Positions 1 through 61,027 of a stretch of 61,027 nt of DNA are shown here, in pieces; the first letter of the stretch is position 1; each line of letters opens with the position of its first letter. The notes below the pieces were generated by a model. The model ran no database searches. It worked only from the letters and a program-made list of their open reading frames with translations, and was not told the origin of the DNA. The stretch is from IMG/VR virus record IMGVR_UViG_3300033073_001175, positions 64,001 to 125,027 of that record; one strand, given 5' to 3'. This DNA comes from a virus (taxonomy: Duplodnaviria; Heunggongvirae; Uroviricota; Caudoviricetes). The translations under genes were made by a program, and so were the position numbers.

Positions 1-419
1 AAATCAATATCATATACCGTTTCAAATACTTGTCCCGCACCATTAACTTGTGCACCTCTTCTTAAGATACCACAGTATCTTAAATCTTCTTTATCACCAA
101 ACGCAGGAACGGTAATAGAGAAGTCAACAAGAGCAACTGAAGGTCTTTGACCAGGTATTTTTAATCCATAAGTTCTAGCAATGTTGAAAATAGATGACCT
201 TTGTTGAGCATACTGTAAAACAGTCTCCTGAATACTTCTATCAATATTAAACTGTAGGTTATCTGTTACCGCAGCATTTAAATCTAATAATGCCGAGAAT
301 ACGGAGGCATCATTAAAATTGTCAATAAGTTCAGGGTAATAAAGTCTTGTAAAGTTTATTAACTCAGTTCTTATTTGTTGGAAGTCTCTCGTAGTATATG
401 AAATCTTTTTATTTGCCAT
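1..419 (-). CDS. Baseplate wedge protein, T4 gp6/baseplate-J-like (5' part; runs off the window edge)
   Basis: Not in the ORF track. ATG at 419-417 reads MANKKISYTTRDFQQIRTELINFTRLYYPELIDNFNDASVFSALLDLNAAVTDNLQFNIDRSIQETVLQYAQQRSSIFNIARTYGLKIPGQRPS..., the typical gp6 N-terminus (RDF..I...L, then E..L..A..RSSI..IA..YG); directly follows the gp25-like gene. Confidence 0.85.
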   Translation of the reverse strand, partial: MANKKISYTTRDFQQIRTELINFTRLYYPELIDNFNDASVFSALLDLNAAVTDNLQFNIDRSIQETVLQYAQQRSSIFNIARTYGLKIPGQRPSVALVDFSITVPAFGDKEDLRYCGILRRGAQVNGAGQVFETVYDID

Positions 420-425
420 ATTACT

Positions 426-884
426 TTATATATTAATAATTACAAAGTCACTCGGATTAAATGCCGATGATGTGATAGTATAATCAATTTTAATTTTAGC
501 AGTGTGTTCTTTTTCACCAATACCAGGAACCACATATTCCCTTTCATTATTACTGTTAATGTAAGTACCTTTATCTTCTTCACCTTGTGAAGCATCGGTA
601 ATACTTATATTAGTTATTGTAATATTTGGGATATATTCGGATACTGACTCTCGTATTTCAGATTCAATATCAGAAAACGTTGGTCCGTCCAATGGTTCAA
701 ATATAAATTCATATAATCGAGTACCAAAATCAGGAAGGTAATATCGAGTCCCTTTTCTTGTTAAGAGTAAGTGAACTAAACTACTTCTGATTTCTTCATC
801 ACTTTCTTCTGATAATGATAAATAAGTACCTTTAGATGAGTCTCTAAACGGAAAGTTAATACCATATGTTTTTCCTTCTGCCAT
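426..884 (-). CDS. Baseplate wedge subunit, gp25/GPW-like
   Basis: EIRSSLVHLLLTRKGTRYYLPDFGTRLYEFIFEP matches the gp25 signature (LL.T..GER...PDFG..L...LFEP); adjacent to the gp6-like gene. Confidence 0.9.
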   Translation of the reverse strand: MAEGKTYGINFPFRDSSKGTYLSLSEESDEEIRSSLVHLLLTRKGTRYYLPDFGTRLYEFIFEPLDGPTFSDIESEIRESVSEYIPNITITNISITDASQGEEDKGTYINSNNEREYVVPGIGEKEHTAKIKIDYTITSSAFNPSDFVIINI

Positions 885-924
885 ATCTAATAAATATATA
901 CCGTGATGATTTCTTATAAATAGA

Positions 925-957
925 TTAAAAATAAAAATCCCGACAAAATGTCGGGAT
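925..957 (-). terminator. Intrinsic terminator after nrdA
   Basis: Perfect 9-bp stem ATCCCGACA/TGTCGGGAT (937-957), 3-nt loop, followed on the minus strand by TTTTATTTTT. Confidence 0.8.
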
Positions 958-968
958 AAGTATTAATA

Positions 969-3395
969 TTAAGATGAACATCCAAAACATTCAAAATCAG
1001 AATTTTCAGGTTTTGGTGGTAGGTTCATCGATGTGTAATCAACTTTTGGTGGTTCAGGTGTCACTTTTGGTTTTTCAATTTTAGAAATGTCAACCGCTAA
1101 ATGTTTAGCCCCTGTTGATATTGCCTTAGTTCTAACATAATAACAAAGTGTTTTTAACCCTTTTTCCCATGAATGGAAGTGTGATGAGGTAATCTTAGAT
1201 AATGTTGGATTCGCCATATAGATATTCATTGATTGTGATTGGTCAATGAATGGTGCTCTTTCCGCCGCCATGTCAATTAATTCTTTTTGGGATATTTCCC
1301 AAATCGTTTTATATTTTTGAATTAAGTGTTCAACTCTCTTAACTTTGAAGTTATACCTTTTATCTTCCAAATCGATGTAATTATTGAAGTTAACATTTTG
1401 AATAGACCCTTCATTGAGGATTATCTCATTTTTCAAATCTTCGCTCCAAATACCTATTTTTTCAAAATCACTAATCAGATATTTGTTAACAATCATAATT
1501 TCACCACCAACAACTCTTCTGTTGAATAACGCCGAATGAGCTGGTTCAGTCATTTCAAAGGAACCTGTAATTTTAGCTGAAGATGCAACAGGCATTTGTG
1601 CCGTGAATAATGAGTTACAAACACCATACTCTTTTACATCTTCTTTTAATTTTTCCCAATCCCAAAATAAATTACTTTCACTTACACCCCACATATCAAA
1701 TTGGAAAATCCCTTCTGACATTGGTGACCCTTCAAAATGAGCGTATGGTTTATATTCACCTGATTTACACAACTCCATACTTTCAGTAATCGCCGCATAA
1801 TAAATTGTTTCAAAAATATTCTTGTTAAGTTTACGAGCGTCTTCTGATGTAAAAATATAATCCATTAGATAAAACACATCCGCTAAACCTTGGGTGCCAA
1901 TAGCAATCGCTCTTTGGTCCAACCCTCCTTTACGTCCTTTTTCAGTTGAGTAGTTGTTTATGTCAACAACTTTGTTAAGTGCTCTAACAACTTTTCTAAC
2001 CTCAGAATATAATAATTTAAAATCAAATTTTCCGTCAACAATAAAGTTTTTCAGAACCATAGATGATAACGTACAAATAGCAGTTGTATTTTCATCGGTA
2101 TATTGATAAATCTCATTGCAAAGGTTGGATTGTTTAATAACACCTATATTTTGGTGGTTTGTTTTCTTATTTGCATTATCTTTAGAACATAAATAAGGTA
2201 CCCCTGTTTCTACTTGTGATTCAATTATTTTAGTCCAAACTTCTTGAGCTTTAACTTTTTTACCGATACCCAATTTAACCGCTTGATTATACACTTGTTC
2301 GTATTCTTCACCATAACATTCTTGTAACGCTTTTAATCCTGATTTTTTAATATCATTTGGACAGAACAAATACCAATCTGTGTTATTTTTTACTGCTCTC
2401 ATGAAATTATCAGGTATCCAAAGTGCAGTGAATAAATCTCGAGCTCTTAATTCTTCAGCCCCTGTATTCTTTTTGATATCCAACAAATCAAAAATGTCTT
2501 TATGCCAAGGTTCAAGATATATTGCCGCACTACCAGGTCTACGTCCTTGTTGATTAAAGAAACGAAGTGACTCATTTACAATCTTTAAGTATTTTAATAA
2601 TCCACCTGCAAATCCTCCTGAAGAAGAAATTCTACTTTCCTTACTTCTAATATTAGACATTGATAGTCCTATACCAGCGGCGTCAGATGAATACGTTGAG
2701 ATATCATTTAAGGTGTGTAACAACCCATTACGTGAATCAGAATTATTGTAGTGTAACACGCAAGACGCTAATTGAGGTACTTTTGTTCCCGCATTAATCA
2801 TAATTGGTGTTGCAGGTGATATCAGTTGATTTGAAAGTGATTTGTAGTATTCGACCGCTTGTTCGAATGATTTTGTCACCCAAATAGCGACTCTCATATA
2901 CATATGTTGTGGTCGTTCAACTACTTTCCCATTTGATAATTTGAGTAGGTACATCTCTTGTAGGGACCTCCAAGCAAAGTAATCAAAATTATAATCATTG
3001 TCATGATTGATAATCTCATCAACTTTATCAGGCCCGTAAGAGTTAATCATTTCAATAAACTCATCATTAACAATACCTTCAGAATGTAGTAAATTCATAG
3101 TTTCACTAAAACTCGGATTAGTTTCTTTATGATAAGAAGATATTGCAACCGAAGACGCTAAACGTGAATAGTCATGATGACTTCCCGTAAAGGCTGCGGC
3201 AATTTCATAGATAAGTTTATCTAATTCTTTAGTGGTAATTAAACCTTCAGTAGGTACTGAAGTTATTACTTTAATGAAAATTTCATCGGAATTAACATTG
3301 AGCCCTTTTGAAGCTCGTTTAATTCTATTATAAATTTTCTGTGGGTTAAACGACGCGTCATCCCCACTTCTTTTTTTAATTCTAAGTGACATCAT
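969..3395 (-). CDS. nrdA: Class Ia ribonucleotide reductase alpha subunit with N-terminal ATP cone
   Basis: ATP cone (IKKRSG..FNPQKI), QLASC, GRRPGSAAIYLEPWH, SNLCNE, CYY and C-terminal CFGC all intact. Confidence 0.98.
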   Translation of the reverse strand: MMSLRIKKRSGDDASFNPQKIYNRIKRASKGLNVNSDEIFIKVITSVPTEGLITTKELDKLIYEIAAAFTGSHHDYSRLASSVAISSYHKETNPSFSETMNLLHSEGIVNDEFIEMINSYGPDKVDEIINHDNDYNFDYFAWRSLQEMYLLKLSNGKVVERPQHMYMRVAIWVTKSFEQAVEYYKSLSNQLISPATPIMINAGTKVPQLASCVLHYNNSDSRNGLLHTLNDISTYSSDAAGIGLSMSNIRSKESRISSSGGFAGGLLKYLKIVNESLRFFNQQGRRPGSAAIYLEPWHKDIFDLLDIKKNTGAEELRARDLFTALWIPDNFMRAVKNNTDWYLFCPNDIKKSGLKALQECYGEEYEQVYNQAVKLGIGKKVKAQEVWTKIIESQVETGVPYLCSKDNANKKTNHQNIGVIKQSNLCNEIYQYTDENTTAICTLSSMVLKNFIVDGKFDFKLLYSEVRKVVRALNKVVDINNYSTEKGRKGGLDQRAIAIGTQGLADVFYLMDYIFTSEDARKLNKNIFETIYYAAITESMELCKSGEYKPYAHFEGSPMSEGIFQFDMWGVSESNLFWDWEKLKEDVKEYGVCNSLFTAQMPVASSAKITGSFEMTEPAHSALFNRRVVGGEIMIVNKYLISDFEKIGIWSEDLKNEIILNEGSIQNVNFNNYIDLEDKRYNFKVKRVEHLIQKYKTIWEISQKELIDMAAERAPFIDQSQSMNIYMANPTLSKITSSHFHSWEKGLKTLCYYVRTKAISTGAKHLAVDISKIEKPKVTPEPPKVDYTSMNLPPKPENSDFECFGCSS

Positions 3396-3414
3396 ATTCT
3401 GAAAAAATAATTAA

Positions 3415-4365
3415 TTAAAAGTCATCAGTAAAGGAAATTGTTTCATTCAATTTCGCTTTCTGATATTCAACGGTTCTAGATTCGAAAAAATTACCTTTAG
3501 TTTCAACGGCAATTTGTTCCATGAATTTAAATGGTTGTTCGACATTGAAGTGTTTTTTACAACCAAGTTTGATAAGTAAACCATCAACAACAAACTCAAG
3601 ATATTGTTTCATAAGATTTGAGTTCATTCCTATTAATGAAACAGGTAATGATTCTGTTATAAATTCTTTTTCAATCTCTAAAGCTGAAAGTAGAATTTCT
3701 TTAATTCTTTTTTCTGATGGTTTGTTTTCACAATGATTATTTAACAAATGGATAGCAAAATCACAATGTAAGTTTTCATCTTTAAAAATTAATGAATTAG
3801 CGTTACATAAACCTTGCATGATTCCACGAGATTTTAACCAAAAAATTGAACAGAAAGACCCTGAAAAGAAAATTCCCTCAACCGCAGCAAAGGCTACTAA
3901 TCTTTCTTGGAAGGATGCGTTTTCAATCCATTCAAGAGCCCATTTAGCCTTCTTTTGTACCGCAGGTAAATTATCTAATGCGGTGAAACATTTGTTCTTT
4001 TCTTCTTCGTTTGAGATATAGGTATCTATTAATAATGAATACATTAATGAGTGGATATTCTCCATAGCAAGTTGCATACCATAAAAGAATTTTGCTTCAG
4101 GATATTGGACCTCTCTATAGAAATTTTCCGCCAAATTCTCATTAACAATTCCGTCAGATGCTGCGAAAAATGATAAAATATTTTTAATAAAATACTGTTC
4201 GTTTTCGGACAAATTTTCCCAATCTCTAATATCCCCACTTAAGTCAACTTCTTCAGCCGTCCAAAACGCCGCTTGGTGCATTTTATAGTATTCCCAAATA
4301 TCATTGTGTTCGATTGGGAAGATAACAAACCTATTAGGGTTTTCCTTCAATATATTTTCGTTCAT
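3415..4365 (-). CDS. nrdB: Class Ia ribonucleotide reductase beta subunit (eukaryote-like R2 type)
   Basis: [38 protein letters not shown] (radical Tyr), [21 protein letters not shown]. Confidence 0.98.
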
Positions 4366-4371
4366 AATTTT

Positions 4372-5751
4372 TTAGTTTTTTACTTCTCTTTGTTTTCTTT
4401 TGTCCAACAAATCTTTTATTCTCTGTCTGTTGTTCTCTTCTTTTTGTTCTTCAAGTCCTAAGAAAGTAACTGATGATTCTGTGTCAATTTCCAACATACC
4501 GTTGTCAAATTTACAATTTTCAAATACAACACCATCGTCACCAATTCTAGACTTTGTAATCGCGATAGTCGCCAACTTCATTTCTTTTTGTTGTAATGTT
4601 TTTGCCACGGAAATGATTACGTGACCAACTTGAGCTTTCTTTATAGACCCTCCCATTTGGTCTGTAGTAACAACTTCAGAAGAGATTGAACTTCTATTTC
4701 CCTGAGTTGCGGTCCATCCTACTATGTTCATTTCATGACACATTGCTTCAAATGCTCTCATAACAGAACCTTCAGATTTCCATTCGTCACCTAAGTTTTT
4801 ATCAGGAACCACACAATCAATATAATCTAATAGAACCATGTCTATTTTAATACCGTCAGCAACCATCTTTCTAATTTGGTTTTTGATTTGTAACATGGTC
4901 ATAGTATCTGATGGTAACTTTTTAAGAATTAATCTGTTTGGCATAGTTTCTTTAATTTCTTTAACTTTTTCCATTACAGAATCTTTCTTAACTGAAAGTT
5001 CATCAGGGTGGATTTTAGTCCAGAGTGTAAAATGTTTTCTTTGTATAATTTTTGGGTTGTCCTCAAAAAATATCTGTAAAACATTATACCCCAAATTAAA
5101 CGCGTGGTTTGATATTTTTGTTAATAATGTTGATTTACCGACACCTGTTGGTGCTAATACCACACCAATCTCCCCTTTAGCTAGACCTCCTTTAAGTAAT
5201 CTATCGATACCTGGTATCCCCATCGGGATTGGGTGTCTGTAATCCTCATTTAAAACATCATCCAAATTAGAGAATACATCAGCCATCCCGTCTTCTCTTT
5301 CACCAACTTGTAACGCTTCTCTTACTAAAGTTTCTAATTTGTCATAGTTCTCAAACTCACCACCGTCAATTACTTTTTGTGCTTTTGTAATTGCTTTTTG
5401 TAACTCTTGTTGTTTACAAAATTTTAAAGCCTTTTCCTGTACAAAATCTCCACCTTCAAGAGGTGCGTCTTTAACTTTATTTAAAGTATCTAAAATAATT
5501 TTAGACGCCATTTCCTGTTGGAATTCTGATTTTGTAATTTGTTCTAAGGTGTCAAACGTAGGGACATGTTCGTATTTTGTATAATACTCCATAATCATTT
5601 GGATGATTAGTTTAAAGTATTTGTTTTCAAAGTAACTTGGTTCAATTACATCAATTATTGTTCTTGCAAACTCCTTATCAATAATGATTTGGTTTAATAA
5701 TTGAATTTGAAATGTACTACCTAAATAATCAAAATTTTTGTTCGACGCCAT
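4372..5751 (-). CDS. dnaB: Replicative DnaB/gp41-like helicase
   Basis: Walker A APTGVGKST, FFED, Walker B LLDYID, TATQGNR, KSRIG motif. Confidence 0.93.
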   Translation of the reverse strand: MASNKNFDYLGSTFQIQLLNQIIIDKEFARTIIDVIEPSYFENKYFKLIIQMIMEYYTKYEHVPTFDTLEQITKSEFQQEMASKIILDTLNKVKDAPLEGGDFVQEKALKFCKQQELQKAITKAQKVIDGGEFENYDKLETLVREALQVGEREDGMADVFSNLDDVLNEDYRHPIPMGIPGIDRLLKGGLAKGEIGVVLAPTGVGKSTLLTKISNHAFNLGYNVLQIFFEDNPKIIQRKHFTLWTKIHPDELSVKKDSVMEKVKEIKETMPNRLILKKLPSDTMTMLQIKNQIRKMVADGIKIDMVLLDYIDCVVPDKNLGDEWKSEGSVMRAFEAMCHEMNIVGWTATQGNRSSISSEVVTTDQMGGSIKKAQVGHVIISVAKTLQQKEMKLATIAITKSRIGDDGVVFENCKFDNGMLEIDTESSVTFLGLEEQKEENNRQRIKDLLDKRKQREVKN

Positions 5752-5780
5752 ATTTTTTCCTTTTTTGTTTTAGATAAATA

Positions 5781-6233
5781 TTACCCCTTTAGACTAATTC
5801 CCATGTAGTCATAAGTTAATTTTTTTGATGAAAAAATGTCAGTCAAAGTCGAAAGTACACTTTTTATGTGCGGACGTATGTCTACGGTGTATCTTATTTT
5901 AGGTGGGTATACTTTAGCATCAAATTGTCTATGACAAATTGTCGTATCTCCCGACTTAATAAAAATGTTAAAATTTTCAGGACCTTCAGTATTTGAGGTT
6001 TCAAGTACATTAGGATTACTCATAATCTCATATGTGTTATCTAACATATACGTCACTGCCTTCATCTTTAACTCTCTTTCTAAACCATCTTTAAAGTCGG
6101 AAAGGTATTCATAAAGATTTAATGAATTTTTAGCGTTAGGATTATAATCTCTAACATTAAAAAACCTTTGTACAATGATGTTGTCATTAACCATCATCAA
6201 AAATTCAAGCTTTGTTGTTTCTTGGTCTTTCAT
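5781..6233 (-). CDS. Hypothetical protein in the replication operon
   Basis: 150-aa ORF tiling between the exonuclease and helicase genes; no motif recognised. Confidence 0.75.
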   Translation of the reverse strand: MKDQETTKLEFLMMVNDNIIVQRFFNVRDYNPNAKNSLNLYEYLSDFKDGLERELKMKAVTYMLDNTYEIMSNPNVLETSNTEGPENFNIFIKSGDTTICHRQFDAKVYPPKIRYTVDIRPHIKSVLSTLTDIFSSKKLTYDYMGISLKG

Positions 6234-6240
6234 ATTTATT

Positions 6241-7248
6241 TTATTTGTTTGTTTTAAATTTTTTCTTTTCTTTTCTTGTTAATTTTAAAAATGGGGTTAG
6301 AAAATTAACCCAATTATTGTCACCTTTTGGTAGGAACTTAAAGAACCCATCTTCCATCATCATTCGTATAACATTCCTATGACCTCTACCATCAGGGTCT
6401 AATGTTTCAGAGTAATATAATTCAACGATTTGTTTACCTTCATCGGTAATAAGTGGTTTTGATAAATCGACAATTTTTTCATTAATCTCAAAAAATTCGT
6501 TACCGTAAATTCCTGTTTTTGTTTTACCTGTTAAAAGATTTTTAAGGACTGTATTATCTTTATCTTCTTTTAATAACTCTTCAGCCTTTGTTAAAATATC
6601 GGTAACTGATATGGTCTTGTCAAGTACCTCGGGAAATAACTTTATTAAAGTCTTTTCACCTAAATAATAGATACCGTCAATATTATCGGATTTATCACCC
6701 ATTAATATTTTACAAGTTCTTACATTTGAGTGTGGTACCTCAATATCATGTAATTTAATATTATCCCCCAACTTATAAATTTGTTTGGTGTTGGGGGAAT
6801 ATATTGATACATTTTCGGAAATTAATTGTGTTAAATCTCTATCTGCAGAAAATATTGTAATTTTCTCATTTAAAGCAATCATACAATAATAAGCGATTAA
6901 GTCATCCGCCTCATTATTTTCAATATTGACTTGTCTAATAAACAATTCTTCAAGATATTGTTTTACTCTATCTTTTTGGTAATTGAATGATGTTACTTTA
7001 TGCTCGTTAGATTCTTGGTGTCGGTTTTCTTTATAACGCGGGTATAAGACTTTTCTATGTACTGAATTATCATCACCGTCCCAAAACACCACAACTTTAT
7101 CGTAGTTTTGTTCTTCGATAAATTTACGTAGAGTATTTAAAAAATGCCAAATACCTCCGATATGTTTACCTTCATGGTAATAATCTTTTACTCCGTGAAA
7201 TCCTATTTTAATAAGGTTATTTCCATCGACTAATAAAGTCTTAGTCAT
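6241..7248 (-). CDS. 5'-3' exonuclease/flap endonuclease (PolI N-terminal / T4 RNase H-like)
   Basis: LLVDGNN, VVFWDG, RKVLYPRYKENR, EADDLI, SADRDL, GDKSDNIDG motifs. Confidence 0.95.
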   Translation of the reverse strand: MTKTLLVDGNNLIKIGFHGVKDYYHEGKHIGGIWHFLNTLRKFIEEQNYDKVVVFWDGDDNSVHRKVLYPRYKENRHQESNEHKVTSFNYQKDRVKQYLEELFIRQVNIENNEADDLIAYYCMIALNEKITIFSADRDLTQLISENVSIYSPNTKQIYKLGDNIKLHDIEVPHSNVRTCKILMGDKSDNIDGIYYLGEKTLIKLFPEVLDKTISVTDILTKAEELLKEDKDNTVLKNLLTGKTKTGIYGNEFFEINEKIVDLSKPLITDEGKQIVELYYSETLDPDGRGHRNVIRMMMEDGFFKFLPKGDNNWVNFLTPFLKLTRKEKKKFKTNK

Positions 7249-7266
7249 TAATTTAATTTTAAATTG

Positions 7267-8274
7267 TTACTCAACTTCTTCTTTTTCCGCCTTTAAATCA
7301 AATTCGCCATCGACTCCAATGATTTCTTTCCAATATTCGGCATATTCTTTTTTGTACTGTTCAATGGACGCTTTTTCTTCTGACGCTTCTTTACCAGGAA
7401 GAAATCCATGTGGGGTAACAATAATTTTACCATCCTCAAATCCTAACCCATTGATGTGATTTTTCATAACGGATACTTTTGTTCTTGACGCAAACTTAAC
7501 CGTTCTCTTATCTTTGGTTGCGGTAATTTTTGTCGTTCCCGCACCTTTTTGGTTTCCAAACAAGAACACCAAAGAAGAGTTTAACCAAATTGCCTCACCA
7601 CCTTTTGCCTTAATTTTAGGTTGACCAAATGGATTATCAGGTAATTCAACCCAAGGTTGATTAACAATGATTAATGTGTTCTCGTATTTAGAATCCGATT
7701 TACGTGACCCTGAAATACGTTGGTTAATTCCCATTCCAATCTTGTCAGCTAAAACACTTGCGTTGTGTTGTTTACCTCCTTTACCTTCATAAGTCATCTT
7801 ACAAGGAACTGAACCTACAGAGTCCCACATAATACATAATGAATAATCTAAATCACCCTTTTCTTGAGCGTCTAACAACTCGTTAATATAGTCCGTAATT
7901 TGTTCAATATAATCAAAGTTGTTATTGAAGATGTAGAAACCGTCCCATTCTAATTCTCCTGTTTCAGTATCAACCACTTCTTCACATTCAAACCCCATAA
8001 GTTTTGCGTGTTCAAATGACCATTTTTGTTCGGTAATAATGAATACAGGAAGGATACCTTTCTTTTGAGCGTCTACCGCAGTTTTAACTAAGGCAGTTGT
8101 CTTACCTGTATCACTATGACCAAGAAACATATTAATATGACCCATGGCAGGACCAGGTAACCCAACTGCGTCTAAAAATGGTTGACCTAAATCAAAAAAT
8201 CTTTGTGGTTTATATTTTGCAGACGTGGAAAATTTTTTCTTTACTGAAGAAAAATCATTCTTTTTAATCGCCAT
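7267..8274 (-). CDS. recA: RecA/UvsX-like recombinase
   Basis: Walker A GHSDTGKTT, TEQK, Walker B WDSVG, VNQ, GGEAI, KNHING. Confidence 0.92.
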   Translation of the reverse strand: MAIKKNDFSSVKKKFSTSAKYKPQRFFDLGQPFLDAVGLPGPAMGHINMFLGHSDTGKTTALVKTAVDAQKKGILPVFIITEQKWSFEHAKLMGFECEEVVDTETGELEWDGFYIFNNNFDYIEQITDYINELLDAQEKGDLDYSLCIMWDSVGSVPCKMTYEGKGGKQHNASVLADKIGMGINQRISGSRKSDSKYENTLIIVNQPWVELPDNPFGQPKIKAKGGEAIWLNSSLVFLFGNQKGAGTTKITATKDKRTVKFASRTKVSVMKNHINGLGFEDGKIIVTPHGFLPGKEASEEKASIEQYKKEYAEYWKEIIGVDGEFDLKAEKEEVE

Positions 8275-8276
8275 AA

Positions 8277-8501
8277 TTAATTGTATTTATAAAATTCTTT
8301 AATTGTTTCAAGTTTGTCTTTAGCGTTAGCCACTTTTTCAACTAATTTATCCATCTCTTCAATATGTTGTGGGTGCTCCCCAATACCTACAGGTGATGTA
8401 AAATAAACAAGTAGTGATGTTTCGGCTTCCGCCATTTCAGCTTCATATTTTTTACATAAAGCTTCGTACATTTTTTGTGTGATTTTGTTTTCTTTGTCCA
8501 T
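8277..8501 (-). CDS. Small conserved hypothetical phage protein
   Basis: 74-aa helical ORF with a PVGIGEHPQHIEEMDK core; abuts recA. Confidence 0.75.
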   Translation of the reverse strand: MDKENKITQKMYEALCKKYEAEMAEAETSLLVYFTSPVGIGEHPQHIEEMDKLVEKVANAKDKLETIKEFYKYN

Positions 8502-8519
8502 ATTCTAAAATTGTTTATG

Positions 8520-8569
8520 ATAAAAATAAGAAAGCTTGGGTACGATGTCTATGTTAGTACCCAAGCTTT
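8520..8569 (-). terminator. Intrinsic terminator/attenuator after ssb
   Basis: 13-bp perfect inverted repeat AAAGCTTGGGTAC (8531-8543)/GTACCCAAGCTTT (8557-8569), 13-nt loop, U-rich tail on the minus strand. Confidence 0.7.
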
Positions 8570-8579
8570 TATAAAAATT

Positions 8580-9437
8580 TTAGAATGGTAACTCTTCGTC
8601 CGCTTCAGAATCTGATTGTGGGTCTACATACTTAGGAGTCTCAGAACTTCCTCCGATATTCATTTCACTTTCAGATGAATCTCCATAAACGTAACCACCT
8701 TTTTCACTATCCCATTTTGGAGTTTCTCCTCGAGCAATAGCTTCAAGATATTCTACAGGTTTTTTTGAGTAAACATCTTCCCAAGTTAATTCATCATTAA
8801 CCCAAGTATCTGCAGTTTCTTTATCTTCATGGATTGGTGTTGGGTCGTCATACATTACAGTTTGAATTACTGTATAGACCGCACCTGTTGGTGTTTTAGC
8901 CTTAGTCAGTTCAAGAATAATATCTCTTCCCTTTTCAGCATCTGTAATATCACCTTTAGCTCTCCAAATAGGAATGATTTTATCAAGGATACCTTCGTTT
9001 TTATAATTGTGTTTAAATCTCCAAAATTTAACACCATCTTGTTCGTTATCACGGTCGATAACTTTAACAATATAAAATTTACGAGGTTTGTAAGTCGTTG
9101 CTAATTTCTTATCACTCTCTTTACCTGTTGAGATTAACTCCTCATATACTTCGGTAAGTGGTGAACGCTCATTATCATTTTTCCCTGGGTCATAGAATTT
9201 TTGCCACTTACCATCTACTTGGATTTCGTGGAACCATACTTCTTTGAAGGGTGAAGAGCCGTCACTTGTTGGTAGGATTCTTAGTCGTTTTTGACCTTGT
9301 TTTTCATTGTCTTTGAGGATTGCCGCAAAGTATTTTTTCATCCTTTCGTCTTGAGACATTTTTGAGGTAGAGGATTGACTACCTTGTTGTGATTTTTCGT
9401 ACTGTGCAAGTACTGCGTCTAAACTGTTTGTCGCCAT
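8580..9437 (-). CDS. Single-stranded DNA-binding protein, T4 gp32-like
   Basis: RLRILP, PF.EVWFH, CP-equivalent YDPGK, RKFYIVKVIDR, GRDIILELTK; acidic tail ending DSEADEELPF; lies upstream of recA. Confidence 0.85.
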   Translation of the reverse strand: MATNSLDAVLAQYEKSQQGSQSSTSKMSQDERMKKYFAAILKDNEKQGQKRLRILPTSDGSSPFKEVWFHEIQVDGKWQKFYDPGKNDNERSPLTEVYEELISTGKESDKKLATTYKPRKFYIVKVIDRDNEQDGVKFWRFKHNYKNEGILDKIIPIWRAKGDITDAEKGRDIILELTKAKTPTGAVYTVIQTVMYDDPTPIHEDKETADTWVNDELTWEDVYSKKPVEYLEAIARGETPKWDSEKGGYVYGDSSESEMNIGGSSETPKYVDPQSDSEADEELPF

Positions 9438-9468
9438 AATTGATTATATTTATTTATTGTTTATTACA

Positions 9469-9497
9469 AGTATAAGTGTCAGCCGTGGTTTTGTCAA
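9469..9497 (-). promoter_or_regulatory. Sigma70-type promoter for ssb
   Basis: Minus strand TTGACA (9497-9492)-17 nt-TATACT (9474-9469), immediately after a terminator. Confidence 0.85.
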
Positions 9498-9530
9498 ATA
9501 AAATTTAAGGTCGAATTACTCGACCTTAAA
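9498..9530 (-). terminator. Intrinsic terminator after the proline-rich gene
   Basis: 11-bp perfect stem TTTAAGGTCGA/TCGACCTTAAA (9504-9530), 5-nt loop, TTTTATTT tail, 1 nt from the stop codon. Confidence 0.8.
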
Positions 9531-9531
9531 C

Positions 9532-10251
9532 TTATCTCACTTGTTTAAAAGCGTCAGGTTCTGGTACATTAGAACCGAAGTCTCTAAAACTTTTTTTAAT
9601 ATCTCCTGATGAATAATTTTCAACATCGTCCTGTGTTAAAACATATTCATTTTTTCCTGTTTTTTCCATATCATCCATTTTATCTTCGAAAAAATCGCTA
9701 AGTTTTTGATTATATGGTCCCGAATCTAAACTTCTTAATTCAAGTTTTTCTTCAGGGGTCTTTGGTCTCATTTTTTCAATTTTTGTTTCCAAATCATTTA
9801 ATTTATTCATGATACTATCCATATCCGAAAGTTTAGTTTCTAAATCGGTTAGGTGTTTAAATAAATTATCAAAATATTCTTCTTGTTTAGTTTCCACATT
9901 TTTTTGTGACTTAACTAAATCAGTTATTTCAATTTCTTTACCTTTTTTACCTTCACCTTTTTTATCGTCTAACTTTTCAACGTCAGGGTCATTTGCAACA
10001 TCCACAGGGGCTGCAGGTGGTGGAGGTGGAGTTCCTCCCGCAGCTGCAGGGTCTCCTCCTGGAGGTGGTGGTACTCCCGCTCCTAAATCTGCAGGTGGGG
10101 GTGGTGGTGGTAATCCTCCTCCCGCATCAGCAGGTGGTGGAGGTGGCGGTGGTAAAGCCGCGTCTTGTTCAAAGATATATCCGTTTATTTCTCTATATCT
10201 TTTAATTTCACTTATAATTTTACTATCTACTTTACCCATTTTTTTATCCAT
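9532..10251 (-). CDS. Polyproline-rich protein with coiled-coil C-terminus (putative head/core protein)
   Basis: 239 aa; runs of 7, 6, 4 and 5 Pro with G/A spacers, then heptad-like LTDLETKLSDMDSIMNKLNDLETKIEKM. Confidence 0.8.
   Translation of the reverse strand: MDKKMGKVDSKIISEIKRYREINGYIFEQDAALPPPPPPPADAGGGLPPPPPPADLGAGVPPPPGGDPAAAGGTPPPPPAAPVDVANDPDVEKLDDKKGEGKKGKEIEITDLVKSQKNVETKQEEYFDNLFKHLTDLETKLSDMDSIMNKLNDLETKIEKMRPKTPEEKLELRSLDSGPYNQKLSDFFEDKMDDMEKTGKNEYVLTQDDVENYSSGDIKKSFRDFGSNVPEPDAFKQVR
10006..10152 (-). repeat. GC-rich low-complexity polyproline repeat (coding)
   Basis: Encodes PPPPPPPADAGGGLPPPPPPADLGAGVPPPPGGDPAAAGGTPPPPPAAP. Confidence 0.9.
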
Positions 10252-10468
10252 TTAATAATTGTTTAACTCCAGTGGTTGTTTCAACTTGAATTTTTTTATT
10301 TGTTTTAATTGTATTATCAAATCTTTCTATAAGTCCGTCTTTCATTCTTACAGTATAACAATCACCTGTTTCAAGGTCACAAACTTGTTTAGTACCATCT
10401 CCCATGTCTTTTTCTGTAGTTCTAGTATTTTTACCTAAGTAACTATCTAATATCATTTTTGTGTTCAT
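10244..10468 (-). CDS. Hypothetical protein
   Basis: 74 aa; overlaps the start of the next gene by 8 nt; TATTTAT box upstream. Confidence 0.75.
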   Translation of the reverse strand: MNTKMILDSYLGKNTRTTEKDMGDGTKQVCDLETGDCYTVRMKDGLIERFDNTIKTNKKIQVETTTGVKQLLNG

Positions 10469-10476
10469 ATTACTTT

Positions 10477-10488
10477 TATTTATAAATA
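10477..10488. promoter_or_regulatory. Putative phage-specific promoter box (palindromic TATTTATAAATA)
   Basis: One copy of the recurrent upstream motif, 8 nt before the ATG at 10468. Confidence 0.55.
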
Positions 10489-10525
10489 TCGTTATTTTGA
10501 ATAAAATATATAATTATATAGTATT

Positions 10526-13500
10526 TTATACAGGTGTTGGTGACGGTGTTGGGGTTGGTGTAGGACTTACAAGTTGATTAAAAGTGTTCAACCTATCTAT
10601 TGCGGTTTGGACTTTACTTTCTATATTGGATAATTGGGTCGGGTCCATAGTCGTATATACATTTTCATCTAATGTTTCCGCACTATTATTTAATATCCAA
10701 AACTTAGCAATTGATTTGGCGGAATTGTCAGGAACTAAAACCATTCTACTTTTCCATCTTTGTAATAACATTTCAATATTTTTAGAACTACTTTCAAATA
10801 CTGCGTAAGGTAGTGTTAAACCACTATCGTCATTTTTAAGACAAAAGAAATTTTTACTTGTTTCAAAATATGTTTTAGAACTACCCCAAGATTTTGTTAA
10901 GTCAACACCTGAATAATTACTTTCGTATGACTTAAATCCTGTTGAAGTCCCTGATTCCAAATACAACGCCGAATATAATACATATTTAATCTTCCCATCA
11001 TCCGCAATATTTAAATTAGACATAACTGTTGTTATTGTATCGTAAGCATCTCTAAATGAGATTTGTTTTTCCGCTGGTGTACTTAATGCGGTATAAGTAC
11101 TGTAATCTGAAGATGGTGTACATGAAGGTGTTTGCACAAGTTCTTTATTACCGTTAGCATTAGATGTAACTTTATCTTTTTGTGAAATAACATTACCTGA
11201 AGCGTCTTTAGTTTCACTTGTTTTCGCTTTTTTATTTTTTTCTAAAACACTTTGTAATAAGTTGTTTCTTAAAGACTGTAAATACTTGTCTACTTTAGGT
11301 AACGACGCAGTAGGTTGTCTAGTTCCTGTAAAACTAGTTTCAAAATCAGAAGTTGTTATTGTGTGATTAACCGATGTAATCATATATGGACCGCTAAACA
11401 TTGGTACGTATCGTAAATTAAAATACATAGTAGGTTGTATTAAAGCGTTTCCTAACATTGTTACACTACATTCATAACTTCTATTTTTATATAAATTATA
11501 TAGTGACACATTCTGAGTCGTACCTGCTCTACCTCCACCTTGGTTTGCCATTTCATTTGTTACTTGTAGGGATTCGGCAGTTGCTTGTCCCGCATTTTGA
11601 CTAACTGAGAATGACTTAAATACTCCTTGGTTTTGAGGTCCGATATCAATATTAAATCCAACAACTTTGTTTGATTTGTCCCAATCATTTTTATTTATTT
11701 GATTCTCTACCAGAGGATTATCACTTGACCTTCTTAAATCAAACGAATCATTTCGATATCTGAAATCGACATTGTTTTTTAAATCTAATTGTTCACTTGG
11801 TTTACCTGCGTAAAAACAAACCATTTTTGCGGATGAATCTCTGTAATCAACATTTAAAAATGTACCAAATAATGTATTAGCAAAATCTAAAGTACCTTCA
11901 GGTTTTGGTTTTGGGTTTTTAACCGCATCTTGTACATTATAAAAATTCACATAAGATGGAATATTCATAATTACAAAATGATTCTCTACTAATATACTCT
12001 GTACGAATGTTAACATCGATACCTTAGGGTTAATGTTCAACAACATATTCTTAAGTTTAAAGATGTCAATTAAAACTTTATCTCCAATATTTCTACTTGC
12101 TCTATCTAATAATAAAACATCTTCAAATAAAGTTTTATTTTTAAAATCATTACCTGAAATCCATTTGTCATTTAATGATTTAAATGTTTCCCAATACTCC
12201 ACCTTACTCTGTTGTCCATCAAGTTTTGATTCCACTTGACTTTCAGGTGTGTTATTAACATTAGGTAATGACTTTTGTAATTTTATCATCAAATTGTTAA
12301 TAACCTTACCTTGGAAATTTTCAATACCTAATTGATAGTCGGTCATAACTTGGTAGAAAGCACTTAAACCTTCTTTAGATTGTGGGTTGGGTACTTGTGG
12401 ATATTGGTCTTGTGGTGTGTATGTTGTTGATACAATGTATTGTTTATCAGTTGGGTTTGTTGCTAATGAACCATAAAAAGAAATGATAGTGTCGTTAATA
12501 AAAGTTTGAGTATATCCCGTTGATAAAGGTGTTGATGTTGGTAACGTTTCAAATAAAATTAACCCTGCACTATTTTCAACATACCCAACATTTTTAGACA
12601 TTTCTCTTCTAACAGTTATGGTATCACCACTATATAATTTAGTCACTGAAAGTATTTTACTTGGCGAAGTTGGTGGTGGGTCGACAGGTGGTATCGGGTC
12701 GGTCTGAAACTGATTTAATTTTTGGGTGGCGTAAATTTTAATTATAGGTGCAAAAAGTTTTACATTTTCAGGTGTGAATGCAACATCTAAGTCAACAAAG
12801 AAATCAGTAATATACGAACCATTATTATCATAAACCAATTCAGGAATTTCAGAAAAACCAACATATAAATATAAAGCGTTCCACGCCGAACTAAAAGTTG
12901 ATTGTGACGATGATAAACTTACTCCTCCACCATTTGTTGGTAATGAATTAGGGGTCACACTCTTGTAACTTTCCCATGTATATGGGTCAGTTAATGGTAG
13001 GTTTGAAAATGTTAAAAATAATTTTCTATCGTAACTTGATGGATTACCATACTTAAATATAACATCATAATTTAAAAACGCTTTAATAACATTAGTTATA
13101 TTAATTGTTTGTTGATTTTGAATCTTATCAACTATCTCGGTTCCTGTGGTACCTGTAAAAACAGGGACTTTCATTAAAGACCTAAATAACATTTGGAAAT
13201 TTTTAAATGATTTAGTTGTTTCGTCTGCGTTAGCAGGAAAATCACTATAATCATAAATTGATTTAGAAAAATTTAAGAATTCAGTTTCAAACCCATCTAA
13301 TATTTCTTTTTGGAAAACTGACAACATTTCACTAAATTTAGAGTAATTGTTAGGTGTTCCATTTATTGAGAAATTTTCTTGTAACGATTGACCTGAAAAA
13401 ACTTGTTTCATGTAGTCAAATGGTGTAGGTCTGACTAATTTAGAATGGTCAAAATACCCGTATTGTGGTGCTGCCCAAAATAATCTAACAGAACCATCAT

Positions 13501-16500
13501 AAACTGATTGGTTTGAATTAACTTCAATGTCTAATTTACCATTTTTAAAACATTCGTTTTTAGTTTGATTTATATCAGAACCATGTGATGGCATTATATA
13601 AGTAAACTTTTTATTAACCTCATCAACCGTAACGGACCATGGGATTAATCTTAAATCTCTCATGTCGTTATTAGGGTCAAATCCTTCTGCTTCATTAATA
13701 ATTGCACTTTCAACATAGTAAACTGAAGTCCCCGATGTAATACCTGACTGAATCTCAGAATCTGTGTAACCTGAAAATATTTGGTATCCTTGGTAAAATA
13801 CATTAAAATCATTAATTAACTTAGGATAAAAACCAACATTTATTAATGATGATAATTCAGAACCTATGGTCGTGTCTTTTTGTAACACAATATCAATTGG
13901 TGACCCGTCAATGATTAAAGGATAATTTCTTGTCATTGCAGTTGTAACAGGGTCGAAATTTAAAGTATAGTCAAATGGTTTCCAAGAACCATCTAATATG
14001 TCCACACCGTCCTCAATGAATTTTTTATATCTATACCAAACAGAACCTATTTTTAAAATCCAAGCGTAAGGTATTTTATGTATAGCCCCGTATTTTTTAA
14101 ACGCTGCAAATATGTAATCTAAATCACTACTAACATTGTTCTCATACGTTTTATATTTTTCTCTTAGAGTCGCTAATGGTAAACTATTAATAAAATAATA
14201 AGCGGAAGAAACAAAAGGATATTGATTACTATTTCTAAAATTTTTAACACCTTCTTGGATTGAATTCACAAAATATGGGGTGTTGAATATAGATGTTGTT
14301 TGCTCACTATCAACATTACCATTATAATTATTATATCTTAAATTACCTTCAGTAGGTAACTGTTTATCGAATGTTCTTGTTTGATAAAACGTTTTTAACG
14401 TATCTTTAAAATCTATAATGTTAGGTGTTGTAACATTTAAATAATTAAAATTAGTTATTGGTCTAATTTTATCGGTTGACGTTGTATCTAAAAAATTAGT
14501 AATTAATTTTTTATTTTTATTATAATTTAAAACTTTTCTTGTATCTAAAGTAGCGTTAGAATCTAATATTGTAGTACCATTAGCTAAGTAATTTTTATCC
14601 CATCCTTTATTAGTAAATGGGAAAGTATCTGTCGTATCAAATTTATTAGTGTTAGTTGACCCTGTTATAATCTCAACTGCTGCATCTTCATTTTCTAATG
14701 AAATTAATGGTTGTGAAATTGATTTGTTTATTATATCGACATCTATAAATTCAAAACTAGAGTTATTAATATCGTTTTTAAGATAACGGGTGTTAAACTC
14801 TCCTCGTATAAAATTTTGCCAACTTTCTCCAACACCTCCGTTTGAAAACTGTCTAAGTATTGTTGTAAAATTAGACGCATTTATTCCATAATTTTTTAAT
14901 TTTTGTATTAAAAATGGGTTATCATTGGATAAGCTTTTAATTATATTAATACTTTCTCCTTCAGCAATGATATTAGTAATAACATCACCTTCAGAAGTTT
15001 TATTATTACTTCTAGATAATTTTGAATAGTTTGATACTAATATAATTCTTTCATATATTTCATAAAAAAACTTAACTTCTTCTTTACTTCCGTAAACCTC
15101 ATTAGTTATCGGGAATTCAATTGCATCAAAAGAAACTCTTTGTGGGTTTGTTACTTCATTATTATTTTCAGAAGGGTTTGGTGGTGGTGACTTTCTCTCC
15201 ACTAAACCTTTAATGAATTCTTCAACAAATTCTATTTCAGGCCACACATCAAAAAGATAACCTTTCGTTCTATTAACAATGGACGGGTCACCAGGGTATT
15301 TAATTTCATATTTTTCATGACCATCTTCACCCGAGGTCTCAACAATTAATTGTGGCCAAGGGTAAACAGGTGTATTTTTATCATCACCCGACAATACCGC
15401 GTCTGCGGAAGCCCCCGCAATTTGTTTATCAAAAATAACCTCTTTTCTATATTTGTTATCTCTTTGTTCCCAAGCCGCGGTATGAACATCATCCATCATT
15501 CTTAAAAATGCCTCACCATTTGCAAATACAACGGCTAATACATTTCGAATACTCGGAATGAAACCAATACCTGTATTTTTATCTTCTAAAAGAACAGATA
15601 ACGCTTTAGTTAATTCAACTTCAATTTCTTCTCTAATCGCTAATAAATCTTTACTCATTTTATCAGCTAAATCTAAAAAAGTATTAGTACCTTCAAAAAC
15701 AAAATAAGTATATACAGGATTTGTACTACCGTCTTTATTTTTTATTGACCCCGAATTGAATAATTGAGTCTTTTCCAATTCCGCTCTTAAATCAATCAAT
15801 TGTTCGTCTGTTGGTTCTTTCTTATTCTTATTTCTTTGTCGATATGTCTCTACCAAATCAATATCGGTAGATTGTACTTCTTTTGGGAATATTTCATAAG
15901 TTATTTTATTTGGTACTGATACATTTTTTGTTTTATTATTGATAGTATATTTACCATTTGTGCCGACAGTTGCATTTTTATTAAGTTGGTCATTATAATT
16001 CGCAATAATCTCTTTTAATTTTGTGATTGCCTCTTCCTTTCTTATCTCAGTATCATATTCAGATTTAAATGTATAAATTCTAGTTTTATCTTTATTGTTG
16101 AGAACATAATATTTTTTTGAGTTCATATATGTATTAAACCAACAAAAGTTTAACCCTTCACCTAAATAAACCGCTTTTTTATAATCCCTTAATTGTTTGT
16201 CATAGGTTTCAATGTCAGTAATTGAGTCTAAATTTTGTTTAGTAAATGAATCCATTATATTTTTAATGAACAATTCAATTCTATCCTTCATTTGCATTAA
16301 AGTGATTTCAGGAAAATCATCAGGTATCATACCTTTTGACTTATACTCACTGTAAACTTCTTTAACTTTCTGAAAACCTCTCTCAACTACAGTATCCTCA
16401 ACAGGTGTAAATTGACTAGCGGTACCTTGTTTAGTCTCAATTTTTAATCTTGATTGGTACATGTGAGGGGCCGCTAATAAATAACCCATTGAAAGTTCTG

Positions 16501-17215
16501 ATAAGATTGTGAACTTATATGTGAAAAACTTTAGTTCTATATCAAAATTTCCTGTGAATGAATTAAAATTTGCATTAAATGTGTGTAACATTAGTGGTAA
16601 TCTAACCGCTTTACCATAATAACCCTTCAATGTCAAATAAAACATAGGGTATGGTAAATTAAAGAAAGCCGCGTATGGTGAGTTATCACCCGATTCAAAT
16701 AATGCACGTCCTTTAATATCAACTAATTTTATTGTTATAGTTGACATGAATGATAAATTTTGGCTAATACTTATAGATGTTATCCCTAACAGTCCATTAT
16801 CGACAGAACCAGCCTTTCCGTATGAATTTATAGTTTGTTTTAAAAAAGTATCATCGCTATTTTGTGGGTTTCTAATTGCTTTTGTTACAGGTTGGTTAAC
16901 ACCTTCACCCTTAACAGTATCTTTACCTGTTATTTCATCGGTGTAGGAATTATCTAAAAAAGTTTTACCACCAGGTTTTAAAAAATTAAGTGTTGCTAAT
17001 GAAATAGTTTGGATTGCGTCATTACTTGCAACTCCAACGGCTAATTTAGTTCTTGGTATTACCTTACACTCTAAATTAGCATACATTACCAAGTTTTCAT
17101 GATTGACTAAACGTTCTTTAGCATTACCATTTTCATCAATGATTTTGTTAGGGTCAATGATGGTTATGTTGTTATAGTCAAATTCGACTAAAATATTTTC
17201 ATTATTATCTACCAT
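10526..17215 (-). CDS. Giant baseplate hub protein (gp27/gpD-like) with C-terminal putative GH73-like peptidoglycan hydrolase and Thr-Pro tail
   Basis: Hub-type C-terminal barrel (MLGNALIQP..YFNL..VPMFSGPYMITSVNHTI....FETSFTGTR), then LYLESG...NYSGV...YAVFES, ending SPTPTPTPSPTPV; next to the LysM/gp53-like gene. Confidence 0.7.
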   Translation of the reverse strand: MVDNNENILVEFDYNNITIIDPNKIIDENGNAKERLVNHENLVMYANLECKVIPRTKLAVGVASNDAIQTISLATLNFLKPGGKTFLDNSYTDEITGKDTVKGEGVNQPVTKAIRNPQNSDDTFLKQTINSYGKAGSVDNGLLGITSISISQNLSFMSTITIKLVDIKGRALFESGDNSPYAAFFNLPYPMFYLTLKGYYGKAVRLPLMLHTFNANFNSFTGNFDIELKFFTYKFTILSELSMGYLLAAPHMYQSRLKIETKQGTASQFTPVEDTVVERGFQKVKEVYSEYKSKGMIPDDFPEITLMQMKDRIELFIKNIMDSFTKQNLDSITDIETYDKQLRDYKKAVYLGEGLNFCWFNTYMNSKKYYVLNNKDKTRIYTFKSEYDTEIRKEEAITKLKEIIANYNDQLNKNATVGTNGKYTINNKTKNVSVPNKITYEIFPKEVQSTDIDLVETYRQRNKNKKEPTDEQLIDLRAELEKTQLFNSGSIKNKDGSTNPVYTYFVFEGTNTFLDLADKMSKDLLAIREEIEVELTKALSVLLEDKNTGIGFIPSIRNVLAVVFANGEAFLRMMDDVHTAAWEQRDNKYRKEVIFDKQIAGASADAVLSGDDKNTPVYPWPQLIVETSGEDGHEKYEIKYPGDPSIVNRTKGYLFDVWPEIEFVEEFIKGLVERKSPPPNPSENNNEVTNPQRVSFDAIEFPITNEVYGSKEEVKFFYEIYERIILVSNYSKLSRSNNKTSEGDVITNIIAEGESINIIKSLSNDNPFLIQKLKNYGINASNFTTILRQFSNGGVGESWQNFIRGEFNTRYLKNDINNSSFEFIDVDIINKSISQPLISLENEDAAVEIITGSTNTNKFDTTDTFPFTNKGWDKNYLANGTTILDSNATLDTRKVLNYNKNKKLITNFLDTTSTDKIRPITNFNYLNVTTPNIIDFKDTLKTFYQTRTFDKQLPTEGNLRYNNYNGNVDSEQTTSIFNTPYFVNSIQEGVKNFRNSNQYPFVSSAYYFINSLPLATLREKYKTYENNVSSDLDYIFAAFKKYGAIHKIPYAWILKIGSVWYRYKKFIEDGVDILDGSWKPFDYTLNFDPVTTAMTRNYPLIIDGSPIDIVLQKDTTIGSELSSLINVGFYPKLINDFNVFYQGYQIFSGYTDSEIQSGITSGTSVYYVESAIINEAEGFDPNNDMRDLRLIPWSVTVDEVNKKFTYIMPSHGSDINQTKNECFKNGKLDIEVNSNQSVYDGSVRLFWAAPQYGYFDHSKLVRPTPFDYMKQVFSGQSLQENFSINGTPNNYSKFSEMLSVFQKEILDGFETEFLNFSKSIYDYSDFPANADETTKSFKNFQMLFRSLMKVPVFTGTTGTEIVDKIQNQQTINITNVIKAFLNYDVIFKYGNPSSYDRKLFLTFSNLPLTDPYTWESYKSVTPNSLPTNGGGVSLSSSQSTFSSAWNALYLYVGFSEIPELVYDNNGSYITDFFVDLDVAFTPENVKLFAPIIKIYATQKLNQFQTDPIPPVDPPPTSPSKILSVTKLYSGDTITVRREMSKNVGYVENSAGLILFETLPTSTPLSTGYTQTFINDTIISFYGSLATNPTDKQYIVSTTYTPQDQYPQVPNPQSKEGLSAFYQVMTDYQLGIENFQGKVINNLMIKLQKSLPNVNNTPESQVESKLDGQQSKVEYWETFKSLNDKWISGNDFKNKTLFEDVLLLDRASRNIGDKVLIDIFKLKNMLLNINPKVSMLTFVQSILVENHFVIMNIPSYVNFYNVQDAVKNPKPKPEGTLDFANTLFGTFLNVDYRDSSAKMVCFYAGKPSEQLDLKNNVDFRYRNDSFDLRRSSDNPLVENQINKNDWDKSNKVVGFNIDIGPQNQGVFKSFSVSQNAGQATAESLQVTNEMANQGGGRAGTTQNVSLYNLYKNRSYECSVTMLGNALIQPTMYFNLRYVPMFSGPYMITSVNHTITTSDFETSFTGTRQPTASLPKVDKYLQSLRNNLLQSVLEKNKKAKTSETKDASGNVISQKDKVTSNANGNKELVQTPSCTPSSDYSTYTALSTPAEKQISFRDAYDTITTVMSNLNIADDGKIKYVLYSALYLESGTSTGFKSYESNYSGVDLTKSWGSSKTYFETSKNFFCLKNDDSGLTLPYAVFESSSKNIEMLLQRWKSRMVLVPDNSAKSIAKFWILNNSAETLDENVYTTMDPTQLSNIESKVQTAIDRLNTFNQLVSPTPTPTPSPTPV

Positions 17216-17528
17216 AATAGAAGAAGTGATTATCCAATTGGTTTTTATAGTCCTGTAAAGAAGCTACTAAAGGAAATGGAATAGTCAATATTGTTCCATC
17301 AGGAATGTTCCATTCTTGTCCTCCATATATAGGATTTCCTAACATTATTAACCACCCAAAGGTTGGGGAGCCGTAATATTGTTGTGAAATCTTATCCATT
17401 CTTGATTGACCAACTTTATAAATGTATCTTTTATCGGTAGATTTTGAAGGTAATGTGATGTAAGGAACAACGGTTTGTTGTCCGTCAATTAAAAAATCCG
17501 AATATCTATTATAACTTTGTCTTGCCAT
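17205..17528 (-). CDS. LysM-like baseplate wedge/tail X protein (gp53/gpX-like)
   Basis: RMDKISQQYYGSPTFGWLIMLGNP....IPDGTILTIP fits the LysM/gpX pattern. Confidence 0.85.
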   Translation of the reverse strand: MARQSYNRYSDFLIDGQQTVVPYITLPSKSTDKRYIYKVGQSRMDKISQQYYGSPTFGWLIMLGNPIYGGQEWNIPDGTILTIPFPLVASLQDYKNQLDNHFFYYGR

Positions 17529-20500
17529 TACGTTTTACTAAATTTAACCTTACCTATATAGGTTTTATCATCATTATCAACATTAACAGATTTATATAAA
17601 TCCCTAATCTCTTTGGTTTGGAAGTCAACAATCTGTGTGTTTTGATTCGGTACTGTAGTATAACTACATTTTCTTGTTTTTTTAGGGGTGTACATAACTT
17701 CATCAATACCTTCAGTTAAATCTTTATACGTAGGGTTTTTCTTTAACTTATCATAAATTTTTTCTTCAGAAACTAACTCTTTTTTATAAATTTTTTCTAA
17801 ATCATCTACAATGTTTTCAAATTTATTTTTTAAATTTACAGGGTCTTTAATATTTAAAACATCCCCTTTAATTACATAATTAATGAATTCATTTTTTTTA
17901 TTTTTATCCGTTAATATTCTACACATAATAAGGAAAAAATTTTGATTAGCGTATGTCTGTTGGTCACTACCACCCTCAAAATCACCTTGATTAATTAATT
18001 TAAAATTACCAGTTTCAATATAATTATTTGGGTCAAACCCTATTCTAAATCCTTTATCGGTATCTTTTAATAATGGAATAAATAACCCCATAGCGTTTTC
18101 TAATCTACCATAATCGTATGATAATTCTTCAAGTACTGTAACAGTTGTATCTCCAATTTTTCCCGTTTGTTCAGGAGTACAAAATAAACTATAAACTCTA
18201 GGTAAACTAGTATCTAAAAGTTTTCCGTCCGTTTTACTAGTTACTAAATTTATTTTTCTAATTAACTGAATATAATTTTGTTGGTAAAGGGTTAAATCTT
18301 GTATTATAGTTGAAACTCCATTAGTAAATGTTTTTTCTAAGTTAGAGATATATTCTTTCATATTGTTTTTAACCCCATCTAATTTTTGTTGTGAATTAAC
18401 AAAACCATATTTTTTTAATAATGTATCTATAATCGGATTAAACCCATTATCAATATTTTCAATACAACTTTTAAATTCTTTGGATATGTAATCCTCAACT
18501 TTGTTTGATTTACCGAAAATTTCAACAGGTTTTTTAGTTCCGTTAGGTCCTGGGTCATTAGATGTTTGGTCACCTAAGAATATGTCACCAGTATAAAATG
18601 AAGGTTCTTTACTTAACATACTAACAATAGGATATGAGTATTGTAAATTAGTACTTTCTAATTTATTTACAACCGTTTCAAAATAATTTTTGGTTTCGGT
18701 TAATAATTTATCCATAATGTCAGCATAACTGATTTCACCTGTTTGACCACTAGCAACAGGGATATTAGTAATTATAGTACCAATAGTTGACCCTCCGTCA
18801 TTTGTTTGTTGGGTATCTACGTTGTTAACAGTTGCGGGAACTTCAGATGCTAATATCGCGTCAACCACTTCTTTGTCTAATGCGGATGTGTCTTCAGTTG
18901 CAACCGCTCTTTCATCATATATCTCTGTGTTAGCATAATAATTAAATGAAAGGGCGTTTTGTAGTTGTTCTACAGGTTTTGCCAATCCCATACCTCCAAT
19001 TATGTTAAAACTTAAGGTAATATTAGCCATCATTGGTTGTATACCAATACCTTCAGGATTCATATCAAAAGTTATTGGTTCGTATTGAATTTGTAATCCT
19101 GTAGGAATTGCCTTTGTGTGGTAGAAGTCACCAACTCTGATTACCAATACGGGTGGAGCCCCAAATGAAGTGTTAACCGCGTCATTATATTTTGGTTTAC
19201 CATCGGCGCCAATAGTAGGTATTGTTTCACCTGGTCTAACACATTGATTTAAGAACGTTAAACGTGCATTTAAACCTTCAGGTGTTATTGAGTGGAAGGT
19301 AGGGTTAAAGTATTTAATCTTCTCTTTGAATGTGTTATATACCATAGGATTCTCTTCTTTAATTAATTCAAAGTAATCACACTCAGTTAAAAGATTTCTT
19401 AATATTTTTTTAGCTATCCCCTCTTTAAGTTTTTTAATAACTTCAACCGTTGGTTTCGGTTTTGAAACAGGAATGTTTTCCGTTCTTGGTTGTTCAACTA
19501 CAGGAGGAGGTGGGGTTGCGGTTGTGGTAGTTGTAGTTGGTGAGGCTATCGGAGTAACTTTAATATTATTTATTTTTACCCTTCTACAAGCCATAGCATT
19601 TACCGAATAAACTTGTGATAAATCAGTAACATTCCCATTTTTATCTTTAATGTTTGTAGTACAATTAACTTGGAAACCTGTTCCTAAATCACCTTTAGGT
19701 ATTACAAGTTCTTCACCTTTACCTTCTTCTAATGTTATTTTAAATGTTTTATCATCAATAAACTTAGCTAAATTGGCATCACCTATTTTATATTCTCTAA
19801 AGAATTTTTTTACTGAATCCAATCTTCGTTTTGATAAGTTTACGTTATAATCAACTGACGCAGGTGCCGATGCGGAACCCAACATGGTTATTTCAATCGT
19901 ACCTTTCTTTTCTTTCAATATATTATATGCGTCAACGATAAAGTTCTTTTCATTTTTAGCAATCGTATTAAAGTTAGGTATAATTATAGTGTCAAAAAAT
20001 TCTTTAACATTTCTACTCTCAGAACCTGCGGCGAATATTGCATTAGCATTATTAACATATTTTTGTATGAATGAAGGTTCGGTATATATATCGTACCAAT
20101 AATTAAATGGTTGACTTGCAACAGTGCTATTTGAATTAGGGTCAGGTCTATCGTTATGGAAATAAAAACCTAACTCTTTATATTTCCCTTCAAAATCTGA
20201 AGCAAATGTGTCAGGTGTTACTGCGGTATCTGTATTTGTATTTTGGTTACCTGTACCTGATGAATTAGGTCCACCATCCGCAGTATTTTCTTTAGGTATC
20301 TCTTTATTAATACCCGCTAATTCTTCAGGTGTTAATCTTGGGTTGTTTAGAATCTCTTGGTATGTAAATAAGTCTTTAGTTGGTATAGTGTTAAACTTTT
20401 TCGCTAATTCATATATATCATATTTTACACAACCCGCAAAAAACGAATCTATAATTGAATTTATTCTTTCACTATTTTGGCCTTTTAATTGTTTTTCAAC

Positions 20501-22615
20501 TAAAACATTCATTATTGATGGGTGGTCCACAAGTATCTTCCAACTAAGTGTTCCACTTCGGCTAGTGTTATTATATGTGTAGATAGGTTCAGGTCTACCC
20601 ATGATATTTGTAGGTGTAAAGTTAGGTGAACTTGAATCACTAAAACTCAAATTATAAGGTGGGAACCACATTACTCTACCACCATTAGGACCTTTTTCAC
20701 ATACAGGTAACTCATCATAAGTAAAACCAGGTCTACTTGAAGTTCTCCAAGCAAGATTCTCGATTGAGAACATATATTTTTTAGCGACTAAATCACCTTT
20801 GGCGTTAGGTTGGATGTTTGTTGAGCCAGGATTTTTAAGTGGTGCAATGTTTAAGTTATATGTATTATCGAATACTGAATTTGTAAATCTTCTTCCTGAT
20901 GTAGTAATACCATCTGTTTTTTGTAAATCAGCATAGGTATAGTACGGAGTATCTTTTGTAAACACTCTACAATACTCAGTACCAACTTGGTCTCCTGTTG
21001 TGTTATCTTTATAACTAACAACTTGAGAACCTTTGGTCATTTCCTTATATCCGTCATTAAAAACTTTACTAACTTGATTAATCGCGTTACCAACATGTTT
21101 CAATCTGTTAATACCTGAAACATTATCCGCAGAATCAACAAGTCTTTGTGTTTGGTCTAAAATGGAACTTTGTTTAAAAGTTATATTTGTAGATTCTGAC
21201 TTACTATATTGTGAAGAGATTTGATTAAACTCTTGGTCTAAACTGCCCGTTCCTCCTCCAACTGTGGCTTTAAAACCAGCATCTCCTTTATATTTTGGTG
21301 ATGTCCAAACAAATTGACCGTCTATACCTCCACCATCTGTAGATGATTTACCCGCTAAACCAAAATTTATTCTGTTTTCATTACCTTCATATAAAATACC
21401 TAATTCTGAAGGACCATATACAGGCGCTTGTTCTTGTTTACCAAACGGATTTACGGGTACTTGATTAGGTGGGGATGTAATCGTTGAGGGTTCTGCATTT
21501 CTACTACCAACATAGTAACCACCAACTAAAGTACCATTATTAGGGTCAATTAAATTGACTGCTAAATTTACTAAAGCTTGTCCAATACCTAATACCCCAC
21601 CATAATTTTTGTTATAGTCGGGTTTGTATCTGTTATAATTTATATTAGCAAATAAAACCGACCTTTGTCCATTACCCGTATTCGCTAAAAATATCTCAGA
21701 AGGGTTTCTTGTTTTATTTAGGATTGGTCCTAAAAATCCTCCTGTTAATTGATTAACAACATTTAATGCCGTTGATGTTTGTTGTGACGCCCCCGCATTA
21801 GGTTCGTTTTCATCAAAATAATCACCAGGTATTGGTGATACAGGCCAATAAGCACCTGTCAATCTTGTTGCGAAATCCGCCGCCGCGATTATTGGGTTTT
21901 CAGCAACGGTAATTTTCCAATTTTTATAAACTAAAGGTTCTTGACCTGTAACTATAAGACTCGCTTCAAATGGGTCTGATAAAGATTCTAAATTAACTAA
22001 TCCAACAGTGTTTTGGAATATCTCTGAAGATACTCTTTCTTGGAAGAGATATCTTAATTGTTGAGCACCTAATTTCGCAATAAAAGAGTCCTGAGATAAC
22101 CCAGCAGGATTATTGTTTATTAATATTTCATACGGTGTATAAACAGATGGTGTGAATATTGGTGGGTTCCAATATGGTAAATATATTTTGTTGTTATTTT
22201 GAATGTTATCGATAATAACCATATCTTTGAACCCTCCCTCAGGTCCAAATCTATTCTCAATATAAGCCGCGTCAATATAAAACTCATTAACTAAATCTAA
22301 CACCGTATCATTAGGACTATACTCCCCTTTGTTGGAGTCAATAGGTAGGGGTGGTCCATTATATGTAATGTTTAGATTATACCCCCCTTCAGGTCCATAT
22401 TCATTTAATGGGTATAGTTGTTGTGCAAACGGGTCATTTGATATTAACTCATCAGGTGAGTCAATAACATTAGATACTGTCTGAACTACCTCATAATTAA
22501 GTGGTCCTGATGGTGGTGTGTAAACACCTGGTACATCATAAGGGGCGAGATTTCTCGCCATCAATACATCTCTAAAAGTTGCGGATGATGAAAAAGATAA
22601 AGTACTATCAGACAT
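17528..22615 (-). CDS. Large baseplate/tube-initiator protein with an internal OmpA-C-like domain
   Basis: 1695 aa, between the tape measure and LysM genes; FYFHNDRPD...GSASAPASVDYNVNLSKRRLDSV...RRVKI is OmpA-like; Thr/Pro linker SPTTTTTTATPPPP follows. Confidence 0.7.
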   Translation of the reverse strand: MSDSTLSFSSSATFRDVLMARNLAPYDVPGVYTPPSGPLNYEVVQTVSNVIDSPDELISNDPFAQQLYPLNEYGPEGGYNLNITYNGPPLPIDSNKGEYSPNDTVLDLVNEFYIDAAYIENRFGPEGGFKDMVIIDNIQNNNKIYLPYWNPPIFTPSVYTPYEILINNNPAGLSQDSFIAKLGAQQLRYLFQERVSSEIFQNTVGLVNLESLSDPFEASLIVTGQEPLVYKNWKITVAENPIIAAADFATRLTGAYWPVSPIPGDYFDENEPNAGASQQTSTALNVVNQLTGGFLGPILNKTRNPSEIFLANTGNGQRSVLFANINYNRYKPDYNKNYGGVLGIGQALVNLAVNLIDPNNGTLVGGYYVGSRNAEPSTITSPPNQVPVNPFGKQEQAPVYGPSELGILYEGNENRINFGLAGKSSTDGGGIDGQFVWTSPKYKGDAGFKATVGGGTGSLDQEFNQISSQYSKSESTNITFKQSSILDQTQRLVDSADNVSGINRLKHVGNAINQVSKVFNDGYKEMTKGSQVVSYKDNTTGDQVGTEYCRVFTKDTPYYTYADLQKTDGITTSGRRFTNSVFDNTYNLNIAPLKNPGSTNIQPNAKGDLVAKKYMFSIENLAWRTSSRPGFTYDELPVCEKGPNGGRVMWFPPYNLSFSDSSSPNFTPTNIMGRPEPIYTYNNTSRSGTLSWKILVDHPSIMNVLVEKQLKGQNSERINSIIDSFFAGCVKYDIYELAKKFNTIPTKDLFTYQEILNNPRLTPEELAGINKEIPKENTADGGPNSSGTGNQNTNTDTAVTPDTFASDFEGKYKELGFYFHNDRPDPNSNSTVASQPFNYWYDIYTEPSFIQKYVNNANAIFAAGSESRNVKEFFDTIIIPNFNTIAKNEKNFIVDAYNILKEKKGTIEITMLGSASAPASVDYNVNLSKRRLDSVKKFFREYKIGDANLAKFIDDKTFKITLEEGKGEELVIPKGDLGTGFQVNCTTNIKDKNGNVTDLSQVYSVNAMACRRVKINNIKVTPIASPTTTTTTATPPPPVVEQPRTENIPVSKPKPTVEVIKKLKEGIAKKILRNLLTECDYFELIKEENPMVYNTFKEKIKYFNPTFHSITPEGLNARLTFLNQCVRPGETIPTIGADGKPKYNDAVNTSFGAPPVLVIRVGDFYHTKAIPTGLQIQYEPITFDMNPEGIGIQPMMANITLSFNIIGGMGLAKPVEQLQNALSFNYYANTEIYDERAVATEDTSALDKEVVDAILASEVPATVNNVDTQQTNDGGSTIGTIITNIPVASGQTGEISYADIMDKLLTETKNYFETVVNKLESTNLQYSYPIVSMLSKEPSFYTGDIFLGDQTSNDPGPNGTKKPVEIFGKSNKVEDYISKEFKSCIENIDNGFNPIIDTLLKKYGFVNSQQKLDGVKNNMKEYISNLEKTFTNGVSTIIQDLTLYQQNYIQLIRKINLVTSKTDGKLLDTSLPRVYSLFCTPEQTGKIGDTTVTVLEELSYDYGRLENAMGLFIPLLKDTDKGFRIGFDPNNYIETGNFKLINQGDFEGGSDQQTYANQNFFLIMCRILTDKNKKNEFINYVIKGDVLNIKDPVNLKNKFENIVDDLEKIYKKELVSEEKIYDKLKKNPTYKDLTEGIDEVMYTPKKTRKCSYTTVPNQNTQIVDFQTKEIRDLYKSVNVDNDDKTYIGKVKFSKT

Positions 22616-22657
22616 TTATTGTTTTTTTATATAAATAGATATTATATTATTTTTTTA

Positions 22658-24598
22658 TTAGGTATTATACATACCCATAGCATTATTTACTATCGATTTA
22701 CTTTTATTGTTTGGGTTATTCGGTGAAGCTCCTCCTCCTGAGGAATAAGCTTCTTGTGTCGCATTTACGATAGCTTGTTGTATTCTAATGTCGTTTTTAA
22801 ACATTGCAAGTAATTGACTAGTATCAATGTTTGGTGGTGCCGACACATTTAAATCTACTTTTACATTTAACTCTGTAGGAGTATTGTTTTGTGTTTGGTT
22901 ATTTCCTTCTAAATTAGTACCTCCTGCCATAACTAATTTGTCTTCAGGTAATGTTTTAATATAAAAGTCGTTAACTTTAATTGTTGACGTATCGGTGGTA
23001 ACACTTTCAGGTTTTTTACCTTCAGGAGCAATATTAATACCCAAATTTGATAACTTCTCGTGTTCTTGTATATACTTAGCCGCCGCGTCATATGACGCTT
23101 TAAGTGTTTCTGCAAACATATTACCACTTTTAGAGAATTTATCCATTTCATCTTTCGCGTTTGTAATCGCAATTGTAAAGTTATCTTTTAACGCAGTTGT
23201 AATACCTCCTACAGAAGTGGTTGCGGTCTTTAAAACATCACTTAATGACCCTTCTCCTGACATTGCCTTATTAATAGCATCAAGATTTTCCATTAATACT
23301 TTATCGGTTCCTTTTCTAAAATCTTGGGATTCTCCTTGAATATCTCTTATTCCTCCCGCAACAACTTTAGCACCTGTTCTTAAACCTTGTAATACATCAC
23401 CAGCACCTTTACTTCCTGCCAGTCCGTAACCCGCTCTATTCATACTTTCTAACTCAGCCTTAATTGAGTCCAATGTACTTAATTGTGATTCGGCAATTTC
23501 TTCCATAGTTTTTGGAGCCTCAGCCTGAGTTTTAGTAATCGCTTCAATATCTTCTTTCTTTAATTCCGTTACATTTTTTTCTTGAGTAATACCTTTTTCA
23601 TCTTTAAATTTAATTGTATATTGACCGTCTTTCATTTCGGCCATATTCGCTATCATTTTTTGAGTGTCTTCATCAGCACCAAGGTCGGTTGGGAATGTGA
23701 TTTTACTTAGTTTGTCTTCAAGTTCTGCCCCTGATAAAGCCATTTTTGTAAGTTTCTCATAAGGTATACCCATAGCGTCAGCTAATTCCATCATTTGTCT
23801 CTTACCTCCAGGAGCAATTTCAAACTTACCTGACTCTTCATTAAACTGAGTGAATTGTTTACCTAATTCAGCCACTTGATTCATTAACTCGCCAGGGTCA
23901 TTTTGAGCTAAATCCATTAATCTTAATGGGTCTAATAAATCAGACTGTTGAGCACCTAACATTTGCATTTTAGCCGCTAACTGTATCGCTTGGTCAGGTT
24001 GGAACGCTTTGTCCATCAAACCTTTCATATCTGCGACATTAACTCTTAAGTTAACTGCTTGAGCAGCCATTTTAGCTAAACCTTCAACCCCTCCTTGGAA
24101 ATTATATTTATTCATTAAATCCATATTAGATAGGACTTGGTCAGAGACCGCTTTACCATTAACTCCAATATCTCTAGCCGATTGTAATACAACTTCCATA
24201 TTTTTAGCGATGTCGTAAGTACCCGTACCTATATCTTTAAATTTTTCAACTAATGTGTCAGCTCCTACACCTGTCGCTTTAGTTGTTGCGAACAAGTCTT
24301 TCATTCCATCAGCGGTTAAGGTTACATTCCTACCTAAATTAGTGTATGCGGATTCTTGCATTTTAACAACATCAGCGAAACTACCCCCAAGTCTTTTAAT
24401 ATCTGAAGCCGCGTCCGCAAGACCCGCCCTCATTAAATCAATATTTTGAGCACCTAACGCAAAGTCTTGTGCCATTTTATATGCGGCGTTTTCTACCTCA
24501 AGAATAGTATCCTTAAGACCTTTCATTGTGGTCATTTGAGCCATAACTTCCTTAAAGTTTCCAATTAAACCTCCGTCTTTACCATCACCTGTTGCCAT
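22658..24598 (-). CDS. Tape measure protein-like
   Basis: 646 aa, helical A/M/Q/K-rich composition; canonical position after the tail chaperone gene. Confidence 0.75.
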   Translation of the reverse strand: MATGDGKDGGLIGNFKEVMAQMTTMKGLKDTILEVENAAYKMAQDFALGAQNIDLMRAGLADAASDIKRLGGSFADVVKMQESAYTNLGRNVTLTADGMKDLFATTKATGVGADTLVEKFKDIGTGTYDIAKNMEVVLQSARDIGVNGKAVSDQVLSNMDLMNKYNFQGGVEGLAKMAAQAVNLRVNVADMKGLMDKAFQPDQAIQLAAKMQMLGAQQSDLLDPLRLMDLAQNDPGELMNQVAELGKQFTQFNEESGKFEIAPGGKRQMMELADAMGIPYEKLTKMALSGAELEDKLSKITFPTDLGADEDTQKMIANMAEMKDGQYTIKFKDEKGITQEKNVTELKKEDIEAITKTQAEAPKTMEEIAESQLSTLDSIKAELESMNRAGYGLAGSKGAGDVLQGLRTGAKVVAGGIRDIQGESQDFRKGTDKVLMENLDAINKAMSGEGSLSDVLKTATTSVGGITTALKDNFTIAITNAKDEMDKFSKSGNMFAETLKASYDAAAKYIQEHEKLSNLGINIAPEGKKPESVTTDTSTIKVNDFYIKTLPEDKLVMAGGTNLEGNNQTQNNTPTELNVKVDLNVSAPPNIDTSQLLAMFKNDIRIQQAIVNATQEAYSSGGGASPNNPNNKSKSIVNNAMGMYNT

Positions 24599-24609
24599 GT
24601 ATTATAGTT

Positions 24610-24621
24610 TATTTATAAATA
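24610..24621. promoter_or_regulatory. Putative phage-specific promoter box (palindromic TATTTATAAATA)
   Basis: Upstream of the tape measure ATG (24598). Confidence 0.55.
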
Positions 24622-24634
24622 GTGATTAGGTTAA

Positions 24635-24797
24635 TTATTTTTTAGGTGTGTTAGCATCGATGATTTTGTCAATAAGATACCTTCTCATATAAGAGGGCAT
24701 ATTATTAAAGTCGGTATAAGAAGTTCTTAAAAACCGAGCCATGATATAATATTCGTCAATTAAATGTAATCTGTAATTAGAAGAAAGGCCGAAAAAA
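24635..24797 (-). CDS. gp51/gpT-like C-terminal extension of the tail chaperone (probably by +1 frameshift; an internal ATG at 24742 gives 35 aa)
   Basis: Unlisted frame reads FFGLSSNYRLHLIDEYYIMARFLRTSYTDFNNMPSYMRRYLIDKIIDANTPKK*, with the S..D...MP...R pattern of gp51/gpT-type C-termini; overlaps the end of the upstream gene. Confidence 0.7.
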
Positions 24798-25535
24798 TTC
24801 AACCCCAAAGGCAATCTCGAAAGATACCAATTCTCCAGACGGGGCTTGTACAGTTTGTTTAAGGTCTAATGACGGTTGGTTTTCTTTTAGGAAATTTCTA
24901 ATATATTTTGAGTCCATGATTGGCATAGTCTCGATAAATTTTGAGATTTGTTCTCTGTCTTGGGAACCGTTTAATTCAACAATTTGTTTATTTAATCTCC
25001 AAGTAATTTTAGGTGGTGTAATATTCTGAGGATATTGGTCTGCCATTTTATCTAACTCTATTAATTCAGAGTAAGTTAATACTCTTAATTTAACAACCGC
25101 CTCACTTTTAGGTAATTTTGTCACAAACAATCCATTTTCGTCAGGTAAATGTGTTGGTTTTTTTATATTTAACTCATCTAATATAATTGTCGAGCTAAAT
25201 TGTTTACCTGTTACAGGGTCAGTTAACGTTATAGTATATTCAGGACCAAATGATGTATTTCTTAAGAAAATTAAAATTGCTTCAACATCCCCCTCAAGTA
25301 ATTCTTCAGGTCGTAAATCATGTTCATATACTTTGTTTCTTAATAAAGTTAGTACAATATTACCTGACCCTCCTTTGAATGTATTTATTATGAAGTTTTC
25401 GTCACTTGCAGTTAAGTAACCAACTTTAACTGATTTCTTTTTTGATTTGTAGAAAAGTCCTTTAGAAGGTAGTTCCACCACATCGTGAGGTAAATTAAAA
25501 TTTTCTTGACCTACAGTATAAGCATTTTGTTCCAT
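24777..25535 (-). CDS. Tail assembly chaperone/baseplate hub assembly protein, T4 gp26-like
   Basis: VVELPSKGLFY, VGYLTASDEN, LLEGDVEAILIFLRNTSFGPEY, ending FGVEFFRPFF; between the tube and tape measure genes. Confidence 0.85.
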   Translation of the reverse strand: MEQNAYTVGQENFNLPHDVVELPSKGLFYKSKKKSVKVGYLTASDENFIINTFKGGSGNIVLTLLRNKVYEHDLRPEELLEGDVEAILIFLRNTSFGPEYTITLTDPVTGKQFSSTIILDELNIKKPTHLPDENGLFVTKLPKSEAVVKLRVLTYSELIELDKMADQYPQNITPPKITWRLNKQIVELNGSQDREQISKFIETMPIMDSKYIRNFLKENQPSLDLKQTVQAPSGELVSFEIAFGVEFFRPFF

Positions 25536-25580
25536 ATTATTATCTTTTACTATAAAATATAAGACACATCAGTTTTTTAT

Positions 25581-25614
25581 AAACAAAAAATCCCACATAA
25601 ACAAATATGTGGGA
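25581..25614 (-). terminator. Intrinsic terminator after the tail tube gene
   Basis: 9-bp stem TCCCACATA/TATGTGGGA (25591-25614), 6-nt loop, TTTTTTGTTT tail on the minus strand. Confidence 0.8.
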
Positions 25615-25638
25615 CAAAAATATGATATTATTTTTAAA

Positions 25639-26127
25639 TTAGTATACAAGAATACATCTGTCAGGTCTTAAAGTGGCCGTAATAGATGCAATTGCGTCAG
25701 AGTTATAAGCCAATGAATCAAAGTTAACATCAGATAACCAAGTACCTTCCATAATCCATTTCTCAACCACAACTCCTGTTGGGTCTAACATTTCAAGGTC
25801 AACATTCTTTTTGTAACCTGCCGCGTAACCCATACGACCTGTTACAGACTCAGCACATAAACGTACCCATTCCATTAACGCTTGAGACGCTGAAGGTCCA
25901 ATAGGGTCACGGAATTTAACGTTAATAGTACCCCAAGTGAAACGTCCTGCTACATAGGTAGATGTATTAAGGAATTGAATCTCAACTGGGTTAACTGTTA
26001 TATGTGGTCTTGATGCAGTTTCTACGAACCATTCGTTAATACCCAAAGTTGATGGGAAACGAAGAATGAACCTGTTTTGTCTTTTTGGTTCATAAGGTAT
26101 CGGCATTTTCATTAATAAATCAGCCAT
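25639..26127 (-). CDS. Tail tube protein, gp19-like
   Basis: EPKRQNRFILRF, AGRFTWGTINVKFRD, ALMEW, YKKNVDLEMLDPTGVVVEKWIMEGTW, I.ATLR.DRC. Confidence 0.93.
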   Translation of the reverse strand: MADLLMKMPIPYEPKRQNRFILRFPSTLGINEWFVETASRPHITVNPVEIQFLNTSTYVAGRFTWGTINVKFRDPIGPSASQALMEWVRLCAESVTGRMGYAAGYKKNVDLEMLDPTGVVVEKWIMEGTWLSDVNFDSLAYNSDAIASITATLRPDRCILVY

Positions 26128-26164
26128 TGTATTTTCTTTTTAATTTTTTGTTTATTTGTTTTTT

Positions 26165-26176
26165 TATTTATAAATA
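26165..26176. promoter_or_regulatory. Putative phage-specific promoter box (palindromic TATTTATAAATA)
   Basis: Upstream of the tail tube gene, same GATATTTATAAATAAAA context as the 10477 copy. Confidence 0.55.
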
Positions 26177-26242
26177 TCGTCAGTTAATTTTTTTCTCTTT
26201 ACTTTCATTTTTTTTTATCTAAATCTTAACTAGAACTTCCAG

Positions 26243-27064
26243 TTAATATAACTTTTTAATTCCTCCTGCAGTTGAATAAGTCTTTAACATAGGTTCATCT
26301 TCGAAATGACTTTTCATCTTTTCTACGTTTCTTATATCATCATCAGAAAAACCAATACTAGGTAATTTAAAGTTATTAGATACTTTGTTCTTTAAAAATG
26401 CCTTTTTGTTAATATGTTCTGAAACATTTTTAATATGTTGGATGAACTCTTTCATCGCTTTTATTTTCCCTTCTTCAGGATTGGTTGCCGAACCTTCACC
26501 ATAACTTACAGGGTAAAATCTACATAAGTCCAAGTAATCATCAATTAACTCTTTAGTCGACATATTTTCTTCATCCGCCAAGTCCCTATATTTTTTAAGG
26601 TTTTTAATTAATTCTTTAGAATTTAAACCGTTCTTATTTGAAGCAATTAAATTATATACCGAATCTCTAAGGACTTTAGGTGTGTGTCCTCTAGCAGTGA
26701 TTATTGAAAAGATTGAGCCATTGTTAATTGCTTCTACAAAGTCACCCCATGCAGGACCTGGTTTTGCAATCATTGAGTCGACTATAAATTGTTTGTCTCC
26801 TGTAACTCCAAAATATCTAAAAGGATTTTCTGCAAAACCAACAATTTTATGACCCTCATAATCAAACGGTTCGTTACCTATTTGGGTTCTATATTCTGCA
26901 AAGTCTTCAGTTGACATACCGACTTCTTTATCGTTGTCATCTTTTAAAATAATCTTAGTTGGCATTGTCATAATATTATCGTCCCAATCGAACGCATAAT
27001 ATTTCATATCAGGTGTTCCTGTTTCATCAATCCCCTCTACAATGTATCGTCTATTTCTATTCAT
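26243..27064 (-). CDS. HAD-superfamily phosphatase-like protein
   Basis: Motif I FDWDDN, motif II ITARG, motif III EEGKIK, motif IV FSDDD. Confidence 0.75.
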   Translation of the reverse strand: MNRNRRYIVEGIDETGTPDMKYYAFDWDDNIMTMPTKIILKDDNDKEVGMSTEDFAEYRTQIGNEPFDYEGHKIVGFAENPFRYFGVTGDKQFIVDSMIAKPGPAWGDFVEAINNGSIFSIITARGHTPKVLRDSVYNLIASNKNGLNSKELIKNLKKYRDLADEENMSTKELIDDYLDLCRFYPVSYGEGSATNPEEGKIKAMKEFIQHIKNVSEHINKKAFLKNKVSNNFKLPSIGFSDDDIRNVEKMKSHFEDEPMLKTYSTAGGIKKLY

Positions 27065-27072
27065 ATTATATT

Positions 27073-27112
27073 AATAAATAATGGTGAGCCGATTTTTTTA
27101 TCGACCCACCAT
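27073..27112 (-). terminator. Intrinsic terminator after the sheath gene
   Basis: Minus-strand 13-bp stem AUGGUGGGUCGAU/AUCGGCUCACCAU with two G-U pairs (which fixes the strand), followed by UAUUUAUU overlapping a TATTTAT box. Confidence 0.8.
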
Positions 27113-27121
27113 ATTTTTTTA

Positions 27122-30100
27122 TTAGATATTGTCAAACGAAGCTCCTGTTGGAGTTATATAGAATGTAATATCTATGAATTCTAAAGATTTTGTTGGTTTG
27201 ATATAAATCTTACCAGTTAATTGGTTTCTATCTAAGTCAGATGTATCTGAAGAAACTGTTACACGGAAATCGTATAAACCTCTGTCTCTTCTAATTGCAT
27301 CTAAGATAGGGTTAACCGCATCTAAGAAATCTTGTCTAACTTTCTCATCGTTTTGTTCGAATAATAATCTTACAGAAACCGCTGATATTAATTTACGAGC
27401 TTGTAATAATAATCTTCTAACGTTAATTCTGTCAAGAGCGGATTCTCTAATTTGTAAAGTTTTATTACCCCAAATTACTGTACCAACATCTGAGAAAGTT
27501 GCAATTGGGTTAATTCTACCTTTATAAAGAATATCTCTATCTTCTTGTGTTAGTTTCTTTCTCGCTTTAACCGCATTTACGATACCACGAGTGTAACCCG
27601 CCGCAGCGAACCAAGGGAATGCGATATTATCTGTTAACGCCAAGTTTCTTGTCACCTCAGCCGTTGCTGGGATGTAGATTTGAGTGTTATTAACTGTATC
27701 TCTTGTTAGTACCCAAGGGTAATATGTTGCGGTGTAGTTAGAGTCGATACCTGCCTCTTCAAGATTATCAGAAGCTTCTTGTGGGTAAATAAAGTCTAAT
27801 TGGTCTCCTGTAGAAGGTACGAACATATTATAGTCAGGTGTTGTACAGATATAAATTGAATCTGCTCTGTCGTTCTCAATCATATCAACCGCATCACCGA
27901 CTAAGTTTGAGTTGTTTACGTAGTCGATACCAGGTGTAACAAATACGTTGATATTAACCGCTTCAGGATTTGCAAATGTTTTTTGTCCTAATAAGTAAGC
28001 GTAATAATCAGTATTCGCCCAATCCTGAGTGTTGTCACCAACTGTAATTTGTTTAAACGCTCCCCAACCCGTTGCTGAAGGGTATTTAAATGATGGACAC
28101 GCTCCTTTTCTATAGCCTGTTTGACCTAATACAAATCTATCACTATTTGTTCTAAATTCTCTATAGATATCCCATCCGTCAAAACCTCCTGAACACAAGA
28201 AACTGAATTTACGAGCGAATAATCTGTAGTATGGGTTAGAAGAATCTTGAGGGTCCTCAACAAATGGTGCTGAACCTACATAGAATGCTGGTGTTCCACT
28301 TGTTACAAATGTATTACTGATAGTAATCGCAGATGCGTTTACGTCCATGTGGAAACCTCTTGTTTTGTAGAACCAATCATCTCCACTTACATCAGTACAT
28401 ATATCTAATGGAAGTTGTTTACCTTTATACGCGTAAAAATCAACGTCAAAACCAACGGTATCTGATATACCTAAGTAAGTTCTTCTAACGTTATCACCTG
28501 CACTTCTTACGATATCGTCTGCTCCTGATGATAACCCAAATGGTGGATTATAAACTACTTCACCAGGGAAGTCATATTTAGTTTTATATATTGGGAATGG
28601 AGGTCTCACGCCTGCATATTCTCTGAATGTATAACCTTGGAAACCACAAGGTAAAGCATCTACAGGAGCGTCTTCATTAATCTCAACCATTACAAATTTA
28701 GAATTTAATGCGTATTCTCCATCAGCAGTACCAATCTTTTTAGCTATAAAGTTATTTTGATTTGGGTCCATTGAACAATTTGTAAACTTCTCAAGTACTG
28801 TCGGTGCAGCATCTGAATCGAAGAAGTCTCTAACTAATACGTCAAATGTTCCATTACCGAATGAAATGTTTGCAATAGATATTTTAACTTCAATATTTGC
28901 AGAATCCCCATCAGCAATTGTTGTAAATTTAAATAAGTTGTAAACTTTATTACCTCTTAATTCAGAAACAACCCATGGTGATACAGGTGATTGGTATTTT
29001 TCTAAGTACCAAGCAATTGACGTTGGGTCGTTACCTTGTCTAGCATTTGGTAAAGCAGTTAATTCACAATTTAAACCTCTGATATAACCTTTTCTCCAAC
29101 CATAGTTTAAAAGTGCTTGGAATCGTTCCTCAACAAATAAAGGAACAACGTCTTTTGGTTTTGCAAAGTTTGATGAACCAAATACTTTAGAAATATATTT
29201 TGTGTCTGAATTAGACATTGATGTTTCGAAGAAATATTTTTCACCATCTTTATTTGTAACATTTAAACCGAATGTTGAATATGGGTTTTTAGTAACGCCT
29301 GAATATTCATTTCCACAAACCATTTCTACATCAGTTAAACCTGATACTTCATATACCGCGCCGTCATCAGTTCCATAAGTTGCTAAACCTCTAGAACGTA
29401 AAGTTGCGATTACTAAGTCATCATAATCAGTATAAGCAGTTCCTGAGAAAATATAAACTCGACCGATTAATTTACCTGTGTAACAATTTACAGGTGCTGC
29501 AGTTGTTGTAGTTGTTGTTGAAGTAGGTGTCGGTGTAACACAAGGGTTAGTTGTTGTAGTTGTTGTAGTTGGTGCAATTGTAGTTGTAGTTGTTACAGGA
29601 ATTAAAGTTAAGTCAGTAACAATACTCCAAAATGAAAATCCACTATAAACCGCATTTCCAACGTTATCAAATGTTGCGTAATACCAAGGGTCATTTACAG
29701 ATGCTGAGTAGTTAACTTGGGTTGAACTAACATTGTCAACACCAAATACGTTAGTCTCAGCAGTGAATATTGGTGATAACGTATCATAAGTTTCTCCCGA
29801 AATAACTCCATAATAATTAATTGAAGTTGTTTCAAGGGTATTGTCGTTTAAAATGTCAAATATTTGACTAGTCATATCGGCATAAATTGTCGATGTACTA
29901 CCATCAAATTTCTCATATGATAAATTCATTTTAGCAGCAATTTCATCAGGGATTTGTGAAGGTGTTACGAAAGTAATACTATCAACACTATTTGTACAAC
30001 CTGTAAAGTCGATTGAGTAATCGATAGTTAAATAATCGTTACAAGCTGGTTCACAATTCTCAATGATAGGACTTTCACAATAAAAGTTTACGGTTAACGG

Positions 30101-30451
30101 ATTAACGTTAGCTTTTGTTGTAATTGTCCATGATGGACCTGCGTCATAACCTGATAAACCTAAAACTCTTGTTACAAACAATTGGTTAGATTGTTGTAAG
30201 TATGACTTAGCAATATATGCAGATTCATATTTAGGTATTTGTGTATTAATGAATTTTTCAGGGGATGTTCCTCCAAAATATGTAGTGAATTCATCAAAGT
30301 TTCTTATAAAAATAGGTTCGAAAGCAGGACCTTTTAAAGTCTCACCAACAATACCTAACGTTGTAACCCCAACACTTTGAGCCACGAAACTTAAATCAAC
30401 CTCAGATGTGTACACTCCAGGAGATACGAATACTTTGTTGTTAGATGCCAT
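27122..30451 (-). CDS. Tail sheath protein, gp18-like, with large insertions
   Basis: VSPGVYTSEVDLS, TLKGPAFEP, WFAAAGYTRG, LYKGRINPIA, VIWGNKTLQ, ALDRINVRRLL, IYIKPTKSLEFIDITF. Confidence 0.97.
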   Translation of the reverse strand: MASNNKVFVSPGVYTSEVDLSFVAQSVGVTTLGIVGETLKGPAFEPIFIRNFDEFTTYFGGTSPEKFINTQIPKYESAYIAKSYLQQSNQLFVTRVLGLSGYDAGPSWTITTKANVNPLTVNFYCESPIIENCEPACNDYLTIDYSIDFTGCTNSVDSITFVTPSQIPDEIAAKMNLSYEKFDGSTSTIYADMTSQIFDILNDNTLETTSINYYGVISGETYDTLSPIFTAETNVFGVDNVSSTQVNYSASVNDPWYYATFDNVGNAVYSGFSFWSIVTDLTLIPVTTTTTIAPTTTTTTTNPCVTPTPTSTTTTTTAAPVNCYTGKLIGRVYIFSGTAYTDYDDLVIATLRSRGLATYGTDDGAVYEVSGLTDVEMVCGNEYSGVTKNPYSTFGLNVTNKDGEKYFFETSMSNSDTKYISKVFGSSNFAKPKDVVPLFVEERFQALLNYGWRKGYIRGLNCELTALPNARQGNDPTSIAWYLEKYQSPVSPWVVSELRGNKVYNLFKFTTIADGDSANIEVKISIANISFGNGTFDVLVRDFFDSDAAPTVLEKFTNCSMDPNQNNFIAKKIGTADGEYALNSKFVMVEINEDAPVDALPCGFQGYTFREYAGVRPPFPIYKTKYDFPGEVVYNPPFGLSSGADDIVRSAGDNVRRTYLGISDTVGFDVDFYAYKGKQLPLDICTDVSGDDWFYKTRGFHMDVNASAITISNTFVTSGTPAFYVGSAPFVEDPQDSSNPYYRLFARKFSFLCSGGFDGWDIYREFRTNSDRFVLGQTGYRKGACPSFKYPSATGWGAFKQITVGDNTQDWANTDYYAYLLGQKTFANPEAVNINVFVTPGIDYVNNSNLVGDAVDMIENDRADSIYICTTPDYNMFVPSTGDQLDFIYPQEASDNLEEAGIDSNYTATYYPWVLTRDTVNNTQIYIPATAEVTRNLALTDNIAFPWFAAAGYTRGIVNAVKARKKLTQEDRDILYKGRINPIATFSDVGTVIWGNKTLQIRESALDRINVRRLLLQARKLISAVSVRLLFEQNDEKVRQDFLDAVNPILDAIRRDRGLYDFRVTVSSDTSDLDRNQLTGKIYIKPTKSLEFIDITFYITPTGASFDNI
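29491..29600 (-). repeat. Thr-rich mucin-like insertion in the sheath
   Basis: Encodes PVTTTTTIAPTTTTTTTNPCVTPTPTSTTTTTTAAP. Confidence 0.9.
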
Positions 30452-30487
30452 TATTTTTTTAATTTAGCTAGTTAATTTATTTTATAG

Positions 30488-30494
30488 ATAAATA
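30488..30494 (-). promoter_or_regulatory. Putative phage-specific promoter box TATTTAT for the sheath gene
   Basis: Non-palindromic copy, sense-oriented relative to the sheath ATG at 30451. Confidence 0.5.
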
Positions 30495-30544
30495 TTCACC
30501 AAAAAACCAAAATACTTTACTTTCTTGCAAGTATTTATAAATTG

Positions 30545-30562
30545 GGTAGAATAAATTCTACC
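30545..30562. promoter_or_regulatory. Perfect inverted repeat, candidate RHH operator (or short hairpin)
   Basis: GGTAGAAT-AA-ATTCTACC between the plus-strand TATTTAT box (30532-30538) and the RHH ATG (30574). Confidence 0.5.
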
Positions 30563-30573
30563 TTTTTTCTACC

Positions 30574-30738
30574 ATGTCAAATGAGGTTAAAAAAATAAAG
30601 AATTTAAAGATATCAGTAGAGGTTCATGATATCTTAAAGAAATACTGTGATAAGAACGGTATTAAGATGTATAGATTTTTAGAGAAATTAATTACTGAGA
30701 AGTGTAAAGACAAGAAAGATATCTACGGTGAGAATTAA
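30574..30738 (+). CDS. Small ribbon-helix-helix-like DNA-binding protein (54 aa; absent from the ORF track)
   Basis: MSNEVKKIKNLKISVEVHDILKKYCDKNGIKMYRFLEKLITEKCKDKKDIYGEN: alternating strand NLKIS, helix, G-turn, helix; fills the gap and shares TTAA with the convergent stop codon. Confidence 0.75.
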   Translation: MSNEVKKIKNLKISVEVHDILKKYCDKNGIKMYRFLEKLITEKCKDKKDIYGEN

Positions 30739-31790
30739 ATTAATACTCCGTATAAAAATATTTTAGATTCTAAATTGACATCGACCTTATCAATTACAAA
30801 TTTAAGTACATCACCCGAATTAAGTTGAATTGTGTCTATATCGGTACCGTAATAATTATTATTTATATAAACATCGAATCCGTCTATGTTTTTTATATTT
30901 TCAGTACCAACTACTTTAATATCCGCAATATAATTAAAAACTTGAGAAACTGTGTCATTACCTACAACAAATAAAACCTCATTAGGGTCCCTCTCAATAT
31001 TTGAATTTTGTTTAATTCCTTTTCTTGAGGTTTTTGTATCTACCTCTAAAACTTGTAGTAGTCTTGTTACTGCGGGAGATACTTCAAATTCATCTTCATC
31101 AATTAAAAATCCCAACATTGTAAACTCATAGGTTTGGATATAATACTTTCTTTTCTCAATATCCATAACCGACTCGTCAGAAATATTACCTGAAATAATT
31201 GGAATATAATGTCCTTTTATAACTTGGTAAGCCTGTCTTGACGCGAATTTCTCAATAACAATTTTGTTAAATTTATTTAACTCTCTCATTCTATTACACA
31301 CAATTTTAACTTGGTATGTAATATCAACAGGAACAGGTTGTGGTATTTTATAGATATCCATCCCAGCTCTTTGACCATCCCATGTAGGTACTTGGGCATA
31401 AAAATATTGTCTTCTATTTGGTATATTATATAACACTGCAGGATTTGTCCCAAATTTAACTTCAGGTACTCTAATAACTGTAATAAACGGTGGTTCCGCA
31501 TTCTTATCAATGTTTTGGAAATCCCAAGTCTCAACAAATTGTGACCAATTTTGTGTTGTTATTAGTATATCAACCATAGGAATAACTTTTCCCTCAACTA
31601 CACATTTTAATTCATCTTTAACAAAATCTAAAAATCCTTTATCTAAATCAGCATGTAATATTGATTTAGGTAAATAGGTACCATCCTTGTTGATTTTATC
31701 AACAAGTTCCTGTCTTCTTGGTAACAAAGTTTTTGACTCGGTTAGTGGAAGATATTTTTTTATTTTTTTAGGTAATGGCATATCAATCAA
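30735..31790 (-). CDS. Tail terminator/sheath stabiliser, T4 gp15-like
   Basis: PQPVPVDITYQVKIVCNRMRELNKFNKIV resembles the gp15 PVP.DI.Y.L.I motif; between the neck and sheath genes. Confidence 0.65.
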   Translation of the reverse strand: MIDMPLPKKIKKYLPLTESKTLLPRRQELVDKINKDGTYLPKSILHADLDKGFLDFVKDELKCVVEGKVIPMVDILITTQNWSQFVETWDFQNIDKNAEPPFITVIRVPEVKFGTNPAVLYNIPNRRQYFYAQVPTWDGQRAGMDIYKIPQPVPVDITYQVKIVCNRMRELNKFNKIVIEKFASRQAYQVIKGHYIPIISGNISDESVMDIEKRKYYIQTYEFTMLGFLIDEDEFEVSPAVTRLLQVLEVDTKTSRKGIKQNSNIERDPNEVLFVVGNDTVSQVFNYIADIKVVGTENIKNIDGFDVYINNNYYGTDIDTIQLNSGDVLKFVIDKVDVNLESKIFLYGVLI

Positions 31791-33288
31791 TAATTAAAGG
31801 TTCTTCATTGAAGACCGCTTTATTTTTACTAAGTACATCATAATTAGAATTATCAAATACTAAAACTTTTGTTCTACTCGAGAAGGCAATTTTGTTTACC
31901 GACTTTTTATTTTTATAATCCCTCATACCATAAGTATCTATATAATATTTACCATCTTCTTCGTTGAATGTTTTCAAAGGTTTAATCTGATAATTAATCC
32001 CGTCTATTGTTACATCAACACCACTCCATCTATCCATTTTAGAACCGTGAGGATAATATGTTATATTATCAGAACCAATTTTATCTAAAAAATTTTTAAC
32101 CGATAACCTCTCAAGTTCTAAACCATTTTTTATTGACGACCACTGTCTGTCAACTAACATCTTTGTATATTCATCATTATTTTTAAATAAATCAGACATC
32201 CACTCAACAACGTTATCTATTATTTTACCTTCTTTTAAATCGTCAAAATACTTCAAATACAATAAACTATGTATCTCATCTTTAGTATCAAAATAATTCA
32301 TTATTGACCAATCCTCTAAAGGGTCATTTGTTTTTTCACCTATTGTATAGACACCTCGTAAACCAGGGGTAAAAACCTCATCCTGTTCAACCCAATTATC
32401 AGGAAATGCCATTTCTAATGACTCTCTAACATTTGATGGGGTTATCCCTATAGATGCCGACAATTTCTGATGGTCTTTTAATCTAAAATCAGGATATTCT
32501 TCGTCAAAAATACTTTTATCAATATAAGCCGATTGGTCTTTAAATTTTACATCATCCTTGTTAAAGATAAAATCACCATCACTACCAACCAATTTAATTT
32601 TATTAGGGATAGGAGATTCGTCCACAACGGGAACTACTTTGTTAAAGTAATACCTTTTAGTTTTGAATTTTTCAAATAAACCTAATGTGATGTAAGTATA
32701 CTTCGTTGGGTCTCCCTCTAATTTATCCGATTCTGATATTACATCGGATTTAATTTCGTTTATATCAAATATTTTATTTTTACGATTAATCATTTCAACC
32801 TCCTTAGCAGAATACACAGGGGTTTCACTATTTTTATAAACAAATGAATCGTATTTGTAAGGATTATATGTAATAATTTTATCTGAAGATTCTTCAGGTA
32901 AATTTTCACATGGGTATTCGCAATAATCGATTAATGTACCTATTACAAAGGCGTGAACGTTTTTTTGTTTTTCGGCTCTTACCCTTTCTTTACCACCACC
33001 TCTAACTCTAAATTCAACGTCCCTAAGTTTAACGTAATCGGCATGTAAAATTACTTTATTATTGTATCTAATAGAAAAAGTATGTTTATGTAAGTTATAA
33101 TAAACCATTACATTTTTTCCTCTATAGTCTTCTTCAGAATTGTTGTGCCCACATTTATGACAAATATACGGGTCGTCGCCACCTTCAGATAGTTTCCATG
33201 ACCATCCACACTCATCGCAAGTAACTTTACCCGAATTAATTTTTTCGAGTAAATTTAAAATTTGTGATTCAGTTATTACTATTTTCAT
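31783..33288 (-). CDS. Multidomain protein: leader, Zn-ribbon, conserved phage domain, C-terminal PD-(D/E)XK-like (D...QxK) nuclease-fold domain
   Basis: MKIVITESQ leader; CDECG...CHKCG; VYYNLHKHTFSIR..KNVHAFVIG; E..V...GSKMDRWSGVDVTIDGINYQIKP. Confidence 0.65.
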   Translation of the reverse strand: MKIVITESQILNLLEKINSGKVTCDECGWSWKLSEGGDDPYICHKCGHNNSEEDYRGKNVMVYYNLHKHTFSIRYNNKVILHADYVKLRDVEFRVRGGGKERVRAEKQKNVHAFVIGTLIDYCEYPCENLPEESSDKIITYNPYKYDSFVYKNSETPVYSAKEVEMINRKNKIFDINEIKSDVISESDKLEGDPTKYTYITLGLFEKFKTKRYYFNKVVPVVDESPIPNKIKLVGSDGDFIFNKDDVKFKDQSAYIDKSIFDEEYPDFRLKDHQKLSASIGITPSNVRESLEMAFPDNWVEQDEVFTPGLRGVYTIGEKTNDPLEDWSIMNYFDTKDEIHSLLYLKYFDDLKEGKIIDNVVEWMSDLFKNNDEYTKMLVDRQWSSIKNGLELERLSVKNFLDKIGSDNITYYPHGSKMDRWSGVDVTIDGINYQIKPLKTFNEEDGKYYIDTYGMRDYKNKKSVNKIAFSSRTKVLVFDNSNYDVLSKNKAVFNEEPLIID

Positions 33289-33797
33289 AATCCTCTAAAT
33301 TCATTATCGGTTACCGCAGACCCCATTATTGTTCGGTAGTAAGGTTTATACCCAGCATAATTATGTTTGTTATCAGATACAACTCTTCCATCATTATTAA
33401 CAACATAATATCTAACCCTATCTTCAGTCTCATAATAACCGATATAGTCACCGTAACTTATATCTATCCCAAGTTCCTCCAATTGCTTAATATAAACAGA
33501 TACTTTAATATTACCAGGTTCAAATTGATTAACTTTTGAGGAACCAATATTTTTATTTTCAGGTGCCATTATTTGGACGTATCCTTTAAACTCTACGGGT
33601 GGTAAAAATTTAATACCATCAGTTAAAGTTTCTCCGTAAACATCATCTGTTTTTGTCTTAACTCTATCTATACGATATAGTACTAATGTGAAATTCATAT
33701 CACCATATAACCATTCCTCCCCCATCGACAAATCTAAGTTATAATCGTCTGAGCCAAAGAATTTTCCTACTCTAGTAATTGGAACTTTATTATTCAT
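33285..33797 (-). CDS. Head completion/neck stopper protein, gp14-like
   Basis: LVLYRIDRVKTKTDDVYGE...FLPPVEFKGYV...GDYIGY...YYVV; beta-rich stopper pattern. Confidence 0.65.
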   Translation of the reverse strand: MNNKVPITRVGKFFGSDDYNLDLSMGEEWLYGDMNFTLVLYRIDRVKTKTDDVYGETLTDGIKFLPPVEFKGYVQIMAPENKNIGSSKVNQFEPGNIKVSVYIKQLEELGIDISYGDYIGYYETEDRVRYYVVNNDGRVVSDNKHNYAGYKPYYRTIMGSAVTDNEFRGL

Positions 33798-33841
33798 TAT
33801 TGATAAATATCTAAATATTTATTATTTTTATTGGTAATACA

Positions 33842-35623
33842 ATGTCATTAGAAAAAGTAACAACGGGTAATACCTCATCCTTGATTGAGATGAGAGCGTT
33901 AGAGATTCTCGATAACTACTCGGGAGGTAATAATTTTATATTAAACTTAAAACACAAAAAAGAGAATAATAAAAAGTTTTATCCTACACGTTCACAATCT
34001 GACTACATCATAAATTTTAATGAGACGCAACCAAAAGTAGCGAAAAAATGGGTTGAGTTAGACCCTTATTTCGCAAAAAAAATTGCCGATGAAAAACTTT
34101 ATACCTCAATACCTGAAAAGGTATGGGTTGAGAAGTTATTAGCGGAAAAAGAAAAGTCTTACCATATATGGGGTAAAGTTTTTGATTCTGAGGTATTACA
34201 TGATTTTTGGTTACCAAAAGGAGCAATTATAAAAACTCATAAAGTAGAAAAGGTTCAAATCGATTATACTAAGTACAGTCATAGACCATTATTAAGTCAT
34301 CAGGTTGAAGCGGTAGAAAAATTAGCAGGGTCTAAAAGATTTATCTTAGCTGATGACATGGGTTTAGGAAAAACTACCGCAACCATTGTCGCTGCTCTTG
34401 AAACAGGTTCTAAAAAAATATTAATCGTATGCCCCGCATCACTTAAAATAAATTGGCAAAGAGAAATTGCCAATTATACCGATAGACCTGTTTACATTGC
34501 TGAAGGTAAAAACTTTTCATTAGACCATGATTTTGTAATTGTTAATTACGATATTCTTAAAAATTTTTACGACACGGGAAAAGAAAAAGAAAATAGTTTG
34601 ATTTATAAATTTAATCCCGATTTAGTAATCATTGATGAAGCACATTATATCCAAAATGGTCAGGCTCAAAGAACTAAATTAGTTAATAGTTTTAGCAAAA
34701 GAACCGAAAGATTATGGTTACTCACAGGTACCCCTATGACATCAAGACCAATGAATTATTTTAACTTATTAAGTTTAATTGAAAGTCCCGTTGCTCAAAA
34801 TTGGATGGCTTATGCAATCCGATATTGTCAAGGTTATCAATTTAAAGCGGGTAATCGTAAAGTTTGGAATGTCACGGGAGCATCTAATTTAGAAGAGTTA
34901 CGAGATAGAACCTCAAGACAAGTTTTGAGGAGATTAAAAACTGATGTTTTAGATTTACCTGATAAAATTATTACACCTGTTTATTTAAGATTAAAATCCA
35001 AACATTACGAAGGGTTGATGGGTGAATACTACGATTGGTATGATAATAAAAAAGAAGAATCGAATTCTTTAACTATACAGTTCTCAAAATTAATGAAGGT
35101 GAGACAAGTTATCGCTGAAGAAAAGATTTCAAATACTATAGAGTTAGCTCAAAACATTTTAGACCAAGATAAAAAAGTTATTATATTCACTAATTTTACA
35201 GATACTTTAAATAAAATTGCGGACCATTTTGGTAAACAAGCGGTTAGATTAGATGGGAGTACAAGTAAACCCCAAAGACAGTACGCAGTCGACCAATTCC
35301 AAGAAAACGATAAAGTAAAAGTATTTGTAGGTAACTTAAAAGCGGCGGGGGTAGGTTTAACATTAACCGCGGGTGAGGCGGTAATAATGAACGATTTATC
35401 TTTTGTACCTTCAGACCATTCCCAAGCAGAAGATAGAGCGTATAGATACGGTCAAAAATCAAATGTTTCTGTGTACTACCCAATTTTTGAAAACACTATC
35501 GAGGGGATAATATATGACATCTTAGCAAATAAGAAGAACATATTTGAAACTGTTATGGGTGATAATTTAGATAAAGGAGATGTAGTTGAGGAAATGATGA
35601 ATAGAATCAACAACCTGAGATAA
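33842..35623 (+). CDS. SNF2-family (SMARCAL1/HARP-like) helicase
   Basis: ADDMGLGKT, VCPASLKINW, DEAH, LLTGTP.., LRRLK, AAGVGLTL, QAEDRAYRYGQ. Confidence 0.95.
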   Translation: MSLEKVTTGNTSSLIEMRALEILDNYSGGNNFILNLKHKKENNKKFYPTRSQSDYIINFNETQPKVAKKWVELDPYFAKKIADEKLYTSIPEKVWVEKLLAEKEKSYHIWGKVFDSEVLHDFWLPKGAIIKTHKVEKVQIDYTKYSHRPLLSHQVEAVEKLAGSKRFILADDMGLGKTTATIVAALETGSKKILIVCPASLKINWQREIANYTDRPVYIAEGKNFSLDHDFVIVNYDILKNFYDTGKEKENSLIYKFNPDLVIIDEAHYIQNGQAQRTKLVNSFSKRTERLWLLTGTPMTSRPMNYFNLLSLIESPVAQNWMAYAIRYCQGYQFKAGNRKVWNVTGASNLEELRDRTSRQVLRRLKTDVLDLPDKIITPVYLRLKSKHYEGLMGEYYDWYDNKKEESNSLTIQFSKLMKVRQVIAEEKISNTIELAQNILDQDKKVIIFTNFTDTLNKIADHFGKQAVRLDGSTSKPQRQYAVDQFQENDKVKVFVGNLKAAGVGLTLTAGEAVIMNDLSFVPSDHSQAEDRAYRYGQKSNVSVYYPIFENTIEGIIYDILANKKNIFETVMGDNLDKGDVVEEMMNRINNLR

Positions 35624-35638
35624 TTTAAAACATCGGCT

Positions 35639-35645
35639 TATTTAT
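35639..35645 (+). promoter_or_regulatory. Putative phage-specific promoter box TATTTAT for the SOD fusion
   Basis: Sense-oriented copy 20 nt before the ATG at 35666. Confidence 0.5.
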
Positions 35646-35665
35646 AGTATATTATTAATAGCCAT

Positions 35666-37204
35666 ATGAAAAAATTTGAAAATAAGATTAAGATTTTAAA
35701 TGAATCTTTAATCTTACATGAACAGAAAGAAAATGAAGAATTATTTTTGTTCGAAATGAAAAAAATAGGTATCGAAAAATTACCTTATTCTTACTCGTCT
35801 TTAAAACAATTTATTGATGCTGAAACCATGTCATACCATTATAATAAACATTATAAAGGTTATGTAGAAAAACTTAATAAAGCCCTATCTAAGAAAAAAG
35901 GTGGCGATTTAGAATTAGAAGAAATAATCAAGTCAATTAGTAAATTTGATAAAACTGTTAGAAATAACGCAGGTGGGGCTTTTAACCACGCTTTGTTTTG
36001 GAAAATGCTTTCACCAAAAACTCAAAAACCTTCAGGAGATATCCTTGATAGAATCAAAAAAGATTTCGGGTCTTATAAAAAATTCCAATCTGAATTTGAA
36101 GAAATTGCTAAAAACCGATTTGGTTCAGGTTGGGTTTGGTTGATTTTAAATAAAAGAAAACAATTGAAGATTGTCTCTACCCCAAATCAGGACAATCCAT
36201 TAATGAATGTTGTTGAAGATGGTGGTTATCCTATATTAGGGTTAGACTTATGGGAACACGCTTATTATTTAAAATATCGAAACAAAAGAGATGAATATAT
36301 TCAAAATTTTTGGAAGGCGGTTAATTGGGAATTTGTTAATGAATTATTAAGTTCTAAAATAGATATAAAATTAACGGAATCTGTAGGTTTAAAACAAGTG
36401 ATAACAGAAGGGGTTTCTGAAAAATGTAGTAAAGAGATGAACGATGCTATACGATTTGTCTTTAATATAAACCCAAAAGTTAAAACAACGTATAGATACG
36501 CAATAGATTCAATCTTAAAAAACGTTTTTCCAAATAATTTTTATGAAAAAAATGAATACAAAGACGGTGAAATGTCAGGTATCTACGATTTAGAAGGACA
36601 AGGTAGGTCGGTCATTAATAAACTTAATACAAATTACACATGTTTTTGTATATTACTTACCGATGTTAATAAAGTTTTAAAATCAATGGGTAAACCCGAA
36701 ATAAAAATAATTGGTCAAACTCCATTTGTTCAAATTAGTGAAACTAAAAAATTTGTAAAATTTTTGGATGAATATAAAACAAGAATCTTTAATATTAATT
36801 CAGGGACCTTTAAAAATTTAATGGCGACTTTAGGATTAACTCATGATTTGGGTGGTAAAAGAGAAGACTATACTGTAGAAATTCTTAAAAGAAAATTTGG
36901 TGAAGATAATGTAGAACAAATTGGTGATTTAGGTAGTCAAGAAGATATGGTTGGTGGTGTTGATTGTAAGGTAACTGTGGACGGTCAAGTTAAAACAACT
37001 CAAATAAAACCTTTTAGTCATATTAAAACCGATAAAAATACAATCACTGTTTTTAATACGGGGCAAGTTAAAAAATATACAACCGATTGGATTATTTTTG
37101 CAAATAATAAAAAAGGGATACTAATCTTTAACAATAACGACTCTAAAATTGTTGGCGGAAACTACACCTTCCCTATTAATGATTTAATTTATGAACTAAG
37201 TTGA
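35666..37204 (+). CDS. sodA: Mn-type superoxide dismutase fused to a C-terminal PD-(D/E)XK-like domain
   Basis: LPYSY..L..FID..TM.YHYNKH, GGAFNHALFW, FGSGWVWL, TPNQDNP, GLDLWEHAYY (all four metal ligands; GG..NH plus NQD indicate Mn type); about 280 further residues ending in GVDCKVTVDGQVKTTQIKP. Confidence 0.92.
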   Translation: MKKFENKIKILNESLILHEQKENEELFLFEMKKIGIEKLPYSYSSLKQFIDAETMSYHYNKHYKGYVEKLNKALSKKKGGDLELEEIIKSISKFDKTVRNNAGGAFNHALFWKMLSPKTQKPSGDILDRIKKDFGSYKKFQSEFEEIAKNRFGSGWVWLILNKRKQLKIVSTPNQDNPLMNVVEDGGYPILGLDLWEHAYYLKYRNKRDEYIQNFWKAVNWEFVNELLSSKIDIKLTESVGLKQVITEGVSEKCSKEMNDAIRFVFNINPKVKTTYRYAIDSILKNVFPNNFYEKNEYKDGEMSGIYDLEGQGRSVINKLNTNYTCFCILLTDVNKVLKSMGKPEIKIIGQTPFVQISETKKFVKFLDEYKTRIFNINSGTFKNLMATLGLTHDLGGKREDYTVEILKRKFGEDNVEQIGDLGSQEDMVGGVDCKVTVDGQVKTTQIKPFSHIKTDKNTITVFNTGQVKKYTTDWIIFANNKKGILIFNNNDSKIVGGNYTFPINDLIYELS

Positions 37205-37211
37205 TATTTAT
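37205..37211 (+). promoter_or_regulatory. Putative phage-specific promoter box TATTTAT for the neck gene
   Basis: GATATTTATAATAAAA context, 14 nt before the ATG at 37226. Confidence 0.5.
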
Positions 37212-37225
37212 AATAAAAAGTCAAC

Positions 37226-38347
37226 ATGTCAATTATTGCAGAACCAGAAAGAACTCAACTATATACTAGATTGAGACACGTATTAGGAGCACCTCTTAGG
37301 TCGGTAGAATTAGAAGACGAACAATTGGATTCTCTTTTGTTGTTATCGATTGAGGATTATTCTCAGTATGTTCAGGATTGGCTTATTGAATCCCAATGGA
37401 CATCATTATATAATCTTAATTTAGATACACAATCATTATCTAAAGCATTTATTACTAAAAGTTTGGATTATGAAGAGAGGTATACATACGCTTATTCTAA
37501 GATAGTTGGTTTACAAGCGGGTGGTGACTACGTACTTAAAAAAGATTTCTTTAATCTTGAGAGAGGTAAACAAATTTATGAAATACCTGCGGGTAGAGAG
37601 ATAAATGAACTTCTTTGGTTCACCCCAACTGCAATGAACAATATTCTTTTTGACCCTTGGTCATTTGGTGCTTTAGGTGGTGCAGGACTTGGTGGACCAG
37701 CGGGTTATTCTCAAATGGGTTACACAGGGTCATATTTTATGATGCCAGCATTTGATATGTTATTAAGATTACAAGAAATTAATATACAAAGAAGAATTAT
37801 TGGTGGTGATTTAACATATCGAATCACCGCACTTCCTGAAGGTAAAAAAGCAATTCATCTAATGAACGTACCTGGCGGTAAATTTGATTTTGGTAACGGT
37901 TCTTTGGCTAAAGGGCAGGTGTGGTATTGGTATTACGATGTAGGACCTTCAGACAGAGACAAGTGTCTTAAAGACAATCCTGATATAATTAAATTACCAT
38001 CAGACGTTCCTTTTGATAAAATATCTTGGCAAGATTTAAATAACCCCGCACAAATTTGGGTTCGTAGATATTTCTTTGCTTCGGCTAAAGAGACCTTGTC
38101 AAAAGTTAGAGGTAAATTTAGTGGTAACATTAAAACACCTGATAGTGAATTAACTATGGACTATCAATCATTGGCAACAGAAGGTAAAGACGAAAAAACT
38201 AAGTTAATTGAGGAACTAATCGGTGCTGAAGGTAGACTTACCAGATTAAAACCTGAAAAGGTTATGGAAAGAGAGGCGTTATTGGCGGAGAACTTAAATA
38301 AACAAAAGAGATTTACCGCAATGCCTAGACAAATATATGTAATTTAA
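37226..38347 (+). CDS. Neck/head-tail adaptor protein, gp13-like
   Basis: LRHVLGAPLRSVELEDEQLD at the N-terminus and WVRRYFFASAKETLSKVRGKF...P near the C-terminus are gp13-like. Confidence 0.82.
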   Translation: MSIIAEPERTQLYTRLRHVLGAPLRSVELEDEQLDSLLLLSIEDYSQYVQDWLIESQWTSLYNLNLDTQSLSKAFITKSLDYEERYTYAYSKIVGLQAGGDYVLKKDFFNLERGKQIYEIPAGREINELLWFTPTAMNNILFDPWSFGALGGAGLGGPAGYSQMGYTGSYFMMPAFDMLLRLQEINIQRRIIGGDLTYRITALPEGKKAIHLMNVPGGKFDFGNGSLAKGQVWYWYYDVGPSDRDKCLKDNPDIIKLPSDVPFDKISWQDLNNPAQIWVRRYFFASAKETLSKVRGKFSGNIKTPDSELTMDYQSLATEGKDEKTKLIEELIGAEGRLTRLKPEKVMEREALLAENLNKQKRFTAMPRQIYVI

Positions 38348-38351
38348 TTAT

Positions 38352-38705
38352 ATGATAGGACAAAAATCTACATTACTCAGAAAAAAAATTAACGATAGAC
38401 ACGTACATTTCGAACCTATAAAATTAACGGAACTTAGGAAAATTGTTTCCACTTCTAATTACACAACCAATGGGGAAGAATTTATTGTCGTTAAAGATAT
38501 TGATTCATGTGTTTTAATTTTAAATGGTGAAACAACAAATAACATTAGAATAAAATCATTAAGTGAGACCATTATAAGACCCAGTAAAGGTCGTATTGAT
38601 GAATACTACGATGAAATAGTTATTAACAATAGAGCATGTATCGAATTAATCTATCTTAATGATACTTGGTATATATCATCATCAGATGGGATAAAGTTAG
38701 ATTAA
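38352..38705 (+). CDS. Small beta-rich putative structural protein
   Basis: 117 aa; IRIKSL..TIIRP..GRIDEYYDEIVI....IELIY..DTWYI pattern resembles fibre/decoration domains. Confidence 0.6.
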   Translation: MIGQKSTLLRKKINDRHVHFEPIKLTELRKIVSTSNYTTNGEEFIVVKDIDSCVLILNGETTNNIRIKSLSETIIRPSKGRIDEYYDEIVINNRACIELIYLNDTWYISSSDGIKLD

Positions 38706-41492
38706 CTTTTCTTCCCATCCTTCAGATGCTAAATCGTAGATATAGTTAGGGTCAAGTCCACGTTTCTCCCAATATTTTATTTCCCCCTCAGAAAGAGTTA
38801 ATACTTCTTCTAATTTATCTTGGTCCTTTTCCTCAAAAGGAACTCCGTTAATTAACTCACACTGGTCTTTAGTGAAGAAACCTCTATCGTCAGGTTTTGT
38901 AACTAATAATCCATCTCTAATTTCTTCTTTAAATACAACCAATAAAGGTTCTATACGTTTGTTAAAAGTAGCTATTGCTCTTGCGACATTATACTCACCC
39001 TTCATATCAGGATTATTCTCAATTTCCGAAGGGTCCAACATGTAACAATTAATCTGAACCATTGATGTTACAGAATCATCAGGAAATTTTCCATTTGCGG
39101 ACATATAATAATCTATTTGTTCTGTACTCCACCCTCGTTTAAGTTTAGTTACTTTTTGAACATCTCCTTGAGACGCTTTAGTCCCGTTATTAACATAATA
39201 AATAACATCACCCAAACTAACGTTTAATTTGTGTTTAGCGGCTAATTCCATATGTGCCATCATACTCATTGCTCCACCTGATTTTGTTTTTTGGGTTGAG
39301 CGTTTAACGTAGTCTTCCATTGAAAGTTTAACCTTAGCTCTTTGAGCAATCTTCATAAGTGGTATTTGTTGGGTGTAAATCTTATTAAGATACTCATAAT
39401 ACCACTCGACAAAATCTTGTCCCTTACCCTCCAACAATTGTTTAACACCTTTGTCTAAGAAATCCTCAATATACAGAGGTAGTTTTTTAGATTTAATAGT
39501 GTTACCTGTCAGTTTAATTTTTCCACTTGATTCCATAACTGCGTAGTTCTTACGAGCTAAGTTAATACATGACGGCCATGTTCCATCAGTATCTAACGCC
39601 ATTTCACCTCTCATGAAAGTATCATTAAATTCCGCAACGTCAGCATCGTCACCCGTATATTCTTTACCCTCTTTAACTTTCCAGTTCAGACCTTTACCAA
39701 TGTAACGTCTATTCTCCCACCCTTCAGGTTTAGAGAAGTTAACACCGTCAGTATCCATTACAAGAGGAGTATAACCCTTCTTCATAAAGAACTTAATCAT
39801 TTGACGAAGATACTGTCTACCTGTACAAGTAATCTGTTCCCCCATATACATGTCCCCCCAAGCAAAAACTTGAGGTGCTGATAACGCTCCGAACATCGAG
39901 TTGATGAAGATTTTAATTGGTAACTGTTTACGGTCATAAGATAGTGATTTCTTTTTATCTTTATCGTACCATTCAGAAGCTAAGTTTTTATACATAATAC
40001 GAGCGTTACGGAAATACGATAACATTCCTTTCATACCTCCCATAATATCACATTCAGGGAATACATCGTGTACCAATTGAATTGATGGGTATAGGGATGA
40101 GTAGTCAAGTTTTAACACATTTCTTGAATAACCTACTTTAAGTAATCTGGATAACCCCCCAACAAATTCAGTTTTTTCTTGTTTCTTAGGAATAGCTAAC
40201 TTGTATTTATATGACCAAGCTAGCATTAACATTTTCCATAATGTTGCAGTACCCATTGTGGACACCCTTTCATATGTTGTTGGAATCATCGATGCTAATA
40301 GAAACGTACCTTGGTTGAACTCCTCATCGACCAATAACGTTTCTTCCAAGTCATCGTCAAGATATCTCTCAACAATATCATCACCTGTAGTCTTTAAATA
40401 GATATCACTCCTTCTCTCACAAATCTCATCAACCTTTTCACTATCACCGACTCTTTTATACTTACCGTTCTCAATATTTAACCAATATTCATTTTTTTCG
40501 GCGTACATAGGACCAATTTTATCATGGTCAATATATATACGGTCAGGAGCCTCGGCATTAATATATTGTGTAATATATTTCAAACCTGCGGATTTAATAC
40601 TTGAGTTAATTGCTTGAGCTCGTCTTACTGAATGTAAGATGTCAATTATATTATAACCCCACATACCAACTTGGTTGTATCTTTCCACTTCATTGGCAAG
40701 TTTTAATAAATTTTCACTTTGTTTGATATTAATATCAGGTTTCAGAGTATGACATATTTTCTTTATGTCTAAATTAAGTGCTTTACATCTCTCAAATATC
40801 CAATACCAGTCGAAATTAAATGAGTTATAACCACCTATAATACTTGGTTTAATCTCATTGATAGTTCTAAAGAACTCGACTAACCCTCTTCTTTCTTCAT
40901 CTTCATTTGAACACTCAATTACTTTTTTGAAACCTTTGTTTGTTTTCATTCCAATCATGAAGATACGACCGTCTTTTGGTTCTAATGCGGTCGTCTCCAA
41001 GTCGAATCCGAATCTAGTGATATCGTTATATTCTTCGTATCCTTTAAATAATCGTTTCTCTTTTTGGATGAGGTATTGTTCGACAGGAGGTAAAATTAAA
41101 ATTTTATCTTTAGTTCTTTCTCCCCACGGGTCTACTCCCCCGTCTCTAAAAAATTGGATTAACTCTCTGTAACCTTTAAGTGATTTAACCATAAAGTTTA
41201 AACCTTGCTCAAGACGTTCATTTTTCCCCGTCTCTAATTTCTCAATCATAATACCATACTTGGTCATAGCCTCTTTTTGTAGACCTTTGGATGATTGATA
41301 AAAATTTAAATTTCTTAGGTCCCCGACCCAAGCAAATGGAGTGAAAGTGTCCTTTCTAATTTCCTTACCTTTTCCAGGAATTTCTTTGATTTTAAAGATT
41401 GAATTGGATGCGTAGTCAAATTCTATCGCAACAATAAATTCTTCAGGGTCACCTCCCTCTAGGAAGGATTTGATTTCTTCTTGACTTATCAT
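38697..41492 (-). CDS. polB: Family B DNA polymerase with 3'-5' exonuclease
   Basis: ExoI FDLETT, ExoII GYNSFNFDW, ExoIII YLDDD, motif A LDYSSLYPS, motif B KIFINSMFG, motif C DTDG. Confidence 0.97.
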   Translation of the reverse strand: MISQEEIKSFLEGGDPEEFIVAIEFDYASNSIFKIKEIPGKGKEIRKDTFTPFAWVGDLRNLNFYQSSKGLQKEAMTKYGIMIEKLETGKNERLEQGLNFMVKSLKGYRELIQFFRDGGVDPWGERTKDKILILPPVEQYLIQKEKRLFKGYEEYNDITRFGFDLETTALEPKDGRIFMIGMKTNKGFKKVIECSNEDEERRGLVEFFRTINEIKPSIIGGYNSFNFDWYWIFERCKALNLDIKKICHTLKPDINIKQSENLLKLANEVERYNQVGMWGYNIIDILHSVRRAQAINSSIKSAGLKYITQYINAEAPDRIYIDHDKIGPMYAEKNEYWLNIENGKYKRVGDSEKVDEICERRSDIYLKTTGDDIVERYLDDDLEETLLVDEEFNQGTFLLASMIPTTYERVSTMGTATLWKMLMLAWSYKYKLAIPKKQEKTEFVGGLSRLLKVGYSRNVLKLDYSSLYPSIQLVHDVFPECDIMGGMKGMLSYFRNARIMYKNLASEWYDKDKKKSLSYDRKQLPIKIFINSMFGALSAPQVFAWGDMYMGEQITCTGRQYLRQMIKFFMKKGYTPLVMDTDGVNFSKPEGWENRRYIGKGLNWKVKEGKEYTGDDADVAEFNDTFMRGEMALDTDGTWPSCINLARKNYAVMESSGKIKLTGNTIKSKKLPLYIEDFLDKGVKQLLEGKGQDFVEWYYEYLNKIYTQQIPLMKIAQRAKVKLSMEDYVKRSTQKTKSGGAMSMMAHMELAAKHKLNVSLGDVIYYVNNGTKASQGDVQKVTKLKRGWSTEQIDYYMSANGKFPDDSVTSMVQINCYMLDPSEIENNPDMKGEYNVARAIATFNKRIEPLLVVFKEEIRDGLLVTKPDDRGFFTKDQCELINGVPFEEKDQDKLEEVLTLSEGEIKYWEKRGLDPNYIYDLASEGWEEKLI

Positions 41493-41553
41493 AATATACT
41501 TTTAGACGGTTTATTAGCTGCCGTACTATGACGACATTCACCTTACCTTATTA

Positions 41554-41582
41554 AGTATATTTATAAATTCATTTTAAGTCAA
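41554..41582 (-). promoter_or_regulatory. Sigma70-type promoter for the DNA polymerase gene
   Basis: Minus strand TTGACT (41582-41577)-17 nt-TATACT (41559-41554); same -10 hexamer as the ssb promoter. Confidence 0.8.
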
Positions 41583-41584
41583 AC

Positions 41585-43144
41585 TTAAATACATGATGGG
41601 TTAGAAATTATAATTCCATTAGAGAATTCATACAAAGTATACACCGAATTAATATTTGATATGTAATAACCATTAACATTTGATGGTGACGAAGCGTTAC
41701 AAGAAGAATAAACCGAGTCACCTACTTGTGGGTTAGGATTATTAAACCAAGCAGAAATCGCCCCTGAACCATAACAAGTTGATGAGTTTAAACAAGATAA
41801 TGAATTACAAGCCAGTAACAAGTCATTAATAAATGGACCTGATGTATTTGTTGAATAAGTCAGGTATATCTGATATTGATTTACTCCACAAGGTGACTGC
41901 GTAGGGGTTGGGGTCATAGTTTCAGTAGGGGTTGGGGCCATGGTTTCTGTGGGTGTGGGAGTTGGTATGTTTGAACCAAAAACCGCATTGATGCTAGCCC
42001 CACTAGATAAAAGGACTGACGCAACATTTGAACCTATTCCTCCGCCTATAATTACACCATAAGAACTCCAACCAGCAAAATAATAACCCATTGCAGGTAT
42101 TCCTGATATCGAGTATAATGTATTAAGCTCAACATCAATTGTTGTAGTGTTAGAGTATGGTGTCCCGTTAAACATAATAATACCTTGTGTTGGATTTATG
42201 TTAATTGTTAAAGGGACTAACGGATTAGGGGTTGGTGTTGGTGTTGGTGTAGGATTAGGGGTTGGTGTTGGCGTAGGGTAATCTTCATAAATAACCCAAT
42301 ATAAATTTTGTGGGCTAACGACAATATCCCCAAATGAATCTTCCTTAGTTAATAAGTTATAATCGTCAGCTAAAATAATTTGGGTCTTACCCGTAAATTC
42401 TCCGACAGATATTGTTACACCTGTTGATATTGTTATTGGTTCAGTATTAGTGCCCAACATATGAGTGAACTCCATACTTATTTCCTCATTATAAGTTTGA
42501 TTAGATGTTAATATATAATCTATTACAATTGAACCTGGTGTAATAACAGTTTCTAAGGTTACCGATAAAGGTAATGTTGTTGTAGTTGTAACAGGTTCAG
42601 GAAATGTTGTTGTAGTTGTAACAGGTTCAGGTATTGTTGTTGTAGTTGTTACGGGAGTTGGTGTAGGTTCAGGACATGTCGGACAACTAGGGCAAGGTGT
42701 TGTAGTTGTGGTTGTAATATAAGGAGGGTTAACACAACATGGGAATTCTGATGTGTAACAACTTTCATAAGGTAAATCATCAGCAATAAATGATTCCTGA
42801 ACATTAATGAATAATTTTTCACGAATTGGTAATATTAACACACCATCGTCACTTCTTAACATAAATTGACCCTCGTATCTACCCACTTTATTAGTGTCTC
42901 TGTTTTGGAATTGATAATAAATGTAGTACTCGGGTTCTGCATTAGGTTCTATAAATTCTTTCTCAACAAACCCCGCAGGTCTAGATGATATTTTAGGGAT
43001 ACCGCTTTCAACGTCAACCATAGAAAAGAATAATGCGGATAACTCTATTGTTTTCATAAAGTTATCGTAATCACTTCTACCATCCTTAACCACTTGTAAT
43101 TTTAACAATGGTAAAGTGGCGTTCTTTTTAATGAAAAATTCCAT
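41585..43144 (-). CDS. BppU-like baseplate/fibre protein with Thr-Pro linkers and Cys-containing domains
   Basis: N-terminal FFIKKNATLPLLKL...YYQFQNRDTNKVGRYEGQF (BppU-N pattern), several TP/TTTTT linkers, a GYYFAGWS repeat-type domain, Cys-rich C-terminal domain. Confidence 0.72.
   Translation of the reverse strand: MEFFIKKNATLPLLKLQVVKDGRSDYDNFMKTIELSALFFSMVDVESGIPKISSRPAGFVEKEFIEPNAEPEYYIYYQFQNRDTNKVGRYEGQFMLRSDDGVLILPIREKLFINVQESFIADDLPYESCYTSEFPCCVNPPYITTTTTTPCPSCPTCPEPTPTPVTTTTTIPEPVTTTTTFPEPVTTTTTLPLSVTLETVITPGSIVIDYILTSNQTYNEEISMEFTHMLGTNTEPITISTGVTISVGEFTGKTQIILADDYNLLTKEDSFGDIVVSPQNLYWVIYEDYPTPTPTPNPTPTPTPTPNPLVPLTININPTQGIIMFNGTPYSNTTTIDVELNTLYSISGIPAMGYYFAGWSSYGVIIGGGIGSNVASVLLSSGASINAVFGSNIPTPTPTETMAPTPTETMTPTPTQSPCGVNQYQIYLTYSTNTSGPFINDLLLACNSLSCLNSSTCYGSGAISAWFNNPNPQVGDSVYSSCNASSPSNVNGYYISNINSVYTLYEFSNGIIISNPSCI
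42571..42650 (-). repeat. 30-nt tandem repeat (about 2.7 copies) encoding TTTTT(I/F)PEPV
   Basis: Near-identical units at 42571-42600, 42601-42630 and 42631-42650. Confidence 0.9.
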
Positions 43145-43168
43145 CTATCTCTTTTGATTATAATTATT

Positions 43169-43639
43169 TTAAATTCCTAAATATGATATAATATTATGGT
43201 ATTCAAGCTTTAAAATTTCACGTTTATCAATCATTTCTTGGGGTATTGTCGTACCATCTAAAACATATCTTTCTATAGTTTCCTGCATTCCCTCTATCTG
43301 TGAAATTTTTTGGGAATATAAAATCCTAATTTTATTTTTCAGAACTTCTTTTCCATTTATGTTTAAATCTCCGTCCTCAGTTAATAGTGAATCATCATTT
43401 ATTGTTAATAAATATAATTTTTTTATCTCATCACTTAAAGATTCATAAATCAATGGAACACTAATTGTTAAATATATTGGTACATACCCTTCTCTTATAA
43501 CACTATTTTCATTGAAATTTTCTCTTAATTCCTCAAGCCCAATTTCATTATAGTAAACTATCATAGATTTATTTATTAATTCCCCGTTTATCTCAACCGT
43601 AGAATTAATTATCTGGTAAAATTTCTCGTTTTTTTTCAT
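43169..43639 (-). CDS. Hypothetical protein (possible fibre chaperone)
   Basis: 156 aa, directly downstream of the tailspike-like gene; helical C-terminus. Confidence 0.65.
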   Translation of the reverse strand: MKKNEKFYQIINSTVEINGELINKSMIVYYNEIGLEELRENFNENSVIREGYVPIYLTISVPLIYESLSDEIKKLYLLTINDDSLLTEDGDLNINGKEVLKNKIRILYSQKISQIEGMQETIERYVLDGTTIPQEMIDKREILKLEYHNIISYLGI

Positions 43640-43640
43640 A

Positions 43641-46600
43641 TTATAACCTTAATTTTAAATTAAATAAGTTTGTTACACCTGAAGGATTTGTTGACCAAGT
43701 AGGGGTTACCCATCTTATTTGTAGTCTATCCCCGCTAGTAACTGATAAAGGAGTACCCAAAACATAATTGTTATTTATTGAAGACGAAAGTCCGCTAATT
43801 GTTACGTTCCTAAGTCTTTTACCACTTGTACCTGTTGGGTTAACACTAAATCTTATTAACATTTGAGACGAAGTTGCAGGAATTGACACTGTAGAACTAA
43901 CATAATTTGTTGAACCTGTTGGTGTTGCCGTTGTTCCCGCACTTGTATAAGAGATACCATTATTTAACGAGTACTCTATTAATATAGGACCATCAGTACC
44001 CGCACCAAATTTAGCCACTTCAGTGGATACGTTTAAAGAAGCATATGCGGTACCATCAATTGATGGTGATGTTAATGTTGACGTTGTACCTGTTAAACCA
44101 GCATATGGTGACGCACCTGCAACAAACGTTGTTTGGAACGATGTCCAACCCGCTGGTTGTGTCCCTGAAGAAAATGGTTCAACGATTATTGATACAGGTG
44201 TTCCCGAAACATATTGTAATGTTGAAGTAACTACTTGAGAGGTGCTTGCCGATAAATTGTGTAGGGTTATTGTAGAGTTTTCAGAGGAACCTCCCCCAAA
44301 GTTAGAAATGATTGATACTTCGGTAATACTTCCCGTATATTGTGAATTAACCGTCCACGCGTCTCTGTTTGCGGTACTTGGTGTTAAACTTTGTAAGGCT
44401 CCAATATAATAAGTTGTTGCATCAGCAGGTCCGACAGAACTATGACCTAATACCATATTAACAAATGATGGTACATTAAGATATGTTGATGCTGATATAG
44501 TTGTTGCAGTTAAACCGCCAGTAACCGTCCATCCTGTAACCGAATTAATTACTGTAGTTAAATCAGGTTGACCATTATTTTGTTTTAACGTAAGAACATT
44601 ATTATTATAAGTGAATGCAGTTACAAAAGTGTTAGGGTCAACAGGTAAGTTCTGATATGTTGTCGCAGATATTGTTGTTGCCGTTAAATTACCATTTACC
44701 GTCCATCCTGTTACATTATTTATAGATGCCGTTAAATCAGGTTGACCATTGTTTTGTTGTAACGTAAATACATTATTACCGTATGTAAAACCTGTAACAA
44801 ATGTATTAGGGTCAACAGGTAAATTTTGATATGTTGTTGCTGATATTACATTACTTGTAATTGTCCCAGCACTATATATATCATTACCACCCATATTAAG
44901 GTCACCTTCCATAGCTCTCGACCCATCAACTAAAAGGTATTGTGTATGGTCATCGGCCGATAATCCTAATAAATTAGCATGTAGCGATGAAGCGTTAACC
45001 CCACCAGCCTTAAAACCAATTACAGGTCTAATATCCTCAATCTGAATAATATTTGAGGCTCCTTGTTGGACATAGATACTAGCGATTTGTGTGACAGAAT
45101 CATCAAAATAAGGTGGTGGTGTTGGTAACAACCCATTTTCAGTTTGTACTAATGTTGGGTATTGATTTTGACCTAATACTAAAAAATATTGTTCATTAAT
45201 ACCATCCCCAACTACATATAAAGTATGTTTTGTAAACGCCGTTGTAGGTAATGGGGATATTGTTCCACTTCCATCATCATACCCGTTTACGACTTCAGTT
45301 GTTGCTGAAGTAGTCCATCCTGTCGTACCATCACTGTAATACATTATAAATGTAATATTAGTTCCACCACTTGGTAGATACTCATTTGTTGAGTAGTAAT
45401 AATCACCACCTGTCACATCTAAATGATAAGGTGTTACATTTTCTGTTACAATTGACCCTGAGTCATAAATTGGTCCTAACGCATTTCTAAATAAATTACC
45501 ATATAAATTAGAAGTATGGTTAGCATTTAACGGGCTAGCATCAATCATTATAATGTCTGTGGAGTTAGTAACCACTCTACCAAGTACTATATTATAAATT
45601 GAATTCGGTCTTGTCCCTGTATTTGATAATATACCATTTTGATTTATATAGATATATTGATTACTATTTGCAGGTAATATATGTTTTATATCTGCCCAAT
45701 CATATCTTTTAATTATACCATTGTTAATTATACTTTCTAAATAACCATAACCTTCAGAAATATTTATTGTAAGACCACTTAAAATGGTAATTACACCACC
45801 CTCAAGAACCCCCATGGTCCCTCCCTCAAAAATAAGAGTGGATAAATCAGTGTGAGTTCCATCTTTAAAGGTAACTGATACTTTTCTTGTGATATCAAGT
45901 TCTCCATCTTCATGGTCTAAGAAACTCCAAAATACATTTTCAGATGAATTACTAATGTATTGGTGTGATAAACTTCCTTGTATAGTACCTTTAGTTTGAG
46001 GGTTATCAACCTGTAAATCATATGTGTTGGAATTAAAAATGCTTATCCCATCAATGTCAAAATAACAAGCCCCTCCTACATTAGGGAAATATACACCAAC
46101 ATCCCACCCTCTAATGTTAACATTAGATATTAATAAATTGGCATAGTCTTCCGATTTAAAAGCGATAGACCCTGGAGTGTTAACACCAACACAATCACCA
46201 CTGTTAAAACTTAATAATGACCCTAATCCTTGGCAAAAATTTGCTATAGTTGCAGAACCTGATGGAAAATTAAAATGGTTTTCTAATGATACCAACGAAC
46301 TATATCCATTGTTAGCACTAACATATACACCATATGAATATAAACCATTTAAATCGATATATTCACCATAAAATTGTGTGTTCGATACGGAAGAAGTAAC
46401 ACTAATATGTACATCATTATCGTACATAGATACTTTATGAACTAAGGCGAAACCATCGATATCCTCACATGAGATACCAATACCTGAAGTTGCTCCACTA
46501 ATAGTTAAGAAAGATATTTCACCTGTATTACCTAAATTAAATACTATGTTTGACGGGTCGTCAGGAGTAATTAACACAGTATTTATGTCGGCACCTACAA

Positions 46601-46928
46601 TACTAATATAGGGTTTATTTGATAAATCAATCGAAGGTTCTACATATATACCAGGTCCTACTTGAATAGAATATCTATTAGTAAATGATGACCCTGTTAT
46701 TGATTGAACGGCATCATACAATGTTGTAAATTGCACATTACCCCCTTTACCTACTTTTATAATATTTTGCACAAATGAATTATCTAAAACATATTCTGTT
46801 AGGTCATCTATTTTAGTTTCACTTGTTGTCCCTGACGGGTCAAGATAATTAACAAAAGGGACTATATCATTTGAGGTAAAACCTGTTCTACCAACATAAG
46901 GAAGTTCTGATATTTTTACGTTTGACAT
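43641..46928 (-). CDS. Tail fibre/tailspike with pectin-lyase-like beta-helix
   Basis: MSNVKISELP fibre N-terminus; GNVQFTTLYDAVQSI....IQVGPGIYVE...KPYISIVG beta-helix start; HANLLGLSADDHTQYL fibre motif; internal 58-aa repeats. Confidence 0.78.
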   Translation of the reverse strand: MSNVKISELPYVGRTGFTSNDIVPFVNYLDPSGTTSETKIDDLTEYVLDNSFVQNIIKVGKGGNVQFTTLYDAVQSITGSSFTNRYSIQVGPGIYVEPSIDLSNKPYISIVGADINTVLITPDDPSNIVFNLGNTGEISFLTISGATSGIGISCEDIDGFALVHKVSMYDNDVHISVTSSVSNTQFYGEYIDLNGLYSYGVYVSANNGYSSLVSLENHFNFPSGSATIANFCQGLGSLLSFNSGDCVGVNTPGSIAFKSEDYANLLISNVNIRGWDVGVYFPNVGGACYFDIDGISIFNSNTYDLQVDNPQTKGTIQGSLSHQYISNSSENVFWSFLDHEDGELDITRKVSVTFKDGTHTDLSTLIFEGGTMGVLEGGVITILSGLTINISEGYGYLESIINNGIIKRYDWADIKHILPANSNQYIYINQNGILSNTGTRPNSIYNIVLGRVVTNSTDIIMIDASPLNANHTSNLYGNLFRNALGPIYDSGSIVTENVTPYHLDVTGGDYYYSTNEYLPSGGTNITFIMYYSDGTTGWTTSATTEVVNGYDDGSGTISPLPTTAFTKHTLYVVGDGINEQYFLVLGQNQYPTLVQTENGLLPTPPPYFDDSVTQIASIYVQQGASNIIQIEDIRPVIGFKAGGVNASSLHANLLGLSADDHTQYLLVDGSRAMEGDLNMGGNDIYSAGTITSNVISATTYQNLPVDPNTFVTGFTYGNNVFTLQQNNGQPDLTASINNVTGWTVNGNLTATTISATTYQNLPVDPNTFVTAFTYNNNVLTLKQNNGQPDLTTVINSVTGWTVTGGLTATTISASTYLNVPSFVNMVLGHSSVGPADATTYYIGALQSLTPSTANRDAWTVNSQYTGSITEVSIISNFGGGSSENSTITLHNLSASTSQVVTSTLQYVSGTPVSIIVEPFSSGTQPAGWTSFQTTFVAGASPYAGLTGTTSTLTSPSIDGTAYASLNVSTEVAKFGAGTDGPILIEYSLNNGISYTSAGTTATPTGSTNYVSSTVSIPATSSQMLIRFSVNPTGTSGKRLRNVTISGLSSSINNNYVLGTPLSVTSGDRLQIRWVTPTWSTNPSGVTNLFNLKLRL
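44470..44846 (-). repeat. 174-nt (58-aa) tandem duplication inside the fibre gene
   Basis: ISATTYQNLP starts at 44846 and 44672, ISASTYLNVP at 44498; exact 174-nt period. Confidence 0.92.
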
Positions 46929-46943
46929 TCTATTTTTTTATTA

Positions 46944-46950
46944 ATAAATA
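46944..46950 (-). promoter_or_regulatory. Putative phage-specific promoter box TATTTAT for the fibre operon
   Basis: CTATTTATTAATAAAA context, 15 nt before the ATG at 46928. Confidence 0.5.
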
Positions 46951-46975
46951 GTTTGAAGTCGTAAAAATAAACTAT

Positions 46976-49351
46976 TTAACTCTCTTTTCTTAAAGAACCT
47001 TCATAATGGTCAAATCTATCGTGTTCAGTTGGAGTTAATAATAATAAACCTGACTTTATTTTACCCTTAATAGTTTCTTGATAGATGTGACTCATCCATG
47101 TTTGTTCAAAAGGATGACCCCATTTAGTTTCTAAAAACATTTTTCTATTACCTTCTTTAGAAACAATTTGAGGCCAATTACAATAATAAACCTCCCCAAT
47201 AGTATATGGTAATCCATTAAGACTCTTTATTGTTGTAAAATTAGTGGTTGGAGCGTTAGGGTCCAATCCATGTACAGGTAACCTTTTATTGTTTGGCCAT
47301 ATCTCTTCTCTCACTGTTTGAGGAACATTATACCAACTCCACTGAGTGGAATTATCTCCATAAAATTCAGAAAAATTTAATTTTATAAAATCTAAATTTT
47401 CATAGTCTATTATTGAAAGTGACTTGGTGTACAAGTTATCAACATATCGATTAAACCCATTTCGACAAACCTCTCCTTTTTTCGGGTAAAAAAACATGTC
47501 ATCCTCAAAAAAGAACATGTACTCTAAATCGGTACTATCAAAATGTTCGGCAATAAATTGTCTACCTCCACATATACCAAGATTATCTTTTTTAATATGT
47601 TCAAAGTTATATTCTTTACAAAGTTCTAAATATTTTTCTGTTGTTGATAAATCAGTCGAATTATCTAACAAATATTTTTTAGGTTTTTCTAAGAAATTTG
47701 AGTCATATTTTTTCATTGAAAAGAGAAGAGTCTCAAACTGTTTTGGACTATTAAAACCTATTACATATAAACCCACTTTACTCATGTCTTTAATTTTAAT
47801 ACTATCATCAACCGACTTTTCATTTTTAATAACCAAATCCCCATTTTTAAGATTTTCAAAAAATAACCAAACTAAACCGTTACCCTCAATTTCACTATGT
47901 TCAAATAAGTTAGGGTACTTATAAATCATAATACTAAAGATACTTTCTTCAGTTCCCATATACCCACTTGATAGGGTTGATGAAAGTAATTGGTAATATA
48001 GGTTATTTGTTTCGGTTATGGTTTCTTTTGGTCCTCCAAAAAATCCCCCTCTAGCAACTTTGTTAACATTGTTTCCCGCAAATTCACATATCTTGTTAAA
48101 CTCAAAACCATGTATTTCAGAATTTGTTTCATAAGGGAATGTTATAAATGTAAATTTATTTATTAATTTTGGTAGTTTGTCAATGACTTTATCGTGAGTA
48201 AAATATCCTGAGTTAACTGTATTAGTTAAACCAGCGTCAATCCAAAACATGTAATCAGAGTTAAACTTATCTAATATTTTAGCGTCATGTAATAAAAACA
48301 TTTTACCCATGACAAGTGGATTATACATTTCTAACTTAGACTGTGTTGATTCTGATAACCACCCTACTTGATTATACCATTCAGGATTAGTTCTTATTTT
48401 TTGGATTTTATCGTAAAATTCATTTTCTTTAAACCAATCTAATTCTCGATTGATGAACTGAGTATTAGATTGTTGTCTTCTTTCCCAAACAAATTTTTCT
48501 AATTCAGAATCACCAAAAATAATTAGGTTATTTTCTATTTTAAGTAACTCATCAAACTTTTTTAAATAGTGATTTTCATATGACCTTGACCATCCTTCAG
48601 TTAAATTATTACGACCCAAATCCCATAAACCTGTTACTAAAGTTACATTATTATCAATTTCTTTTTTATCGTTATTAACAAATTTACTTTTAACCTCCTC
48701 ATAGAAATCGAAAGGTAACGCAACAATATCTTGACCCGAAATTTCGTATTTATAGTTACTGTTATTAAACTTATCGATGATTTGATTTTGTTCTTCTTCA
48801 CTTAAATTAATCCATTCTAATCTAACAACTTTGGGCTGGTATTTTTTTAAATCAATTTGTTTAAATATATTAAAATCATGACCTTCAGCGTCTATTTTGA
48901 CAATATCAAAATATGATAAGTTATGTTTACTAATTAGGGTATCAAAAGTAATACACGGTACTTTTATTAATTTACCATACTTCTCAACTGTAGGTCTGTC
49001 AAACTCACTACCCAATCCATTTTTTGGGGGGTAAACGGCACTCATTCCATAAAAACAACTATGTACTAAACCACTATCAATAACTTCTTTGTCGATTGTT
49101 ACCATTTCAATAACACCGTTGTAATCTGATATTGCACTATTTTCAAATAGAGCATCATTTTTAATATTATTTTGTAATCTGTCAAAAAGATAGGGGATTG
49201 GTTCAACATACAACACCTTAAAATTATACATGTTGGTATATCCAATCATTTCATCAAACATAACACCATCCATAGACCCTATGTTTAAAGCAATTACTTT
49301 AGAAGTTGTTTCTCCTAAATAATGAAGAGATTTGTCAAAAAAATTATCCAT
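46976..49351 (-). CDS. Three-domain enzyme: FkbM-family methyltransferase + HtrL/YibB-like domain + GT-A glycosyltransferase
   Basis: NIGSMDG..VEPIP..VKIDAEGHD (FkbM); VTLVTGLWDLGR...FWIDAG (HtrL/WlaTC-like); LLDNS...GICGGRQ...YMFFFEDDM (GT-A). Confidence 0.78.
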   Translation of the reverse strand: MDNFFDKSLHYLGETTSKVIALNIGSMDGVMFDEMIGYTNMYNFKVLYVEPIPYLFDRLQNNIKNDALFENSAISDYNGVIEMVTIDKEVIDSGLVHSCFYGMSAVYPPKNGLGSEFDRPTVEKYGKLIKVPCITFDTLISKHNLSYFDIVKIDAEGHDFNIFKQIDLKKYQPKVVRLEWINLSEEEQNQIIDKFNNSNYKYEISGQDIVALPFDFYEEVKSKFVNNDKKEIDNNVTLVTGLWDLGRNNLTEGWSRSYENHYLKKFDELLKIENNLIIFGDSELEKFVWERRQQSNTQFINRELDWFKENEFYDKIQKIRTNPEWYNQVGWLSESTQSKLEMYNPLVMGKMFLLHDAKILDKFNSDYMFWIDAGLTNTVNSGYFTHDKVIDKLPKLINKFTFITFPYETNSEIHGFEFNKICEFAGNNVNKVARGGFFGGPKETITETNNLYYQLLSSTLSSGYMGTEESIFSIMIYKYPNLFEHSEIEGNGLVWLFFENLKNGDLVIKNEKSVDDSIKIKDMSKVGLYVIGFNSPKQFETLLFSMKKYDSNFLEKPKKYLLDNSTDLSTTEKYLELCKEYNFEHIKKDNLGICGGRQFIAEHFDSTDLEYMFFFEDDMFFYPKKGEVCRNGFNRYVDNLYTKSLSIIDYENLDFIKLNFSEFYGDNSTQWSWYNVPQTVREEIWPNNKRLPVHGLDPNAPTTNFTTIKSLNGLPYTIGEVYYCNWPQIVSKEGNRKMFLETKWGHPFEQTWMSHIYQETIKGKIKSGLLLLTPTEHDRFDHYEGSLRKES

Positions 49352-49352
49352 A

Positions 49353-51113
49353 TTATTTTTTTACTATTATTGATGTGACACTCTCATTATAATCAGGTGT
49401 CCTTGTCCAAATTTTTATTGAATCAACAGATTCCTCAATATGTTTTTTGTTTTCGTTTGAAATGTGGTTACTAGTTATTAATCCACCTTCTTTAAAATTT
49501 TCTAACATACTTAAAGTTGTGATAATATCGTTCTCGTCTCTATAACCTTCCCTAACCGAGGTGTGTAAATCCTCAATAATATAAACCCCACCCTTTTTTA
49601 GGTGTTTGAATAAAAACCCAAATGAAATTTGTTGTTGTCTCATGGTATGACCTCCATCATCTATGATTAAATCAAATTCACATTTAGTTTTAGATATAAA
49701 TTCAGTTAAATCATTTATATTTTCCTGATTATATATGTAGGTTTTTATTTTATTCGAATTTAAATGGGAACAGTCCGAGATATCGATTCCATGAATAACA
49801 CTGTCTTTAAAAAAATGTGATAATAATTTTAAACTTTCCCCTTGATAAATCCCTATTTCAAGTACGTTTCTAACGTTCTCCAATTTAGAAAATAAAGGCT
49901 CATAAACCTCCATATATCCGTGATTTATTTTATCGGTTGTAAATTTAGTAGGATTTGAGTTATCATTATTGTTTGGAATAACTGGAGTATAAAATTTAGG
50001 TTGTCGTAATAACATTTCAGGATGATTACAACCTGTGTTTTCCACACTTGACGCATACCTTAAAACAGGAAATGTTGTAACACCTTGATGTACGTCCCAT
50101 AACTCTCTTGTTTCAAAAAGATGATTTTCTTTTTCATAAGGTACAACATACATAGGAATATTCTCATTTTTAAAGTATAAAGATATTAATACGTCATCAG
50201 AAAATGTTGTACCCAAATAGTCATTAAAAAAATTATCCTTAAATAGTTTTTTCTTATATGATACTGATTTATAGTGTTGTAACCCATGTGTTTTTCTAAC
50301 TTGGGTAACACACAAAATCCAACTATCTCTAATATCATTATTATGTAAAAAAACATCACAACCTCTACCATCATACCCAATCACACTATCAGTGAGTTGG
50401 TTTTGGTATTTTCTGTGTTCAGTAACCATTTCATTGTGATATACTAAATCATCATCAACAACAACTAATATAGTTTCAGGATTTTTAACCCTTAGTAACG
50501 TTGGGACAAATTTAGTTGGGGGTCCTATATCCTCAGGTCTAAATATTTTTAAGTGAGGATATTTTAATTTATATTGATTAATCCATGACGGTATATTGTA
50601 ATCTTTGTTAGTTATTAATGATTTGTTAGGAATATTAAAATGAACTTCATAATCATCATCTAATTGTTCACATAATGATTTTAATACTAATTTTAAACCA
50701 TCATCTTTATCATTATCTAATCTTTCAGGAACTGTGGTTAAAGTAATAATAACACTCTTCTCTTTTTCACTCCCATGGTCCATCTTAACCTCAATAAATC
50801 CTTCATTATATATTGAATTTATTTCATTTTTAATCCCAACTCTAATATTATTATAATCTCTAATTTTTAAAGCTCGTCTACCAATCTCCTCAAGACCAAG
50901 TATTTCTTCATTACCTTTTCTAATATCAGATTCCAAATCCCAAATTAAACCATTAATTTCATATAAATTACCAACGTATTTTGTAATACCTTCATAGTTT
51001 AATAATTCATTTTGTAATTGATTTATTTCTTCAGATAAATCTAAATATAGTCTTTCACTTTTTAATTTACAGATTGAGTATCTGTCAGCAATATCTCCTA
51101 TTGAAGTTTTCAT
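49353..51113 (-). CDS. Fusion of a small helical domain + GT-A glycosyltransferase + class I SAM sugar O-methyltransferase (MycE/ElmM-like)
   Basis: SIGDIADRYSI leader; IITLTTVPER...GPPTK..P...VVVDDDLVY; TDKINHGY..Y...VLEIGIYQGESL...IHGIDI...LIIDDGGH...GGVYIIEDLH. Confidence 0.78.
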   Translation of the reverse strand: MKTSIGDIADRYSICKLKSERLYLDLSEEINQLQNELLNYEGITKYVGNLYEINGLIWDLESDIRKGNEEILGLEEIGRRALKIRDYNNIRVGIKNEINSIYNEGFIEVKMDHGSEKEKSVIITLTTVPERLDNDKDDGLKLVLKSLCEQLDDDYEVHFNIPNKSLITNKDYNIPSWINQYKLKYPHLKIFRPEDIGPPTKFVPTLLRVKNPETILVVVDDDLVYHNEMVTEHRKYQNQLTDSVIGYDGRGCDVFLHNNDIRDSWILCVTQVRKTHGLQHYKSVSYKKKLFKDNFFNDYLGTTFSDDVLISLYFKNENIPMYVVPYEKENHLFETRELWDVHQGVTTFPVLRYASSVENTGCNHPEMLLRQPKFYTPVIPNNNDNSNPTKFTTDKINHGYMEVYEPLFSKLENVRNVLEIGIYQGESLKLLSHFFKDSVIHGIDISDCSHLNSNKIKTYIYNQENINDLTEFISKTKCEFDLIIDDGGHTMRQQQISFGFLFKHLKKGGVYIIEDLHTSVREGYRDENDIITTLSMLENFKEGGLITSNHISNENKKHIEESVDSIKIWTRTPDYNESVTSIIVKK

Positions 51114-51121
51114 TTTTTTAG

Positions 51122-51997
51122 TTAGTTATTTGTCACAAAAAAATCATTATAATTTTTAGTGAAAGTTATTTCTTGTGTAAAATTTTTAGTAGTTCCTCTG
51201 TTTAAATAAACAAAGAATGAACTATTACCTGTGTAAGTAATTACGTGTTTACATTTAGATAAAATCCATAATGACGCGATATAATATTCGGACCATTCTA
51301 ATTTAATATCGTTGTTAATTGGTATTGGTGGGTAAATTTCAGAAGAATTACCTAATGATGTTTCAGTAAAGAATACCGAACCAAAAGCTTCATGAAATGT
51401 CCTAATAACACCTGAGTTTTCAGATTGTATCACAACAGTTGGTCTAACTTCTTCAGACTCAATAATTTCTTTACATTTTCTAAAGTAACCACCTGCAGAT
51501 ATATAATTAAACCCACCCATATCAGTCCACTTATCAGAATCACGATATATTACTGATATAGTATTCTCCTGATTAATTTTGTATTTTTCTTTTAATTGTG
51601 TAATTTTATTCTGTATGTTTTCATTAATATTAAAATATTTTTTAAAAAAGGGTTCGTAATATTTAATATAATCTTCAGAATATATAGTGTGTTGGTCGTC
51701 AGGACTAAATGGTACGGGTAGTTCTTCATCGAAATTAATTTCTATTGACTCGTCAATATGAAAAAAATAATGGTACATATCAATATTAGATTCTTGTTTT
51801 AGTTTTCTTAATAAAAATTTACCGTCAATAGATATTGGTGTTTTTTTGAAATTTTTATAAACAACCATTAAAGATGTTATCATTAATGTGAAGGTTGAGA
51901 AAAATCCGTAATCTCTAATATCTTCTCTACCTATTAATATATTTTTTTCTGAATCATAATCATATCCGTACAGAATGTTTTCGTAAATCATATCCAA
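51122..51997 (-). CDS. NodZ/FUT8 (GT23/GT11-like) fucosyltransferase-fold protein
   Basis: GFFSTF near the N-terminus, ISVIYRDSDK (variant of G.H.R.TDK), LWILSKCKHVITYTGNSSF (motif III). Confidence 0.68.
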   Translation of the reverse strand: MDMIYENILYGYDYDSEKNILIGREDIRDYGFFSTFTLMITSLMVVYKNFKKTPISIDGKFLLRKLKQESNIDMYHYFFHIDESIEINFDEELPVPFSPDDQHTIYSEDYIKYYEPFFKKYFNINENIQNKITQLKEKYKINQENTISVIYRDSDKWTDMGGFNYISAGGYFRKCKEIIESEEVRPTVVIQSENSGVIRTFHEAFGSVFFTETSLGNSSEIYPPIPINNDIKLEWSEYYIASLWILSKCKHVITYTGNSSFFVYLNRGTTKNFTQEITFTKNYNDFFVTNN

Positions 51998-52923
51998 TCG
52001 TTTAAATTTAGTAAATTAAATGTGTTTTTTATTTTTGAATTTAATTCAAAATTATCATCATAATATTGTTTAGCATTTTTAGATATAAAATCCAAAAAAT
52101 CTTTGTCATTAATCACTTCGTAATATCTACCCTCAATCATCTTTGCGTGATTTTCATTACCTAAACGATACAAATCCATATCGTCAGGTCTTGGTATTGA
52201 TATGTAATGATAATTAGGTATTAATGGTGAATTAAATGATGATAGATATTCAAACCTTATAATAGGAATTCCTACCCCAAAACACTCAACATCACGGTAA
52301 CAAAATTCACCTCTCCCGTCAACAGATAAAGCAATTTTATGAGATATTAAATCATCAAAATAATTAGATGGTGATATAACATTAAAATCTGTAATTATAT
52401 CTTTATTAATATAATTTAAAATTTTTCTATCTTCTAAAGAAGTTCCTTTAAAATAAAGTTTATCTTTGAAGTCTGTTATTTCTTTTCTTTTATTATGATA
52501 TATTGATAAATCATCCATTGACGCTTGGAAGTATGTCCATGGATTATATTTGAACATATATTCACCTACATGGTCTAACACCTTTTTAGGTAAAAACTGA
52601 GATACTAAAACCTTCTTTAAAAATGGATTGTGTCTTTCATTAAGAATCGCATGTGTTAAATCATCAGATACCGATAATATTACAAATTCACCAGTGTTTA
52701 AATTCTCTATTACATACTCACATTCTAACATTAAAAAATTACCTGAAATACCTTTAGTTAACTTAACAGGAAATCTTTCTTTATGGGCATTTTCAAAATA
52801 CCTATTCTCCTCAACTTCAAAATAGTTTTTTAAATAGTTAGTGAATTCATCCCAAAAATAATTATAATTCCTATAATATCTTGTATGTTCATTACAGGGG
52901 TTATGTATTCTTATTTTTACCAT
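51988..52923 (-). CDS. GT-B glycosyltransferase (GT90/CAP10- or exostosin-like)
   Basis: KLYFKGT...RK, then YFDDLISHKIALSVDGRGEFCYRDVECFGVGIPII. Confidence 0.62.
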   Translation of the reverse strand: MVKIRIHNPCNEHTRYYRNYNYFWDEFTNYLKNYFEVEENRYFENAHKERFPVKLTKGISGNFLMLECEYVIENLNTGEFVILSVSDDLTHAILNERHNPFLKKVLVSQFLPKKVLDHVGEYMFKYNPWTYFQASMDDLSIYHNKRKEITDFKDKLYFKGTSLEDRKILNYINKDIITDFNVISPSNYFDDLISHKIALSVDGRGEFCYRDVECFGVGIPIIRFEYLSSFNSPLIPNYHYISIPRPDDMDLYRLGNENHAKMIEGRYYEVINDKDFLDFISKNAKQYYDDNFELNSKIKNTFNLLNLNDWI

Positions 52924-52924
52924 T

Positions 52925-54172
52925 TTATAAATTACCTGTTAATCTTTCACACCATCCTTTTGAGGTACTATAAGGCCATACGACCCAATATTTAGGTTTA
53001 TGACTTGTTTGGAACTCTCTCCAAACTTTACAATACCCATCAGGGTCATTCATCATATTATTTATTTCATTAATATCAGCATCTTTTCTAAAGATAGTTT
53101 CGTCTTTTTCATCATGAAATGCAACAACCCAAAATTCATAATCTTTTTCGGGAACTTGGGAGAATCCTATATCAATACAATGTTTGAAAATTGACGCGAA
53201 ACTATTTTCCCATTCTTCTTCGGTTTCGTATATTGTTGGATTTGGTGGATAATGTTTGTCTAAAGTGTATTGTTGTACCGCTCTTCTTGAGAATCTTAAT
53301 CCTGAATATATTTCGTAATCTTTTAAAGTCCTTTCAGTTCCAAAACCATATTTACTAAAATCTAAAAGAACCTCTTCACCGTCCATACCAAATAGTTGTC
53401 TATTTTTAGAATGTGATAAATTATTTTTAGAAACCCAATCTTTATCGTCATCCCATTGTTTAGTCCTTCCTTTACGAGTATACTCATGCCAAATCACAAC
53501 TTTATGTGGGTGAAATAAATCATAACCATGTGTATAAGCTCTTGCGGCGATTGAGATTTCTTCTCCGTGAAAATAAAATTCGGGGTCATGCTGAACTTCC
53601 TCGCTAAATTTACCAATTGTAAATGCAAAATGCGCCGAATAGAATCTTGCAGTTACAGGTTCTTTCATTTCTTGCCATCCAGGAATTGTTTCAGGTAGGA
53701 AAAACACCGCACCTTCAGGAATAAATCTATCAAAAACCATTCTCCATGGTTCTTGAACTCTACCTTCAGGGTCATTGTCAGGGTCAAAAGACGAAACATA
53801 ACCAGTTAATAGAGGTTTCTCAAACCCTTTTTTTTGTAATTGTTTAACCATCTTAATCAAAGTGTCATCCCAATCCTTCTCAAATCTCATATGTGAATCA
53901 ATTTGTAAAGTATAATCTTCACCTTTATATTGTTGTTGAGTTAAATTTCTCGCCCAACAAACACCTTTAGATTCTGAATATAAAACATCAATAATTCTAA
54001 ATCTTTTATCAGTTCTATATTCATCTAAATTATCAAATCCATCTTCAGGATGAAATTGTCTACAAATACTTAAAACCAAATTTTTTGGTCTTTTAGCAGT
54101 TTCAAACATATTCTTAATTGTGGGTAATAATTGAGGGTCTCTGTACGAGGCAATTTGTACGAAAATTTTCAT
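52925..54172 (-). CDS. GT60-family polypeptide alpha-N-acetylglucosaminyltransferase (Gnt1/TcOGNT2-like)
   Basis: IFVQIASYRDP, SKGVCWAR, YTLQIDSHMRF..DWD (DSH metal motif), FYSAHFAF, FHGEEISIAARAYTHGYDLFHP. Confidence 0.88.
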   Translation of the reverse strand: MKIFVQIASYRDPQLLPTIKNMFETAKRPKNLVLSICRQFHPEDGFDNLDEYRTDKRFRIIDVLYSESKGVCWARNLTQQQYKGEDYTLQIDSHMRFEKDWDDTLIKMVKQLQKKGFEKPLLTGYVSSFDPDNDPEGRVQEPWRMVFDRFIPEGAVFFLPETIPGWQEMKEPVTARFYSAHFAFTIGKFSEEVQHDPEFYFHGEEISIAARAYTHGYDLFHPHKVVIWHEYTRKGRTKQWDDDKDWVSKNNLSHSKNRQLFGMDGEEVLLDFSKYGFGTERTLKDYEIYSGLRFSRRAVQQYTLDKHYPPNPTIYETEEEWENSFASIFKHCIDIGFSQVPEKDYEFWVVAFHDEKDETIFRKDADINEINNMMNDPDGYCKVWREFQTSHKPKYWVVWPYSTSKGWCERLTGNL

Positions 54173-54211
54173 ATCTTTTTTTTATAAAAAAATAGAAATT
54201 TATTTTCAATA

Positions 54212-54218
54212 ATAAATA
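54212..54218 (-). promoter_or_regulatory. Putative phage-specific promoter box TATTTAT for the glycosylation operon
   Basis: Sense-oriented copy in the 57-nt gap upstream of the GT60 gene. Confidence 0.5.
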
Positions 54219-54229
54219 GGTTTTGTCAA

Positions 54230-57200
54230 TTAACAAGATGCACAAGTACCACCTAATGTGATTGATGCAGTACCGCTAGTAACTACAGGTACAGTTGTAG
54301 AACATTTAAATGTTCCTGTTGACGCTGGTAAAGTAACTGAAGTTTCACCAGCATTACCACAACAACCTGTGAACGTAACTCTAGCACCTAATGTACCTGA
54401 AGTAATGTTATATCGGAAACAAGTTGGGGTTGCCGTAGGTGTAGAAGTTTTAGTTGGGGTTAAAGTTTTAGTAGGGGTTACAGTAGGTGTGCGAGTTATT
54501 GTTGGGGTCACTGTAGGAGTTACTGTTGGAGTTGGCGTTGGTGTAGGACATATATTAGAACTTGTACAAGACACACAACTAGCGTATGTAGTACCACCAT
54601 TCCATATTACTGTTGCAACTGTACCACCTAAACCTGAAATTTGTTGACAGACTCCTGACGTATCAACAACTACAGACCCTATTACAGTTGATGAAGGTAA
54701 ATAAATCACATCAACTAAATTATTACAACAGTTTTTAGTAAAGAAGAATGAGTAAGGTGTACTAGGTGTTATTGTTGGTGTTACCGTTGGGGTAGGTGTT
54801 TTAGTTGGTGTTATTGTAGGTGTAACAGTATTTGTTGGTGTAACCGTATTACTAGGTGTTTGGGTTATTGTAGGTGTAACAGTATTTGTTGGTGTAACTG
54901 TTGGTGTTTGAGTTCTTGTTGGGGTTAATGAAATTGTTGGGGTGACTGTCGGTGTTGCAGTATTACTTGGGGTTTGAGTAATTGTTGGTGTTACCGAATT
55001 AGTTGGTGTTACCGAATTAGTTGGTGTTATGGTATTTGTTGGAGTAACTGAATTAGTAGGTGTTTGAGTTACGGTTGGTGTCTGTGTATTAGTTGGTGTT
55101 ATGGTATTTGTTGGTGTTACCGTTTTAGTAGGTGTCGGAGAAGCACCTGGAGTACCTGTATTACTTGGGGTTACTGTGTTAGTAGGTGTAATTGACGGTG
55201 TTTGTGTGTTTGTTGGTGTTATAGTATTTGTTGGTGTCTGCGTATTTGTTGGTGTTACGGTTTTAGTAGGGGTAACCGAATTAGTTGGAGTAACAGTTAT
55301 AGTTGGTGTCTGCGTATTAGTTGGTGTAATGGTATTTGTTGGTGTTATACTTGGTGTTTGAGTTACGGTTGGCGTTTGTGTATTTGTTGGAGTAACTGAA
55401 TTGGTAGGTGTTATTGATGGTGTAGGAGTAACTGTTGGAGTTACTGAATTGGTAGGTGTTATGGTATTTGTTGGAGTTACTGAATTGGTAGGAGTTACTG
55501 AATTAGTAGGTGTTTGAGTTACGGTTGGTGTCTGCGTATTAGTTGGTGTTATGGTATTTGTTGGTGTTACCGTTTTAGTAGGTGTAACAGTGTTAGTTGG
55601 GGTAACTGAATTAGTAGGTGTTATGGTATTTGTTGGAGTAACCGAGTTCGTAGGTGTTATGGTATTTGTTGGAGTAACTGAATTTGTAGGTGTAATGGTA
55701 TTTGTTGGAGTAACTGAATTTGTAGGTGTAATGGTAGGGGTAATAGTATTAGTCGGTGTTACTGAATTAGTTGGGGTAACTGTATTTGTAGGTGTCACCG
55801 TATTTGTAGGTGTCACCGTCACCGTATTGGCAGGTGTTTGAGTAACAGTTGGTGTTACGGTTTTAGTAGGTGTGATTGTATTAGTAGGTGTAACTGTATT
55901 TGTTGGTGTTACTGAATTAGTAGGTGTAACTGTATTTGTCGGTGTTACGGTTTTAGTAGGGGTAACCGAGTTCGTAGGTGTAATGGTATTGGTCGGAGTA
56001 ACTGTATTTGTTGGTGTTATAGTGTTAGTTGGGGTAACTGAATTTGTAGGTGTTATAGTATTAGTAGGCGTTTGAGTTATTGTTGGTGTTACTGAATTAG
56101 TAGGTGTTTGAGTTATTGTAGGAGTAACTGAGTTTGTAGGTGTAACGGTATTAGTTGGGGTAACAGTATTTGTTGGTGTCACTGAATTGGTAGGGGTAAC
56201 AGTATTTGTTGGTGTCACTGAATTAGTAGGTGTTTGAGTTATTGTAGGCGTTACCGAATTAGTTGGAGTATTGGTCGGTGTTAAAGATATTGTAGGGGTT
56301 ATACTAGGTGTTTGAGTGTTTGTTGGGGTTGCAGTAGGTAAAATTGACTTAGTAGGTGTATTGGTAGGTGTATTAGTTGGAGTTTTTGTAGGTGTTTTAG
56401 TTGGAGTTTTAGTTGGTGTAGGTGTTTTAGTTGGAGTTTTAGTTGGAGTTTTGGTTGGGGTAGTCGTTTTAGTAGGTGTAGGTGTTTTTGTAGGTGTTTT
56501 TGTTTGTGTCGGAGTTTTAGTTGGGGTTTTAGTTTGTGTAGGTGTTTTTGTAGGTGTTTTTGTTTGTGTCGGAGTTTTAGTTGGGGTTACTGTAGGTGTT
56601 ATTGTTGGAGTTACTGTAGGTGTTGATGTCACAGTTGGGCTAGGTGTTATAGTAACGGTATTTGTTGGGGTTATTGTAGGTGTTACAGTATTACTTGGAG
56701 TTACTGTAGGTGTTGGAGTTGGGCAAGGATGGATTGTTTGGCAGTCAACACATGATACAATTGATGTAATATCATTACATATATAAGCATTAGTTGTGAA
56801 TGTTGGGGCGATATGTGTAACACACCCATTAAAACCCGTACTCTCAACGTAATAGACTCCACTTAAAGGGTTAAAACCTATTGGGATAGTTGAAATAACC
56901 AAAATATTTGACGGGTCACAACAATCCTGGAAATATCCAACGATGGGTACCATACTTGTCGATGGTGTCACTGATGGGGTAGATGTTCTTGTTTGTGTTA
57001 CACTTGGGGTGACAGGTGGTATTATAGGACAACCTCCGCCTACACATACTCCACCGATTGTTATCCCAACAATAGGGTCGTCAGAGGTAGGATTTTTACC
57101 ACAAAAAAATAAATTTGTTTCTGCGGAAATAATGGTTTCAATAAGTACATTATTACAATTAATAAATGAAATTGAGTGTTCTACTAAATCAGGATTTTCA

Positions 57201-57496
57201 AATTCTATACAATTACAACTTACGTCCATCGTTGGAGTAATTGTTGGAGTCATTGTAGGTGTTTGACTTGGGGTGTTACATTGTATTAATTGTAACGTTT
57301 CACACCCATCAAAATCTATTAATTTTACGATTACTTCATTTACACCGTCTAATAATGTTGGTAATGGAAATTGGTAAGATGGGGGAATAGAAACCGCAGA
57401 AGCAATTGGTATACATATTGATAATGTAATATCACATACCTCAATGTCGTAAGGACTAGTACCTGTTGCCGCGGTGATTTCTATTATTTGACTCAT
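54230..57496 (-). CDS. Mucin-like Thr/Pro-repeat virion appendage protein with four Cys-rich globular domains
   Basis: 1088 aa; about 650 aa of TPT(N/K)(T/S)(V/I) repeats plus shorter TP linkers separating Cys-rich domains. Confidence 0.88.
54755..56722 (-). repeat. About 2 kb coding tandem repeat, mainly 18-nt/hexapeptide TPTN(S/T)(V/I), with a K-rich sub-block ([10 protein letters not shown])
   Basis: Read directly from the sequence and translation; third codon positions vary, and there are local near-exact duplications. Confidence 0.95.
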
Positions 57497-57516
57497 TTAA
57501 TAATACATATTCATTA

Positions 57517-58143
57517 TTACACACTATCTTCAGTAACAATATAATTATTATCTTCCGAAATTATAGAGTACCCTGACTCACTAATAATGTATATACCTGG
57601 TTTAGGAGATGGGGTGACCGTAACACTTGGGGTAGGTGTGTTTGATAGGGTAGGTGTTGGTGTATTTTTACAATCAGTAGGTGTCGGTGTAGGCGTTTTA
57701 CTTGGTTTAGGTGTTTTACTTGGTTCAGGACAACCACAAGGATTGGTACAAGTTTGACTAGGTGTTAAACTTATTGTTGGGGTCACTGTAGGTGTTGAAG
57801 TTTTAGTAGGTGTTGGTGTTGGAACTTTACAAGGGTCAAATGATGGTGTTGGTGTTATGGTTGGCGTTACCGTAGGGGTTTGGGTTCTTGTCACACTAGG
57901 TGTCGGTGTAGGTGTAGGTGTTGGTTCAGGTACATTTAAGTAATAAGTACAGTTTTGTTCAACTATAAAAATAGTATAAGTACCATAAGGTCTTAATGGT
58001 GGAGATAACAATGATGGTTTAAATTCAAACGGTAATGTTATATTACCTAAATTAACAACCCTTTCAGATTTTGATGGGTTAAATAACACATTAGCTAATT
58101 CTCCATCGTAATTTATACTGTTTATTATAATAATTTCACTCAT
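57517..58143 (-). CDS. Thr/Pro-rich putative virion appendage protein
   Basis: 208 aa; small beta domain, PTPTPT repeats with CTNPCGC, C-terminal IISESG.SIISED..IVTED. Confidence 0.82.
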   Translation of the reverse strand: MSEIIIINSINYDGELANVLFNPSKSERVVNLGNITLPFEFKPSLLSPPLRPYGTYTIFIVEQNCTYYLNVPEPTPTPTPTPSVTRTQTPTVTPTITPTPSFDPCKVPTPTPTKTSTPTVTPTISLTPSQTCTNPCGCPEPSKTPKPSKTPTPTPTDCKNTPTPTLSNTPTPSVTVTPSPKPGIYIISESGYSIISEDNNYIVTEDSV

Positions 58144-60986
58144 TAATTAGAACTTTTTTCTATCGCTAAACAAACTTCACCGTTTTGTCTAATAAGTTTA
58201 TTCATATCATTAAAGGAAATAAACGCATGTCCTTGTTTACCCCAAGAACGACCCCAACTATTTTTAATCCTAAATTGACTTTTAACCGTATCAACACCGT
58301 TAATAACATATGCGTGCCCACCTAAAATAACACCATTAGCTCTAATTAAACCATTATTATCAGGTCTACTCATTGAGGAATACCAATTAGTCCCAACGAC
58401 AACAGGTCCCTTGGTTAAGACTGTTGAGATTAGAGTGTTTAAATCATAAGTCCATAAGTAAGACTCGATTCTACCAATACTTCTTAAGAATTTAGCTCCC
58501 GCTCTAACTGACGTACCATCATAATTTTCACCAGGCCATTCATCTATTTTTTGAGCCTCTCTATAAATTAAAGATGGTGGTACTATAGGAGGAGTACCTC
58601 CGTGAGTGATAGGACCATCCTCAACCCAATGAGCCCAAGCGTATCCAACACATTGAGGGGTATTACCTTGGTCCCCCCACCACTCATCCGCGTTCCAAAA
58701 CCTTGTTTTAGGTCTAACCGTTGGTAATTGTAATTTATTTTGAATTAAGAAATCCTTATCTCTTGGGTCCTCAATGTAAATTCTACCTAAAGGTGTAACA
58801 ACTTCATCATTGTCTGTTACCGAAGGTACGTCTTCAATTACATATGTGATATCATTAGGTTTACAAAACAACGTTGAACAATCAGGGCAATCAGGATTAA
58901 ACATGTTAAATTTACTAACTTGTAAATTAAAATTATGTTTAACTTCAGGTGCAGACATCGGCTCAACATACATTCTAAATTGCGAAATTGCACCCTCAAA
59001 AGTACCTGCGAAATTTTGTTCTATTAAAATATTGGTTTTCAAACCATTAAAGGTTGTCCCTACAAAATCATTAGTTGGGAAACATTCTGGGTCTTGGATA
59101 TAAGGTCCATTAGGTAAAGTTGTTGATGAAAATGTTAAGTTTTCCCTAAGACCTTGAGTTCCTCCACCCCATGAAATGTTAAATGGAACACCAACTTGCT
59201 TTTCTTTATCGGTGTTTAACGCTCTTGGGATAATCTCCTCAAAATCTTCAATGGTATGAAATATCTTACCATTAACATAGATTTTAAGTCTACCTTTTCT
59301 CATTTTACCTTCGATAAGCCATTTTTCATTTAATTGAATTAAATCTATTTTTTCGGCTATTTTACCGTTTGGTCTAGTGTATGGTACAGTAATTAAAGAT
59401 GTTGTATTATTCGCTAAAGATTCTAAGTAGACATTTTTTGTAATATCACCTAACCCTCCTCGATACTTCAAATCACAGAAATCAAACCAAGTGTATCTTT
59501 CCCAAACAACATTAACTTGGAACCAATGTTCTTCATTTAACCATGCAGGATTTTCTTTCTCACATCTTGGGTATATTGGTTTAGTACATATATCAGTAAT
59601 TGTATATCCTGTAGAGTACGTTATACCACTATTAGAACATTCCCCTGAAGTTGTACAGTCTCCTGTAAATCTTAAAAATCTAACACCTATTTGAGGATTT
59701 TTAGGGTCTCCACATAATCTTAATGAGAACGCATTTGACATAGAGTCGTATAAAGGGTCTTTTTCACAAGTGTCCTCAATTGATGTAAAACCACTTGGTT
59801 TACAATCTAAACAATCATTGCAAGTGTCGCAGTTTGTACACGTTTGAGTACAAGTAGGTGTTACTATACAGTTTGAAGATGTTGGGGTTGGTGTAGGTGT
59901 AGGAGTTACTAAAGGTGTAGGTGTTGGTGGGCAATCGTGTGTTTGACATTCCCATCCACAAGTTTCACATTGTATTTTGTCACAACCACATCCACACGAT
60001 ATTTGTATGTCTCTTTTACCATTACAAGAATCACATCCATAATTAACATGTGGGTCATGTTTACCATCTTTAGACCTTGGTGGGTAAACATAGATACATC
60101 TACTATTTTTAATTTCCGTGTTGCAACAAGCACATGTACTTAACCCTGTTAAAGGTGTTGTAACTCTAGTGTATCCTGTAAAACAATTGGGTGTTCCATC
60201 GGCATGATGGTAAAATTTATTTTCAGCACGAGTCCCAAAATAAAAAAATGTATTTTTATTGTTTGGATATATTTCATTTAATGTAGTCTCGCCAGGACCT
60301 GGCACATATTCGTTAAACAATCTTGGTTTAAGTATCATTTCAACTGACCAACCTTTAGTCATCCTTTCAGGTAATATGTCATACTCATAACCATGTAATT
60401 TGTAAAATCCTTGATAAAACCCACCATACAATTCATGGTATCTACCAATAACAGGGTCAGTTTTACTAACAACTTCATATAAAACGGTGTTATTAAAACC
60501 TGAAAATCTCACATTTGGGGTATTAGTATATCCCGTAACTTGGAACATTTTAAATCTTCTATCAAACTCAAACCTATTAAATTTTAGAAAATCGTTCAGT
60601 AAACCATTAGTAAATGTAATTGTTTGACCTGTCATACTATTGACCAAACCATTGTCAATACCAGTTAATCCTATATCACAAGAAGTTTGAGCAGTGAAAC
60701 ATTTTAAGTCTAAATTATCAGGGTTATAATAATTCTGAGAAACAAAAATATTATTGGTATTATAGTTCTTATAAGTTAAATTTAAATTTTGTACGGTATC
60801 AACATTATTAATGTCGATATTAATTGGGAGTTTATTACCATAAGTCTGTGCAATAAGATACGGTGAGAAAACTACTTCCTGATTAAAATCTATTTCATCA
60901 GATGTTAAAGACATATCATAGTTACCCAAATAAAGTTTTGGGAATAAATTCGGTCTCACATATTGATTTATATTTTGATTCGACAT
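58143..60986 (-). CDS. LamG/concanavalin-like protein with a Cys-rich insertion and a C-terminal papain-like (C1A) peptidase
   Basis: GWSVEMILKP...RLKIYVNG...FEGAISQFRMYVEPMSAPEV (LamG); DQGNTPQCVGYA, GGHAYVING, FRIKNSWGRSWG (Gln/Cys/His/Asn of papain). Confidence 0.85.
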   Translation of the reverse strand: MSNQNINQYVRPNLFPKLYLGNYDMSLTSDEIDFNQEVVFSPYLIAQTYGNKLPINIDINNVDTVQNLNLTYKNYNTNNIFVSQNYYNPDNLDLKCFTAQTSCDIGLTGIDNGLVNSMTGQTITFTNGLLNDFLKFNRFEFDRRFKMFQVTGYTNTPNVRFSGFNNTVLYEVVSKTDPVIGRYHELYGGFYQGFYKLHGYEYDILPERMTKGWSVEMILKPRLFNEYVPGPGETTLNEIYPNNKNTFFYFGTRAENKFYHHADGTPNCFTGYTRVTTPLTGLSTCACCNTEIKNSRCIYVYPPRSKDGKHDPHVNYGCDSCNGKRDIQISCGCGCDKIQCETCGWECQTHDCPPTPTPLVTPTPTPTPTSSNCIVTPTCTQTCTNCDTCNDCLDCKPSGFTSIEDTCEKDPLYDSMSNAFSLRLCGDPKNPQIGVRFLRFTGDCTTSGECSNSGITYSTGYTITDICTKPIYPRCEKENPAWLNEEHWFQVNVVWERYTWFDFCDLKYRGGLGDITKNVYLESLANNTTSLITVPYTRPNGKIAEKIDLIQLNEKWLIEGKMRKGRLKIYVNGKIFHTIEDFEEIIPRALNTDKEKQVGVPFNISWGGGTQGLRENLTFSSTTLPNGPYIQDPECFPTNDFVGTTFNGLKTNILIEQNFAGTFEGAISQFRMYVEPMSAPEVKHNFNLQVSKFNMFNPDCPDCSTLFCKPNDITYVIEDVPSVTDNDEVVTPLGRIYIEDPRDKDFLIQNKLQLPTVRPKTRFWNADEWWGDQGNTPQCVGYAWAHWVEDGPITHGGTPPIVPPSLIYREAQKIDEWPGENYDGTSVRAGAKFLRSIGRIESYLWTYDLNTLISTVLTKGPVVVGTNWYSSMSRPDNNGLIRANGVILGGHAYVINGVDTVKSQFRIKNSWGRSWGKQGHAFISFNDMNKLIRQNGEVCLAIEKSSN

Positions 60987-60997
60987 CTTTTTTTATG

Positions 60998-61004
60998 ATA
61001 AATA
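60998..61004 (-). promoter_or_regulatory. Putative phage-specific promoter box TATTTAT for the appendage operon
   Basis: GTATTTATCATAAAA context, 11 nt before the ATG at 60986; an opposite-facing TATTTAT at 61018-61024 suggests a divergent gene beyond the window. Confidence 0.5.
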
Positions 61005-61027
61005 CATTAAAACGAAGTATTTATTGA

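Follow-up and report, generated by a model that had tools for sequence, protein, structure and literature searches.

A cassette of five closely packed genes in the analysed window (the whole 61,027-nucleotide stretch of DNA) is led by a glycosyltransferase of family GT60 and flanked by genes for Thr/Pro-rich proteins, and with moderate confidence it can be read as serving to O-glycosylate, in the cytoplasm, Thr/Pro stalks that the phage itself encodes. What the cassette modifies, with which sugar and in what order its enzymes act, and where on the virion its product lies, are all inferred.

The window comes from an uncultured freshwater giant phage. Nine ORFs had been delimited in the initial annotation of this DNA, and all nine were recovered with exactly the same coordinates, each on the minus strand:

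58143..60986, minus strand: 947-aa protein with a C-terminal papain-like (C1) peptidase; first gene of the upstream Thr/Pro block
57517..58143, minus strand: 208-aa candidate acceptor; small N-terminal domain, then about 100 aa of Thr/Pro tracts
54230..57496, minus strand: 1088-aa mucin-like protein, directly upstream of GT60; prime candidate acceptor
52925..54172, minus strand: GT60 glycosyltransferase, 415 aa (PF11397, phrog_24687); conserved first cassette gene
51988..52923, minus strand: putative GT-B-like variable gene, 311 aa; language-model lead
51122..51997, minus strand: putative fucosyltransferase-like variable gene, 291 aa; language-model lead
49353..51113, minus strand: three-module enzyme, 586 aa; helical N-domain, GT-A and SAM-dependent sugar O-methyltransferase
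46976..49351, minus strand: FkbM methyltransferase with tandem GT-A, 791 aa (PF05050, PF09612); conserved last cassette gene
41585..43144, minus strand: 519-aa protein with three Thr/Pro tracts (101 aa in all); conserved N-domain at aa 1-135

The five cassette genes abut as first described, with intergenic spacings of 1, -10, 8 and 1 nt in order. No TM segment was found in any cassette protein and the enzymes are evidently soluble; as there is no membrane protein in the cassette, it therefore contains no membrane-embedded priming transferase, flippase or polymerase. The TATTTAT box ascribed to the cassette is present as CTATTTAT upstream of the GT60 start, and this element occurs 5 times in the window, always in minus-strand orientation, in intergenic DNA (2.6% of the window) and 16-40 nt 5' of a gene start. 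The CTATTTAT box is common to GT60 and tail-block genes, and a TATTTAT-type box lies 12 nt upstream of 58143..60986. Two of the copies border the cassette, the second of them preceding a further gene:

54212..54219, minus strand: promoter-like CTATTTAT element, 40 nt before the GT60 start
46944..46951, minus strand: CTATTTAT box, preceding the fibre-like gene by 16 nt
43641..46928, minus strand: internally repetitive 1095-aa protein resembling a fibre or spike, so described from sequence only

The lead enzyme had been called a GT60 homologue, an identity that is secure: it matches PF11397 with E 1e-72 (246 bits, cutoff 21) and phrog_24687 with E 2e-169, and as judged by its sequence is a bona fide GT60. 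Residues D92-x-H94, E204/E205 and H229 are invariant across 42 diverse GT60 homologues, and the protein is 74-95% identical to its counterparts in 80 IMG/VR loci and 48.8% identical to ORF334 of Xanthomonas phage XacN1. Both characterised activities of CAZy family GT60 use polypeptide acceptors; relatives in protists start mucin-type sugar chains, and Dictyostelium Gnt1 acts on a single residue of one folded protein. The enzyme is predicted to be an initiating polypeptide alpha-GlcNAc-transferase.

The fifth gene also bears out its description as a methyltransferase joined to HtrL and a glycosyltransferase, with FkbM (PF05050) at residues 1-215, HtrL_YibB (PF09612) at 235-490 and a GT2-like domain at 520-791 by Pfam and AF2/Foldseek. 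Residues 232-791 form two tandem GT-A domains (AF2 pLDDT 88), and the top Foldseek matches (LH3, mimivirus R699, K4CP, LARGE1 and PmHS2) are all tandem-GT-A enzymes. It is this tandem part that is kept across loci, with 41% identity both to XacN1 ORF330 and to TARA contig L084. The fourth gene is likewise a glycosyltransferase fused to a methyltransferase, comprising a helical N-domain (residues 1-115), a GT-A (about 121-345) whose AF2 model has KfiA (5z8b; E 1.5e-8, TM by target 0.65-0.68) as best PDB match in Foldseek, and a sugar O-methyltransferase (about 400-586) matching MycE (3ssm, 1e-15) and TylE (8ia9, 4e-14); these modules are found as separate ORFs in L005 and L010. HMM and structure searches thus assigned genes 1, 4 and 5, but genes 2 and 3 by lead only, as their GT-B and fucosyltransferase-fold labels find ESM-Atlas feature leads but no match by Pfam, NCBIfam or PDB sequence search. 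The product of 51988-52923 shares 197-199 features with PF13524 clusters (score 0.96) and may be a GT-B-like enzyme of the Glyco_trans_1_2, GT90 or RXYLT1_C-like kind, with a counterpart in only some relatives. That of 51122-51997, whose true start is likely the ATG at 51991, scores 0.94-0.97 with NodZ/FUT8_N_cat clusters and is possibly fucosyltransferase-like (NodZ, FUT8 or O-FucT); only 2 of 80 related loci hold a counterpart.

An arrangement with conserved ends and a swappable middle is seen on comparison with 80 related phage contigs from IMG/VR, whose loci share descent. GT60 opens and HtrL-GT closes the set in the window, as they do in about 70 of the IMG/VR loci, XacN1, the TARA contig and about 37 of 80 loci from bacteria, and between them the related phage contigs hold 55 gene clusters in 38 architectures. 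The middle genes include glycosyltransferases of families GT2, GT10, GT25, GT34 and GT7C, several methyltransferases, a carbamoyltransferase, an epimerase and a HAD + nucleotidyltransferase protein.

The Thr-Pro repeats reported on both sides of the cassette are borne out, and (TP)3-coding DNA in the window was observed 10 times against 0.01 expected. The 1088-aa protein consists of a conserved N-domain of about 73 aa, Cys-rich domains and a hexapeptide (TPTN[ST][VI]) stalk of about 680 aa encoded by an 18-bp unit repeated about 72 times at 54951-56234; it is 34% Thr and 15% Pro overall (43% and 19% over residues 256-935), has no TM segment or signal peptide, and its orthologs in relatives range from 254 to 1653 aa. 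The 208-aa protein (19% Thr, 18% Pro) has syntenic homologues in related loci. In the 947-aa protein, a Cys-rich middle and a PTPTP linker (aa 352-374) accompany the peptidase domain, which matches PF00112 and phrog_16701 and is 40% identical to XacN1 ORF382. The 519-aa protein has no match in the phage database; most relatives encode it in the same place, flanked by the cassette and polB (51-90% identity, about 65 loci). These four proteins had been termed structural-looking; none has a structural match in Pfam or PHROG, the C1 peptidase being the sole domain matched. The fibre-like protein has no TP tract, no Pfam or PHROG family match and weak homologues in related loci; a structural role for it is suggested.

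Further tracts lie in the tail genes of the window:

29492..29599, minus strand: Thr/Pro insert, aa 285-320 of the 1109-aa tail sheath (phrog_23)
19496..19558, minus strand: SPTTTTTTATPPPP tract, aa 1020-1040 of a 1695-aa protein in the tail/baseplate gene block
10529..10576, minus strand: SPTPTPTPSPTPV tail at the C-terminus of a 2229-aa tail-block protein

The sheath matches phrog_23, with PF04984 and PF17482 over aa 827-1100, and its insert places TP tracts in a certain virion protein. The 1695-aa protein is encoded between the genes for baseplate hub, tube and sheath, and a CTATTTAT box precedes its gene. Across the genome, the proteins carrying TP tracts are the sheath, the giants of the tail block and appendage-like proteins; none of the identified replication enzymes has one.

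The proposed co-occurrence of GT60 with TP repeats holds in part. Of 78 loci, 53 have a TP-rich gene immediately preceding GT60 and 25 do not, while 165 of the 1068 other ORFs are TP-rich; as the phage loci are related by descent, these counts are not independent events. Among viral contigs picked only by (TP)5-coding DNA, 9 of 68 carry PF11397 against 1 of 74 controls picked by collagen-like repeats (Fisher p = 0.007), but 59 of the 68 are without GT60, as are 5 of the 6 that are at least 90% complete; TP linkers therefore exist apart from the enzyme. In distant phages, GT60 adjoins a 116-aa S/T/P tract and a Peptidase_S74 fibre (L085, 45-50% identical), has three TP ORFs upstream (L217, 58% identical) or is paired with a Thr/Pro-tract protein (L218). 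A bacterial pairing is likewise partial: in Ralstonia, Achromobacter and Paraherbaspirillum (Burkholderiales), VgrG spikes with C-terminal (TP)n tails of 40-136 aa are encoded 2-3 genes from GT60, but 51 of 80 GT60 loci in bacteria lack a Thr/Pro-rich ORF within 8 kb.

Virion O-glycosylation is established in mycobacteriophages. XacN1, which shares the bracket of the window (ORF334...ORF330), has 29 (TP)3 motifs against 0 in a control. Schiff staining of its virions revealed at least two glycoproteins, attributed by the authors to ORF328 and ORF334, the latter being the GT60 homologue (PMC5852040). The novelty first supposed for the system must be narrowed, as the idea was proposed for XacN1 ORF334 (PMC5852040) and has a mycobacteriophage precedent.

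It is unlikely that GT60 instead modifies a non-Thr/Pro protein, either the conserved N-domain (about 73-95 aa) of the 1088-aa protein, which stands alone upstream of GT60 in some relatives, or a host protein, with the tracts being plain flexible linkers. Such an acceptor would suit the single-residue target of Gnt1, the stand-alone N-domain homologues of 94-98 aa, devoid of TP tracts, that immediately precede GT60 in L213, L214, L218 and L219, the peptide-recognition PqqD domains adjoining GT60 in L086 and L353, and the many GT60 loci missing TP-rich neighbours; however, both the (TP)n DNA enrichment and the VgrG-(TP)n neighbourhoods speak for the tracts as the target, and the L353 PqqD protein carries TP tracts itself. 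Remodelling of host LPS, capsule or EPS for superinfection exclusion or receptor masking, with the Thr/Pro genes as mere neighbours, is rather improbable. A jumbo-phage review reads polymorphic glycosyltransferase clusters in this way (PMC7824862), HtrL/YibB is named for an LPS-core-region gene of E. coli, LPS and capsule loci typically hold GT25, GT2 and GT10 enzymes such as those of the middle, and O-antigen-like loci likewise show a hypervariable middle. This is countered by the lack of any membrane protein, and hence of priming transferase, flippase and polymerase, by the polypeptide substrates of characterised GT60 members, by the enrichment of GT60 with TP-tract DNA and its VgrG-(TP)n neighbours, and by the glycoproteins in XacN1 virions (PMC5852040).

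Hypermodification of phage DNA with a glycan, evading restriction, is very improbable. The TP-tract association would be left unexplained, to our knowledge no GT60 member acts on DNA, and MycE-type sugar O-methyltransferases and up to six GT domains exceed known DNA glycosylation systems; no hydroxymethylase was found, and in two complete relatives the sole TS-family gene scores above cutoff as a ThyA equivalog. In its favour, polB lies less than 6 kb from the cassette in the window, GT60 is near polB and RNase H in XacN1, a distant homologue (L088) has the order DnaB, GT60, N6/N4 DNA methyltransferase, and phage glycosyltransferases build multi-sugar DNA glycans, as cited in PMC12619734.

The mucin-type reading of the initial annotation thus stands as to a real, soluble, GT60-led cassette and a recurrent Thr/Pro link, but Thr/Pro tracts often occur without GT60. 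In the favoured reading, O-glycosylation of Thr/Pro stalks, the phage would make the 1088-aa, 208-aa and 519-aa stalk proteins beside the cassette, along with a tail sheath and giant tail-block proteins bearing shorter TP inserts. The soluble GT60 would then put a first HexNAc, probably alpha-GlcNAc from host UDP-GlcNAc, on Thr/Ser hydroxyls of the tracts; Thr/Ser is favoured over hydroxyproline because no PF13640 prolyl hydroxylase is present in the window's contig and four relatives, three of them at least 91% complete. Chain extension would fall to the conserved tandem GT-A enzyme (HtrL + GT2-like), the variable middle genes (GT-B-like, fucosyltransferase-like and KfiA-like GT-A in the window) would give strain-specific branches, and the two methyltransferase domains may add O-methyl caps to the sugars. 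The product would be a stiff, protease-resistant and antigenically variable "bottle-brush" on the virion appendages.

The gene that opens the five-gene cassette, at 52925-54172, does encode a member of glycosyltransferase family GT60, as the initial annotation had held: its product matches PF11397 at 246.1 bits against a cutoff of 21 (E 9.8e-73), over profile positions 93-350 together with an N-terminal stretch. A whole-contig profile search agrees, and the protein matches phrog_24687 at E 2e-169. In an alignment of 42 homologues of 37-51% identity, D92, H94 (in QIDSHMRF), E204/E205 and H229 are invariant; the D-x-H motif and the downstream His presumably form a GT-A type metal-binding motif, as in GT27 and GT60. 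PF11397 is the sole Pfam family match of the protein, with no GT27 or ricin-type lectin domain found by Pfam, and sequence comparison with the PDB gave no useful match. The system may act like mucin glycosylation while being no member of the GT27-initiated mucin-type class sensu stricto. The GT60 family counts 4595 cluster representatives (E ≤ 1e-3), with single proteins carrying up to five GT60 domains; among cultured phages it is rare (4 of 50,697 records). P0004, P0005, P0006, P0011, P0016 and P0026 are giant proteins of 1600-2460 aa with four or five tandem GT60 domains. The idea that TP tracts form part of the GT60 proteins themselves was set aside, such a fusion being seen in only 4 of 150 representative homologues.

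All of the open reading frames that had been claimed were located at their coordinates, on the minus strand, in a check of the sequence; the fibre-like gene is listed along with them:

Cassette genes and neighbouring Thr/Pro (TP) and fibre-like genes
58143-60986, minus strand, TP protein ending in a C1 peptidase
57517-58143, minus strand, small TP protein (208 aa)
54230-57496, minus strand, large TP protein (1088 aa)
52925-54172, minus strand, gene 1, GT60
51988-52923, minus strand, gene 2
51122-51997, minus strand, gene 3
49353-51113, minus strand, gene 4
46976-49351, minus strand, gene 5
43641-46928, minus strand, fibre-like gene
41585-43144, minus strand, TP protein (519 aa)

The description of a tightly coupled cassette is borne out by intergenic gaps of 1, -10, 8 and 1 nt. 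The highest 19-residue hydropathy over the five proteins does not exceed 1.22, and none of them therefore has a TM segment. Thr/Pro appendage-like genes lie on one side of the cassette and the fibre-like gene on the other, which places the glycosyltransferase genes among structural-type genes. The observations of the initial annotation (reading frames, GT60, repeats and upstream box) are thus confirmed, and its interpretation, in which the phage makes its own mucins and the machinery to glycosylate them, is supported in part.

The profile and structure search proposed with that annotation identified, beyond GT60, the domains of genes 4 and 5. Gene 4 consists of three modules: a helical N-domain, a GT-A domain whose AF2 model has the heparosan GlcNAc-transferase KfiA as its top PDB match (E 1.5e-8), and a C-terminal methyltransferase resembling the macrolide-sugar O-methyltransferases MycE (1e-15) and TylE. 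Gene 5 combines an FkbM methyltransferase with HtrL_YibB by Pfam; the latter (PF09612 / TIGR02192) scores 66-69 bits against a Pfam cutoff of 24.1, whereas under the NCBIfam HtrL_YibB equivalog it scores 68 against a cutoff of 265, so the protein is a member of the HtrL_YibB family and not a YibB orthologue. Residues 232-791 of this 791-aa protein, which has no useful sequence match in the PDB, are predicted to form two GT-A domains (pLDDT 88), and the best structural matches of the model are tandem-GT-A enzymes: human LH3, mimivirus R699, the chondroitin polymerase K4CP, LARGE1 and the heparosan synthase PmHS2. The predicted fold is closest to these (E 2e-11 to 1e-7), with only 9-12% identity and a global TM of 0.25-0.30, the latter being low because the domain arrangement differs. 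Neither profiles (Pfam to E 10, NCBIfam) nor PDB sequences match genes 2 and 3; their earlier labels, GT-B and fucosyltransferase-fold, stand only as ESM-Atlas feature leads (Glyco_trans_1_2/GT90/RXYLT1_C for gene 2, NodZ/FUT8/O-FucT for gene 3). Likewise, the protein segments P0001:1-395 and P0002:505-791 have no GT family by Pfam (E up to 10) or NCBIfam.

In comparing related loci, a pattern of conserved ends and a swappable middle is seen. GT60 at 74-95% identity occurs in 80 IMG/VR loci with a common frame of LamG/C1 protein, small TP protein, large TP protein, GT60, a variable middle, HtrL-GT, the 519-aa TP protein and polB. The conserved ends are GT60 and the tandem GT-A part of gene 5 (HtrL-GT); the FkbM domain and genes 2-4 are variable. 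The 248 ORFs that the middle region contains across 70 loci fall into 55 clusters and 38 architectures, with the Pfam families GT2, GT10, GT25, GT34, GT7C, several methyltransferases, a carbamoyltransferase, an epimerase and a HAD-nucleotidyltransferase. A Pfam scan of representatives of the 20 largest of these clusters found no lipid-carrier pathway family (membrane-embedded priming transferase, flippase or polymerase). The GT60-first/HtrL-GT-last layout recurs in the Xanthomonas jumbo phage XacN1 (ORF334-ORF330), in one TARA marine contig, and in about 37 of 80 bacterial loci from Gemmatimonadota, Acidobacteriota, Pseudomonadota and others. By analogy with O-antigen loci, such an arrangement suggests glycan diversification under selection.

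The window belongs to a 125-kb IMG/VR viral contig, 43% complete by CheckV, with genes for tail sheath, tail tube, baseplate hub, RNR, a DnaB-like helicase, a UvsX-like recombinase and a family-B DNA polymerase. Given this set of tail and replication genes, the contig is a fragment of a jumbo myophage; the contigs of relatives reach 321-322 kb. The host is probably a member of the Bacteroidota, a lead that comes from the nearest bacterial-MAG matches of the GT60 gene (Saprospiraceae/Bacteroidia contigs, 66-72% identity) and from SprB repeats (PF13573, E 1.5e-8) in a 482-aa PT-linker protein encoded outside the window (G000:C1:42945-44393, equal to L220:4945-6393), such repeats being typical of Bacteroidota gliding adhesins. 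Near-identical DNA was found in freshwater, reservoir and estuary metagenomes (12 studies), with no RNA dataset among the sequencing runs listed for it, and a 20 kb megablast query against INPHARED gave no match. In the 322-kb relative, the thymidylate synthase match (G001:C1:5332-7607) falls into three separated pieces with two open frames (229 and 281 aa), and the ThyA ORFs of relatives G002 and G003 are over-long (367 and 423 aa) and match in two stretches; this suggests a gene interrupted by an insertion, possibly an intron or homing element.

The Thr-Pro repeats are real. The large protein at 54230-57496 is 34% Thr, rising to 43% Thr and 19% Pro over residues 256-935, and its hexapeptide repeat is encoded by an 18-bp unit in about 72 copies; the window holds 10 occurrences of (TP)3-coding DNA where 0.01 would be expected. 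None of the four flanking Thr/Pro proteins matches a structural family, the sole domain being the C1 peptidase at the end of 58143-60986, and the 519-aa protein has no match in INPHARED. Over the whole contig, Thr/Pro/Ser tracts were found in thirteen ORFs, whereas its recognised replication and nucleotide-metabolism enzymes lack them. Tracts outside the cassette region include:

TP tracts elsewhere on the contig
Tail sheath (tract at aa 285-320, with the conserved sheath domains following at 827-1100)
Two giant tail-block proteins
The SprB-repeat protein

At least some TP tracts therefore sit in proteins that certainly belong to the virion. Plus-strand ORFs over the repeat gene (54258-57266; for example 56316-56786, a poly-GV peptide) were rejected as antisense artefacts of its ACN-CCN repeats, which also account for the GC skew of +0.42 to +0.46 at 54-58 kb.

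The first ~73 residues of the large TP protein form a small N-domain, of which stand-alone homologues (94-98 aa, 34-45% identity) lacking a Thr/Pro tract lie close to GT60 in other loci:

Stand-alone homologues of the N-domain
L213:7268-7552
L214:7762-8058
L218:8306-8593
L218:13139-13429
L219:4149-4442

Judging from these sequences, the N-domain looks like a conserved partner of the cassette in its own right.

The TATTTAT box reported ahead of the cassette also has substance. The element CTATTTAT occurs five times, always on the minus (coding) strand and always in intergenic DNA, which makes up 2.6% of the window, at 16-40 nt upstream of starts; the genes downstream are GT60, the fibre-like gene, two tail-block genes and 426-884.

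Copies of CTATTTAT
916-923, minus strand
22631-22638, minus strand
24615-24622, minus strand
46944-46951, minus strand
54212-54219, minus strand

This phage lineage may use the element as a promoter. Looser TATTTAT boxes are present ahead of the tail tube gene, 26243-27064, 58143-60986 and the helicase at 33842.

The association of GT60 with Thr/Pro tracts extends beyond this contig. Of 78 related loci, 53 have a TP-rich gene immediately upstream of GT60, compared with 165 TP-rich ORFs among 1068 others, a comparison that is only descriptive because the loci are related. The upstream gene varies in length between 254 and 1653 aa, which shows that its repeats evolve rapidly. A more distant phage (L085, GT60 45-50% identical) carries a 116-aa S/T/P tract and a Peptidase_S74 fibre gene, while L217 (GT60 58% identical) has three TP ORFs upstream and L218 (42% identical) repeats the pairing. 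When viral contigs were chosen only for (TP)5-coding DNA, with collagen-like (GPx)4 DNA defining the controls, PF11397 was present in 9 of 68 and 1 of 74, respectively (Fisher p = 0.007), and in 7/15 versus 1/13 of those of at least 60 kb. The co-occurrence that the initial annotation proposed to test is an enrichment and not a strict pairing: no GT60 is seen in 59 of the 68 (TP)5 contigs (including 5 of the 6 that are at least 90% complete), the upstream TP-rich gene is absent in 25 of the 78 related loci, and 51 of 80 bacterial GT60 loci have no TP-rich ORF within 8 kb. TP tracts, then, do not need GT60, and GT60 need not adjoin its target.

Since opposite-strand TP-rich ORFs in high-GC bacterial loci may be spurious frames, only Pfam-confirmed bacterial TP ORFs (VgrG, PqqD, LamG) were relied on as evidence. 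On three chromosomes a VgrG spike (Phage_GPD + gp5 OB + Gp5_trimer_C) with a C-terminal (TP)n tail of 40-136 aa is encoded 2-3 genes from GT60:

VgrG-(TP)n genes near GT60
L387:10267-13131, Ralstonia
L404:13049-15520, Achromobacter
L362:11897-14386, Paraherbaspirillum

This is an independent case in which a cytoplasmically assembled, phage-tail-like TP protein adjoins the enzyme. Similar-sized ORFs with PPTE/TPEP repeats were noted in Trinickia (L384) and a second Achromobacter (L392). PqqD domains (RiPP recognition element) lie directly beside GT60 at L353:7215-7940 and L086:747-1864; the latter adjoins a ScmC-family gene, and in a Gemmatimonadaceae MAG PqqD is fused to Thr/Pro tracts. Such neighbours hint at peptide-directed glycosylation clusters in bacteria.

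Among the closest known systems is that of XacN1, whose virions show at least two Schiff-positive bands, with ORF328/ORF334 proposed as makers (Yoshikawa et al. 2018, PMC5852040); the glycoproteins, the GT family and the TP tracts were not identified in that publication. Since XacN1 has the homologous operon, these bands give indirect support for glycans on virion proteins. A search for literature on GT60 in phages and on jumbo-phage glycoproteins returned only the XacN1 paper and general mentions, with a moraphage paper naming glycosyltransferases in passing. The XacN1 GT60 and HtrL-GT are 48.8% and 41% identical to those of the window and hold the same first and last places; XacN1 also has a homologue of the papain-like peptidase and many (TP)3 motifs (29, against 0 in a reversed control) in large ORFs including ORF325, which adjoins the baseplate wedge. 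It differs in its middle genes, a carbamoyltransferase and two unknowns, and in its gammaproteobacterial host.

In protists, GT60 enzymes include Gnt1 of Dictyostelium and Toxoplasma, acting on hydroxyproline of Skp1, and the pp-alpha-GlcNAc-T of T. cruzi and Dictyostelium, acting on Thr of mucin-like proteins. The phage enzyme shares their Pfam family and keeps the D-x-H, EE and His positions; it is soluble like Gnt1, without the membrane anchor of the Golgi enzymes, and has Thr-rich candidate acceptors as does the trypanosome enzyme. It differs in its phage/bacterial origin and in an extra C-terminal region of ~110 aa past the Pfam domain. A search for the prolyl 4-hydroxylase partner with one family model, PF13640, gave no match in this contig or in four relatives (three at least 91% complete); the pathway is therefore not of the Skp1 type (PhyA + Gnt1), and a linkage to hydroxyproline appears less likely than one to Thr/Ser.

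According to the summary of Freeman et al. 2023 in PMC12619734, mycobacteriophage glycosyltransferases of other families, encoded among structural genes, are believed to glycosylate structural proteins of their own phage within the cytoplasm; the glycans sit on C-terminal extensions of capsid and tail-tube subunits. The placement among structural-type genes is shared; the present system differs in its GT60 lead enzyme, its conserved ends and swappable middle, its candidate acceptors (Thr/Pro stalks of up to ~680 aa) and its host, probably Bacteroidota rather than Actinomycetota. Virus-encoded soluble fusions of multi-domain glycosyltransferases and sugar methyltransferases are likewise found in chlorovirus PBCV-1, where A064R joins two rhamnosyltransferase domains to a methyltransferase domain. 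The PBCV-1 fusions build a virus-specific, methyl-capped virion-protein glycan outside any secretory pathway; in this eukaryotic virus, the major capsid protein carries them in N-linkage at atypical sites, and unlike the present phage it has neither a GT60 initiator nor Thr/Pro stalks.

We favour, with moderate confidence, a function in cytoplasmic O-glycosylation of the phage's own Thr/Pro stalks, for which we infer both the chemistry and the location in the virion. GT60 would initiate on the stalks, the tandem GT-A enzyme would build a conserved glycan core, and the swappable transferases with the methyl (elsewhere carbamoyl) capping enzymes would diversify it. Polymorphic glycosyltransferase clusters of jumbo phages have also been read as remodelling host surface polysaccharide (PMC7824862), and the variable middle and LPS-type families fit this; yet the cassette has no membrane component of any kind, its lead enzyme is of a polypeptide-directed family, and the TP enrichment and the XacN1 glycoproteins point to protein, making remodelling quite improbable here.

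That DNA is the substrate could be argued from the nearby polB and from a locus (L088) with the arrangement DnaB-GT60-methyltransferase. The only gene of the thymidylate synthase (TS) family in two complete relatives (G002 and G003) is, however, a ThyA equivalog above cutoff (NF002496, 351 and 338 bits against 325), no pyrimidine hydroxymethylase was found, and this contig, 43% complete, has no TS-family gene. We know of no GT60 member that acts on DNA, and consider this very improbable. An acceptor that is a protein other than the TP tracts, as the stand-alone N-domain homologues just upstream of GT60 at four loci and the PqqD domains with GT60 in L086 and L353 could indicate, is unlikely. 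Equally speculative is a broader proposal by analogy, that GT60 and the tandem GT-A enzyme constitute a general glycosylation module of contractile injection machines, coating Thr/Pro stalks of phage tails and T6SS VgrG spikes, in which the tandem enzyme, similar in architecture to LARGE1 and the glycosaminoglycan synthases, would like them build up a chain of repeating disaccharides from the residue that GT60 has primed; phage fibres would then be proteoglycan-like, with the swappable middle setting the serotype.

Virion glycosylation is already known in mycobacteriophages, and a homologous XacN1 gene had been linked to virion glycoproteins by its authors. As cultured carriers exist (XacN1, Xoo-sp13, CM1 and RAS14), glycosylation of the Thr/Pro stalks is directly testable. 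If true, it would add abundant jumbo phages of Gram-negative hosts, from fresh and marine waters, to the mycobacteriophages as phages with glycosylated virions, and would give a prokaryotic role to GT60, whose biochemistry is, to our knowledge, known only from protists. It would also account for Thr/Pro stalks, a widespread feature of phage appendages that some VgrG spikes share, with the diversification of the glycan bearing on phage stability, recognition by grazers or immune systems, and adhesion.
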